Shown here one piece after another: positions 1-64,000 of a DNA stretch of 64,000 bases. The first letter of the stretch is position 1. Each line of letters opens with the position of its first letter. The notes below the pieces were generated by a model, which saw only the letters and a list, made by a program, of their open reading frames with translations, was not told where the DNA came from and searched no databases. The position numbers and the translations under genes were made by a program. Source of the DNA: Vairimorpha necatrix (taxonomy: Eukaryota); the NCBI GenBank assembly GCA_036630325.1, contig CP142728.1:620001-684000 (forward strand), in the 5' to 3' direction.

Positions 1-1307
1 TTCACTTTATGCCCCCCCCTACATATATAAATACAAATTTTTAAAAAATATCCCTTTTTTTAGAAAATCAAAATGGAAAAAAAAAGGAGGAGAAATACTT
101 AAAATAATAAATTTATTAAAACATCAAAATAATTGTCTTTAAAGTTTCTAAGCAACATAAATCTTAACAAATAAAGATATATTAAACAAGTAGTTCTACA
201 TCTTATCGGCGTTTGGCGTTTTATAGCTGACCAATTCCCTTCTATGGTGTTAGTGTGCACACCTGTAATGGGATCTTTAAACCATTTGCTATGGTTAACA
301 GTTATGTGGCTTGCCATTATCTGGTTCATTTTTGAATATCCTTTCCACATATCAGAATAAACAGTAGATTGATTATTAATAAATGTAGCAATAAGATTTA
401 ATAGGATATTTTTAGTTCTATTAGGTACAGGAATTAACAAAATTTTTCTTTCTTTAGTCCGTTCGACCATCCCCAAAACCCACACACCGTCTACTTTGTG
501 TCCAACGTTGTATTTACGTTTTCCAAATTTGCTTTCGTCTACTTCTACGATTGTATCCTTACCGCCCAGTGTCTCTCTTGCACTTTCCATGTATTTATGG
601 TAAGCCTCGTCCAAACAAAACTGTTTTAGGCACCTCGATACAACACATGGGGAAATATATAACAACTTGGCGATTAGTAGAGGAGGGATTTTTGTGAGCC
701 AGAGGTTCAGGATCTTTAACATAAGTATATGATCCAAATGGGTTTTTGCAAATATGGTATTTGCAAAAAGGCTCCTCTCTTTTTTGCACTTTTTACCAAT
801 GCATCTGACATTGTAACCCCTTTGCTTTCTCCTCCTAACTTCTTTCCCGCATTTGAAACATTTTACTTGAAGAAGTTTATAAATAATTTCTTCGTATGTT
901 TTATTTATTTCTTCGTTAGTAAGCATAAAAATGGGGCACTAAAATTAAATTTTTTAAAATTGCTACAAAGAAAACTACATCGTCATTTTAATTTATATAT
1001 CGTTGTAATAAGTTCAAATAAATGAATTTATTGTATGGTTTCATTACTTATTATTATTTATGATAATTAAAATAGTAAGTAAAAAATTTGGACCGTATGA
1101 TGACATATAGAGTTAAATTTATATTTGTATAATAAAATTGATATGATTCGTCTATTTATTTTTGTATATTAGATTATTTTTATGTACTTTTTTTAATTTT
1201 TTTTTTCTCCTCCTTTTTTTTTCCATTTTGATTTTCTAAAAAAAGGGATATTTTTTAAAAATTTGTATTTATATATGTAGGGGGGGGGCATAAAGTGAAA
1301 AAGCTCC
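1..1307 (-). mobile_element. Merlin (IS1595/ISXO2-like) DNA transposon, apparently intact; left end cut by the window edge
   Basis: Near-perfect ~95-bp TIRs: 1-95 (ttcactttatgccccccc...ggaggagaaa) is the reverse complement of ~1204-1299. The right end probably runs on to ...aagctcc at 1307 (CC terminus like the other Merlins here). Encloses an uninterrupted transposase. Confidence 0.9.
99..926 (-). CDS. Merlin/ISXO2-like DDE transposase (275 aa)
   Basis: N-terminal CxxC...CxxxxC zinc ribbon; catalytic motifs VEVDESKFG, VYSDMWKGY, VNHS...HTNTIEGNW; CCCC motif 6 nt before the ATG. Confidence 0.92.
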   Translation of the reverse strand: MLTNEEINKTYEEIIYKLLQVKCFKCGKEVRRRKQRGYNVRCIGKKCKKERSLFANTIFAKTHLDHILMLKILNLWLTKIPPLLIAKLLYISPCVVSRCLKQFCLDEAYHKYMESARETLGGKDTIVEVDESKFGKRKYNVGHKVDGVWVLGMVERTKERKILLIPVPNRTKNILLNLIATFINNQSTVYSDMWKGYSKMNQIMASHITVNHSKWFKDPITGVHTNTIEGNWSAIKRQTPIRCRTTCLIYLYLLRFMLLRNFKDNYFDVLINLLF

Positions 1308-2158
1308 ATTTCTAACAATTGTCATATAGCCTATAACAATCAAAATAGTAAAGTCAAAATATAAAACTTGTCATAATAAATATCATAAAGCAATAATTTA
1401 GACAGTTATATCGTAAGCATTATTACAGTCAACCAAGACAAAGAAATACTAGTTGGTACGACGAAGAATATGTATGAGATTTTTAAAACTTCTTCTGTAG
1501 ATGATTCAATAATGTACATTTTTGTTGCATTAAACATTTCAAACAAACAATTTAGTGTGTCGCTGATGTAATTTAATTATTTCATATAAAAAGTTAAAAA
1601 TAAATCATACGATAATTTCAAAACTAGAATAGATATAAAAGGAAGAAAAATTCGTGTTAATCGAAATCTAGAATGCGCAAAAATATATGATCTAATAAAT
1701 CTGAGCTATAAAATTAATAATATGCATTAATTGTACCAATACGATATGTTTAAAAATTTTTGAGTTAAAAATGTAAAAATATTTTTATCAGTAAAGCTAA
1801 TTAAAGATTGGCTCTTTGTGTCATCAAATGATCGAAGAACATTATGGACCTATTTAAGTATCTTGTGGCTGTTGATCTGCTCAAGGACGGGAATAAGTGT
1901 GGCATTTTGCAATCTTGTTCAAATACAGTTCTAAAAACCAAGTGGACAGTGTGACACCTGAAAAATATCGTTGTTTGATGAGTCTAAATCATTGGATTTA
2001 TACATAAATGTCAAAAATTCTCTTCGTCTCTTTCTTGGTAGAATCTTTTCACCGCCTATTAAAATCTGAAATCAACACAATGAATTGTATTTAAAACAAA
2101 ACGAAGCTTTTTGTGGTATTTTGTTACAGAAAATCCGAAAATATTTAAATTAAGAATC

Positions 2159-2257
2159 GAAACTTCTCAAGCAGATAAAAATTTCTAATTACTGAAACTT
2201 CTCAAGCAGCTAAAAATTTCTAATTACTGAAATTTCTTAAGTCAAATTTTAATTACT
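2159..2257. repeat. 35-bp tandem repeat, 2 copies plus a degenerate third
   Basis: gaaacttctcaagcag(a/c)taaaaatttctaattact at 2159-2193 and 2194-2228, then a shortened copy at 2229-2257; no spacers. Confidence 0.85.
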
Positions 2258-3079
2258 TTATCGCTTCTAAGAAAAAATTATCGCATAACAAAAATTCTGT
2301 AATAAAATGAAAACATATGCATGTAAGATATTATATGCATTCTGCATAATGAAGTAAAGCTTTCTATACGTTTATCTAAATTGTTATTCTGCTATTATAT
2401 TTATCAATTAAACAATTCATTATATTTACCATAAAAAATTTTTGTTTCATTTTTTAGACATCTAACTGGAAATGCAAAAATTAATTAATTTGAACAATAA
2501 ATGTCACGCTGTTTGGGTTTTTGAAAGATGTCAATGTAATTTTTCGATGTTTTAGTGGCTGCAAAAAATTAGCTAACTTGTTTTTTATAAATTTCACATA
2601 AATAATACTAAGAAAAAAATTTGTTTATTTTTCGACTGTCAGCTGTCAATTATTTCATTTTTCATTTAGAACGATAATTAATATACATTAAAAATATACA
2701 TAATAATCAAATTTTCTTATTTTAGAATTTTATCATTGTCTTATACTCCAACAAGACAATATTATTTTTTATAAAATTCATACATTTGAAATATATTCCT
2801 TATATTTGTATAATACATATATTAACACAATAGTCGGCTATTTTTGAAATTTACTTGTTACAGCTATAATTTTTTAATTTACGAATAATGATTTTTAGAT
2901 GTCAAATCTATTCTGGAATGGGAAAATAAACAAAAAACATGGTAAAAAGTAAGCTTTTTCTTTTATTGTTTTTTGTTTATTTTTGATTTGTTTATAGTTT
3001 ATATGTTGACAAAATTTTGTAAATATTACTCATTAATTAATTTGTTTGTATAAATAAATAATTTTTTAAATTGCCCCTC

Positions 3080-4537
3080 ATGATTAAAGATTATGCTATA
3101 AGATATTTTATATTCAAACATTTCTGCAAAAATATCAAGAAAGAAATCGACGAGATGGCTAGAGAAATTTTTTTTTCCCTAAAGGATAAATTTTTACTAA
3201 AGGAAGAAGTTTTAGTAAATCTTCAAGAAGGATTAGTGGTAAAAATTTTTAAAGGCAAATTTTATATACTAACGAAGAAAGATTTTAGAATAATTAAATG
3301 CGATTATAATGAAATTACAAGAAAACCCAAATTTAATATCAATGAAATCGTCGAAACTTTATATTCCGTAACCTATGAAAGTCCATTTGGGGTGCGTCTC
3401 TTAAGAAAAAATATATATGAATGCTGTCATGAAAAAAAAAGTATAATTAAATACTTAAATTTTTTAAAGAAAAAAGAAGACAAATCAAAAAAAACAGACA
3501 TAGAACTTCTTAATATACATAAAGAAAAGGCGACAAATGATGAAGCTGAAGAATTAATTGACGAGAAAAAAAAAATTTATAATATAATTGAAGATGAAAA
3601 AAGAGGGGATAAAATAATTAATGAATATTTAGAAGATGCTGAAGTACAATTTCTAGATATTACTTCATTTGTCCCCTCTTCAGAAATATTTAAAGTAGAA
3701 AGTTTTGAATTTAATATTGTTAATGCGATAATAACAGTGTATTCACATATTACAAACTTCTACAACAATAAAATTTTATTAAACACATCAATAATTAAGC
3801 TAATAAAATTATACAAAGAATATGCCTATGATTCAGAAATTATAGGCATTATTCATGGAATCCTCATAGATAATCTCTATGAAGAAAAAAACAATATAGG
3901 TTTATCTGGTATTATCACGGTAAACAAGGATTTAATAGATAATATAAATGTCAACATCTTGAGTAATGAGGTAATTGTCGGGAATGAAGTGGGTTTGAGG
4001 GGGTGGAAATTAAAAACTAGGAGTTTTTTCCTCGATATATATAAAATAACAAAAAATAAGAAAATTTTAAGCTTTTACAATGCTCTTAATAAAAAGAGTC
4101 CTTTCAACCCAAATGAGACGTTTGTGTTGAGAGTTTTTTTAACTTTATTTTTAATTAAATGTAATATGGCGACTAAAAAATTCAAGGCCAATTTAATTAA
4201 TGAGCTAAAAAAGCTTAAAGAACTAGAAAATAGTTTGTTGGAGCGTAACAGAAATTTTAATTTAGAAGTTAGAGGAGATGAGGATTCTCATCTAATTGAC
4301 GAATTAAAAAGAAAAATTATTTTGTCTCCAATGAAGCAAAAGATTGGAACATTAAATGGGGGAGAGTTTATACTGGTAAATTTGAAAATTTTTTACCAGA
4401 AAAATGATACATTTTACATTCCAAGTAAGTCAACAATAGAAGAAATTTTAAAGAAATATCAGCCAATCGATAAAATAGAATTTAATACTTGTAACAATCT
4501 AAAAAACATACTTGAATGTTTATATTTGAGAAAATAA
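3080..4537 (+). CDS. Hypothetical protein (~485 aa), no family recognised
   Basis: Long ORF in very AT-rich DNA. The ORF track starts at TTG 3071, but the first ATG (3080) is preceded by cccctc, the typical microsporidian start context. Confidence 0.8.
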   Translation: MIKDYAIRYFIFKHFCKNIKKEIDEMAREIFFSLKDKFLLKEEVLVNLQEGLVVKIFKGKFYILTKKDFRIIKCDYNEITRKPKFNINEIVETLYSVTYESPFGVRLLRKNIYECCHEKKSIIKYLNFLKKKEDKSKKTDIELLNIHKEKATNDEAEELIDEKKKIYNIIEDEKRGDKIINEYLEDAEVQFLDITSFVPSSEIFKVESFEFNIVNAIITVYSHITNFYNNKILLNTSIIKLIKLYKEYAYDSEIIGIIHGILIDNLYEEKNNIGLSGIITVNKDLIDNINVNILSNEVIVGNEVGLRGWKLKTRSFFLDIYKITKNKKILSFYNALNKKSPFNPNETFVLRVFLTLFLIKCNMATKKFKANLINELKKLKELENSLLERNRNFNLEVRGDEDSHLIDELKRKIILSPMKQKIGTLNGGEFILVNLKIFYQKNDTFYIPSKSTIEEILKKYQPIDKIEFNTCNNLKNILECLYLRK

Positions 4538-5252
4538 AGACTAATAAATATTTTATTAATAAAAAGATTCTTCTTAAATATTATACGCCCGTTTTTTATG
4601 TTGTAAATAATATCATTTTTATTTCATGCTATATTTTACCAGGGACCAACAGTATGGCAAACTGCCGATGCCGTAGCATTTACGTTGAACTAGTATGGAA
4701 CTAAAATGACGAGTGGGCCAGACGTGTTATTCTCTTAGAACCCTGCTTAACGCAGGTCACAGATAGGAATGTTTGTGGTTCTAATCCCAAGAGATAGTTT
4801 TTCTCCTGCAAGTAAAGCCTTTATGGTATGCTGGTGTGTATCACAAGTTATTGGCTGTTGAAGTTTTTATTTGCTGGGAGGCTTTTCTTTAATCACAATA
4901 AAAGTTTTTTAGTTTTTTTTTAGAGACCAACAGTATTTTGCTGTTGCGATCTTCGTTTTGAAAATATCTATCTTCATAGTTAAAATGGCTTCTATGAGTC
5001 TCTTTATTCTTACTAAAGTGAAATTTTCTATATTTTTGGGCGGACCTGAAGCTTAGATATGTTTTAATTTATATTTAGTCATTGATTGCTGTAAAATTAC
5101 TCCAAATGGTCTTAATCTGATAAACGCCAGAAGTTTCTATTGTTTTTTATGCCTAAAAGTTTTATACTATTTTTGACTCTGTTGTTTATATAAGGATTTA
5201 TCATTGAATAGGGGTTTATTTATTTTATTATTTATAATCAACATCCCTCCCC

Positions 5253-7778
5253 TTATAGAATTAGCTCCTCGTCCACAAGTCTTTTTAGTTGCGAAGCATG
5301 TCTTTTGTAAGACTTGGTGCCAATTTTTATGCAATATGAATTTCCTTCCAATTTACTTAAGATACAACCCTTTTTCCAATATCTCGGTTTTCCCTTTGTC
5401 ACGTTTTCGTTCTTTATTAAAACCGTATTCCCAACAGTAAAGACCTCTTCCTTCGGCAATTTCTCTGTTGCTTTTGAATAATTTAATATATTGTTAAATT
5501 GTGTTTTTTTAACCGTTTCTGCATATTCTTTATCTAAGGCTTCGTTTGGTGTACATCCCAACCCTACGTGATAAGAATTATTATAAATTAGAATAGCTTT
5601 CTTTACTTTTGTTTTTAAAAACTTGTCACTTTCGTTTTTATATACCATCTCTTGTAGAGTTCTATTAAACCTTTCCACTCTTCCGTTCGATTGATGATGG
5701 AATGGTGTCGTGTAGTGTAACTTGATATCATTTGTATTTGCAACATTTTTAACACAGTTGCTTAAATTTTCTTTTGAGCAATCCAAAACAAGAGTTTTAA
5801 TTGGTAACTCTTTATTAATTTCCATTATAAATTGGGCTATTTTTTGTCCAGACCTATCGTTAATACACTTAGCAAATCCCTTTCTGGTGTAGTAATCTAA
5901 TCCTGTTATTATATAATTTTTGTCTATAGGACCTATAATGTCTATTCCCACCTTTTCGCCTGGATAATACGCTGTTACGAATATAAATTTTTTGTTTTTC
6001 TTCGGATTATACATCTTACATATGGTACAGTCAGCTATTGCCTTTTTGGTTAGCGATTTGATATTAGGCCATTTATATTCGTTTTCTAAATTATAAATAA
6101 TTGTTTTTGCACCTCTATGTAGCATTTCTTTATGCTTTTCGAATATTAATTTAATTTTTTCTTGTTCTGATATAGGTTCACTTTCCTTCACTTCGTTAAC
6201 AATATTTTCTTTTCCTTCAAAGCTCCTACTAAGAGCGTCCACGTGTGACATTTCTTCACCTTTTCTATAAATCACTTTAAATATAAAGTTGCTAAGTCGA
6301 TCTAGCCATCTGTGGATTCTCAGAGATTTAATTTCTCCTTTGTTAAGTGCTTCCAGGGCCTTGTGATCTGTAATAGCAGTAAATTCCTTTCCATATAGAT
6401 AGTATTTAAAATGTTCCATTCCCCATAGCATAGCTAGACATTCTTTTTCACTTATTGAATAATTTCTTTCGGGAGGATTTAGACTTCTTGAAGCAAATGC
6501 GATTGGGACCTTGACTCCCTTGTCGACCTGGGCCAATATAGCACCTAGACCTGTGTTTGACGCATCTGTTTCCAGGATAAATTCAAGATTGTAATTCGGC
6601 TGATGTAGCTCTATTTGTTTACTTAATACCTCCTTTAATTTTTCGAAGCTGTTTTGGTGTTTTTCTGTCCATATGAATTCTACTCCTTGCTTTAATAGAT
6701 TGTATAGTGGCTCACATAACGTTGCGCAATTGCGAATGAATTTTCTATTGTAATTTATCATTCCTAAAAATTCTTGAAGTTTTTTCTTATTCTCTGGTTT
6801 TTGAAATTCGTTTATAACTTCTATTCTCGATTTTTCGGCCGATATTTTATTTCTTTCGATATTGTATCCTAAAAATTTTATTTTATTAACTTTTGAAACT
6901 GTTTTCTTTTCGTTAATATTGAGATTGTTGTCCTTTAATATTTTTATTACTCTGCATAAGTTTCTATCGTGTTCCTCACTTGTTTCTCCGAAAATTAAGA
7001 TGTCATCTACGTAAACGATACACGCCTTCCCTATTTCATCTTTTAGAACATGATCCATATATCTCTGAAATATGGCCGGGGCATTCTTAAATCCCATTGG
7101 CATTACTTTCCATTCATACAAGAAATGCTTAAATCGAAAAGCAGTTTTATGTTGATCCTTTTTCGCTAGAGGAATGTTAAAGAAACCATCTTTCAAATCC
7201 AATTTTGTAAAAAATTCTTTGTCTCTCAGATTAAATACCAAGTGTTCTATATTAGGTAGGCTATATTTGTCTAATTCTACCAATTTGTTTAGTGCAACTA
7301 AATTAAGTGTTATTCTTATACTGTTATCTGGTTTTACTACTGGGCGAATGTTATTTAGCCATGTAGACTTCGATGGGCCTATATAATTCATTTTTATCAA
7401 ATTTTTTATCGTATCTTCCATTCCAGATTCAAATTTCTTGGGGAAGCTAAATACTTTCTCTACAACTATAGCGTCTTTTCTTGTATTTATTTCACATTCA
7501 TACTGATCCTTAGAGTTTATCATTACTTTAATTCCATCTTTTCCAATCAAAATTTTTTCTTTGGATACTTTTGGTAAAATAAAAAATTTTAGCTGATATT
7601 TCGTATTTTTATAAGAAACGTCACATAAAACATGATACTTAACTTCAAAGGTTTCTTCAAGACAGGTTCTGAATTTCAATTTGACATGGTTTTTTCTTCT
7701 TTTTAAACCAGCTTTTAATCTAACTGTGTCAGAAATAAAATTGTAGTTAGATCCTGTATCAAAGACTACTAAAAATTT
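5253..7778 (-). CDS. Pol of element 1: aspartic protease, reverse transcriptase, RNase H, integrase
   Basis: The frame is open from 7778: KFLVVFDTGSNYNFIS (protease), LDLKDGFF / YVDDILI (RT), ETDAS / YSISEKE / TDHKAL (RNase H), H-H-C-C then GIDIIG / SNGRVERFN (integrase). Confidence 0.93.
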   Translation of the reverse strand, partial: KFLVVFDTGSNYNFISDTVRLKAGLKRRKNHVKLKFRTCLEETFEVKYHVLCDVSYKNTKYQLKFFILPKVSKEKILIGKDGIKVMINSKDQYECEINTRKDAIVVEKVFSFPKKFESGMEDTIKNLIKMNYIGPSKSTWLNNIRPVVKPDNSIRITLNLVALNKLVELDKYSLPNIEHLVFNLRDKEFFTKLDLKDGFFNIPLAKKDQHKTAFRFKHFLYEWKVMPMGFKNAPAIFQRYMDHVLKDEIGKACIVYVDDILIFGETSEEHDRNLCRVIKILKDNNLNINEKKTVSKVNKIKFLGYNIERNKISAEKSRIEVINEFQKPENKKKLQEFLGMINYNRKFIRNCATLCEPLYNLLKQGVEFIWTEKHQNSFEKLKEVLSKQIELHQPNYNLEFILETDASNTGLGAILAQVDKGVKVPIAFASRSLNPPERNYSISEKECLAMLWGMEHFKYYLYGKEFTAITDHKALEALNKGEIKSLRIHRWLDRLSNFIFKVIYRKGEEMSHVDALSRSFEGKENIVNEVKESEPISEQEKIKLIFEKHKEMLHRGAKTIIYNLENEYKWPNIKSLTKKAIADCTICKMYNPKKNKKFIFVTAYYPGEKVGIDIIGPIDKNYIITGLDYYTRKGFAKCINDRSGQKIAQFIMEINKELPIKTLVLDCSKENLSNCVKNVANTNDIKLHYTTPFHHQSNGRVERFNRTLQEMVYKNESDKFLKTKVKKAILIYNNSYHVGLGCTPNEALDKEYAETVKKTQFNNILNYSKATEKLPKEEVFTVGNTVLIKNENVTKGKPRYWKKGCILSKLEGNSYCIKIGTKSYKRHASQLKRLVDEELIL

Positions 7779-8483
7779 TTAGTCTTCGATATAAACTAAA
7801 TTCTCTTTATTGATCATCTCTTCTGAGTCTTCTAAGACTTCATTTATTTGAAGCTGCTTTTTGTTATCGTATTTCTGCTTAATTATATCATTTCTAACTT
7901 CCTTAGAACCATTACGACCAGATTTCTTATTTCCTTTTTCTTCTCTTCCCAAAATAGTCCTTATCTTATCGTTCAATTCTTTATCAATTTTTTCCATCAT
8001 CAGAACTCGCTTAAGGTCGATATCATTTAAAGAACAACAGCTCGTTATGTATGCTCTTAAATTTGGAAATTCTCTTCTTATCCCGAGCATTACAATTTTC
8101 ATAGATTCTTTTGAGTCCATTTTTACTACTTTTGATTTCTTTTTAACTTCGTCAATGAAATCTTTTGCATTCTGGTCCTTTTTCTGAAAAAGGCGGTAAA
8201 CATCCACTAGTTCAATTTCATCTTCTTTAAATTCTTTATACAGTGCTTCTTTCCACTTGTCATATGTTATAGAGGAACTTCTTGTATGTTCCATAAATGT
8301 TGAGTGCCATTCAATTATTTCGTAACTGGCTTTACTCAAAACATACTCAATTTTATCCAATGATTCCATTTTTTTAAACCATCTAAATATTTCATATCTC
8401 ATCAATTCTTGGGATAAATTTTTCCTGTTTATACTGGGTTGATCATTATTCTCCACCATGTTGTTTATATAAGGATTTATCAT
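7779..8483 (-). CDS. Gag of element 1 (234 aa), in frame with pol and separated from it by one TAA
   Basis: ORF starts inside the 5' LTR; helical capsid-like region (YDKWKEALYKEF...QKKDQNAKDFI); same frame as pol (8483-7679 = 804). Confidence 0.85.
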   Translation of the reverse strand: MINPYINNMVENNDQPSINRKNLSQELMRYEIFRWFKKMESLDKIEYVLSKASYEIIEWHSTFMEHTRSSSITYDKWKEALYKEFKEDEIELVDVYRLFQKKDQNAKDFIDEVKKKSKVVKMDSKESMKIVMLGIRREFPNLRAYITSCCSLNDIDLKRVLMMEKIDKELNDKIRTILGREEKGNKKSGRNGSKEVRNDIIKQKYDNKKQLQINEVLEDSEEMINKENLVYIED

Positions 8484-10019
8484 TGAATAGGGGTTTATTT
8501 ATTTTATTATTTATAATCAACAGACTCAAAACATTCTGAGTTGCCAAGAGACGTAACACAGTGCATTAACCATATTGATAAATTTCTTACCTTTAAACTC
8601 TGTATGTAAAATTCGTTGGAGAGAGAGAGTAAGAAAGGATTCGTAACAGGTAACCGAGATAACAGTTAACACTGTTTAGATAATTAGTAAACAACTTTTG
8701 GGGAGATGGCAGTGTCGTGGCTTATTATTGTATAATCCATTTATAAGCAGAGTTCATTCAATTATATTTGACACACCCCAATCTCCCCATTACTTTATTG
8801 TTCCATTATAAACAATTAAAAAATCTTTTTAATATAATAAATATATTTTGGAATTGTTTCATGGGGCTGTACAAGTACATTTTCACAATTTATTGTTTGC
8901 CTTTTATTGTACAAGATATTATGTTGTTTTGCTTACCTATTTGATTTCTAAATGATTTTTATATAGAAGATCTGAAACATAAAGGCTTTAAAATATTGTC
9001 TCTTCATCAACAGTGGACTACCTTTTTTTATATATTATATTGTATAATATGCCATTTCGCTTGATCATAGCAGGTGTATCTATAACCATATTATAAAGAT
9101 ATAAATACGTATTAAAAACTACAGTTTATGGCTTAGTATTACATTTTTTTTTGTCAATTGTGCCCATCTACTAATGCCCTTTCGGCCTTGGCAATCTTAA
9201 TAGCATATCTTATGCAAATTATTAAAATTATTCTGTTATATAATTCAGTTTGCGCAGGGTTCGCCCATTAATTTAAACATACCCAAGTATGTAATCAATT
9301 TCAGATTTGTGAATATGTCTGACAAGTACTAGATTATTCGATTTCGACTGTAATAACAAGTATTTTTCTTTTTTTTACATATATCTTTGATTTTTATATT
9401 TATTCTTGATATACTTTACTTGTAGGTCTTTATATGCAATTTTGATATTTTAGGTATGCCTTACTTTACATTCTTGTTGTGATCTATTCGATTATTCATT
9501 TTTTTTACTTTTATATAATTAATTTTGTAATTTTTTTTAATTTTTATGTAGCAATAAAATCATATTTATAAAGGAATTTCAATGTATGTGCTGCATCATA
9601 TTAGATTTCAACATATAAATTGAGTTTATTTACAAAGCATTGAATCTACATTGGTGATATATTGTAGTATTTGTAAATATTTTTGACATTTACAATATTT
9701 AATTGTTACTAACAAATATTTTTTTGTACAATGTAGGCCTTAGAAATTTATATAAATGTAACGAAAAAATTCCCTTTTATCAATTTACATCACTAGTTTA
9801 CTATTTATAAAAGAATTTTATTTTTGCGGTAGATACTTAATTTTTAAAACTGTCGTTAAAATTTGAAAAAATCTATCAAGTATTTAGCATTATAGGTCTT
9901 TACGTAGACTAGATAAGAAAGAAAATAACCTTTTACAAAAGATTTATTTTCAGTATTATGAAAGTTGTTTTAAGCTTGAATTATAATTTAGTAAGCATTA
10001 AGGACTCTTCACCCTAGTC

Positions 10020-10860
10020 GGTCAAAGGAAACAATCAGGAGAGATCCGAAGTATTTTACTGCTTTCTACAGATAGAAATATTTTCTGGGGACAAGAGTCA
10101 CAATGTCCGAATTGTGGATCTCACAGGAATACCATGGATCATTATGTACCAAATGTGATTGAAGATTGATTTTGATTATATGAGAAGACACAAAGAGGCA
10201 GTTAGATGCATCTATCTTTTACTATTTATTAAATATTGGTTTAAGAAGATAAAGAAAATACGTGGACACTCAGTACAAGAGATCATGGAGAATTATCAAG
10301 CGGAAATTAGAGTAACTACGAGGATATTTACATATATAGAGGTATAACATAATAAGCCTGATATTTTATTGTTTGTTAAGAAGGAGGAAATAATTTTAAT
10401 AGTTTAAGTTGCTATAACCCCCAGGATCGACTTAATATAAACAAAATGAAAAACTAAGAAAACATGACCTTTTTACAAATGAACTGGGACTAATACATAA
10501 ATCTATGACAAGATTAGTTTCTTATATAATGACATTGGGTGGGATGGTGACCAAATATCACAGAAAGTACATTAGGGAGCTGGAAATCCAGCCCTCTGTG
10601 TTGAAGAAGATTACTGAGTTTCTCTCTTTGTAACAACGACGAGGATACGATCAAGAAGACTCAGGCGATAAAGAAGGGCTAGAGCAGTAAGCACACTAGC
10701 AAATATGGCGAGTGTTTAAGAAATGTTGTTGTTGATGGAGAATAAAGCTGAACCCCCGAAGTTGACCGACGAAAATAATTCCACAGAATCCATAGTCATT
10801 TAAGAGCTGAAATCCATGTGCGTACCACGAAAATTGTGAACAAAAATCTAGAACAAACGA
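10020..10860 (+). mobile_element. Degenerate 3' fragment of an RLE-type (restriction-like endonuclease) non-LTR retrotransposon
   Basis: Across stops and frameshifts reads LQDRNIFWG..QCPNCG..TMDH...C (CCHC), YMRRHKEAVRCI, HNKPDILL...VAI (PD-(D/E)xK), EKLRKHD...ELG, GMVTKYHRKY. Boundaries approximate. Confidence 0.8.
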
Positions 10861-11546
10861 AAAAATAACTCAAGTAACCATTTTTCTATCATTTACATTT
10901 AATATCGCGTAAAACTAGCACGTTTTAGGAAGACATATAAGGAATTTGAACCATATAATTTAAAGTATCACAAATGTATAACTATTGGCATTAGATCATT
11001 GACTAAATATGCTATAATAATACCTTAAAAACAATAACAAATAAACCAAAGTTAATAAAGCGCCTATTATGAGGTGTTGTTTTACAAAAGTAATTAGATC
11101 TTTGAACATTTCTTGTTCTATAATTCTCAGGTATAAATACAACTTTAGAAAAATTGAATTGCCAGATAGGAGTCAGAACCTTTCCTGCTTGGATGTATAA
11201 TCACTCTCGTGACAGTGTAGGCGTCGACATCAACATCGGTACTATTTCATAAAATAAACATTTTATTTTAATATTCTTCCTTAGTGATATTAGTATACTT
11301 TCATTGGGGCTTTTAATCTTCCTTTATGATACAATATTAAAAAAAATTTGTATGCAATCACTACACATGATACTATTATACTATTCGTATTTTCATGTAT
11401 TCTATTTCATTAATCAAAATTTTTTACTTTACAGTATTGGAATATCAAAAATCATTGTACCTTTAAAAATAAATGTAAAAATATATACCTGAAGATTTTA
11501 CACGTCGCATCAATTTTTAAATTATGATCTCATGCGCTATATGTTT

Positions 11547-12335
11547 TTTTTTTCTTGCAAGTAAGAGGTGGGGAGAAACCTTACATAGGGACCAGAGGGA
11601 TTTAGGTGTGATCCTCATCCAACTGGTACTGTGAGATTCTTACTCACTGAAACTCCCTCCATACAACTTGCCGGTGCAGCAAGCTCCGCCGTATCCATTC
11701 GACTTTGGCTCCAGGAGAACACTTTCCATTTATACCTCAAATCGCGTCCAGAGTGACCTCACGGCGGATATACTTAACGGGCATGGTTATCTATAACCCG
11801 AGGAGAGACATCATCGTACTGGCTCAAAGGTCCCTACAATCATCTGTATTGCACACACGGCTCCTTACACGACCACATCCCCAGCCCGGCGTTTTTATTG
11901 GGCTGCGTTGACCACCAGTCTCCCACTAGTTTCGGCCACCGCGTTACAGAATCTTGTAGGATAGGGTCCACGAAACCTTCTATTGCCCTACTTCGTCTAG
12001 TCTCTTAGTTAGCTCTAGAATCCCACTCTAGAGTGCACCAGCCATGGGATCCAACTAGGCCATACCCATTAGATACTTTTATGTATCATTAAGTCACCAA
12101 AGGGCGATACTGCTTTTTGGCCTTGAGGTGCGTTTCTACACTAGATGCTAATCCCCTTGTGGCTGGACACACACAAGTTTCATTATATCAACTTAATGAT
12201 TATCGTGGACATTTTCATCATCTGAGTTGTTCCAACTGCATCATAGAAAGTGGAAACAATTTTGGTGCCCCTGGGAATCGAACCCAGCCATTGCTCAATG
12301 GAAGCATAGCATTCTACCACTGGGCTAAGGGCACC
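11547..12335 (-). mobile_element. tRNA-derived SINE, full-length copy 1 (~790 bp)
   Basis: 5' tRNA-like head, non-coding GC-richer body, 3' end ...cttgcaag(A)n; 17-bp TSD tcatgcgctatatgttt at 11530-11546 and 12336-12352; second copy at 23310-24063. Confidence 0.9.
12263..12335 (-). ncRNA. tRNA-like head (Pol III internal promoter) of the SINE
   Basis: GGTGCCC/GGGCACC acceptor-like stem, A box TAGCCCAGTGG, perfect T arm CTGGG-TTCGATT-CCCAG (B box). D and anticodon arms are non-canonical, so the isotype is unresolved (CTTCCAT hints at Gly-TCC). Confidence 0.8.
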
Positions 12336-12623
12336 TCATGCGCTATATGTTTACACCTGTGTTATCAATAAGCCAAGATATTTTTTAAGACATTTCATGT
12401 AAAGTAGAAACCTTATTTTCAATGGGACTAAATAAGGTAAATAATAACGGGATCTAAAAGCGAAAGGTAAGATCATACAAATACATTGATTATAAGGCAA
12501 TTACAAAATTAACTGTTTTTCTTAAGCACATAAGCCTTTGTTTGCAATTAAAAATATTCAAACAAAGCTTAAACATAATTATATTGATACGCTTCTATTT
12601 TAATCGTCACAAAAAACATAATA

Positions 12624-15241
12624 TGTCTTTATTTATCATAAATTGGGGCCAATCATATCACAAAATATAACATCCCCCTTTAAGACGGTTAATCTCATAC
12701 TTACTCAACCCCCCTTTAAATCATAATGTCTTTTCTTCACCAGCCGTCCTGTTTCCAATCGTACAATATAAGAATCTCCTCCACAAATCGCGTAAATTTT
12801 CCCCCTCTCCAGAAATCGTCCTTTTTCATATTTAGTACATCCCTTCAAATTTTCTTTTTTCGCTACTCGTACTTGCTGATTCCCGTAAAACCTTTCTCTC
12901 TTCCATTTAACAAACTTCTTACTGTATCTTCCTTCAGGATCATTTTCTATCATAACTTTTCCACTAGTATCTATAATTGCCTCTTTAGGTGTACAATCTA
13001 TCCCACTGTGATAACTATTTTCATACAAATCAATCGCTCTCATAACCTTATCGTCAAAATCATCGCCTTTGATTTTCAAAATAGCTTCTCTCAATGTTCC
13101 TATTACTCTCTCTACACGTCCATTACTACGGTGGCTTTCTATGCTTATCTTCCTGTGAGCAATATCTAATCTTCTACATAATATTCTAAGATCCTCGTTA
13201 ACAAATTCCTTGCCAATATCGGTTATTATTTCCTCTGGTCGGTTTCCGTTCCTACATAAACTTTCTATAAACCAAGCAACATTCTGAGACTTTTTTCCTT
13301 GATGCTCATTCCCCAAATCAGTCTAGTATGGTAATCAACACCAATCAAAACGTACCTACATTCGTCGCGAAATTCAATCAAATCAAAAGCTACTTTCTCT
13401 AAATATCTACTGGTACTAATAAAATCACATCCGCCCGACTTCTTCCTATCATAAATTTGGCATCTTTCACACTTCAATAACTCATTATAAATCTCTGACT
13501 TCATCCCTAACCAATAGTAAAGCTTCTTCATCGCATAATAAACACTTCCAACACTACGATGACCTCCATTTTCGTGATATTCCATTATTAACTTTGCCCT
13601 ATTTTCCTCCTTTGGTATCTCTGCTCTTATACCACTATCAAAGACCCAGTATTCCTTTCCATCTTCATATACTGTATGTTTCTTCTCTTTTCCTTCAATT
13701 TGTTTCACTGTTCTTTTCTTTATCATTTCCTCTTTCTCAGTCTCTTCAACAGGCGCTCTACTTAACGCATCGGCCACTACCATTATATCTAGCTTCATGT
13801 ACTCAATTGTAAAAATCGAACTCTTAAATCTTTTCTATCCACCTATTAATCCTATTATTATCGAATTGTGGCTTTCTCCAGATTTCTATCAAAACTTTAT
13901 GGTCTGTTTCAACTTTAAATTTACGACCTTTTAATTCATATTCGAACTTTTTGATTCCCCAGTAGACCGCATACATCTCTTTCTCGCTTATTCCGTATCT
14001 TGATTCCGTGGGAGTAAACTTTTACAAAGCCCAATGTACCGGCACCCACTATTCTTCGTCATTCTTTTGCATTAATACCGCGCCCGTTCCTATGTCTGAC
14101 GCATCTGTTCTCAATAAAAACTCCTTTTCATAATTAACTATCTTCAACTTCCCCATTGTCTGTACTCTTTCTTTTCAACTTAACAAATTCAACTTTCATA
14201 TTTTCTGTCCATTTCCATTCGTTCTTACCCTTCAAACTGTCGGTCAAATGTACCGTTAAATTCGCATTTTTTTTTATAAAGCTTCTATACCATCCTGTTA
14301 ATCCTAAAAATCTCCTTACTTCTGACACGTTTTGTGGCTCTGGGAATTCTAACGCTTCGTTTTGTTTTATTTCAGACGGTGTTATCTCTAAACCATTCAG
14401 TGTAACCCCAAATAGCTTTACCTCCTTCAAGCATAACTGTACCTTATTAATATTAATCCTCATCTTATTATCTTCCAACTTCCTAAGTGCTTCTCCTAAC
14501 AATATATCGTGCTTCCCTCTCGTCGCTGCATGTATAACAATATCATCCATATACACTTCTATTCCTTTTCCCAAGTGTCTCTCAAACAATTTATTTATTA
14601 TTCTTTGTAAAATCTGCGGGGAGTTCTTGTATCCCATAACCATACTATTCCATTCATAAACCCTTCTATTAAATTCAAATGCAGTTTTATGTTCATCTGC
14701 CTCGTCGATCTCAATACTTTAAAATCCTTCCTTTAAGTCAATTACCGTAAAATATTTTGAACCCTGTGTTTTCTTAATTATGTCTCTTATATTAAAAAAG
14801 CCAAAAAAATCTTTTTTAACCAAATCATTCAAGGCCATCAAATTACTCACTAGCCTTATTCCGCCATCTGGCTTTCATAACGCTCTTATTGGATTTCTCC
14901 ATTTCGAATTCGACCTTCTTATTACCTTCCTCTTTTCCAGTCCTTAAATAAAATTTTCAGTATCCTCCATTAATGCTTGAGGTATGCACTGTCCTTTCTT
15001 CACTACTTTAGCACCCTCTTGTGTTTTTATCTTACATTTCTCAGATCCTCTGAATCCAAATATAAATATCTTTCAATTCAATCCCTTCCTGTTCTCTCAA
15101 TCCATACATAATAATACTAAACTCATTCCATATCATTCTGATCACCTGACCACAGTCCTCACTTGCTGACTTTTTGTTTCTTGTGTTCGCCATGTCTTTA
15201 TTTATCATAAATTGGGGTCAATCATATTACAGAATATAACA
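12624..15241 (-). mobile_element. Ty3/Gypsy LTR retrotransposon, element 2 (49-bp LTRs; internally deleted, frameshifted)
   Basis: LTRs 12624-12672 and 15193-15241 (3 mismatches); TSD taata at 12619-12623 and 15242-15246; PBS TGGCGAACAC; PPT next to 12673. Pol fragments: YMDDIVI (14134-14643), RNase H, integrase (13265-13798, 12705-13316). The gag start MINKDMANTR... is joined by a deletion near 15045 straight to the pre-RT region. Confidence 0.95.
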
Positions 15242-15965
15242 TAATATTAAATTCAAAAGAATTCATGGAAATGAAATTTAAGTGCGTTGATAAAATAACA
15301 ACATCAAAAACATTCAACAAAAAAGAATTGGATATCAATTTTAAAGCGACTAAACCAAACTTACGAAGAATGAAAGCATTCCACGTCTAATACTAAATTC
15401 CTAAGCTTCATACTTCTACGGCCTTTTGGATTTATTTTCGTTTGAATACAAATATCGAGACGGCGTTTTCAGCTTACACGATTGCTGGACTGAACTAGTG
15501 TTGTAATGTCTACAAAAAAAATGCAATTTTTTACAACGAAGACATAAAGTAAAAATTTATATTCAAATATTTAACTAATTTTGTTAAAACCAATGTTTGT
15601 TTGTGCATATAAAATATTATCTAAGAATTCATTTAAACAACTACATTGCTGGAAATAAAATATTAAAACAAATTTCAATTTCTATAGATAAACAATTGCC
15701 TTTAACACAATTGCGATAAAGATTAAAGATTAATTATCGAAAAATATAAACTTTTAAATAAAATGAAACGAAGGATGAAAAACTATTTATTGGTATTTCT
15801 GTCCATTTTTGTGATACAATCACATAATTTCTTTATACGTTTACACGCATTATCTTTGCCTTTATTATAAAAGACAATTAATTTATTTCCTAGAGTATAT
15901 ATGTCATTTAAAATTTCGTATATAGCGGGTCTGTGATTTTGAAATTTGTAATAAAAAATCCTATA

Positions 15966-18900
15966 TGTCTTTATTTATCATAATGGGGGATAGAAATTAT
16001 ACAAATATATCACATCCCCCCCTCAAGACGGTTAGTCTCATCTAATTTTCACATCTACCCCAAGCATACCCTTCAGATCATAATGTCTCTTCTTCACAAG
16101 CCTACCATTACTAAGTTTTACAATATAAGAATCCTTTCCACACTTTTCAACAATTTTTCCTGTATCCAAAAATCTTCCTTTTTCATACTTATTAACACCT
16201 GCCAAATTTTCTCGTTTAGCTATTCTTACCAATTGACCTTTGCTAAATTTTTCGATCTTTCCTTTTCCAAACCTATTACAATATTTCCCTATAGGGCTAT
16301 TTTCAAGCATTACGTCTCCAGTTTTATCTTCAGTCGCCTCTAATGGTGTACATTTTATTCCCGTATGATAGCTCTGATTATATACATCGATACTTTTATA
16401 TACTTTACCTTCAAAAGTTTTCGCATCCGACTTTAAAATACTTTCTCTCAAAGTTCCTATAACACGCTCTACTCTTCCGTTACTTCTATGCGCTTCTATA
16501 CTTACTTGTCGGTGTATAATATCGAGATCTCTACAAAATTTTCTAAATTCCACGTTAATAAACTCTTTCCCGTTATCTGTAATAATTTCTTCTGGTTTCT
16601 TCCCTTGCTCACATAATCTTTTCAAAAATCCAACAACATTATTACTTGACTTGTTATTTATAACTACTCCCCATACTCTACGTGTAAAATAATCGATAGC
16701 AACTAAAACATATTTCTTCTAATTTCTAAAGTCTATCAAATCTAATGCAACCTTCTCTAAGTATCTCGACGTATCTACAAATTCACAACCACCCATATTT
16801 TTCCTGTTATATATCTGACATTTCTGACACTGTTTTATAACCTCGTTTATTTCTTTCTTTACTCCTGGCCAATAGTATTCTTCTCTCATTGCATATTAAA
16901 CACTTGTCATGCATCTGTGGCCTACTTTTTCATGATATTCTTGGATTAATTGTCTCCTTATATTCTCAGGTGGTATTTCAACTTTACGTCCTGAGTCAAA
17001 TTGCCAATATTGCTTTCCATTCTCGGAAGAAACATGTGCTTTCCATTTACCTTCTGTTTGCTTGATTGTTCGCTCTTTATTTTTCATTTCTTTAATATCC
17101 TCTTCCATATTTATTCGACTCAACGCATCTGCTACCACCATCTCATCAGGTTTTTTATATTCCACGATAAAATCATATTCCTGTATCTTCTCGATTAAGC
17201 GATTTATTCTGTTATTATTAAAAAACGGTTTATTTCTTATCTCCACCAGTGCTTTGTGATCCGTTTCTATCTTGAATTTCCTACCTCTTAACTCGTATTT
17301 AAATTTATCAATGCCCCAATATATCGCAAGCATTTCCTTTTCTGATATTCCATATCTTATTTCGGTAGGTGTTAGCTTTTTAGATGCCCATTGTATAGCA
17401 ACCCATTCCCCATTCTCATTCTTCTGAAGTAACACCGCACCCAATCTCAAATTGCTAGCGTCTGTTCTTAGTATGAACTCCTTATTATAGTCCGGTAACC
17501 TTAGTCTTCCCATATTTCTTAACACATTTTTCATTTTAGTAAATTCCTCTTTCATCTCTTCCGTAAATTTCCACGAATTGCCATTTTTCTTCAAACTATC
17601 TGTCATTTTCAACGTCAGCCCGGCATAATCTTTTATAAATGGTCTGAACCATCCAGTCAATCCTAGAAACCTCCTCAATTCCGTCAAAGTTTTTGGATCC
17701 GGATACTCCAAGGCTTCATTTTTCTTTATTTCGTCGGCCGTCATGTCTATTCCATTCAGCGTCACACCTAATAATTTTACTTCCGCTTGTCTAAACTGTA
17801 TTTTCCCAATATTTAATTTCATTTTATTTCTCTTAATTCTTTCTATAACCTCTATTACTAATTCATCGTGTTTACGTTTATTGTTAGCATGTATTACTAT
17901 ATCGTCCATGTATACCTCAACACCATTTCCTCGCAAATCTTCAAAAATCATATTCATCGTTCTCTGTAGTATCTGTGGGGAATTTTTGTATCCCATCACC
18001 ATACTATTCCATTCGTAAACTTTTTTATTAAATTCAAACGCCGTCTTATGTTTATCTTTTTCTTCGATTTCAAAATGGTAAAATGCTTCTTTGCAATCAA
18101 CAACAGTAAATATTATCGACCCTTGCGTAGCTCTTATTATTTCTCTCATATTCGTTAGCTCATACGGGTCTTTCTCGACTAAATCATTCAACCCTATAAA
18201 ATTACTAACTACTCTTACTTCACCACTTGGTTTAAGTATCGCTCTTATTGGGTTTCGCCATTCCGAAGACGATCTTCTTATAATTTTTCTATTTTCTAAA
18301 TCATTAATATATTCCTCAGTCTGTTTGATCAAAGCCTGTGGGATCGTCTGTCCCTTTCTGACTATCTTCTTACCCTCTGGAGTATCTATCTTACACTTCT
18401 CTAATGTACAATAACTTATAACCTCATCCCCTTGTTTAAAAACTTCTTCATATTCCGCTTTGAGATCTTCCAACGTAAATTCCCTCTTCAGTAATCTTCT
18501 TTTCGTCTCTTTATTGCTCGCATATATTCTTTCTTTATGTCTTCTATCACTATTATTACATTCCTTTAACTTAACTCGTTTTGTCTTTCCACTTGGTTTA
18601 TATTCTTTATTGTCATTACTGCTACTACAACTTTGGTTTTCGTCTAAATTTAAGTACTTATTAAACTTTTTATTATTTTTCTGATTATTGTTCCTTCCTA
18701 AATAGCAGTTCCTAGCCATATGGCCAAATTTACCACAATTAAAACAATTCCTATTATTTCTTATTTTTTGTACTGTACTCCTTAAAACTAAATCTTTCTC
18801 TTGAATTTCTTTTCTCACTGTTTCTCTAACATTCTCAGCTATGACCTCCATAAGTTCTCTCCTATTTTCTTCTTCTTTTTTAGTTCTTTCTTCTCTACAT

Positions 18901-19184
18901 ATTTCCTCCTCTAATTTCTCAATTATTTTATAATATTCGTCCTCTTTACTAATTCTTTCTACCATGAAATTTTTTATTTCTTCACTTCCTTCCATAAATA
19001 TTCTCTGCTTCCACAAACTGATTTCTACTTCCTCCATCTCCAACCTATACATTATTCTTCTAACTTCCTTTATTAACTTTTTGGCCTCTAGACCACAGTC
19101 CACACTTGTAAACTGACGATTCGGTATCGCCCCCATGTCTTTATTTATCATAATGGGGGATAGAAATTATACAAATATTTCACA
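15966..19184 (-). mobile_element. Ty3/Gypsy LTR retrotransposon, element 3 (3.22 kb, 49-bp LTRs)
   Basis: LTRs 15966-16014 and 19136-19184 (1 mismatch); TSD ctata at 15961-15965 and 19185-19189; PBS TGGGGGCGATAC; G-run PPT from 16015. Confidence 0.97.
16038..19151 (-). pseudogene. Single-frame gag-pol of element 3 (Gag with CCHC knuckle, RT, RNase H, integrase) with two in-frame stops
   Basis: CFNCGKFGHMARNC; VDCKEAF / YMDDIVI; LRTDAS / TDHKAL; integrase ITDNGKEF / SNGRVER. ORFs 16896-19151 and 16038-16625 share a frame; stops at 16896-16898 and ~16719. Confidence 0.9.
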
Positions 19185-21088
19185 CTATATATTAATTCGA
19201 TTAAATCTGGCACATTGATATTATCTGTTATTTTGAAAATTTTCCAATTTAATAGCTCCAAATCATATTTTACCAGTAAAAAATCATACTTTATGTGTAA
19301 GTTTATTTTTTTCAGTGAGATATATTCGCTTACTTCTCCAATAAATTTTAGAGCATCAATAATACCATAATTACCAATAAAATTGATTTTTTCGATTTTT
19401 TCTACAATTGATTTTGTCTTTTCTATAATATCCCTTTTGTACCTTGAATTAAAATTAGAAATAGATTTTCTAATTTGTAATATTTCCTTATTAGCATTAA
19501 AAAAATAACAACCTAAATTTCTAGTTGGTATAGGATTACGTTATAGATATTCCTGTTCTTGTTGCTTAACTTCGCTAAATTTTTGTTCCATTTCCATTAT
19601 TTTTTTTTCTAGTAATGAATTATAATCTTTTTCACCTGTATTGTTTTGATTGCATTCGTTCCTAAGAAGTTGTTGAAAATTGTTGTCATAAAAAGATTTA
19701 TCATTTGTTAAAATACTTTTATCTATAAAATTTTCATTGTCATTCTCCGTTTCCTCTGCATTTTGCTGTATAATTTCATTATTGCATATAAAAGTAGATC
19801 TGTCCTGATGAGAATTCTCTTCATTTTTACAAATTTCCGACATATCCTCAGAAACTTTAAGCATTAATTTTTCATTTGTTTGAGATATTTTGTTTTGTGA
19901 AAAGTTCTCTCCGCATTTCAAAGAATTAACTAAGTTTTTTATTTGCAATTCTTCTGTAGTTTTTTTGTTTTCATAATAGCAAGTTTCGTTAATAGTTAAT
20001 CTCTTATGATTTTCATAGTATTCCATTATATCCTCAACATGCTCATTCTCTTCATTTTCATTATAATTCTCTGCCATAATTGTATCAAAATCAAACTCTG
20101 TGTTGCTATCCATTTGATTATAGTTAAGTGATTGTTGAAATATTTTAGTATTATATGTATTAAACATGTCGTTTGAACATTTTAGCAGAAAAATATATAA
20201 AAACATGGGGATAAATCATAAAAATTTTTTATTATGATAAAAAAATCATTTAACATAAATTGACGGTTTTTTTGTTTTAATTGATGGATAAATTCTAAAA
20301 GATCTATAAGGTTATCTGGTTTTATCGTTAATTTTTTTCTCCTTATAATACACTATTAAATACTTTTACAGACATATAAAGGAGCAAAAAAATTAAATAT
20401 ACCAAGGGGAACATAGTTGTGTTTTTTATGATAAAATAAGTGAATGGAAAATTTTTATGTTTATTTATCGCCCTGATATAGTATAATTACTGACATAGTT
20501 TTTATTGCCATTTACTTCTTTTTACACATATATATATATTAGAAAAATGGATATTTATTATCTATAGATGTTCGTTTTATAACTTAAAATTAAGAGTTTT
20601 AATTTTGAAATTATCAAGAAATTCAATTTTAGCATCCAGAATATCATGAAATTTATTTCCCATATAATTAATTCAATCTTTTTGAAACATAAAATTGTTC
20701 GAAGCATTTTTATAAATATGACTATAATATTCACTTTCGTTCGATAAAAAATGTTTCTGTGTTGTACTTGACTTATGTATTTTATTTGTAAATTTCTTAT
20801 TTATAAAAAGTAATTTGCTACATAGTATTTATATACAAAAATTACGTATTTATCATAGAAATAATGTATTAACCAAATTATATTACAAAGTTTAACGAAA
20901 AAATATTCAAAAATTTAAAGACAAAAGAAACATGCATTAACTTTAATTGACGAAGATATTTTATACATTAGAATATAATTTTTTATAACATGTACTTATA
21001 CAATAATTTTTTCTTAAAATGTTGCAATAAATTTTTTTTTATTATAGAAAATTATAAATACATAAAGTATTACTTAAACATTTATTAA

Positions 21089-22375
21089 TTAGATTAGCAC
21101 TTTTAGATCAATGTTGCACTGTTCTTCTACCTGTCTGATTTCATCAATTAGATCTTTATAAATATATGTGTATCTTTTATCTAAATCAACTAGTAACATA
21201 AATTGATCTCTTTGCTTTAGTAGAAAGTTTATATATTTATTAATATTCTCCATATATTTGACACTGTTATTAAAGTCATTTTTTAGCATGTATATTTTTA
21301 GCTTATAAATAATCTTGGATGTCCATTTATCAATAAAATTATAATTTTTATATTTTTTAACTAACATACTTCCATTAGGTTTTATTTGTGGAACAGTCAT
21401 ATATAACTTATTATCAAGAATTTTATATTCTTCTAATATATTTTTACATATGTTTTTGACATTATCGCACTCTTTTTCTACATATTCTAATAGATCACAT
21501 AAGTCTTGTTTATTTCTACATATTTGGTTTAAAACATAGTTATATTTATAAGACATGTTAGAAACACGATAAAAAACATATCTGACATAGTTTAAATCAT
21601 TATCTTTTATAAAATTTGTAAATTTTTTATCTTTAATACTTAAATTATATATTAGAAGTCTATTAAAAAACTCAGTCATAGATAAATGTATCAAGACAGA
21701 AATATATAATAATATCATATGATTAATTATTCTGCCATTATAAACCAAATCGCACCTTAAAAACATTAGCAAAATATTTACGAAAAAACTAATAAATAAG
21801 ACATATGAAATTAAGAAGCCACAAGAAAATATTAAATTGACAAACCACATGTTCAAGATTCTGTTTATCATTCTTTTAGTGCTGAGCGCATAATATTTGA
21901 ATATACCTTCGATTTCCGCAAATTCCAATATATTGTTTCTGATATCAAAAGATAAAATTAAACCAGAGATGAGTGATACGACACAAGTGATGGTAAAATT
22001 AAGATTAATTAGTATCTTTTTAAATATAAAAACGATATTATTATCAGCCATTTCTAATATATTAGTCTTGACTGGGAAATTAATATAAAATATTAAAGAA
22101 GAAAATGTATAACCAAATAAAAGACACATAAAGTTTATGTGTTTTGATCTCGAATAGAATTTCAATAATATAGGAATTAAAAATGATAACATAAAAATGA
22201 AAGTAGACTTTTTAAATAATATTTGAACTAACGAGAAGGGATTGAATAAAATTTTGACATGCGAATTTACAATTTTACTAAATAAGCAGGTTATAAAGAT
22301 TTGTTGTATAATTGTAATTAAAAGGCCAAACTTCTCCTTTTGTTGAATTAATTTTTTCTGGACTGAGTTCTTCAT
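21089..22375 (-). CDS. Multi-pass membrane protein with soluble helical C-terminus (architecture resembles nucleoporin Ndc1; tentative)
   Basis: About six hydrophobic segments in the N-terminal ~240 aa, then a charged helical tail. The second ATG (22375) follows a CCC motif; the ORF track starts at 22387. The Ndc1 idea rests on topology only. Confidence 0.7.
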   Translation of the reverse strand: MKNSVQKKLIQQKEKFGLLITIIQQIFITCLFSKIVNSHVKILFNPFSLVQILFKKSTFIFMLSFLIPILLKFYSRSKHINFMCLLFGYTFSSLIFYINFPVKTNILEMADNNIVFIFKKILINLNFTITCVVSLISGLILSFDIRNNILEFAEIEGIFKYYALSTKRMINRILNMWFVNLIFSCGFLISYVLFISFFVNILLMFLRCDLVYNGRIINHMILLYISVLIHLSMTEFFNRLLIYNLSIKDKKFTNFIKDNDLNYVRYVFYRVSNMSYKYNYVLNQICRNKQDLCDLLEYVEKECDNVKNICKNILEEYKILDNKLYMTVPQIKPNGSMLVKKYKNYNFIDKWTSKIIYKLKIYMLKNDFNNSVKYMENINKYINFLLKQRDQFMLLVDLDKRYTYIYKDLIDEIRQVEEQCNIDLKVLI

Positions 22376-23309
22376 ATGGGCAGTCATTTTATAAATTTTT
22401 AAAAAATTATTTCTGCATAAACAAAGAAATTACGGCTAGAATTCAAAATTTCGGTCAGCCTTAGAAAGGCAAAAATAAAGCGTAAGGAGATGTAATAATC
22501 GCAAAGATGATAAGTAGAATATTATTATTGCCGTGGACATATAGCCAAGGGCTCAACAAAGAATATTTTTATTGGTTTCTTTTTGAACTAACAGTATTTA
22601 AGCTTAAGTTTGTTAAGGCCACGCAGATCAACACTGAGTCGATTTAAGATTTCAAAATTTATAGTTAACATGTATGGTAATGTAATTATAGTTGAAAATA
22701 TAGAATATGAACTATAACATCTTTAAAAGGGGCACGAAATTTCACCAAGATCAGTAGAAACATTTGCCCTACTTAAACAAAAACGTAAAGTTTTTTCATG
22801 GTGCGGTAAAACTCAACAAATGGCAATAGAACATTATCGTGTGTTAAACATAAGAATAATTAAAAAAACTCGGCATTCTGTCGGGGTTCACATTAGAATA
22901 TTTTTAAGATCGATCTGATTGCCATAAGAAAGACATCATGTGATTTCTTGCTTATAACGATTTACCATGATTGAGAAAAGAGAGGCATTGTGTAAGACAC
23001 AAAGAATGTATCAATATATTGATTTCGTTGTTCAGCAATTGAAAGCATCGTGTTGATGCATAAAAAACAGAGTATTATGACGGGCAAAGCACAAATTTGA
23101 CTATACTTCGAAAATATGTTTAATTATTTCAAATGACGAAAGTTGTGCACGTTATTTTTTTGTTGAATCAGACTATTTTCTATGGCGCTTTTATTTGCAA
23201 AGGCAATACATCTAACCTTCATTTATATATTGAGCCCAGAGTATTTATATAGACATAATAATCTAAATGGATCATAAACACCCCCTAGCCGGTGCATTAG
23301 TTGAGGAGA

Positions 23310-24063
23310 TTTTTTCTTGCATGAAAGAAGCAGAAAGAAATCTTACATTTAAAGGAAGGAGGATTCGGGTGTAATCCTTATCCAATTTTTAATGTAAGAT
23401 TTAACTCACGAAAATTCTCACCTTAGACTTGTCTTATAATACAAATATGGTACCCGGGGACCGCTAACGTCTATACCCCATATCACTTCCAGAGTGACCT
23501 CACAGCGGATATACAAAACGAGCATGGTTTTTATAAACCAGAGAGATACATTAATATAAGTGCAAAAGGCCTCTATGATCATCTGTGTCGTACACACAGC
23601 TTTTACTCCGCCACATCACCAGCTCGGCATTTATTGGACTGAGTTGACCACAAGTCTCACACTAGTTTCGGCCACTGTGTTATAGAATCTTCTAGATAGG
23701 ATCCGCGAGACCTTCTATTGCTCTACTTAGTCTAGTCTCTTAGTTAGCTCTAGGATCCCACTCTAAAGTGCACCAGCCATGGGCCCCAACTAGGCCATAC
23801 CCATTAGATACTTAATGTATAATTAAATCACCACAAAAGTGGTACTGTTTTTAGGCTTTTTTTTTGGGGGGGGGGTGCGTTTATACACTAGAAGCTAATT
23901 TCCCTGCGGCCGGACACACACAAGTTTCATTGAATCAACTTAATGATTATCGTGAACATTTTCATCATCTGAGTTGTTCTAATGCATCATAGAAAGTAGA
24001 AACAATTTTGTAACCCACCTTTGCTCAATGGAAGCATCGCTCGACCACTGGGCTAAGGATACC
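23310..24063 (-). mobile_element. tRNA-derived SINE, older diverged copy 2
   Basis: Colinear with 11547-12335 (shared ccagagtgacctcac, cactagtttcggccac, tctagtctcttagttagctctag, ggacacacacaagtttcatt, ccactgggctaagg). The T arm/B box is partly deleted near 24010; no TSD recognisable. Confidence 0.88.
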
Positions 24064-24214
24064 TGTTCATGCCTTATATTTGTAAGAAATTAATTTAGTA
24101 AAATTTTCGAATTTTCAAAACTAAAATGTTTTTAAACATTTTCGTAGCCAAACAATTCGTCTATTTAAAGGAGCATGTTCGCAAAAAAATGAAAAATTTA
24201 CTTTAAATTTTATT

Positions 24215-25627
24215 TTATAATTTCTTAATCATTGACTCTAAATTACAATCCTCAATTATATATCCAATATCTTTTAGTTTATTCCTCACGTCATCACATA
24301 TTTCGAATAATTTCTTTTTATTATCATTGTTTTTCGCTGCCTTTCTTACATCATTTCTGAAATTGTTAATTAGTTCGGCTAACTTTTTACTATCATCGTC
24401 TCTAGTTTTCTCTTTCTTACTAATTCCTAAAATATCCATAATTCTCCTTAGGAAATCTCTAACTTGATAAAGAGTGTAAATGTTTATCAATCCGCTTCTT
24501 GTATTCGTAAATGTAACTAATTCTAATAAAGCCTTTATGACTGACGGTGTATCAAAGTTATTAGAAAAAGATTCATCTACTATTTTGTTTGTTTTACTAA
24601 TAAAACTTAGTACCTCATTGTCTATTTCGGTATATTTACTTGTAGTATCTGTGCTACTTTCTACATACATTAAAAAATTATATAACTTTTTCTCTACATT
24701 TTCTGCAAATTTTAATTGACTCTCTTCGTAGTTCATATCTTTATTCCACTGATGATGTAAAAAGAGAATTCTAAGTTGAATCGGAGTGCATCTTTCTAAA
24801 ATTGATTTTATAGTTGTAAAATTTTTAAGAGATTTTGACATTTTTAGACCGTTAATATTTAAATGACCAGTATGCATAAAATATACGACCCAGGGTTCTT
24901 TCTGATGCCGAGCTTGACATTGCGCTATTTCATTTTCATGATGTGGAAATTTTAAATCTACGCCTCCCGCGTGAATATCAATAAAATCGCCAAGTACATC
25001 ATTAGACATAACACTACATTCGATATGCCAACCTGGTCTGCCTTCGTCATTTAAATCTGTCCCGCTTCCTTTTTTCCATAAGGCAAAATCCATATGAGAT
25101 TTCTTATCTACAAGATTTTTTTCGTCGACGCTATTATTAGCTGACTCGTCTCTAAAAATGGGATATTGAAAATTTTTCTTGTATTCGTTCACATCAAAAT
25201 AAATACTCCCGTTACTTTCGTAGGCGTATTTGTTGTCTACCAAGACTTGAACATATTCTTTAATTTTTTCAATGTATTCAGTTACTTTTGTTAAGACTGT
25301 AGGTCTTCTTACATTAAGTAAAGACATATCGTCTAAAAACAGTTTTGTATATTTGGTAGTAATTTCACTCATAGAAACACCGTCTTCTTTACTTTTATTG
25401 ATTATTTTATCATCTATATCTGTAATATTCATTACAAATGTCACATTATAATTGTAATATTTTTCTAAAATGTTTCTTATCACATCAAAGGACACGTAAG
25501 TACGGGCATGACCAATGTGACTGTGGTCATAGACAGTTGGCCCACAAATGTAAATTTTTACATTGTGTGGATCTCGTGGTTTAAATTCTTCCAATTTTTT
25601 AGTCAAAGAGTTAAAGATCTTTAACAT
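24215..25627 (-). CDS. CARS1: Cysteinyl-tRNA synthetase (class I)
   Basis: YICGPTVYDHSHIGHAR (HIGH), NITDIDDKII, DFALWK, GRPGWHIECS, DIHAGGVDLKFPHHENE, KMSKS; cccc 2 nt before the ATG. Confidence 0.98.
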   Translation of the reverse strand: MLKIFNSLTKKLEEFKPRDPHNVKIYICGPTVYDHSHIGHARTYVSFDVIRNILEKYYNYNVTFVMNITDIDDKIINKSKEDGVSMSEITTKYTKLFLDDMSLLNVRRPTVLTKVTEYIEKIKEYVQVLVDNKYAYESNGSIYFDVNEYKKNFQYPIFRDESANNSVDEKNLVDKKSHMDFALWKKGSGTDLNDEGRPGWHIECSVMSNDVLGDFIDIHAGGVDLKFPHHENEIAQCQARHQKEPWVVYFMHTGHLNINGLKMSKSLKNFTTIKSILERCTPIQLRILFLHHQWNKDMNYEESQLKFAENVEKKLYNFLMYVESSTDTTSKYTEIDNEVLSFISKTNKIVDESFSNNFDTPSVIKALLELVTFTNTRSGLINIYTLYQVRDFLRRIMDILGISKKEKTRDDDSKKLAELINNFRNDVRKAAKNNDNKKKLFEICDDVRNKLKDIGYIIEDCNLESMIKKL

Positions 25628-25634
25628 TTGGGGT
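25628..25634 (-). promoter_or_regulatory. CCC motif immediately upstream of a start codon (CysRS shown as the example)
   Basis: A C3-C6 run within ~10 nt of the ATG, preceded by AT-rich sequence, recurs at 3080, 20206, 22375, 25627, 26020, 32849, 36232, 40898, 49558, 49926, 51403, 56374 and 62618. This is the known microsporidian CCC/GGG-type start signal. Confidence 0.85.
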
Positions 25635-25726
25635 ATAAAAGAAATGAAAAAATAAATGAGTCTTTTTAATATTAGTAAAATTTGTAGAATTGAATTTCTA
25701 AATTAATAATAAAAATGATTTTTTGT

Positions 25727-26020
25727 TTATTTATATAAATATGAAAATACATCAAGCATATCATTTTTATCACACCATTCTTCTATGAATTTTATAAATT
25801 CATATTTAGAACATTTGTCTACCCTTTTTAGAGGAAATTTAATAGACCAAGCACTAAAATAGTCAATTATATTATCAATTTCTTTTTCTAAATTGTCCCA
25901 AGTATCAATTTCACCTTTATTTGAATCTTTAATGTGCTCTGATAAAAAAGAAATTCCATCTTTAGAAGTTAGAAAGTTTTTTGTTATGTTTTTTTCATTG
26001 TATCTTTTTTTACTATCCAT
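25727..26020 (-). CDS. Small protein resembling the Swi3/Csm3/Tipin replication-fork-protection domain
   Basis: Spacing FLTSKDGISFL...IDNIIDYFSAWSIKFP...YEFIKFIE resembles the Swi3 pattern (LLSxxGIxxL...LxxLLxxYxxWAxxLFP...xDFIxxVE); cccc motif upstream. Recognised by eye. Confidence 0.55.
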   Translation of the reverse strand: MDSKKRYNEKNITKNFLTSKDGISFLSEHIKDSNKGEIDTWDNLEKEIDNIIDYFSAWSIKFPLKRVDKCSKYEFIKFIEEWCDKNDMLDVFSYLYK

Positions 26021-26869
26021 CTAAGTTCGGGGCAATGTTTTCAATAATTTGTATTTCAATTAAAAAATTTGAGATTTTTTTTAAAAACACAAGCTAATTC
26101 GTTTGTTTTAATTATGTTATAGAAATTTGCTTTCATAAAATTGGTTAATATTTTTTGCAAAAAAATCCATAGAAAAATATATTTAAAAGATGACAATTTA
26201 AATATGCTCATAGTTGATAGGGTTAATGTTGATAATTTAGCTCCAATTTGACTCATAGAAGCGTTATATTTTTTTAAAAAAATGTTTGATCAGTTCAATG
26301 TGGTGAAATATATCAGAGGATCATTAGTCGATCCATGAAGCTGTGCATTATATATACAAAAGAGATTGACTCTAAATTTGATAACTAAGCAGATCATAAA
26401 AGTTTTTTAGCTCCCGTAGGATTAGAATCCATAAGAAGTAGGTAGTGTATAAGAAGAAGCCTTTGAGCGTTGCTCTCTGGCATGAGGTAAGCTGAGTAAC
26501 TCAGAAGATGAATTGAAGTAGAACTGTTGGGCTAGAAAGATTCATATTTACAAGCTATCAAAACAACTGGCCGATAAACAAGGAGGAAGTGTAGTCAAAA
26601 CATATTATCCATGCCCGAGATTTCTCGATTTAGACGGGCATGTGTGAGATATAGATGATAAAAAGGCATTTTAATACAATAAGACGCGTGTTCTTAGATC
26701 TTCTAAACACTAATTGAAAATTTCATCTACTTACTTTTGCACTGGCCAAGATTGTTTGAGGGTTTATAGTAAATTGACATAGAGATATTATAAGAATACT
26801 GGCGAGCTCGTCTTTACAACAAATGCATGTTTGTAATAGAAACCAATATAATTTTTTGGTTAAAATATC

Positions 26870-27324
26870 TTCTTACTAATTACTTTTCACAAGATGAACT
26901 CACAATCTCTTCTGGAAGTTCCGGCGTTCCTTCTGTAATCCACATCTTGGTCTCTCGAACACCTCTTCCTCTCAGTATCAAGCCCATGCCTGATTGACAT
27001 AGTTAAGTTTTCTAAATTTAATTGCAAGATGCTTTTCTGTATATATGCTTCCGTTCTGGGCTCTAATCAGAGCTCTTTGATATGCGCGCGGGGAAATTAG
27101 TTACTATTCCATTCCAAGTCATTATGTAAGGAATAATTTTTGGTTTGTATTTGTAGGGAAAAGCGTAAAATTACAAGCAAGCCTATTTATGTTTCTTTTC
27201 TGTTTCTACAGCAGGAAGGTTGTTATAGCTTGTGTTTCCAACCTCAACAACATAAACTTCTTTCCCCAACTTGTCCACAATTAGTATATCAGACTTGTTA
27301 TACTTTATTTTGATACTAAAATAT
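26870..27324 (-). mobile_element. RLE-type non-LTR retrotransposon 3' fragment, interrupted by the MULE
   Basis: KYNKSDILIVDKLGKEVYVVEVGNTS...VETEKKHK...KIIPYIMTWNGIVT, homologous to the 10020-10860 fragment; appears to continue briefly beyond 28901. Confidence 0.75.
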
Positions 27325-28892
27325 GGTGACCGGAAGTTTCGTCCCGGTGGTAGGGGTAAAAAAACAAAAATACTCATTTTTTTAATTTTTTTACCCCTAC
27401 CACTGGGACGAAACTTCCAATGTAAAAAATAAAAATCAAAATTTATAGTTTTATGTTTTCATAGACAAAATCTGCTCCAACTTCTTCATCCTCGGTTTTA
27501 TTTAAAAATATTGCCAGCCGAATCTCTTTATCTTCGTATTTTTGTTTCCGTTCAAAATCATGATTAAAAACGGTTTGTTGTATTATCTTGATTCTAACTA
27601 TATCTTCTTTGTCCTTTAACTTACTCACTAATAAGTGCAAACTGTAGCGACTTGTACCAGATGTGTTTATAAAGGTATTATTCCAAATTTCAATGACATT
27701 ATTCGTTCTTGGAAAATCAACATCCATATTATACCGCGTGTGGCACAAATTCGGAGAAAACGGCATTTTAAATCAATATAATTTAAAAAAATGGAATGTA
27801 ACTCAGTTAAACATTCCGGAAAATTTCTGTATTGTTTTTGATCTAAAAAAGTATGCAATATTTCGTCTTATCAACACATGCAAGTGCCGTAAGAGACAAA
27901 ACAAATTTTTTAACCATAGATAAACATGTGTAAAAAGAAGAAAGTTTTGAACTTTTAACACGTCTATCAATAGCCTGAGCTAATTGAAAAAGACAAACTG
28001 AAATTATACAATCCGGGGGAAACTATGGGAAATGCTCTTATCGCAGCATACTCAAAATCTAATTTTATCAAGCTTGTGTTGAGCTCGTGAAACCTTTTTT
28101 ACCATTCAAAACAAAAAACAATAGGTTTAAAACTTTTTTTTTCAAAATTGCAAATATTATCGGGAATACATGCGCATCGCGGATAAAACTAATGGCATAA
28201 AGTTGATAATACGGATTAGGTACCACCGTAAAAGTCTTATCCATCACCCACATGTCATACTGTGCCAATTTTTAGATAGTCGAATCTGTATAAAAAATTA
28301 TTATACTTTTATTATGTCTATCACTTCAGTAATTTTCAGGCCCCCATCGATACCATTATTCGCCTGTATGACCGATTAGTAAATCAGCACATAAACCCAA
28401 AGTTTGGTTGGCGTATGGTTTATGATTTAGAAAATCCATCTAGCATTCCTTAAAATTCTTGTTATATTCTCAATAGGGCTACTGTGGCGATTGTTGCTTC
28501 CCCTGCTCCTCTTAAGGCAGAGGGAAAATGTTTTTAGGAGAATCTTGCCAGAGGGTTTCCTGATTTATTTTATTTCTTTTATTCTTCTTACAGACCAGTT
28601 CAGCATTTGGTTCATGATTATTGACTGAAAAAGAAATAAAAGATTCGAGATTGTTGACGTAAACAATACTACTAATAGCCGTGGCATTACAGCTTCTTAT
28701 AATGCACCGACACTTTATAGTAGTATTATTAGTTCTCCTTTTCTCGTAAATATTTAGATTATCATCTATTATTTGGTCCTTATTCCTTTTGCTTTTAATG
28801 ATCTGTTTCGTCCAGGTCATAGGGGCTAAAAAAATAAAAACCGATTTTCTTATTTTTTTAATCCTTATGACCGGGACAACCCTCCGGGTACC
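27325..28892 (-). mobile_element. Mutator-like (MULE) DNA transposon with decayed transposase
   Basis: 9-bp TSD ctaaaatat (27316-27324) / ctgaaatat (28893-28901); diverged GG...CC TIRs. Fragments: FLYWCH-like finger (28512-28820), WVMDKTF..VP..YYQLY (28068-28268), PRTNNVIEIWN (27443-27766). Confidence 0.88.
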
Positions 28893-29212
28893 CTGAAATA
28901 TACCCTACTTTAACTCTTGCAGTAAGAAAAATTGTTTAATTTTGTATGTAATTCAAAATCTTGAAGTTTTTATGTGTGTTTAGTCCTGTTTAAGGCGACG
29001 TAAAACATGTGAGTAACAATGGGAATGCCTTGGTTTTGATTTTATGTTGTAAAAAAGATCAAAAATTTGAAATTTTTAAAGTTCATTATAAAAAATATAT
29101 TTCAAAATTATAAAAATTTATCCGACTAACAATGAAACTGAAATTCATGAAAGTCCAAAATAAAAATGGAAAATTCATATACAATGTATAAAATAAATAA
29201 AAGAATGATGTA

Positions 29213-30150
29213 TCATTTATTGTTATATATTTGATTCAACTTTTCATATATTTCCTTGGCTATGTCAGATCTATTTGATAGAAGAACTAATTTATGTTTT
29301 ATTAACCAGTAAACGTTAATTACTCTTTGTTTAATAAATGTATTTTTGTAATCATAAAGCCTTAATTTGTTATTCATTATTTCCAAAGTTTCTATTATTG
29401 GTATATACTTGAATAAAGAAAATATTTCAATATTGTAATTATGAATATCGATTCTATGTTTGTTTAGTATATAACCATTCATTTTTATTTTCATATTATA
29501 AACCGTCAAAAAAAATTCAAAAAGCTTTATAAATTCAAAAAAGATATACTTGATTTCGGTAGGGGCATCTGAATTCTCGATTTCTCTTTTGATTTGAGGG
29601 AACGTTAGTAGAGTTAATTGATATAAAAAATTGTTTTTTATTCGTGTAATTTCCTTGTAATGCTTGTTGATATGATCCTCAACTTTTTTATATTTTTCGA
29701 TATGTACGCCTATTTCCCTTTTTGAAATTGATTTTAATTCCATTACTGTAATAAATGTTTTTATTCTGTTTTCGCATGCGTATAAATATTTTTTAATTTC
29801 GTTAGTTATATTTTGTAAAATTTGAGCATTGTTTTCTACGATTTTTTTTGTTCTGTGTCCTTTTCCATAAATTTATGATATGTATTAGTAAAGCTTTGTT
29901 TATTTTTCTGTTTATCATATTGTCTACATTGAAATTTAGCCTGAGATGAAGTGTTATAAAGACAATTAGTATTTTTGTACTCAAATACGCTACCCAAAAA
30001 GGTAATATTTGCTTTTTTTTGCGCACAAAGTATAAACTTTAGCACGAACAACATATAGGGCACACAAAAAATGGGTTTACAGACCACATCATTTTTAAAA
30101 TACTTAGTGATGTACAATATAATTTGATTAAAACAGGAAGCATTCTATAA
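29213..30150 (-). pseudogene. Family B paralogue, fragmented 5' half
   Basis: 29213-29743 aligns with 40056-40898 ([46 protein letters not shown]); upstream sequence is split into short ORFs. 5' limit approximate. Confidence 0.7.
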
Positions 30151-31772
30151 AACGATACAAAACATTATAACATTCCAAAATAATGACGTGTGAAAAAAAC
30201 AATACAATGTAAAAAATGCGTCATGCTTTTTATCAAAACAAAAATGTAACTAATATTAGAAAATATATTAGTTTATTTATTTCAAATAAAATTATTTGTA
30301 ACATATAATTCATCATGATGTTTACTTCTTTAAGATATACAATGTTAACTATATTACATTTACAATGTATCTGCGCTTTATTAATATATCTTCGTATTTA
30401 ATCTACTATTTCTCATCACATGCCTCGTTTGTTTAGAAAAGATTTTATCGAGGAAGTAAAGTAAACACAGTTTCACTCTCTGTAATCCCAAGACTAGAAA
30501 AAAAAACAGTACTTGTGACTAATGCGAATGGATATGTCTAAAAATTATAGTACGGATTCTGCAAATAAATAACTAACACTTCAAACAATGGATACATCCC
30601 CCATTAATGCGTTTATTTATGTATTTTTGCTCTGAGGAGGCATAGATTTATATTAAGTTTGGTAATATCGTGCTTACACTGAAGCCCGACGTTTTCTTAT
30701 GATGATAATACAAAATTTGCTGCTGTTTGGTTGACATTGTGTTTATACATAAAGATTTATGATCGATACCAAACAATCATCACATTGCGGGTTTATTTAA
30801 AGGTAATCATCTATATTTTTAATTAAAAATTGTATCCGCTGCAATAATCATTGATTCATGAAATTTATGTGTTACCTAGTCACATGCAATTTTTGTGTTC
30901 TTTAAATGATATTTAGTTTATTTTTTTATTGTGTAGCCAGTATTCCATTGTGTATAAAGCATTCTAGCAGTTGAAAATCCGGTGCGGTGCAACATAAAAT
31001 TTACCCTATGGAAAATAGGAATTACTACACGAGAAAGAGTTCTGTAACCTTGTCATACCCCGTAGAATTCTGTTACCAGTGGATTAATCAGTCTTTAACA
31101 AGTGAAGAACGCGATTCATAGAATTCGAAACAGAAATGAAGCCATATAGGTATAAGAATGAAGAGCGGATTGCCTAGGTATTGATGCTTTCAAGTTTACA
31201 CTACAATTTCAATATAATCTTTATTAAATTGCTCGTAATTACAGCGGCAGAACTCTCGTCGCAAGGGGATATGAGCATTAAAGGTGTTGATCAACCTATA
31301 GCTAAGTTTAGTTGATGCACCAAAACTTATCTGCAAGGAAATTTATAGATAAGTTTATGTAAGCAAAATTTTACATTAGTAACTAAAGAAGATTTAGTTG
31401 GTGCATTTCGGATATCTATGTTCGTTTCCAAAACATCCTTTACCTTTAGGAAATAGAAACTCTCTCAGTAAAACAAAAAAAATTTACAGTTCGATATGAC
31501 TGAATTGCTCTATATGCTCCAATATGGCCGCTTCAAAAAATAATTTTAATTATTCGTAGTAATGGTATATGAATCCACGACAGTAGAATATAACAGCAAG
31601 CCGATTACGTTTCATCCATTTCATTGTAGTGATCAATAATCACAAAAAAAGCTGATTATTTTTGAACACAGTTTTTATAAACGCTATGATTTACCAATGA
31701 AAAACATACAAATTGTATAATTGGATATTAAAAAGAAACACAGAATAAACATGATCTAAAATAATAAAAAAT

Positions 31773-32849
31773 TTAATCAATTGAATTTTGCATCTCTGTA
31801 ATTAAATTACATAGTTCAAAAATCTGTGAACACACGTTATTATTATATAAAAGGTTAAAGTTTTTTTGTATAATGTCCAAACAATACATAATATGATTTA
31901 CGTTATAGTCATTCGTTTGTACTTTACTAATAAAATGAACATGTATTCTTCCAATAAATTCTGGTATATTTATAGTTTGAGTTACTGTTTTTATTTTCCA
32001 AATAGATAAATAACATAAATATTTCAGCTGCAATGAAAACGTTTCCGAAGTATAATTGCCCTGGTTAGGCATCATGAATTTACATATATCCAATGTAAAA
32101 TTTAAAGCATCGACAAACAATTCTTGATCAGAAATGGCGGGATTTTTTAATATACTTAGTATCCATTTTATTTTATCAATTATACTTTCTCTACACCAAC
32201 AATTTTTTTGCCTTATACGTCGTCTCTTGGCCTCAATTTTTGTATAATATTTTCTGATATTATTAATTTGAATTTTTTTTGTAGGTATATACAAGAGATA
32301 ATTTTCAGCTTTTTTTTCAATAGTTTTAAATATTCTTTTCAAATTTGTAAAATGATTGTTTAGAGATACATTATCATGTATGTTATTTGTTTCGTTTTTG
32401 TTGACGACGCCGGATGTCATTTGTTGATTTGAGTCATAGATAGCGTTCCTATATTTGTCAAAATTATTCACATAGAATATAGACATTGATTTGTTCTCCA
32501 GCCTATTCACGTTTTCAAATACCGTTCCATCATTTATTCGCAAACTAGATCGATCTTGTTCAAATTTTTCTCCGTTTAGCAAATAATTGTCTGTATTTTT
32601 TTCTTTTGTAATTTCATTATTTTCCTTAAGATTGGAATCGTCCGCTAATATGGTCTTGTAATTTTTATAAAATTCGAATATATCCTCGACGTTTTCAATC
32701 TCTAACGTTTCGTTGATACCCTCCGCCATAATTGACTCGAAATCAAATAAACCATGATTAGGTTTTTTATCGAATTCTTGCAACATATGAGTATTACTAT
32801 TATTAATTATACTGATTGAACAATTTAATAAAGTAATAAATAAAATCAT
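31773..32849 (-). CDS. Family A putative secreted protein (358 aa)
   Basis: Short hydrophobic N-terminus MILFITLLNCS; family motifs FDFESIMAE, VEDIFEFY, VDALNF, WKIKTVTQTINIPEFI; C6 run before the ATG. Confidence 0.88.
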   Translation of the reverse strand: MILFITLLNCSISIINNSNTHMLQEFDKKPNHGLFDFESIMAEGINETLEIENVEDIFEFYKNYKTILADDSNLKENNEITKEKNTDNYLLNGEKFEQDRSSLRINDGTVFENVNRLENKSMSIFYVNNFDKYRNAIYDSNQQMTSGVVNKNETNNIHDNVSLNNHFTNLKRIFKTIEKKAENYLLYIPTKKIQINNIRKYYTKIEAKRRRIRQKNCWCRESIIDKIKWILSILKNPAISDQELFVDALNFTLDICKFMMPNQGNYTSETFSLQLKYLCYLSIWKIKTVTQTINIPEFIGRIHVHFISKVQTNDYNVNHIMYCLDIIQKNFNLLYNNNVCSQIFELCNLITEMQNSID

Positions 32850-35059
32850 AGGGGGGTTTTAATTTTAATTACAGTCAATTAAATCAAAAATATCCTTTAA
32901 TGTGTAATTTTTGATTTAATAAAAATTATACACGGAGCCCAATTACCATAAATTCGTGTCTATGATAGCTTTTTCCTTCATTTTATTACATATCTATCTA
33001 TCATAACGCTTTTAACAGTCTCCTTGTCACATATTTGCAGCATATATGCTTTAATTATTTCAGTTAACGCAAGATACTTTTTGTTAAAATCGTATATATT
33101 TATTCTCAGCTTAAGAGTCCTAATGTTAGAGGTCGAAAGTATTGTTTTGACCAATAGTAGGCTACCAACGCTAAATAAAGAATAATTTAGTCTATTCAGA
33201 ACATGTATTTTATCATCTCAAAATGATAAACCCTATATGGTCATGCCTGCATTAAATTTACACACAAAAAAAGCAATTTTTGAAATAAAAACTTTTGTCA
33301 TGATAAGAGAGATGAGGAAATGAAAAACTAAGTGATCGGTGGTTGATGCCCTCTGTATTAGTTTATTTTGCAAACTTTAAAAAACGTTTATTGGCAGAGG
33401 TTTGTGGTCTAGGGCCGTTATCATATAGAAGTTTGTTACACACAAACCAATTTTTATGGCGATTAGTATTCAACTCAGCATATTAATTAAGATTATGGCG
33501 ATGTGGCTTTTAAGTAGGCGTATGTGGAAATTAAGCATGGTCGTCTATTGTGTTAGTGCGAATTGGTGATTTTTGAATAAATTTGCTAATAATCTATCTA
33601 TATGAACTTTATAAAGCCAATATGATTATTAATGATAGCATATTTGCATATAGCTACCAAAGCTAAATAAAAAAGGCCGTTCTTTTCGGCGTCAGATTTA
33701 GAGATGAAATTATTGAGAAAAAATCTCTGTAAATCTGTTATAAGTTTTTTTTGATCATCCCTACGGATACTTGAGTAGGGTTTATAACGTTCAATTACTA
33801 AAAAAGTACCTTAATAAAATATTTAACAAATAAACGTTTTCTGTTTTCTTTTACTAATAAAAGTATTACGATTTTTTATAAAAAGTAGAGAAAAAGAATA
33901 AAATTTTTAGCTTAACTTCATTAAATATGTGAAATTTTTTTTTTGAAAAAAAATACATATAAAACTTCACTATATTATAAAACCTATAACTAAAAATAGT
34001 TATTGAGAAGTTCATTTTTATATTCTTGACTATATAGTATTTTTTTACGTTAAATTTTATCAGCTTACATTATAAATTAAAGTAGATTTGCCCTATTTGA
34101 CTAAATATTACAGGCCATTCACGTTGTTATTTATTTAAAAGTAAGCCGTTTAAATTAAACAAATTATAAACATGCTTAGGAATAGACAAAATATTTTTAC
34201 GTATTTATTCCTTTACTAGTGGATTCAAACATTCATTTATTATATTACTACATAAATGCTTGACTGGTATTATTCGTCCTATAAAAAATCATACACCCAT
34301 TTTTTTATTGTAAATATAATTTTAATTATCTATATTTATATGTATATTAATTTTTCTTGTTGTAATGGAATTTTTTAGTAATAAAGTTTGTCGTTTTAAG
34401 CAAAATTAACACAACCAAGCACTCTCTTCATTTCTATTGCCGTTTGTAGTTTTTTCTTAATTTCCGTAATTTGCGCAATACGACGTCAATATGCCGAAAG
34501 ACAGGATTTTGAAGAACCCCCCCCCCTGACAACATAAAAATTCCGCATTTAACAGACCACAATATATAAATCGAATAATAAATACGATTTATATATTTAT
34601 AATATGATTTTTTATATCATTCAAGAATTTAATGATCCTTATATCTCATGTGCTGTTTTCTGACATTTTGCAGATATATCATTCAAAGTTACATATATAA
34701 AATGTTTTACGGCATAAAAACAACATATAAAGCCGAGTATACTTAATATTATAATTGAAATAAACAACATCCGAATTATAATACTTGATAGTATTTACGA
34801 GCCCTTTTACAAGCATTTTGTATTTGAAAGATTTATCCAACGTTCATACTGTTATGATTAAAAGTTGCGTTGTGTCAAGAAATGGGATGATAATCATATC
34901 CCAGTATAACGTTGATTGATGTGTTTCCATGTATCTTAAAAATATAATGCAAAAATAAGATCGACCGAGATAAATGGTACAGCAAAAGATAAATGAAATA
35001 CGAATGTTGAAGTTTAGTGATCAAAAACAAAAAAAAAATATTCGTTAAATTATTTTATT

Positions 35060-36232
35060 TCAATTGTGCATTTCTGCAATTAGCCTACATATTTTATTCA
35101 TTCGTGAACATATTTTTTCTTTATCTACAGAAAAAAAGTTCGAAACTTTTTCTTTGAGGCAACTTAGATCATATAAAATATGAGATTCTATGTAGCTTTT
35201 GTTTTGAATTTTACTCCTAAAAACAACATAAATTGTTTCGATGAATTCTGGTAAATTACAAGTATTTGTAATAAAATTCAATTTCCAAATGTAAATATCA
35301 AAGTATTGTTTTAGCTGTAGGGAATGTGTTTTTAAATGTAATCTAGTAATCTTAGGTAATATAAAATTACTGACATTTATAATAACATTTATAGCGTCAA
35401 TAATTATATTATTATCCAAGTATTCCAATTTATTAAGTTTTTTATTGATCATTAAGGCTCTATCTAATATTTCTTTTTTAAAAACTATATGTCTATGGCT
35501 TAAGTAGCCTCTTATTTTTATTATTTTGTCGTTAATAATGTTAAAATTTCCAATAATGTTGACCTTCATTATTTTATGTGATAATTTTTCGTCAACTTTC
35601 TCTTTAATTATTCTAAAATTGTTTTCAATTTCGATAAGTTGGTGTTTGAGTAATGCATACATATTAAATTCAATATTTTTTTTTTGATCTATTGTATCAT
35701 AAATAACCTTTTTGCAATTATTGTAGATATTTGTTTTATCAGTTTTCATATTAAATTGATTTGACAAAGTCTTTAGCATGTACTTTGATTTATCCTCTCT
35801 TTCTTGTATGTTTTCATTGTCGATTGGAAGAATTAATCTGTTGTTTCCCAAATTTTTTTCCTTTTTCAAAAAATCATCTTTGACATTCATGGGTTTCTGT
35901 GTACTTTCGTCATTAAATTCACAAATGATGTCATTTTGTTCCAAACTATTACCACTTTGTAAAAAATTAATTATATTTTTTATTTGATGTTCTTTTGCAG
36001 TTTCATTCATATCTTTACAAGTGCCTTGGTCAGGAAACGGCCTCGCCTCACTTTTGAAGTATTCTATCATGTCCTCATAATCTTCATCAGTCACTTCTTT
36101 GCATATTAGTTCTAAATCAACATTGTCTTTGCAATTTGGTCGATTATTATTCGGAAATTGTTGGTACATAGTTGTATTATAGTAATTATACATGTTATTT
36201 GAACTTTTTAGAATAGAAAAAAACAAAAACAT
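35060..36232 (-). CDS. Family A putative secreted protein (~390 aa)
   Basis: Start placed at the ATG after cccc (MFLFFSILKSSN), matching the paralogues; motifs QIKNIINFL, IIDAINVI, WKLNFITNTCNLPEFIETIY. Confidence 0.88.
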   Translation of the reverse strand: MFLFFSILKSSNNMYNYYNTTMYQQFPNNNRPNCKDNVDLELICKEVTDEDYEDMIEYFKSEARPFPDQGTCKDMNETAKEHQIKNIINFLQSGNSLEQNDIICEFNDESTQKPMNVKDDFLKKEKNLGNNRLILPIDNENIQEREDKSKYMLKTLSNQFNMKTDKTNIYNNCKKVIYDTIDQKKNIEFNMYALLKHQLIEIENNFRIIKEKVDEKLSHKIMKVNIIGNFNIINDKIIKIRGYLSHRHIVFKKEILDRALMINKKLNKLEYLDNNIIIDAINVIINVSNFILPKITRLHLKTHSLQLKQYFDIYIWKLNFITNTCNLPEFIETIYVVFRSKIQNKSYIESHILYDLSCLKEKVSNFFSVDKEKICSRMNKICRLIAEMHN

Positions 36233-36309
36233 TAAGTGGGGCATTTATAATTTTTTTATTAAAATTTTAAAAATATTTATATACTAAAATAAATGAATAT
36301 AATGAGGGT

Positions 36310-36540
36310 ACGCCTATTGTAATTTATATTTTAAGATTAACAAGGATAGGTTCCGCGTTAGCGTCTCCTGCTTGTATGTGGCTTCTCGTCTCCATAGTCC
36401 ATTCCAACACGTCTTCGTCTTCTCTCCTTCGGTAGTTCAGAGAAATGCTTTCTAGCGTCTTCTTTGGCGTGATCATCTGGATGAACGCTTCGACCTTATT
36501 AGGAATTTCAAGTCTTGTGGTATAAGATTTGTGAAACTAA
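36310..36540 (-). mobile_element. Very short 5'-truncated RLE-type non-LTR retrotransposon tail
   Basis: Reads FHKSYTTRLEIPNKVEAFIQMITPKKTLESISLNYRR..., matching the extreme C-terminus seen near 10560-10650 (KYHRKYIRELEIQPS...LKK...SL..RR). Confidence 0.65.
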
Positions 36541-38876
36541 TACTAATAATAGTTTAATTTATAATTATTATCAATTGAAAGTATTTATTACGTGTTATAC
36601 TTTCTTTATGTTAGCTAAATCGTAAGAAAAATCAATAAAAAATCACAAAGAAAAGGCGATACTATAGAAAAAGTAATATTTAATTATATATCATGGAATG
36701 CGGAAGGGTAATTATAAATTTTTAGTTGAACCCTTTCTCTGCGCCTTTGTTTTGATATCGTATAAAATATAATAATTTTCAGCATTTATTTGCAATAAAA
36801 ATTTAATAGTTTTATTTTATTACTAAAAATTTTTATTTCATTGTCGGAACTATTTCCTACAAGCATTTTCCCCTTATTCCGTATAATAATAATAACAATT
36901 TAATCCTCTTACAAATTCATTGAACAAAAAATATAATTTTAGTCTTAAAAATGTAATATTAACTTTATATATCTTAATTGTAAGATATACAACAACATTT
37001 TGTTATAATTATGATTTAAGGGGTGCTCGTAGGCATTGCACTGATACTTTTTACGAAAAAATATAATTAGACTTAGTTCCCAACTTGCTCTCTTATGATT
37101 CTATTTCTCAAATGATGTAATATCCTCAAAATAATAATAATGATCAATAAGTTGTATAAATATAAGTCAAAAGAAAATTAACTTATAGTTTGTAAATAAT
37201 ACAAGGATGAATGTACTTATGGATTAGCTTAATTATAATATAGTTATGTAGTTAAGCAGAAAGAATCCTTGGCTAGAATTATTTAGAAATAAATGCCTTG
37301 AGATGGTAAATAATGGCTAAAAACGTTTTTGTGAAAGATTCCATAAGTTAAATATAGTTAGGCCAAAACTTGTAAATGATTAGGACGGAGATCTTAAAAT
37401 ACAGAGCAGTAATAAATAGACGTTTGAATGCACTAAAAATTGTAGATGATACTTAAGAAACCTTGATTACATTCGAAGATGTCTCCCCTTGTGCCATGCA
37501 AAGTGTGCATAATAACTTTATCTGATGTCTATTGTTTTCCCAAAAATATACAGATAAACCAAATGTCGACCAGAGCCCGGCTTATTAGTATGCGGACACA
37601 GATTCATCGAAATTTACTGATAATATGCGGAAGACTAAATTGAGTGCAACTTGTATGTATATTGCGCTTTACATCCTCTAGTCATTTTTTCAAACCATCC
37701 GGGCCACTATTTGCATATAAATAGTTATAGATTTTCTCAATTAGTTGTGGTTATAAAATTTATATTGTTTCGTTGATTTTCTTTTGTTTGTGATTTTAAT
37801 CCTCTATCATAGCTATAACCTCATTAATAAAGATTATTAGATAGGTTGCAATTTTTAATTGTTTGTTCTATCTAGAGCATAAAATAAAAAAAAGACTTAA
37901 ATCAATTTAAATCGTATTTTTACATTTATATATCGCAAAGCATATTTTCATAAATTGAAGAAATTTGCTGTTATATTTCGACGTTTTTATTGATAACAAC
38001 GTGTAAAATAAGTCATCAAAGACATTTGACTAGTGGGCATAGTAAAAAAAGGTATTAAAAACGAGAGTTCGTCTGTTTGTAAGTTATTCCAGTGTAAACT
38101 CATTTACGCTTTGTAAAATTGTCTATATTTTCAATCAACTACTCTTTCTAATAGTCAATTATGCACAAAAGATAACAAATAAAAGAGAAACTCGAAAGTT
38201 GAATACAATTAAAAAACGACGGCGAACACTTCCCCTTAAGAAAAAAAATAAGGGAGCTTTCCCCAGAAAATGTTTTTTTCAAGGCATAAGCGTATTTATA
38301 ATTTTAGATTCACATGCCTCATATACTTTTTTTATTTCATAGAATTATATAATACACTGGTCATTTGAATGTTTGATAACGCATTATAGAGTAAATAAAT
38401 AAAAGGGGCGTTTTTTGTAGAATATATACTCACAGTAGAAATTTTAACATCAATTAGCAACAAAGGCCTCTATACTATCAGGAACATTTTATTGTAAGCG
38501 AGTAGATCGATAGGTATATAGATCTAAGAACTTTTTTTTCATACACAACAACCGTTAGAATAAAATCATATAGCTGTCTACATCCCTTCTCTATTATTTA
38601 TAATCGTAAATTGGCACTCAAAAAGCCATGTAAGGTTTATATATCTTAAACTCTTCGCTTAATTGAGGCTACCTAAAATTCTTTTTGCCATTTAATAACC
38701 CTAGTATCATTTTAAATGTTTGTCGTTAGTCAAATAGTCTTGCGATGGCTTGTATGGAGTTTAATGCTAACTTTGTCCACTTCTTTTCATTGATTTTTTC
38801 TTATTTCACTTGTTTCGAATAACATAGCCGAACTTTAAAAACCATTGAACAAATCGATACATATTTTAGCCCAAAA

Positions 38877-39928
38877 GGCTAAAATCAGCATTATTGTAAA
38901 AAATGGGGGGGTCAAAATTTTTAAAAAATTGCCCCTTTTTTAAAAAAAAGGAAGGGAAGAGAAAACTTCAGAAAAAACGAAAAATGTAATTAAGATATAA
39001 AAATATAATAAAATTGTATTAAAATAAGTAGAATATATCAAAAACATAATTTTAATAATGCTTCAAAGGCGTCTTGAATCTCATTTCTTTTAATCATATA
39101 TAGAGTTAAATAGATTTCAGAAGTTCATTTGTTCTACACCTATTGGGTATAGAGGCTTTTAAAGATCTCCAATTCCCTTCGATGGTGTTTGTATAGACAC
39201 CTGTTTCATTTTTTCTGAATGTTTGACTGTGATTCACAGTTCTATGGTCCGCATAATGGCTTTTTAAGGTTATATATGCCTTCCACATATCGGAATGAAT
39301 AATGGATTTTAAATTTACATGCTTAAATAAGATTGGCAGCAATGTATCCTTGTTTCTTTTATTTATTATGACAATATTTATCTTCTTTTCTACCATCCCG
39401 AAACACCAAAAACCTTTGACCAATCTTCCGCTGTGGTATTTATTCTTACCTATTTTGCTTTCATCGATCTCCACTATAATATTTTCACCTCCTATTTGTT
39501 TTGTCTTATTTAAATATTTCTCAAAATTTTTAATTTATATAATTTCTCAAGTGTATAACATACATTTTGAATATTACAGTCCAAAATTTTAGAAATATGC
39601 GCTATTTTAAGTCCCATTATCCATAGATTAACAATTTTCAGCATAAGAAGATGATCTATCTTACTATTTGAAAATAAAGTATTATTCCAAATTGAAAATC
39701 TGTGGCCACATTTGGGAAACTTGCATCTCAAATAAGCTGTTTCGTTTGATACTCTAGATGTATTCCAACCACAAATTGAACATTTCTGCTTATATTTCTT
39801 TAGTAGCAGACGTTCGTAAAAATCTTCAATTTCTTCATTGCTTAGCATTCCATTCTTTTTTTAAAAAGGGGGCAATTTTTTAAAAATTTTGACCCCCCAT
39901 TTTTTTTACATTAATGCTGATTTTAGCC
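38877..39928 (-). mobile_element. Merlin DNA transposon, frameshifted transposase
   Basis: ~75-bp TIRs starting ggctaaaatcagcatta (38877) and ending ...gctgattttagcc (39928). ORFs 39510-39848 (zinc ribbon) and 39106-39474 (EIDESK, HSDMWKAY, TNTIEGNW). TSD not clear. Confidence 0.92.
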
Positions 39929-40055
39929 CCAAATTAATTAAATACAAAATAATTAAAATAAAGATCAAGGTGATTTTTTGCAAAAAATAATCCTAAACTA
40001 ATTTATAGAATGATGACCCTCATTGATTCGGTATAGAAAGTATATGAACAATGTT

Positions 40056-40898
40056 TTATTTGCTATTAAATATCTGATTGATTTTTTCATAAGTTTCCTT
40101 AGCCAAAGTCGACTTTTCAGATAAGGCAATTAATTTATCTCTTATCGAATCAAGAATCGTATTTAATCCGACCTGTGCATTAATATCTTCGCATTTATAC
40201 AATGTCAATTCATATTTAATTTTATCAAAGGTTTCCAATATTGGTATATAATTGAACAAAGAATATATTTCTATATTGTAATTATGAATTATAATTCTGT
40301 AGTCGTAAGAATAGCTCCCATTTATTTTTACTTTCTTATCATAAACTGTTAGAAAAAGGTCTAAAAGTTTTACGAATTCTAATAGTATGTTCCTAATCTT
40401 GATAGATAGTTTTAAGTTTTTAATTTTATTTTTGATATTGGGCAATTGAATATTAATTAATTTATATAAAGAATTCCATTTAAGTCGCCCGATGGCCATA
40501 TAACATTTATGAGTGTTTTTTTCATGTTTATTTTTTAACTTAACTTTTGAACATGCGATCTTTTTTGGTTTTTTCTGTTCCATTGTTTCAATAAATTGTT
40601 CAATTTTCTTTTGGCAGTCAAATAATTGTTTTTTTATATTTTTAATCACATTTCTTAAAATTTGTGAATTGCATTTTTTTGAAGCTTGCATACGTAATGC
40701 TTCCGTTTCCGAAACGTTAGAAAGATTTCGATCGTTTTCTTTATTTATATTATATTCATGATACATCCTATTTTGTAATTCGATTGGTGAGTAATATAAA
40801 GGTACATAATATAGCCGAATATTACCATTTGCGTCATTTATCTCAGAACTGTTGGTGATATTTTGAGCACATAAGATGATATTTAGTATGCAAATCAT
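40056..40898 (-). CDS. Family B putative secreted protein (280 aa)
   Basis: Hydrophobic start [11 protein letters not shown], ccc motif 5 nt upstream, Lys/Asn-rich helical body; paralogue at 29213. Confidence 0.85.
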
Positions 40899-41299
40899 TT
40901 TTAGGGCAAATAAAAACTAGTTTTTTGACTCTGTTTAATTTTTCTTTAAAATTTAAGGAATCATTTAACTGTTTAAGAGAATGATGAGAGATTTTTTAAC
41001 TGGTCTATTTCAAGGGATTTGCTGATGATTAACACAACATTTTTTCCATCAGAATTAAAAATGATAAATTGAAAATACTTTTGGTTAATTAACAAAAGAA
41101 ATTGAATAAGAGAAATTTTTTTTTATATTATAGTGAACATTCGATAATATGGTATACTTTTATTGTCAAGCTCGATCTTATGTTTCGATTTAAGTAAAAT
41201 CAGTTCTTATGCAATCGATTTTTTAACTTCATTAAGTCTAGTCGATATACTTTAGTGGAATGGGAGAAAATAAATTATCTTTTTATAGATAATTCTATT

Positions 41300-44200
41300 T
41301 GTTGTAGTCGGAATAATTACCGAAAACCATTATTTATTTATTTTTTTATTTATTCAATTTGTAAAATATCAAATGATATTTAATATATCAGTGATTGACA
41401 TGCTATGCTCAACACTCTTCCTTTCTTTCAAAAAAAAATATTTTCTCACGTTACTTAGGTTCGAAGTAATTATCTTTCATCTGTTAGCTTGATGTCAACA
41501 GATCCAAACCTCTTAGCTATAATTGTTCAACTAAAGTTATAATCTGCTGCTAATTTATGTTCTTTACTGACTATTGATTATAAAGTATATTATCTCCAAC
41601 TTTAATTTCTTCTCTAATTCTACTTCTTGCCGGTTTTAGTAACTTGTTTAATATTGAATTATGTGCTTTTTTTGTTGTTTTGACATTTTCTTCTTCGTTT
41701 ACATTTCCCGCGGTGAACAGTTTATTCCTCGATAAAATAAATCCAGATATACTTCCAACGTTTTCTTAATGCATTGCACCTAGTCAATCCTCCCAAAATT
41801 TGACGCCTTTTTGAACTTTTCCACAAATGTTCTGTTGAATCTCTCTACTAACCCTGTAGTTGTAGGTGTAAATGGTGCCCCAGTCTCCATTCAATTTTAT
41901 GTATCGTTGCTAAATTTTTCATGCTCTGGTTCACGAACTCTTTTCCATTATCAGATATAACAACCTTTGGTGCGGCTAATTTTTTAATAGTTTCTTCGAG
42001 TCCCACACTCGTTTCCATTGCATCTTTAGTCCGCAATGGTATTACATTTGCTACCTTCGAAAAATGATCGATTATGGTTAACAAAGATCTATATCCTTGT
42101 TGACTTTGCGGTAGAGGCTTACTATGTCAATTTCCCGTATTTCGTTCAATTTATCTGCTCTAACCGGAATGATGCTTTTCTTGATGTAATATGACCCCAT
42201 CTGTTAACACTTAAGGCAATTTTGTATTGTCTTTATAACTTTCTTTTGTAAACCTTTTATTTTTTCTTTCCTTAAAACATGCATCATTGCTTTATATTAT
42301 CCATGTGCTAGCCGTTCGTGTGTCTATTTAACAAGTTTCGTAACTTCACTTTTTTCTTTTATGATTTTAATATTCTGCTGTTCTCCCATCATTCGACTTA
42401 AAGAGTCACTTGGATTATTCTGTACTTTAATATGTTCGATCTCTATATCATGTTCCTGCAGATAGAGCGCCCATCTCGCGAACTCTGTTTTCATAATTGT
42501 ACTCTTGAATAGAAATTTTATCGCACTATGATCTGTTCTTAACAGAAATTTCTTTCCAATTAAGTAAAGTCTGAAATGCTCAATTGCTTTGATTATTGCT
42601 AATAATTCTTTTTCTGTCGTTGAATAATTTTTTTCTGCCTTAGAATGCACTTTAGAATAATATCATAAGATTTTTCCCCTCTCTGTATCAATGAAAGTAT
42701 TGCCCCCGAACCAAGATCTGATGCATCTGTAGTAAGAATAAATTTTTCATTAAGATCGGGCATTCCAAGTACTCCCGTTCTTCCAATATTATCTTTTGGT
42801 GATTCGATGGCTTTAATATATTTGTCTTCATCGCTAATTCTCTTCCAATCTATTCTGAATTCTTTTTTATTAATCCGTAAAGGTATGTATTTTCTTTCGA
42901 AAAATTTTTTATAAACTTACTACAATAGTTAATCGTCCCTAAAAAAGATTATTATTCCCCTCTGTTTTGGGGAATTTTTAGTTCTTTAATCGCTTTTATC
43001 CTTTCTGGATCAATTCTAATCCCTCTATGGTCTACTACGTGTCCCAGTATTTGGATTTGCTTCTTTTCATATTCACATTTGCTATCGTTAAGCTTTAATC
43101 CTGCCTTATTAATTAATTCTAACACTTTTCTAACGTGATCCCTGTGTTCTTCCAAAGTCCTACTATATATAATAATGTCATCCATATACGCCATGGTGAA
43201 CTTCCCGAGGTACGGCTTTAATATTCGTTTCATCATCCTCTGGAAGTCGCTGGATCATTCACTAGACCAAATGGCATGTACATAAATTCATAAAGTTCAC
43301 CCCGCATGAAAAAGCTGTTTTTTCTTTATCATTTTCATCTGGTTATATCCGATAAAGCATCTAATTTAGTGAAAAAGATTGATCCGTCCAGAGATCCAAT
43401 ATCTCATCAACCCGAGGCCCAGGGTACGAGTCTTTTATCGTTATTTCATTCAGTCTTCTGTAGTCAGCGCATAACCTGTAATTTCCGTTCTTTTTCTTTG
43501 CCAGTACCACTGGGCTCCTCCATGGACTATTAGACTCCCGTATGACACCTTCTTTTAGATATTGTTTAACAATTTTCTTCGCTTCCTTTTCCGCTTCCGC
43601 CCCTAACCTATAACACGCGTTCGTTATTGGAGGGAGATTTTGAGTGATAATCCTATGTTCTCCCAGATTTTCTTTTGCACACTCCTTTTGTGTCCATTCA
43701 ATGCGACAGTCTATTCCAAATTCAATTTTGACTTTATGTTTCTTAAGGAAACCGAGACCATAAATCATATTTGAAGTCATATCGTTAGTTACTATAAAAC
43801 TTTTTTTGAAAACTCTTTCTCACATCGTGAACTTTTGTCTTGTCATACCCGAAGTTTTTATTTCAGTACCATTTGCAGAGATAAGGTTTCCTGTGTGTTC
43901 CAGATTGATATTCCTAATGTCTTTTTCTTTAATCAAGTTTACGCATGACCTGAGTCAACTAGCGCATGTACATCAAATTTCCCAATTTTACTACTACCGT
44001 GAGATCTTTATTTATAGTATTACCTAAGGGCCTAATAGCGTTGTAATAATTAAGAGATTTATTTTCATTATATTCATCCTCTTCTTTAATTTCCATTCCA
44101 ACTTGCCTTAACCTTGTTTTACGCCGTTCCTTTTTTCTTTTTTCACATTCTTTTTTAAAATTTCTTTTTCTGCGGCAATACCAACTCTCCTCATTACCCT

Positions 44201-44857
44201 GCACTTTGCATATTTTTATCGTTTAATCTTTGACCTTTTGAGGTAATGTCGTATACGTATTCGATTTATTACTACAATCTAGTCCTTCACCTGAATTATA
44301 GATATAGTTCAATGTACGTTCAGACGGCATATTCATCAAAAAAATTCCTCCAATATCATCGGGCAATTCTATTGAGTACGAATGCAATTAGGACATTATC
44401 CAGGAGTCTAGCTTTTATTGAAATTCTCCTCATTTGATCCAAGTATGATAAAAACGATCCCGACTGGTATAGACATCGTGCTAGATTTTTTATGTGCCCC
44501 ACACTGCTTACTCTTCATTTAATTTTATTTAGAAATACCATACACAAGAATTCAAATTGACAGTTCCATGGCACAGATTCCGCCCATATAGCTGCTTCCC
44601 CCGCTAAATGATCACGAAGGAAAAAAACCTTTCCCTCTTGGCCACAGTTTGTAATTACTACCCATCCCCTTATGTATGCCAAGAATGCATCAGGATCATC
44701 TTCTCTACTGTTCCTAAAGATTTTTTTGTTTGTCGTTGTCGCAGAACTGTTGTGGTCAGAATAATTACCGAAAAACATGGGTTTATTTATTTATTCAATT
44801 TATATTAAATATCAAATGATATTTAATATATCAGTGATTGACATGCTATACTCAACA
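41300..44857 (-). mobile_element. Ty3/Gypsy LTR retrotransposon, element 4 (110/115-bp LTRs, heavily decayed)
   Basis: LTRs 41300-41414 and 44748-44857 (TG...CA, several differences); TSD ctatt at 41295-41299 and 44858-44862; purine tract from 41415. Fragments of gag (44515-44778), protease (ALVDSG near 43960), RT (SPWRSPVVLAKKK, YMDDII), RNase H (TTDAS, YSTTEKE), integrase (ISDNGKEF). Confidence 0.93.
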
Positions 44858-46385
44858 CTATTCAAGAAGAACATTACATTGAAGAGCAAAGCTTAGAGGT
44901 CTGTGATACATTACAGATGACGCGATTATGTTCGTATTTAACGATTTACATATAATGATCTCGTAACCCATCATTCTTGGCACGAAATGCTTGGTTTATT
45001 AAGGTTGATTAAATCTTTTGTGGATCTCAAAATGTATTTTCTAATTGGAGCATGACAGACCTACGAATCCTCCCCTATTTGATCTTTGCCGTGTTGTCTT
45101 GAGTTTTTTAATGATCCATGTGATACATAAAAAATTTAAAGTCTTAGCAATAGAAGCACATTTGAACACGTATTGTCACAAATTACCTGCGATATTGATT
45201 TATAAGTTCCGGGTAGTTTTTATGCCTATTGACACTGTCGTAAATCGTGCCCAAGACTGTTTTAGGTGACTAGAAACAGTTAATATTACCAAAATCCTGC
45301 TTTTCAGAGTTTAGAAGAAGATTTGTTATAAATATTGTAAAAACAATCACATTAGGTTTGTACATAGGTACAATTTGGAATATACACGAAAGAAAAACAA
45401 AAATCAAATCCAAAGTATAAATATTTTTATTGATATGTTATCAAAATAAAACACATTAAAATTATAAACTAATTTTTTTAGATGTACGTTTTGACACACC
45501 TAAAGGATTAAATATTTTCATTGTGCATTATTTCGTTCCTAAACTGATTTAAAACTAATTTAAGCCTGTTATTTTAGAAAATATCTCTAATTTATAAAGA
45601 TAAATCATTAAATGAGCATATGATATTAAGTAACTTGTTTTGAATTCAAATTAAGTAATTTTACAATATATTTTAATATAAGCTTATTTAAGTTGTTCTG
45701 AGATTTGGTAATAAAAGTTTAAAAGGCTTACATAACTATATTTACACATTTCTTATATTTTTATAGAGAATTTAAGAACAGCTCATTGACCGAGCAGCGA
45801 CACTAATAGCATAAAAGTGGTCAAATCTTCATTTTTAATATATATATGAGTTCTTATATTTAGAATGTGGTTGTACGTGAGATAATCATTAAAAAAATGT
45901 AGGATCATAAAAGAAGTGCATTTCCCAAATATAAACTCCAAATAAATACGCAAAGTTTTTTAAAGTCCAAAGAAAACGAATATTAAGCATCATGCACTCT
46001 TTACTCGGAGCTTAAAAAAGCAATAGCTAGATCCAAATCAATTTATTGTTTACCACAGATTAGAAATAAATTCTATAAACAAGGGGAACAATTTGCCCCT
46101 GTGATCACATTGCAAGTCTGTATATCGTTTAGCTTACAAGTGTATTAATTTTTTGAGTTTATTTTCGCTATAAGCTGAAATTAGTTAGATGTTTTACACC
46201 ATAATTTTTTGATATGTTAAAAAACAAAAAAAAATAGGGACAGATAGTACAAGAAATCATGGAAAATGAATAAGGAAAATAAATGAGGAAAATAAATATA
46301 TACGCAAAGTATCTACCAATTATACTATACATCAACAAAACAATAAAATTATTTATGTGCTTTACAAGAATATAATAAAAAATTT

Positions 46386-46985
46386 GGTACATGGCCGTTT
46401 GGAACCCGCATTGAAAATTTAGAAGGACTCTTTTATAAAAAAATGATAAAATTGGTAAGAACAAAATTTGTTAAAAAGAGGGTGTCTTGAATATGGAAAT
46501 AAACTATAGTTTATTTTAAAAATGCGTAATACAGAAAGGCGTGTGCCTTGCTTGCCCTGTGGCTAATAGAAATACGTCTATTCTCCTTGAAGTAATGCAA
46601 GATAATGTATTATCAGTTCTATTTCTATTTTGTTCGCGTTCAATGGTAGCATATAATGCCGCATTAGACAAAACACATGAATGGAGCACAGGACTGTGAA
46701 TCACGTTGTCAATTTCGTAAACCTTAACGATACACAGACACAATACCATACAAATTGAGAGATTTTGGACTCTTTTCAAGGGAGACATTCGATCTAGAAA
46801 TGAAATAAACCAGGACGAACACTATGAGTACCTTTTACAGTTCCTCTGGTCTTATCAAATACCGAAAAATCTACGTAAAAATGTTCTTCTTTTATATATA
46901 AATAACTCATGTAGTCTTTTTTTCATGATTTTTTTATTTTCCCTTTTTTTAAAAATTCAATGCGGGTTCCAAACGGTCATATGCC
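46386..46985 (+). mobile_element. Internally deleted Merlin derivative (600 bp) of a different family
   Basis: ~30-bp TIRs ggtacatggccgtttggaacccgcattgaa / ttcaatgcgggttccaaacggtcatatgcc. Plus-strand relic PVANRNTSILLEVMQDNV...AYN...VNHVVNFVN...IERFWTLFK is the ISXO2-type C-terminal half. Confidence 0.8.
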
Positions 46986-47585
46986 TTTTAAACTATTATT
47001 GAAAGATATAAATTATGACCGGTGGCCTTTTGAATAATTTTAGATTCAAAACCATTTGGAGGGGATATTTTTTTGTGCAAAAGTCTACAGAAATAAGAAG
47101 CATTAAAACTGGCATTCATACGTGAAATCCAAAATGTTTACTGTATACTACATAAAGTTGTATTGTTAAACAATTAAAAATACAACATAATATCTTTTAA
47201 GACAAGTATGGTTCCTGGACACATAGCTATTGTTTTATCAAATTTTATTCATGAAAAAAATTATAAGGAAAAGACATGTTATCATGAAAAATAGAATGAA
47301 TAATCTTTTTAATAGCTCAAATTCCTTCAAGAACAAAATCCAAACACGAAAAAAGATGCCATTATAAAGTCAAAGCTGATTTGTGTGAGGTATAGCGAAG
47401 GAAGGGAAAATCTATTTTATAGAAATTGTGCCTTACAGAATTGCTTTTGTAAATACAGAGCCTATAAAGAACATGTCGCGATAGAGACTGAAATAACAAT
47501 AAATGGCTTTCATCATACTGTTATTCATTTGCGACTTTGAATCTTTTAATAAAGTCTTTGATCATGGTGTTGGTTTTAGTAATTA

Positions 47586-48500
47586 CAGGGGTTTGCATTT
47601 CTATATTCCCATAAAAATAAGAAATTTCAAAAAAATATAAAATGTTTATTAAATAAAATCTTCTCTTGCTCTTGCCTTTTCTAGCCAGCCTATCATATTT
47701 CTGTAAAACGCAGGACGCTTACGGCTATAATCTAAACTCAAAACATTCTCAATAATTGTTTCAATTAGACTTTCTGATGAATAAAATGATGAAAATCTTG
47801 CCCTGAGCATTGAAAAAAAAACTCTTCAATGGGATTTAGTTGTGGTGAATAAGGAGGCAGAAATTTATGATTAATGCCAAGATTATTTAATTTTTGTAAA
47901 ACTTCCTCCGAATGATGAAAACTGGCATTATCCATTATAAGAACTTTACCAGGATTATTCCTAAAGAACATAGATAATTTATTTTCAATAAAGTTCATAA
48001 AACTCTCGGAATTATATGCTCCGCGTTTATACTCAAATGCCAATATCCATTTATGGTAATTACGCACATATAGCTGATATTTTGGCCGCGATTTGCAGGC
48101 ACATTCTTATAGGCTTTGGTATTCTTTTCTAAATATTCGTAACTTCGCGTAGTATGAGCGTTGAACCCAGTTTCATCAAGAAAAAGTAGGTTTTCGGCCA
48201 AGTACCTACTAATTTCGGAGGCATAAATACTCCTTTGGTTTATTTTATCCAACGAGTTACGTTCAACAGGAATCAAACTGAGCCTTTTTCTTGTTATACC
48301 GAGTTTTTTGAGTTTTCTCGATATTGAAGATTTTGACAAATTTACATTTGTTCGTAAATTTAACTCATTAGAAATTTCCTGTAAGTCATATCGTTTGCAC
48401 AATCAACTATGTTTTTAACAACCCGGTCTGTATTCGAAAGCATTTCACATTAAACTCACTTCACGGAAAGACAAATCCAGTATCTATTTGACTTGACTTC
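47586..48500 (-). mobile_element. Tc1/IS630 superfamily (DD34E) transposon remnant
   Basis: Frameshifted ORFs 47995-48402 (HTH, LFLDETGFN) and 47765-48067 (IMDNASFHH...LPPYSPQLNPIE, 34 residues between D and E). One terminus ta|caggggtttgca at 47584-47597; the other TIR was not found. Confidence 0.85.
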
Positions 48501-48819
48501 AAATACTTTCTGCAATAATTTTGTTAAAATATTAATTTGTAATTTTTTTTAATTGTATTTTTGAATTTAAGAAATGCTCATTTTTTTCCCGATTAGATAA
48601 AAAACAATATTTCATGCTTTTATTTGCATACAGGACCAAAAAGGCTGTTAAAAGTATAACATGTCATCCAAATTCCCATTTAATGGCATTTTTCGTTTAA
48701 AATAAGTTTAGAAATATAATTTTGTGATGTTTTTAAGACTGTTTCGAGAACAACAGAAGACGCTAGATCTAACAAATAAAGATTGTCAAAAATGCAGCTT
48801 TCATAACTGTGATGCTTTT

Positions 48820-49225
48820 TTGTATTTGGAGGGGCGATGTGTTACAATATAATGTTTTTATATCCACTTACAAATGTCTCCCGCGAGGCTGGCTTCTGCC
48901 TGCTTTAAATGCTTTTTATAAGTAATGTTTTTTTTGTTTAGTGTTTTGGAGTTTTCCATCTCCTTTTCTTTCCTTAGTTTCATCCCCTCGATGGTGCATT
49001 TACTTAAATAATTGGGAATGGTGGTTTTGGCATGTTTGGCAATAAAAGTGCAGTTGCCCAAATATGGTAGTTTCAGGCCTTAACATAATTGGTTTTTGGC
49101 GTCTTCCCATTATCACAACTATGGTGTTGGTCTCTCCAAAGGCCTGTCGAAACACACGCCACTACTTGGGCAGGGCAAGTCTCAGTATGCACCTGGGCTT
49201 GTCCCCTAAAATCTCCCTGGCTTAA
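48820..49225 (-). ncRNA. Candidate structured non-coding RNA of unknown class
   Basis: GC-richer segment with no ATG-started ORF of note and many complementary pairs, including a pseudoknot (see findings); G-U pairs favour the minus strand. Hand-folded only. Confidence 0.5.
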
Positions 49226-49303
49226 TTGTTCAATCTTCAAAATTTTTTCAATAATACATTTTTCAATCTATAAAAAATGTTTTTTATGCTAAATATTTTT
49301 TAT

Positions 49304-49558
49304 TTAAATTTGGTTTTTATCGTCATAAAACATGTTATAAATAACAGTCTGCCTCTTCAAGACATCAAGAAAGTCCCCTTGTTCCTCTAAATATTTCTTC
49401 ACCACACATGATTTCTTTCCATTATTTATTTGATTTTTTAATTCTGTAAAATCTTCATTTACTTTTCTAGTAAAGAAGCTCTTGTAAGCTGGAGATTTAA
49501 ATTGTCCAATTGCTTGCAGTAAATTTTTATAAATATCTTTGACATTTGAAGGAATCAT
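49304..49558 (-). CDS. ISD11: Isd11 (LYR-family partner of cysteine desulfurase, mitosomal Fe-S assembly)
   Basis: IYKNLLQAIGQFKSPAYKSFFTRKVNEDF (degenerate LYR...F..Y...R...F) and the C-terminal LDVLKRQTVIYNMF typical of Isd11/LYRM4; 84 aa; ccc motif upstream. Confidence 0.85.
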   Translation of the reverse strand: MIPSNVKDIYKNLLQAIGQFKSPAYKSFFTRKVNEDFTELKNQINNGKKSCVVKKYLEEQGDFLDVLKRQTVIYNMFYDDKNQI

Positions 49559-49587
49559 TAAAAGGGCTTATAAAATATAATTTTTTT

Positions 49588-49926
49588 CTAAATATATTTC
49601 TCTATTCCTTTAAGATATTCTTTTATTATATTTTCTCGGCTATCACTAATTTCTTTATTTTTATTTACTTCTCTTTCTTTCTCTATAAAATATCTTAAGA
49701 CTTCTTTATTTTCTTTAGTAAAGTCTAAATATTCTTTGGGAATCATCAAGTCTTCAGAATCTTTAGTAACCTCTTTACAGTTTTTTATAAAATTAGATAT
49801 TTCATTAACAGGAAATAAATCATTATTTTTGTCTTCTATTTTCTGTATAATAAAATTTAAATCTTTTAGACATTGATTTATTGAATTTGTAAAAATTAGT
49901 TTAGTGTCTTTTTTGTAGACCTTCAT
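49588..49926 (-). CDS. Probable Mediator subunit Med10 (Nut2)-like protein (112 aa)
   Basis: Start moved to the ATG after ccc (49926). DLMIPKEYLDF..EN....Y resembles the Med10 IPxEVLxYIDxGxNPxxY motif, with matching size and helical pattern. By eye. Confidence 0.5.
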   Translation of the reverse strand: MKVYKKDTKLIFTNSINQCLKDLNFIIQKIEDKNNDLFPVNEISNFIKNCKEVTKDSEDLMIPKEYLDFTKENKEVLRYFIEKEREVNKNKEISDSRENIIKEYLKGIEKYI

Positions 49927-50004
49927 GAAGGGAACAAAAAAAAATAAGGAAAAATGTAGAAAACTTATCAAGAATTTAAAATTTATGCATTTTTTTATAC
50001 AAAC

Positions 50005-50085
50005 AAATTTAATACAAAATTAAATACAAAATTAAATACAAAATTTAATACAAAATTAAATACAAAATTAAATACAAAATTAAAT
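50005..50085. repeat. 12-bp minisatellite aaatt(a/t)aataca x~6.7
   Basis: Units start at 50005, 50017, 50029, 50041, 50053, 50065 and 50077 (partial); variant order T,A,A,T,A,A. Confidence 0.9.
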
Positions 50086-50149
50086 TTAAATATAATATTA
50101 TATAAGTACTTATATATCATATTTAAACTCAAATTATATTTTATTTTTT

Positions 50150-51403
50150 TTATAAGTTCTTTTTTATGCTATTAAAATAATAGGCTTGATTATCTTTTAT
50201 ATTATTTAGTAAATTAATGACGTCATTGACATAACATTCGTGTTCATTTTTGATTTTTATTATTTCATATTCTAAATTCTTACTCTTCTTAATATTCTCG
50301 TCTATTAAATCTTGCGTCGTATTTCTTTTCACTGAAATGTCTTTATAATCTCCTTTTAATTTATCCATTTTATTATAAATTTCTTCTGTACATTTTCTAT
50401 CATTCTCTTGTAAATTATATATTTTGCTTTCTATATGACTAATCTGTCTTATAATATAATTCAATCTTATTTTACTTGCATTTATAGTGCTTTCTATATT
50501 CTGAATAATAATATCTTCATTAGATATAAATGACTCAATATCTTCTATTTCATTATAAATATTCTTTATAATTACACTCTTCTCAATTAATATTTTAAAA
50601 TCTTCTTTACTTTTATTTAATCCAGAAATTTTATTTATAAAATTTTGTCTTTCAATTTCTAAATTTTTAAGGGACAAATTTTCTCTAACTAAAAGTTCTT
50701 TCATTTCTTTTAAAAGTAAAACTAATTTCCCAGGGTCACTGACAACTTGAGTTTTTAATAATTCGATTTCTTTCTTTAAATTCATCACCAATAATTGATG
50801 AGAATTCAATTTATCATTTAATTCATCTCTTTCTATTTTTAATTTTTCTGTGTCATTTACTAACCCCCTCTGAATTTTTATAATTTCTTTAAGTTCATTG
50901 TCTAAATCATTAATTTCTCCTTCTAAATTTCCTTTGTTTTTATTTTGTGTGTTTAAATTTATTTTTATGTTTTTTATTTCTTTTTCTTTATTTTTTATCT
51001 TTTTTTCTATTTCTTCAAACAATTGATTTTTTTCCTCGTTTATGCATTTCATTTTTTTATAAATTTGTTTTTTTGTATCTCTGTACATTGAATAATTTAC
51101 AGTGTAAGATAAAATATTAATCAATCTTCTTGATTCACAAGATAAATCTTTAATATTGAAATCAGGAATACCAATTTTAGTAAAAAATGAATAAATGTTT
51201 TTATAAATTATTAATTGATAAAGAGATTCATCAATATTGTAATCTATTTTAGTATTGCAAAAATAAATAAGTAAATTTTCATATAATCGTAAGAGGAAAG
51301 AATTTGTGGGTTTTAAAATGTCAGATTGTCTAAGATCTATTTCTATATCATTAAAATATTGGACTATGTCTTTAAGAGGCAAATCGGGAACATGATTATG
51401 CAT
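50150..51403 (-). CDS. NUF2: Kinetochore protein Nuf2 (Ndc80 complex)
   Basis: N-terminal CH-like domain PDLPLKDIV...DILKPT...KIGIPDFNIKDL...RRLINILSYTVNYSMYR, then a long coiled coil containing VVSDPGKL (IVQSPEKL-like); C5 run before the ATG. Confidence 0.9.
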   Translation of the reverse strand: MHNHVPDLPLKDIVQYFNDIEIDLRQSDILKPTNSFLLRLYENLLIYFCNTKIDYNIDESLYQLIIYKNIYSFFTKIGIPDFNIKDLSCESRRLINILSYTVNYSMYRDTKKQIYKKMKCINEEKNQLFEEIEKKIKNKEKEIKNIKINLNTQNKNKGNLEGEINDLDNELKEIIKIQRGLVNDTEKLKIERDELNDKLNSHQLLVMNLKKEIELLKTQVVSDPGKLVLLLKEMKELLVRENLSLKNLEIERQNFINKISGLNKSKEDFKILIEKSVIIKNIYNEIEDIESFISNEDIIIQNIESTINASKIRLNYIIRQISHIESKIYNLQENDRKCTEEIYNKMDKLKGDYKDISVKRNTTQDLIDENIKKSKNLEYEIIKIKNEHECYVNDVINLLNNIKDNQAYYFNSIKKNL

Positions 51404-51733
51404 TTTAAGGGGGTAAAATATTAAACAAACAAATTAACAACGCATAAACACAAAATGCATAAAAAATAGCAAACAAATTTAACAAGACCAACATAATTTA
51501 TTCTAAATGAATAAACCTAAAAGATACAGAAATATTCTAGAAATTTCAAAATCGAATAATTTGATCATCATCGACATTATCAATAAAAGTTTGGCTTGCT
51601 TGTATTAATAGACCCTAATTAAGGGTGTTCATTTTTTGGCCCAAAAATTGAAGTGCAAAAAAAGGAGGAGCAAAAATGTAACAAAAATAATCAATGACTT
51701 CTCGTATTTAAATTATTGGATTAATGTTTGTCG

Positions 51734-54457
51734 CAGTTCGGAGCGGACGCCAAGGGTAAAAAATTAAAAAAAATCTCTTCGGTGAGGATCGAACCAAAAA
51801 AAAAGAACAAATAAATGTTCATCTTAAATGATAACCAAAGTTTGTCTCGATTTTTTGAGGGGTAAATTTTTGCTATTTTTTTATAATAATGGGAGGGAAT
51901 AATGAAAAAAAGGAGAAAAATAAAAAAAACAAAATTTTTAGTACTTTATTCATTACCAAGCAACTTAGATCTGTAGTACTTATTTCTTCTATTATAATGC
52001 CATTATCATCTTCATTCCATAATTTTACTTTATTAAATTGTATTATGTCTGTTACAATATAGACCTCAGCATCTAAATGTTCATAAAGAGAATGTCTTCT
52101 GGTATTGACGTTGTTGTCCAAGTAAGGTCTTATAAGGACTCTATCTCCTATTTTAAATTCTAAGAAATCATTTCTCCACATACTCCTTTTTCCCATTCTA
52201 TCTGCAGCAGTTTGTGCATGAATTCTAGCTGCATCATGATAAATTTCATTTAAAAGAGGTTTGTGTCATTAAGAGCATATAGTTACTGGATTTCCTCATT
52301 AGTATTGCAATCTAGAACATCTGATAAACTTTCTTCAGAGCGTTCTTCGTCCTCACACTCTTGTTCGTGATTTTCGCCATTAATCGAGTCTAGAATACCC
52401 GTGATTCTAGACTCGTTCATTATGTCCTTAATGGGCCTTCCAAACCACAGAGAGAATGGTTTTGTCTCGTAGTAAAGTGTCTTAAATTATTATAAGACCA
52501 GGCAACTCGCTCGTACCTTGTTCCATTGCCCACTAAATATTTTTTGTCCTGAGAGTAGATGCAATCATCCTCTTTATTGTTTAATTGCATCGTTCTATCT
52601 GTCCTTGTATCCATGGACATCTAGCTCTCCCCCTTACATGTCTTATTTCATATTTCTGACATAAATCGACGAGTGTTTGATTTACAAATTCTCTGCCATA
52701 TCAGTATGAAGTATATAACAAGAACAAAACGTCCTAAACAATGTTTTAAAAGCATTCCCTACACTAATACTTGATTTGTCATATAGTGGTACCGCCCAAC
52801 AAAATTTGGTAAAAGAATCTACTATATTCAATAACCATTTATATCCTTCATTGAGTTAGTGATATAGCCGGAGATCAATCAAGTCTGCAACATATCTTTC
52901 CCTTGGATACTTTGCTACAATTGGTCTAATAGCTGGTCTAGTTACTAGATTTCTCTTTGATTAACATATATCACAGCTATTCAAGACCCTCTGGATATCT
53001 TTTTGTGTTGCGTCGTAGACTTTTGTTTGCAATAATGGAAACAATCTGCCCCGTCCCGCATGCCCATTTGAGACATTAATCAATTTTAAATCGCTGCTAG
53101 CTGGTGGTAAAGAATCTTAATAATCTATATAGACCTACTTTAAATCTCGCCCTGAGCTCTGTGATACCGCCAATTACATCCTCAAAAAGATACATTTTTG
53201 TGCGTTTTCCCTGAAAGCACCTCTTTCTTTTTTTTCTACCAACCTTGTTGGAACAATAATAGTCTGTAAAAAGACAAAAACTTCTTGTCTTTCATTGTTA
53301 TTAAATTTTATTTTCATGCCCTTAAAATTAAAGAAATTTTAAATACAAATTACGGCTAAAGTCAGCTTTAACGGAAAAATTTTATATAGGGTTTTTTTTG
53401 ATTTTTTTGCCCCTTTTTTAAAAAAATGGAGGAGAGAATTCAAACAAGAGAAGAACTTGAAAATATATATTATGAATTGAAAATAGAAAAAGCGAAACGC
53501 AAATGTGAATCTCGTGGGGTCAGAAATGAAAATAAAGGACAAAAAAAGCATGATCCTGAGATGTAAATGGACTAAATGCAAATTTAATGTTTCTGTATGG
53601 AAAGATACTTTCTTTCAGCATTCTAGACTAGAACATATTACAGTATTGCAGATACTTAATATGTGGTTTCTTGGATATTCTCGTAAGTCTATCTGTCAAA
53701 TCCTAGGTTGTTCACGGCAATCAATATCTAATATATTAAAAAAGTTTAAGAAATTGATATTTATGAGAAATTTCTGGCCAGTATCGGAATTATAGGTGGT
53801 AATAATACTATTGTAGAAATTGATGAATCTAAGATTGGTAAAAATAAATATAATAGAGGCCAACCAGTAAAAGGTTTCTGGTGTTTTGGTATGGTCGAGC
53901 GTACCATACAACGCCAAATTATATTTATATATATTGAGAAAAGAGACCAAATAACACTAACTAATCTTTTGTTAAAGTATGTAGACAGAAATAGTACAAT
54001 TTATAGCGATATGTGGATAGCATACCGTAATTTGGGCTTAATATTTAACCAACATCTGATGGTAAATCATTCTCTACACTTCAGAGACCCAATAACCGGA
54101 GTTCATACCAATACCATAGAAGGTAATTGGCGCTCTCTAAAAAATTCTATTACAAATAGAAACAGATCTGTTCGTAGTGCTAAACTTCATTTATTCAGGT
54201 ATATGCTACAAAGGAACTCTTCTGCCCCGTTTTTCACGCATTATTAAATTATTTATTTTATTTGTTATTTTTGTTTCTTCCTCAACATTTTCTCTCCTCC
54301 ATTTTTTTAAAAAAGGGGCAAAAAAATCAAAAAAAACCCTATATCGAAATTTTTCCGTTAAAGCTGACTTTAGCCCAAATTACAAATAAACACCAATTTT
54401 TTTTTAATTTTTCACCCTTTTCAATTAAGCATTTTCCCTGGCGTCCGCTCCGAACGG
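51734..54457 (-). mobile_element. TIR-bounded integrase-only DNA transposon (Ginger2/TDD-like), decayed, with a nested Merlin
   Basis: TIR core gttcggagcggacgcca(a)ggg at 51736 and its reverse complement ending 54455. Relic ORF from ATG 53317: GHAGR...CDIC (H2C2), ERYVADLIDL, LNIVDSFTKF, ILHTD, WSYNN, FKIGDRVLI (SH3-like). No RT or RNase H. Exact termini and TSD unresolved. Confidence 0.78.
53354..54375 (+). mobile_element. Merlin DNA transposon, frameshifted transposase
   Basis: ~85-bp TIRs (ggctaaagtcagcttta...), perfect 8-bp TSD caaattac at 53346-53353 and 54376-54383. Transposase from ATG 53426 through EIDESK, YSDMWIAY, HTNTIEGNW to ~54250. Confidence 0.95.
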
Positions 54458-55195
54458 TTGCAATAATTTATATTTTTTTAGGACGACAAAGTTTAGTGGT
54501 ATGCTTACGAGTTTTTTTGCGCATGGGGCGTGGGGTTAAGTCCTGTTTAGAGCTATTGTTTATTTAGATGTATAAGGATTCAGGCAGGGTCTTCCTTGAG
54601 GATTTCGAGGGTCACCCGCACTGGAGTTAAAATGGGATTCTAAGTCATAGGTGTCTATGCTTGCATGTGTGAACTTTTTAGGGGATACCCCTCGCACGCC
54701 GCAGTTTCTATTAATTCATATATTTCCATCATACATATACTTGGTAACCTTACAAAGGCAATACAGCATTATATATTTAATACTAAATGTTCAGGTCCTT
54801 ACATTTCTTCAGGCTTAAAGTGAAATTATTGCACAACTAAAAATATTTAAGCAAAGTCTTCAGCAATCCGATTATTGTAGCGACCTAGTGTTGGCCCATC
54901 TACGGAAAAAAATAAAAATTTTGTTGCGCAACTAGGACAAACAAAAAGAAACAAAAAGTTACGTTTTTAAATACAAATGTTGCGTCGTGTCCACTATATT
55001 TTTGTGTTTATATTTCGTGATGATGACAATAACACTTTAGATAAGTGGACAAGGGAATTACCTTCGATCAATATTAGTATAAATTTCATACCTTAAATAA
55101 GGATTAATTTTTTACACAATTTCAAAAGATTAAGGTTTTAAGCATATTTATCTGCAAAAAAAATAAAAGAACAATAAAAATCCTATTTATTGTAT

Positions 55196-56374
55196 CTATT
55201 GTGAGTTTTTGGTAGCGCAACCGCACACTGCCTTGACACGATTATTTAGTTCGGTTTTGCCTGTATCATAAAACTTTATGAAACTTCTTTTTAAAAGGGT
55301 AATGTCTTTTGCAACTTTATTTTTCTTGCCTTTTTTAATTTCAAGTTTATTACAGTAAATGCCATAAATTGATTCTATCAAATCAGGGACATTTATAGCA
55401 TTTGTTATTTCATATATTTTCCATATTAATAGTTTCAAATTGTGTATAACCTGTAAAATATCGTGCTTTATGTATAATTTTGTTGTTTTACAAATGATAT
55501 ACTCATTTATTTCTTTAATAAATTCTAACGCATCAATAATTACACCATTGCCAAAAAAAGATTTTTTTTCGATTTGTTCCTTGATCGACGTGGTCCTTTT
55601 CATCATTTTCTCTCTGTATCTGTATTTGAAAGAATCAATATAATTTCTTAAATTATTGATTTCTTCTTTAGCACAAAAAGAATCAAAATTATAATCTCTT
55701 ATTGGTATAGGATTCTGTAACATATAATCTTGTTCTTTTTTATGAATTTCGCAAAATTTATTTTTCATTTCTGATAGTTTCTTATCTAGTGATGCATCAT
55801 TATCTTTTTCATTTGTATGGTTTTCTTTGCATTCGTCATAAAATAGTTGTTGATAATTATTGTTTAAATAAGATTTATTATTTGTCAAATTACTTTTATA
55901 TATTGGATTTTCATCGGAAATTATCGGTTCCACTGCATTTTTCTGTTTAAATTTATTATTGCATTGAAAAGTAGAACTGTCTTGATAATAAATTTCTTCT
56001 CTCTCCCAAATTTCCGCTATATCTCTCGAAACTTCTTGCATTAATTCTTCATTTGTCTGATATGTTGTGTTTTGTGAAAAGTTCTCATCGTTTTTCAAAT
56101 AATTAACTAAATTTTGTATTTGCATTTCTTCTGATGTTTTTTTGTTTTCTTGATATTTATTTTTTTCCATAGCTGGTCCATAATTTTTTTCATAGTAATC
56201 CATTATATCCTCAACAAATTCAGTCTCTTCGTTTTCATCATACCCCTCTGCCATAATTGTATCAAAATCAAGACTCGTATTGCTATCTATTTGGTTATAA
56301 TTCGGTAGATGTTCAATTATTGTAGTATTAAATATGTTATTTGAACATTTTAGTAGAAAGAAGTATAAAAACAT
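55196..56374 (-). CDS. Family A putative secreted protein (392 aa)
   Basis: MFLYFFLLKCSN start directly after ccc; shares long identical blocks with 61419-62618. Confidence 0.9.
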   Translation of the reverse strand: MFLYFFLLKCSNNIFNTTIIEHLPNYNQIDSNTSLDFDTIMAEGYDENEETEFVEDIMDYYEKNYGPAMEKNKYQENKKTSEEMQIQNLVNYLKNDENFSQNTTYQTNEELMQEVSRDIAEIWEREEIYYQDSSTFQCNNKFKQKNAVEPIISDENPIYKSNLTNNKSYLNNNYQQLFYDECKENHTNEKDNDASLDKKLSEMKNKFCEIHKKEQDYMLQNPIPIRDYNFDSFCAKEEINNLRNYIDSFKYRYREKMMKRTTSIKEQIEKKSFFGNGVIIDALEFIKEINEYIICKTTKLYIKHDILQVIHNLKLLIWKIYEITNAINVPDLIESIYGIYCNKLEIKKGKKNKVAKDITLLKRSFIKFYDTGKTELNNRVKAVCGCATKNSQ

Positions 56375-57813
56375 GGGATAAATATTAATTTTTTTACAAT
56401 AATATTAATATTTAACATAAATTGATTTTTTTAAAATCAATTTTTATATTTTATAAAGATCTAATAAAGCCGGGCATTATTGTGTGTTCATGCGTATACT
56501 ATCTTTTTTTCAAAAAAGAAAATTTGATTTACGCATTAGGGCCCATTAACCATTTTTGGCTAATGTATATTGGAAGGTGATATGATTTTTAAATCAGTAA
56601 TTATAAATTTCTAGCAAGTTTTAAAAAACAACATAAAATACAAATGTTTTTTTGGCTTTATAAAGATATTTTATTATGTTTAAGTATTAATTTTACCACT
56701 TATCGATCAAATTTTTAATGCTAAAAGTTTTTGCAATTTTTTGTGGAGGATTTAATTCATCTATATGACACTTCTGATATTATTTGTGAACTTAGTTTTA
56801 CAAGAATAATAGGTAAATTAAAATGTATTTTAACAATATAAACTTCTATAAGTTCCTCAAATGACACCTATAATCTATTTTTAAAATCATGATAACGTAA
56901 AGTACTGAGTATATAATTTTTAGATCAAAAATTACAAAAATTGTTAAAAAATTGAATAAAAATCATTTTGAAAATTCCAATAGAAAATAGTAAATGAAGA
57001 TTTAGACATAAGCAAATGTATCAAGACAGAATTATATAATAATATCATATAAATAATAAATGTAAAGCGCCAGCGTTGACTTGCCAAAAAACGTAAAATG
57101 AAGGGAAAAAATAAACACAAAGAAATTTTTAAAATTGAATGTTTATATTAGAGTTTTAAGCTTAAACATAAGTAAAAAATGTGTACGCTCTTTGTTTAAC
57201 ATTATACTTTGTTGTTTGAGAAAATTTTCGTAATCGTAACTTTGTATAAAAAAAAATAAAAGTTTGAGCTATTTCAATTAGTAAATTATCAAAATTTTTA
57301 GCTATATTAATCTGTCATCAAATCCAAAAGGATATCTGGAGTTATGGACTAATAAATGATGTTCTATTCTAGCAAGTCAATTTAAATCAACGAAAAGTAT
57401 GATTTTTTCCTCAAAAACATTAATCTACACAACTCTTTTATTTACTGTCCCAATAAACATTCAATTTTTTTTATACAATCATTTAAAACCCTTTTCTCAT
57501 TCTAGGTACAAACAAAATCCTAATAATTTTTATAATAAGTCAAATGAACCTGCTTTGTTGCACCATGTTTGGCTAGATTGTATTGCGAACAATTTTATCG
57601 AGATGGTTGAAAGATTCATTTTCATATTTATTTCTAGAATTTGCAACGGCCATCGTAACTTTATCAATTCCATGTTTTTGAATAGTTTTAGTTAATGTTC
57701 AGTTATATCTTTATATTTGACTCTTAAACTGTATCGACGCAGCCTATTATGTTTTTTACAAATCAAAGTCTATACAAAGCTGTTATATATTAAACCTACT
57801 GAATTCCTTATAT

Positions 57814-60452
57814 CAGGGGTCGGCAACCTTTTTGAAAAAAAGTTCGAAATGGGCAATTGCAAAATCTTAAAACGAAAAACGGGCTTAAGCTCAAAAAAAT
57901 ATTTAAGAAAATTAAAATAAATGCTCTGGAAATCCTTTTAAAAAAAACATTTCGTAGCGAATAATACGATTATGATTTTTTTAGTATTTTTTTAAAGATA
58001 GGCATCTTTAACAAGTATTAATTCTTTATATTAAAACAAAAATTATAATTAAATATTTTTACAAGAGTTTTCTTAAGTGATTAAAAAATCGGAAAAAAAT
58101 AAATTTAATGGTTTTATATAGATTAATAGACATTGTTTTGACAAGAATGCGAAGCAAATTTCTTCATAATTACTTTAAAGAGGTTTCAATTTTGTTTTCG
58201 ATTAAATCTCGAAGAAATAACAAAAATTAACTACGTGTAGAGAAATACTTAGAAGCAATACTTTTTAATGAGAAACTTGATTTTGCATGTCATCTGCAAT
58301 TTGGTCATAATTAATGATATGGGATGAATTGGCAGCTCTTAAACAGTTATCTAAATGTTTGTCCAGAAGTTGTGTTCGATATTTTGATTTTAAATACGTC
58401 ATGTAGGAAAAAAGAGCTATACAATTATATGTGGTTTCACAATATGAAAATATTTTGAGTGCACATTTTCTTAAAATGGGAAAACTATTATTTGAAACCA
58501 ATTTTCAAAAAGCCTTGTCTAAATAATGAGATTTTAAAACTACATCAATCTTCAAATACATAATTTCAATTTCTAAGTCATCCATGTTTACTATATAAAA
58601 CAAATTAGAAATTTTTACTAGTAAATCAGAATCAAAAACATTAAAAGGATTAACAAAAAATGGAATTACTTCCTATAATGATCGAAAATCATAAATCTTT
58701 TATAAAACTCAATCAGTAATAAATCTATTGCACCCTTGTACGATGTAGGATCATATTCATAAATATTTAATTTTATTTTTTCAATTATTAACTTAATCTT
58801 TTGAAAATGAGATAAGGATTTCTTCATTAAATGTATTTTTAAAGTTCTAACTTATTTGCAAAAGAATTAATTAAGCTCATCATATCTGCAATATGTGAAT
58901 TCTTTTGTTGTAATTTTAAATTTAGTTCGTTAAATTTCATTGTGATATCCGCTAAAAATTCAAGATCTAATAACGAGCTTTTATTTTCTAATTCTATATA
59001 AGTTTCATTTCTCATTGCAATAAATTCCTTTATTTGAGGTAAAAGCTTAATAAAGCGTTCAAGAACTTTGCCTCGGCTAAGACATATCACTTCTGTATGA
59101 AGAACTAATTCATTAAATCTCCGTTTTCTTCCTCCAAAAGCAGCTTAAACAGACTATGTTGAGTTGCTTTGGCTCTTATCGAATTTTTAATTTTAGTAAC
59201 AATTAAAAAAATATGATTAAAATTATTATTTTTTTAAAATAAAACTTGTTGATGAATTATACAGTGATATGAAATAAACTTATGAAACAAAGAATCTTTT
59301 CTACATAAACCAATAAATCCGTTTTCTTTTCCGACAATTGCTCGTGCACCATCAGTAGCAATAGAAGAAAGTTTTCGAAGTGGTATATTTTTATCGACAA
59401 TAAATTTTTTAAATAAAGAAAAAATGTCTTTTCCCGTTGTACGAGCAGTTAAAGGTAGAATTTTCAAAAATTCCTCTTTAGTTGAAAAGTCATTAAATAC
59501 CATTTTTATAGAAACAATTAGTTGTGCTGTGTCAACTACATCGGTAGATTCATCAAGCTGAAAAGAGAAATACATACAATTTCTTAAGTCTTTATCTAAT
59601 TCTGATTCTAAATTATTAGCAATTAATTCCATTCTTCATGATGCAGTTCTAGCTGATAATGCAACATATTAATAGCTTTTAAAAATTCGGTCTTGTTTTC
59701 AAAATCTTCAAAAAGAGAATCCGACGCTGTTATCATAGCTCTTTTATAATTTCTGCATCAGTAAAGGGGGGGTTTTTCTTAGCCAACAGATGTGCAACTT
59801 TTATTGAAGCTGCAGTGGCCGCCTTTGAAAGCTCTTTTGGCTTTGTAAAACATCCTGCTGTTTTATAATTGCTGATTTTAAAGATATCAACTTACTTTTT
59901 TGCAGTTCAGAATTCAGTGGGCATTCAATATTTATATTTTCATGCAAACTATTGAAGTGTCGTTCTAAGTTACTTTTTTTGCATATTGCAATGCTTTTGT
60001 TGCACAATAAACAAATGCACCTACCTTGAAAGGTAAAAAGAAAAAAATCTTCATCCCATAAATTATTGAATTGATAATTTCTTTTTTTTTGAAGGTTCCA
60101 TAAAGGGGCAAAAAAAATTTGTAATAAATTTTAAAAATTTATTGAATTTTGCATAGGCATGTTTTATGGCATAATTATTGTCAAAATAAATTTTAAAGAA
60201 CTTTATAATTGAAATAAAAAATTTTATTGTTATAATCTTCATATGTAAGAAAATTTTTGTTAGAAGATCTTTTTGCTCGACGAAAAGTACATCAACTCCT
60301 TATAATTTACTCCCAATATTTAGTATTAAAAATGTAATTGACCATTTATTTTCAAAAAATGAAATATTAAATTTTTAAAATTTCTTCTCAATGAGAAAAA
60401 TGAAAACGGGCGCACAAAATTATTGAAACGGGCGCTTCGTTGCCGACCCCTG
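57814..60452 (-). mobile_element. hAT DNA transposon (Buster/Charlie, GTF2IRD2-like transposase), decayed
   Basis: 14-bp TIRs caggggtcggcaac / gttgccgacccctg; 8-bp TSD ccttatat / ctctatat with central TA. Fragmented transposase from ATG 60101 (CLLC...NLERHF, FSFQLDESTD, ATDGARA, HCIIHQ, LSRGKVLERF, C-terminal hAT dimerisation region ending 58265); subterminal aaacgggc repeats. Confidence 0.93.
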
Positions 60453-61418
60453 CTCTATATGTATTCTATTTAATTAATTCCCAATTTTTCATATTACATT
60501 TTTTTAATACTAAAAATGTCTGTTTTATGAAAATAAACGTAAAAAGCATTGCTGAAGTTGCTACCATGACGCATCGAGTGCAAATTATGATAAAATATGT
60601 GATATGTTTACATTAGTGTGTTTAAAGCCAAGGAGCAGTTTCAGACATTTCATGTAAAGAGACGATCATACCCCTGTGCGACTTTAAAAAGTTGAAAAAT
60701 ACCAGGAACTAACACAGAAAAATGTAAAATCATATGAATTATATGATTTTAAACCAGATATAAATTTAACTGAACTCCTTAAAAACACAAGTCTCTATTT
60801 CTAGTTAAATAATACTCAATCAAAATTTGAACAACATTTTATTGATACACTTATATTTATAATTATATTAATCAACATTAAAATCAAATTCAGAAATTAT
60901 ACGAAATCAAGGAGAGTTCTATAAGATAAAACCATTAAAAAACTGTATAAAAATATACCTGTTTATTGATTTTTCAAAAGAGACAAAAATCAAACTTTCA
61001 AAAGCATTGTAAAATGCATATCTAACACTAAATATCTAAACACTTATACGGGCTATGAAATGAATTCTTGCTTAACGCTTAATATTGAAATAATGCTTTT
61101 GGGATTTGATTGTTGTACTGAACTAGTGTTGTGATGTCTACGAAAAAAATTAATTTTTTGTTAGAGAACTGAGACATACGCTACTCATATGCGGTCAAAT
61201 ATTAAACCACAAAAGTTGTGCCATGATTAATACTTTTTGTGTTCATAATTTTTATGCTAAAATTAATCTTATGATATAAGTGACGGCGATAATACGACCC
61301 ATCAATAAAAGTATAAATTTTTATACCTCAGATAAGATAAATTTTCAATACCGTTTCAAAAAGATTGAGGTATCAAGTATAATAACCTGCAAAATATAAT
61401 AAATGAATAATAAAAATC

Positions 61419-62618
61419 TTATTTATTAAATATATTGTAAGTTTTTTTTATGCAATCACATAATTTCTTGATACGTTCAAGCAATATAGTTTTACCTGAA
61501 CCATAGAAATATATAAATCTTATTCTCAGAATGTTAATGTCATTTAGAATTTCATTCATTAAATAGTTACTGTTTTCAAATTTAGTATGTGAAACAATAT
61601 AAATTAATTTTATCAATTCAGGGACATTAATAGAATTTGTTATTTCATCTATTTTCCAAGCAAATAGTCCCAAAGCGCGTTTATACTGTAAAAAATCAAA
61701 CTCTACTTTAGATTTTGTTGTTTTTTGAAACATATACTCATTTATTTCTTTAATAAATTCTAAAGCATCAATAATTACACCATTGACAAAAAAAGATTTT
61801 TTTTCGATTTGTTCCTTAATCGACGTGGTCTTTTTCAATATTTGCTCTCTGTATCTGTATTTGAAACTACAAATATATTTTTTTTGTTTATCAATTTTGT
61901 CTTCGACACAGAATGAATTATTCTTTAGACGGCTAGGTGATATGGGATTCTGTGACATATTAACTTGTTCTTGTTGTTTGATTCCGATAAATTTATTTTT
62001 CATTTCTGATAGTTTCTTAACTAGTGATGCATCATTATCTTTTTCATTTATATAGTTTTGGTTGCATTCGTCATAAAATAGTTGTTGATAATTTGTGTTC
62101 AAATAAGATTTATCATTTGTCAAATTACTTTTATATATTGGATTTTCATCGGAATTTATCGGTTCCACTGCATTTTGCTGTATAAAGTCATTATTGCATT
62201 GAAAAATAATACTGTCTTGATGAAAATTTTCTTCCCGCTCCCAAATTTCCGCTATATCTCTCGAAACTTCTTGCATTAATTCTTCATTTGTCTGATATGT
62301 TGTGTTTTGTAAAAAGTTCTCATCGGTTTTCAAATAATTAACTAAATTTTGTATTTGCATTTCTTCTGTGGTTTCTTCGTTGTCATAGTAATAACTTCCG
62401 TTCATTATTAATTTCTTATGATTTTCGTAGTAGTCCATTTTCTCTTCAACAAGCTCATTCTCTCTATTTTCATTACAATCCTCTGTCATAACTATATCAA
62501 AATCGAAACTTACATTGCTATCTATTTGATTATAGTTCTGTGGTTGTTGAAGCACTTCAGTATTATATGTATTGAATATTTCATTTGAGCATTTTAGTAG
62601 CAAGATAAAAAAATACAT
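61419..62618 (-). CDS. Family A putative secreted protein (399 aa)
   Basis: MYFFILLLKCSN start directly after cccc; all family motifs present. Confidence 0.9.
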   Translation of the reverse strand: MYFFILLLKCSNEIFNTYNTEVLQQPQNYNQIDSNVSFDFDIVMTEDCNENRENELVEEKMDYYENHKKLIMNGSYYYDNEETTEEMQIQNLVNYLKTDENFLQNTTYQTNEELMQEVSRDIAEIWEREENFHQDSIIFQCNNDFIQQNAVEPINSDENPIYKSNLTNDKSYLNTNYQQLFYDECNQNYINEKDNDASLVKKLSEMKNKFIGIKQQEQVNMSQNPISPSRLKNNSFCVEDKIDKQKKYICSFKYRYREQILKKTTSIKEQIEKKSFFVNGVIIDALEFIKEINEYMFQKTTKSKVEFDFLQYKRALGLFAWKIDEITNSINVPELIKLIYIVSHTKFENSNYLMNEILNDINILRIRFIYFYGSGKTILLERIKKLCDCIKKTYNIFNK

Positions 62619-64000
62619 GGGGATAACTTACAAAATTTTTAATTACAATAAAAAAAAAACTTAAATATCATCATTAATGACTTTTTTGATTAAAAAAAAT
62701 TTATATATTCTAGAATACTAGTAAAGCTTGTTATTTACATCTTTATTCTAATTTTCATTAACCATTTTTGGTTTAAGCATTAAAAAGAAAAATCTGCAAT
62801 AAAAATTAGAAATTTCAAATTTTTAGAAAGGTTTAAAAAATTCTTAAATTCCAAATGTTCTTTTATTTCATAAAAATGATTTATTGTCTCATAAGTATAA
62901 ATTTTGACACTCATCATTAAAATTTTTAGTGCTACAACAATATGCAATTTTTTGTGTATGAGTTAAATCACCTCTATGACACTTCTGATATTATTTTCGA
63001 AGTTAGTTCTACAAGAATAATAGGCCAATTAAAATTAATTTTAACAATATACACTCTTAAAAGTCCTTAAAATGACGCCTATAATCTAATTTAATATCAT
63101 AATAACGTAAATTACTAAGTAAGTAGTTTTTAAATCTAAAGTTAAAAAAATAGTCAAAATATTGGAGGAAAATCATTTTACAATAAATTATTAAAAATAA
63201 TAAATAATGATTTAGATATAGACAAATGTATCAAGACAGGATTATATAATAATATCATATAATTAATTATTTTAAAGAGCCGGCGTTGACTCGCCCCCGC
63301 AACGTTTATAAAAAATATACAAATGCATTTTTAAAATATTTAATTTCTAAAAAGGGTATTAAGGTTGAAGAGAATTTTTTTTGTACGCTCTTCGGTTTTT
63401 TATTTCACTATGTTGTTTGAGAAAATTTTCGTAATGGTCACTTTGTAGAAAAAAGAATGATAATTGTAGTTGTTCATTTTAGTATTATTTTTTCGAATAT
63501 TAGTTATATTGATATATCACCAAATCGAAAAGTATATCTGATGCTATGGGCTAATAAATGACTCTCCATTCTAGCAAGTTTATTTGAATTAAAAAAAAAA
63601 AGAAATTTTTTTTTCTGGGAACGCTGGTCGACACATTTCTTTTATTTTCTTCTCAGATATCTTTTCATTTTCTTTTATACTGTCATTTGAGGACACACCC
63701 AACCCGAGTACAAACAGTATAAAACCCTTATGATTTTAAGAAAAAGTCAAATAAAATTGCTTTATCTCACTATGTTTGGTTAAATTGTAGTTCTAAACGA
63801 CTTATCAAGATGTTTGAGCCATTCCCTACCATCTTCGGCTCTAGAATCCTCAGCGGCTATCGAACATTCTTTAAGTATATGTTTTAAATAGTCTCAGAAA
63901 TTGATTAAATAATCCTTTTGTTTACATGTTAAACTGTGGGTGACGCATTCTATTTTGTTTTTTTTTCATTTCAAAGTCTATACAAAGCTGTTTTGGTGAA

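Follow-up and report, generated by a model that had tools for sequence, protein, structure and literature searches.

The question raised by this locus is how little an LTR has to contain, and whether the start codon of gag can lie inside it. The window, meaning the whole 64,000-nt stretch of Vairimorpha necatrix DNA analyzed herein (contig CP142728.1, positions 620,001 to 684,000), was described in an earlier note as carrying four TSD-flanked Ty3/Gypsy elements with LTRs of 64, 49, 49, and 110/115 bp. All four (E1 to E4) were found in place, each on the minus strand (Table 1). TG..CA LTRs, a 5-bp TSD, and a PPT are present in every element, and a putative TGG PBS lies directly 3' of the LTR in three of the four (E1-E3); no TGG follows the LTR of E4. 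The description as three distinct families needs a correction, in that E2 and E3 share 58-65% amino acid identity and are sister families. E1 and E4 are about 30% identical in pol. None of the four copies is fully intact, since all carry stops, frameshifts, or deletions; E2 is frameshifted and has most of its gag deleted. A search of the 64-kb window for solo LTRs gave none.

Table 1 Positions of the four Ty3/Gypsy elements and their parts within the window.
Feature	Position	Strand	Details
E1, Ty3/Gypsy element	5180..8522	-	3343 bp; TSD GAGTC
E1 5' LTR	8459..8522	-	64 bp, TG..CA; AT-rich box, then CCCC, then ATG 8483
E1 3' LTR	5180..5243	-	64 bp; 0 mismatches to 5' LTR
E1 PPT	5244-5254	-	AAGGGGAGGGA; pol stop immediately before PPT
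E1 PBS-like	8444..8458	-	TGGTGGAGAATAATG; codons of gag, M-V-E-N-N
E1 gag	ATG 8483 to 7779	-	one in-frame TAA at end
E1 pol	7778-5253	-	same frame as gag, after in-frame TAA
E2, degenerate element	12624..15241	-	2618 bp; TSD TATTA; LTR ATG 15208
E2 LTRs	15193-15241 and 12624-12672	-	49 bp; 3 mismatches
E2 PPT		-	AAAGGGGGA
E3, Ty3/Gypsy element	15966..19184	-	3219 bp; TSD TATAG
E3 LTRs	19136-19184 and 15966-16014	-	49 bp; 1 mismatch
E3 fused gag-pol	from ATG 19151	-	two in-frame stops
E3 PBS-like		-	TGGGGGCGATACC
E3 PPT		-	GAGGGGGGGA
E4, degenerate, heavily frameshifted element	41300..44857	-	3558 bp; TSD AATAG
E4 LTRs	44748-44857 and 41300-41414	-	110 bp and 115 bp
E4 PPT		-	GAAAGAAAGGAAGAG

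The ends of the elements were located by contigs from one DNA run. In these contigs, position 5174 is joined to 8523, which skips 3348 nt, equal to E1 plus one TSD, and 5 letters at the joint fit either side. Similarly, 15960 is joined to 19185, which skips 3224 nt, equal to E3 plus one TSD; extra letters between the two sides are possible at this joint. Both joints fit empty-site alleles, and they fix the ends of the two elements. E1 and E3, at least, are shown to be insertion-polymorphic, and the data support LTRs of 49-115 bp as the true element ends. A further contig joint goes back by 3279 nt and reads from the pol end through an LTR into gag. Such a joint could come from two elements in tandem, from a circle with a single LTR, or from copies of a multi-copy element that collapsed during assembly.

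The domain content was compared via Pfam. RVT_1, RNase H, and integrase follow each other in this order in E1 and E3, and the RVT_1, RT_RNaseH, and integrase domains have the same order in P0005, P0014, and the related element L012. A zf-CCHC was matched in E3, P0005, and P0014, and the gag of E1 had no Pfam match. In E1, gag and pol are separated by a stop and a D-T-G comes after the gag stop; in L012, one continuous ORF covers both. The protease matches of L012 are weak (E 0.016-0.056), and a threshold of E 0.1 still gave no protease family for P0005 and P0014. The homologs of the E3 type are single ORFs of about 1000 amino acids, and many of them sit on contigs that are 3.0-3.3 kb long. Their named best matches are microsporidian, and the annotated relatives are from Vairimorpha, Nosema granulosis, Enteropsectra, and Pseudoloma. 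The only tRNA that ARAGORN found in the window did not match the PBS on inspection, and an Rfam search gave nothing at the gathering score. We consider it probable that E1-E4 are autonomous-type microsporidian Ty3/Gypsy elements whose non-coding parts are reduced almost to the minimum.

The 5' LTRs of E1-E4 share one arrangement, in which an AT-rich box leads to a CCC motif and an ATG follows 0-6 nt beyond. The gap between the CCC run and the ATG is 6 nt in E1, 5 nt in E2, 3 nt in E3, and 0 nt in E4. Measured from the inner end of the LTR, the four LTR ATGs are 25, 16, 16, and 31 nt away, respectively, and each opens the gag frame, as had been claimed. The claim that the frame then runs through the LTR end and, in E1-E3, through the PBS was likewise borne out. 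The gag frame of E4 has no ATG other than that at 44778 for more than 80 codons. The motif in all four 5' LTRs is of the host type: a CCC stands 0-7 nt ahead of the ATG in 9 of 13 non-element ORFs of at least 120 amino acids in the window, and within 13 nt upstream of only 91 of the 2342 ATGs in the window (3.9%). E1 and E4 have the AT-rich box and CCC in common over 14-21 nt. Among all LTRs compared, the families are otherwise unalike, and the box and motif are placed 16-31 nt from the inner end throughout, with the CCC varied to GGG in L018 and to ACCG in L008.

The same plan is found in the relatives, with LTRs of 39-75 bp. Coding sequence takes up about 97% of the element, with the end of the gag-pol frame at the PPT or, for relatives, within the 3' LTR. 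L012 is intact, with identical 58-bp LTRs, a total length of 3364 bp, and an ORF of 3267 nt that stops within the 3' LTR; its PBS-like stretch is of the same type as that of E1 (TGGTGGAGAATAATG). L022 is also intact, with identical 75-bp LTRs. No TSD was found in the assembled contigs of L012 and L022, which may be assemblies across several copies. L003 is degenerate and has 39-bp LTRs and a TSD. TGG immediately follows the LTR in L003, L012, L022, L018, and L008 as well. A scan of viral contigs found nothing, and a second scan of genome contigs gave no further element.

The conservation of the LTR ATG was then counted at the DNA level. An ATG follows the motif in 8 of 9 5' LTRs, and 7 of these 8 are in the gag frame. 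Against a chance of 1/3, this gives P of about 0.003, or about 0.007 with E2 and E3 taken as one. The result implies that ribosomes see the LTR ATGs. The earlier note had expected an in-frame LTR ATG across copies; this holds for the seven and fails for L012, which has no LTR ATG, and for L003, where it is out of frame.

The expression signals of host genes in Microsporidia would provide the model for these LTRs. According to passages of PMC11592040, every Nosema species tested has CCC motifs, which are linked to expression. In Encephalitozoon cuniculi, as given in passages of PMC2803860, 5' UTRs are shorter than 7 nt and transcripts start downstream of the CCC; an AAUAAA usually precedes the cleavage site by about 20 nt. 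From this host-gene literature (PMC2803860) we infer the transcript start of the elements. The LTR would be hardly more than a host-type core promoter, composed of the AT-rich box and CCC, and transcription would start a few bases past the CCC, like in host genes. The 16-31 nt from this start to the LTR end would serve as R/U5 and as coding sequence together. The first AUG would be used, namely the LTR ATG where present (E1-E4) and otherwise the ATG that forms from the LTR-terminal CA and the TGG of the PBS. The RNA 3' end would probably be made via AATAAA in U3 (E1 and E4) or by cleavage past the LTR (E2 and E3); this placement of the poly(A) site is speculative. Minus-strand strong-stop DNA would measure about 16-31 nt and would transfer onto the matching short stretch of the 3' LTR. 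Such a short product had been proposed to strain the standard strand-transfer model, but no strain needs to be assumed, because a homology of 16-31 nt, although short, is tolerated by retroviruses. The proposal of a near-leaderless, coding R-U5-PBS is supported in part, for the element ends, the host-type start signal, and the reading frame; as a general rule it is not supported.

The most serious alternative places the gag start of E1-E3 at the junction ATG, which is made of the last LTR base and the TG of the PBS and lies 5-8 codons downstream of the LTR ATG. The junction ATG would then be the start conserved across the group, and the LTR ATG a tolerated one of at most minor use, with a possible RNA start downstream of this LTR ATG. 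In every element with a TGG PBS that was read, the junction ATG shares the gag frame, and the intact L012 starts there, 19 nt past its CCC. The homologous proteins point in both directions. Eleven of 60 begin at the junction Met, and 23 of 60 have an upstream in-frame Met in an extension of the form M-x(2-28)-[DYHN]-M, although, since gene callers favor the longest frame, these 23 extensions do not independently prove use of the upstream Met. The extension varies in sequence and in length, from 3 to 29 residues. An in-frame upstream ATG would be tolerated under partial use as well. The distance from the LTR ATG to the junction ATG varies too, with 5 nt in L003, 48 nt in L018, and 18 nt in L008, and in L022 a CCCATG stands 10 codons upstream of the junction ATG. 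The representative proteins are mostly multi-copy gene models of 2000-3500 amino acids, which are of no use for N-termini.

Against a junction start, host genes use the first ATG 0-7 nt past the CCC, and the frame count of the LTR ATGs given above departs from chance. E4 has no junction ATG at all, and the N-terminus of P0233 before the conserved IFRNSRE motif is similar in length to that of E4. In the 3' LTR of L005, the junction ATG lies in another frame than the LTR ATG. P0023 and P0046 begin with MNLN..[DH]G, and by their sequences they are read as users of the LTR-ATG frame. A gag start at the junction in E1-E3 is judged unlikely on this evidence, yet it deserves serious weight.

A second alternative holds that the micro-LTR has no working promoter, and that the elements are copied from read-through RNA that starts in upstream host DNA, with the whole LTR acting as the transfer repeat. 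Passages of PMC2803860 describe transcription overrun and polycistronic RNAs for E. cuniculi, and LTRs of 39-49 bp leave scant room for U3, R, and U5. Against this reading, the AT-rich box and CCC, with the two variants in L018 and L008, keep a fixed distance from the inner end in every LTR, although the families are otherwise unalike. In addition, minus-strand synthesis requires an RNA 5' end to force the transfer, as is established for retroviruses. Read-through copying is considered improbable. The last alternative, that the short repeats are chance or remnants of longer LTRs in dead copies and uninformative on working elements, agrees with the damage in all four window copies and with the lack of solo LTRs, but it is very hard to reconcile with the exact empty-site joints of E1 and E3, the four TSDs, the identical 58- and 75-bp LTRs of intact relatives, and the many homologs of about 1000 amino acids on contigs of 3.0-3.3 kb, and it can be nearly dismissed.

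The reading in which the LTR acts as a host-type gene start was compared with known systems. Yeast Ty1 has its GAG AUG within U5 of the 5' LTR; its LTR is about 334 bp and its 5' UTR about 50 nt. The LTRs here differ, with 39-115 bp and almost no leader. Ty1 also belongs to Ty1/Copia (Pseudoviridae), with IN before RT, whereas the integrase is C-terminal in E1 and E3. The PBS of Ty1 is inside the GAG ORF, like that of E1-E3, in the passages of PMC4974528, so the coding U5-PBS layout has a precedent. Yeast Ty3 (Metaviridae) is of the same superfamily as the window elements, is tRNA-primed, and has its PBS next to the 5' LTR. Passages of PMC4974528 describe a 5.4-kb element that is untranslated at either end and has a PBS segment adjoining the 5' UTR; in contrast, both the LTR end and the PBS of the window elements belong to the translated frame. 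The grass elements SMART/FRetro129 and FRetro64 have LTRs below 100 bp, TG..CA ends, and 5-bp TSDs, as here, with an LTR of 85 bp in FRetro129; FRetro64, an autonomous copia of 5.2 kb, has LTRs of 76/90 bp (passages of PMC3281118). They are plant Copia elements and a coding LTR is absent from those passages, whereas LTRs as short as 39-64 bp occur here in elements of 3.2-3.4 kb.

Among Microsporidia, the Nbr elements of Nosema bombycis are said to form a Ty3/gypsy group, reportedly the work of Xu et al. in 2006. The microsporidian Ty3/gypsy groups of Parisot et al. 2014 (PMC4202319, in the passages available) resemble the present elements in domain order and, for the E3 type, in a single gag-pol polyprotein. 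Those passages give neither the lengths of the LTRs nor the position of the start codon nor any overlap with the PBS, and micro-LTRs may already have been tabulated for these groups. LTR lengths are also absent from the passages of PMC2685015, PMC10759460, PMC12449221, PMC2474625, PMC3486916, PMC3614468, and PMC13174016. A literature search for short LTRs in microsporidia returned no description, only plant, insect, and virus cases. We tentatively suggest, as a possibility that falls somewhat short of an even chance, that these are the smallest autonomous LTR retrotransposons: about 3.2-3.4 kb long, about 97% coding, with LTRs of 38-75 bp, a leaderless and translated R-U5-PBS, a strong-stop of about 16-31 nt, an AT-rich box that acts as both promoter and poly(A) signal, and, in the E3 type, no recognizable protease.

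Short LTRs that resemble a minimal host gene start and include the first gag codons make these elements unusually compact. LTR finders, whose default minimum is about 100 bp, would overlook them, so the retrotransposon content of microsporidia and its recent activity may be under-annotated. The V. necatrix genome paper mentions only 109 TE genes, without LTR structure in its passages, and reports a deposit of raw transcriptome data (PMC10759460). If the proposed reading is true, these elements would set a new lower bound on what an LTR must contain, would provide a natural test of the minimal R/U5 length for first-strand transfer, and would show a retroelement adapting to a host with near-leaderless mRNAs.

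The minus strand carries four Ty3/Gypsy elements, E1 to E4, each with the full anatomy of an LTR retrotransposon. The earlier note had reported four TSD-flanked micro-LTR elements, and these were confirmed with LTRs of 64, 49, 49 and 110/115 bp. No further RT-bearing element was found in the window by tblastn. In E1 and E3, Pfam shows the order reverse transcriptase, RNase H and integrase, with a CCHC knuckle in E3. Pol identity among E1, E3 and E4 is 28-38%, and identity between E2 and E3 is 58-65%. All four copies are defective: in E1, a single TAA interrupts the open frame after gag, ahead of the D-T-G protease motif; E3 carries two in-frame stops; most of gag is missing from E2; and E4 is frameshifted throughout. 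The TAA lies at the gag/pol boundary (7776-7781) in the context GAC TAA AAA TTT TTA. In the relative L012 the frame is open throughout, so a nonsense mutation is more likely than programmed read-through. Two annotated Vairimorpha necatrix proteins match E1 gag at 95-98% identity. The G+C content of the window is 22-36%; that of the V. necatrix genome is 28.3% (PMC10759460). The minus strand holds 18 of the 20 long ORFs (at least 120 aa, whole window), host genes and elements alike, and a host ORF encoding a DUF5097 domain (3080-4537, plus strand) directly adjoins E1.

Elements E1 to E4 (window coordinates) and relatives read as DNA
Feature	Position	Strand	Description
E1	8522..5180	-	3343 bp; LTRs 2 x 64 bp, identical, TG..CA ends; GAGTC at both flanks
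E1 polypurine tract (PPT) AAGGGGAGGGA	before 3' LTR	-	
E1 TGGTGGAGAATAATG	directly after 5' LTR	-	
E2	15241..12624	-	49-bp LTRs, 3 mismatches; TSD TATTA
E3	19184..15966	-	49-bp LTRs, 1 mismatch; TSD TATAG
E4	44857..41300	-	LTRs 110 and 115 bp; TSD AATAG
L003			39-bp LTRs; TSD TTATA; PPT; TGG PBS; degenerate
L012			identical 58-bp LTRs; E1-type PBS; intact 1088-codon ORF from junction ATG
L022			identical 75-bp LTRs; CCCATG in frame, 10 codons before junction ATG; intact 1154-aa ORF
L018			176-bp LTR; GGGATG 16 codons before junction ATG
L008			candidate 47-bp 5' LTR; in-frame ATG 6 codons before junction ATG
L005			candidate 3' LTR, 49 bp
L006			candidate 3' LTR, 38 bp; pol stop inside

Contigs of X1, the one DNA run with E1, were mapped onto positions 4800-19500. 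One contig joins 5174 to 8523, skipping 3348 bases that equal E1 plus one TSD, and five letters at the joint fit either side. Another joins 15960 to 19185, skipping 3224 bases that equal E3 plus one TSD, with intervening letters possible. These joints are read as empty-site alleles. Therefore, the 64-bp and 49-bp repeats are the true termini of E1 and E3, and the sample is polymorphic for both insertions. The run may be the window's own sample and not an independent organism; the empty alleles, however, do not depend on the window sequence. A third joint, from pol end through LTR to gag, is ambiguous and was set aside.

A run of CCC ends 0-7 nt before the ATG in 9 of 13 non-element ORFs of at least 120 aa; as background, CCC lies within 13 nt upstream of 91 of the 2342 ATGs in the window (3.9%). 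The same arrangement was verified in all four 5' LTRs, as the earlier note had described: an AT-rich box is followed by CCC(C) and, after 6, 5, 3 and 0 nt in E1, E2, E3 and E4, by an ATG that opens the gag frame. Box and CCC are common to E1 and E4 over 14-21 nt, although the elements are otherwise unrelated. By 5' RACE in E. cuniculi, 5' UTRs are shorter than 7 nt; CCC closely precedes the transcript start, and an AAATTT-like box is found further upstream; the usual poly(A) signal is AAUAAA, about 20 nt before cleavage (PMC2803860). CCC motifs occur in every Nosema species examined and are associated with expression (PMC11592040). This literature on host genes supports reading the box and CCC of the LTRs as a putative core promoter.

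The E3 polyprotein search returned 88 homologs, with named best matches in Vairimorpha, Nosema granulosis, Enteropsectra and Pseudoloma; many of about 1000 aa sit on contigs only 3.0-3.3 kb long. The relatives' DNA comprises few cases, from a metagenome collection and two mis-binned MAGs. The L012 ORF ends with a stop codon located 18 nt into the 3' LTR and takes up 3267 nt of 3364 bp (97% coding). No TSD was found in the L012 and L022 contigs, which may have been assembled from several copies. The C-terminus reads G-G-[DM]-[VL] in at least 10 of 60 homologs, probably through in-frame translation of the PPT and the first bases of the LTR; DNA confirmed such a reading for L006 and its protein P0032.

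The CA at the LTR end and the TGG at the PBS start together create an ATG across every LTR/TGG-PBS junction. This junction ATG is in the gag frame in all TGG-PBS elements read as DNA. Eight of nine 5' LTRs read as DNA have an extra ATG that follows the CCC/GGG motif and precedes the junction, counting L008, which lacks the motif and has its ATG at the equivalent place. Seven of the eight are in the gag frame (E1, E2, E3, E4, L022, L018 and L008), with the frames of L003, L018 and L008 derived from ATG positions. Against a chance of 1/3, P is about 0.003, rising to 0.007 when E2 and E3 count as one case. The five ATGs upstream of the motif have no frame pattern; two are in frame, both closed by stops. 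The frame constraint implies that the post-motif ATGs are probably present in the RNA and encountered by ribosomes. In E4, the LTR ATG is the sole ATG across more than 80 codons; in the relative P0233, the N-terminus ahead of the conserved IFRNSRE block is similarly long. The 3' LTR of L005 has its LTR ATG and junction ATG in different frames, and the proteins P0023 and P0046 start with MNLN..[DH]G; together, these suggest that this family uses only the LTR-ATG frame.

A gag start in the LTR is not a general rule. L012 has no LTR ATG, and that of the degenerate L003 is 5 nt off. Among 60 homologs, 11 start at the junction Met, 23 have an upstream in-frame Met and 26 are truncated or unclear; these counts are soft since gene callers prefer the longest frame. 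The 23 extensions measure 3-29 residues, with 6 residues in 12.

The LTR end and the PBS lie within the translated frame, as do the PPT and the 3' LTR start in relatives. Transcription would start just after the CCC, so that R and U5 would span no more than 16-31 nt, the distance from CCC to the LTR end, and be entirely coding. The ribosome would use the first AUG, and strong-stop DNA would measure only about 16-31 nt. AATAAA of E1 and E4 is located in U3 and would thus be present only at the 3' end of the RNA; in E2 and E3 it would lie in R, with cleavage beyond the LTR. In retroviruses, an R region of 12-15 nt is enough for transfer; the standard strand-transfer model, which the earlier note saw as strained, is therefore stretched but not broken. 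The observation of that note holds, and its interpretation of near-leaderless expression is supported in part.

Further features were recorded. A block just upstream of the PPT (GACT..CCGTCTT..purines..GGGGA; E3 16015-16040, E2 12673-12695) recurs at the 3' ends of L003, L005 and L006, and is common to otherwise diverged families; it may form a 4-bp hairpin (AGAC/GTCT), and several homologs contain its translation, E-T-T-R-L-E-G-G. D-T-G is present in E1 and L012. E3-type polyproteins (P0005, P0014; 16896-19151) matched no aspartic protease family even at E 0.1, and 21 aligned proteins have no invariant D-[TS]-G between CCHC knuckle and RT. A repeat of roughly 500 bp occurs twice (11183-12655 and 23472-23982; 11.7 kb apart, 81-92% identity), and E2 terminates 289 bp upstream of it. 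The word depth of this repeat in run X1 is 117-405, versus about 4-15 nearby. ARAGORN places a tRNA-Met inside it (12263-12335, minus strand), and Rfam finds no tRNA there at gathering score. The repeat is possibly a high-copy element of tRNA-like or SINE-like type.

Microsporidian Ty3/Gypsy elements are known, single polyprotein included (PMC4202319, PMC2474625, PMC13174016). A PBS inside GAG is already known from yeast Ty1 (PMC4974528), and LTRs of 76-90 bp from grass elements (PMC3281118). The literature searched yielded no account, for microsporidia, of LTRs of 39-64 bp or of translation through the LTR end; such LTRs may nevertheless already be tabulated. Two contigs of another set, L014 and L020, carry further compact Ty3/Gypsy-like elements of 4.1-4.2 kb with ORFs of 1289-1309 aa. 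Their upstream sequences have no CCC directly before the ATG. The first Met lies inside the repeated contig ends in L020 and just past them in L014; gag may begin within the LTR more often than has been assumed.
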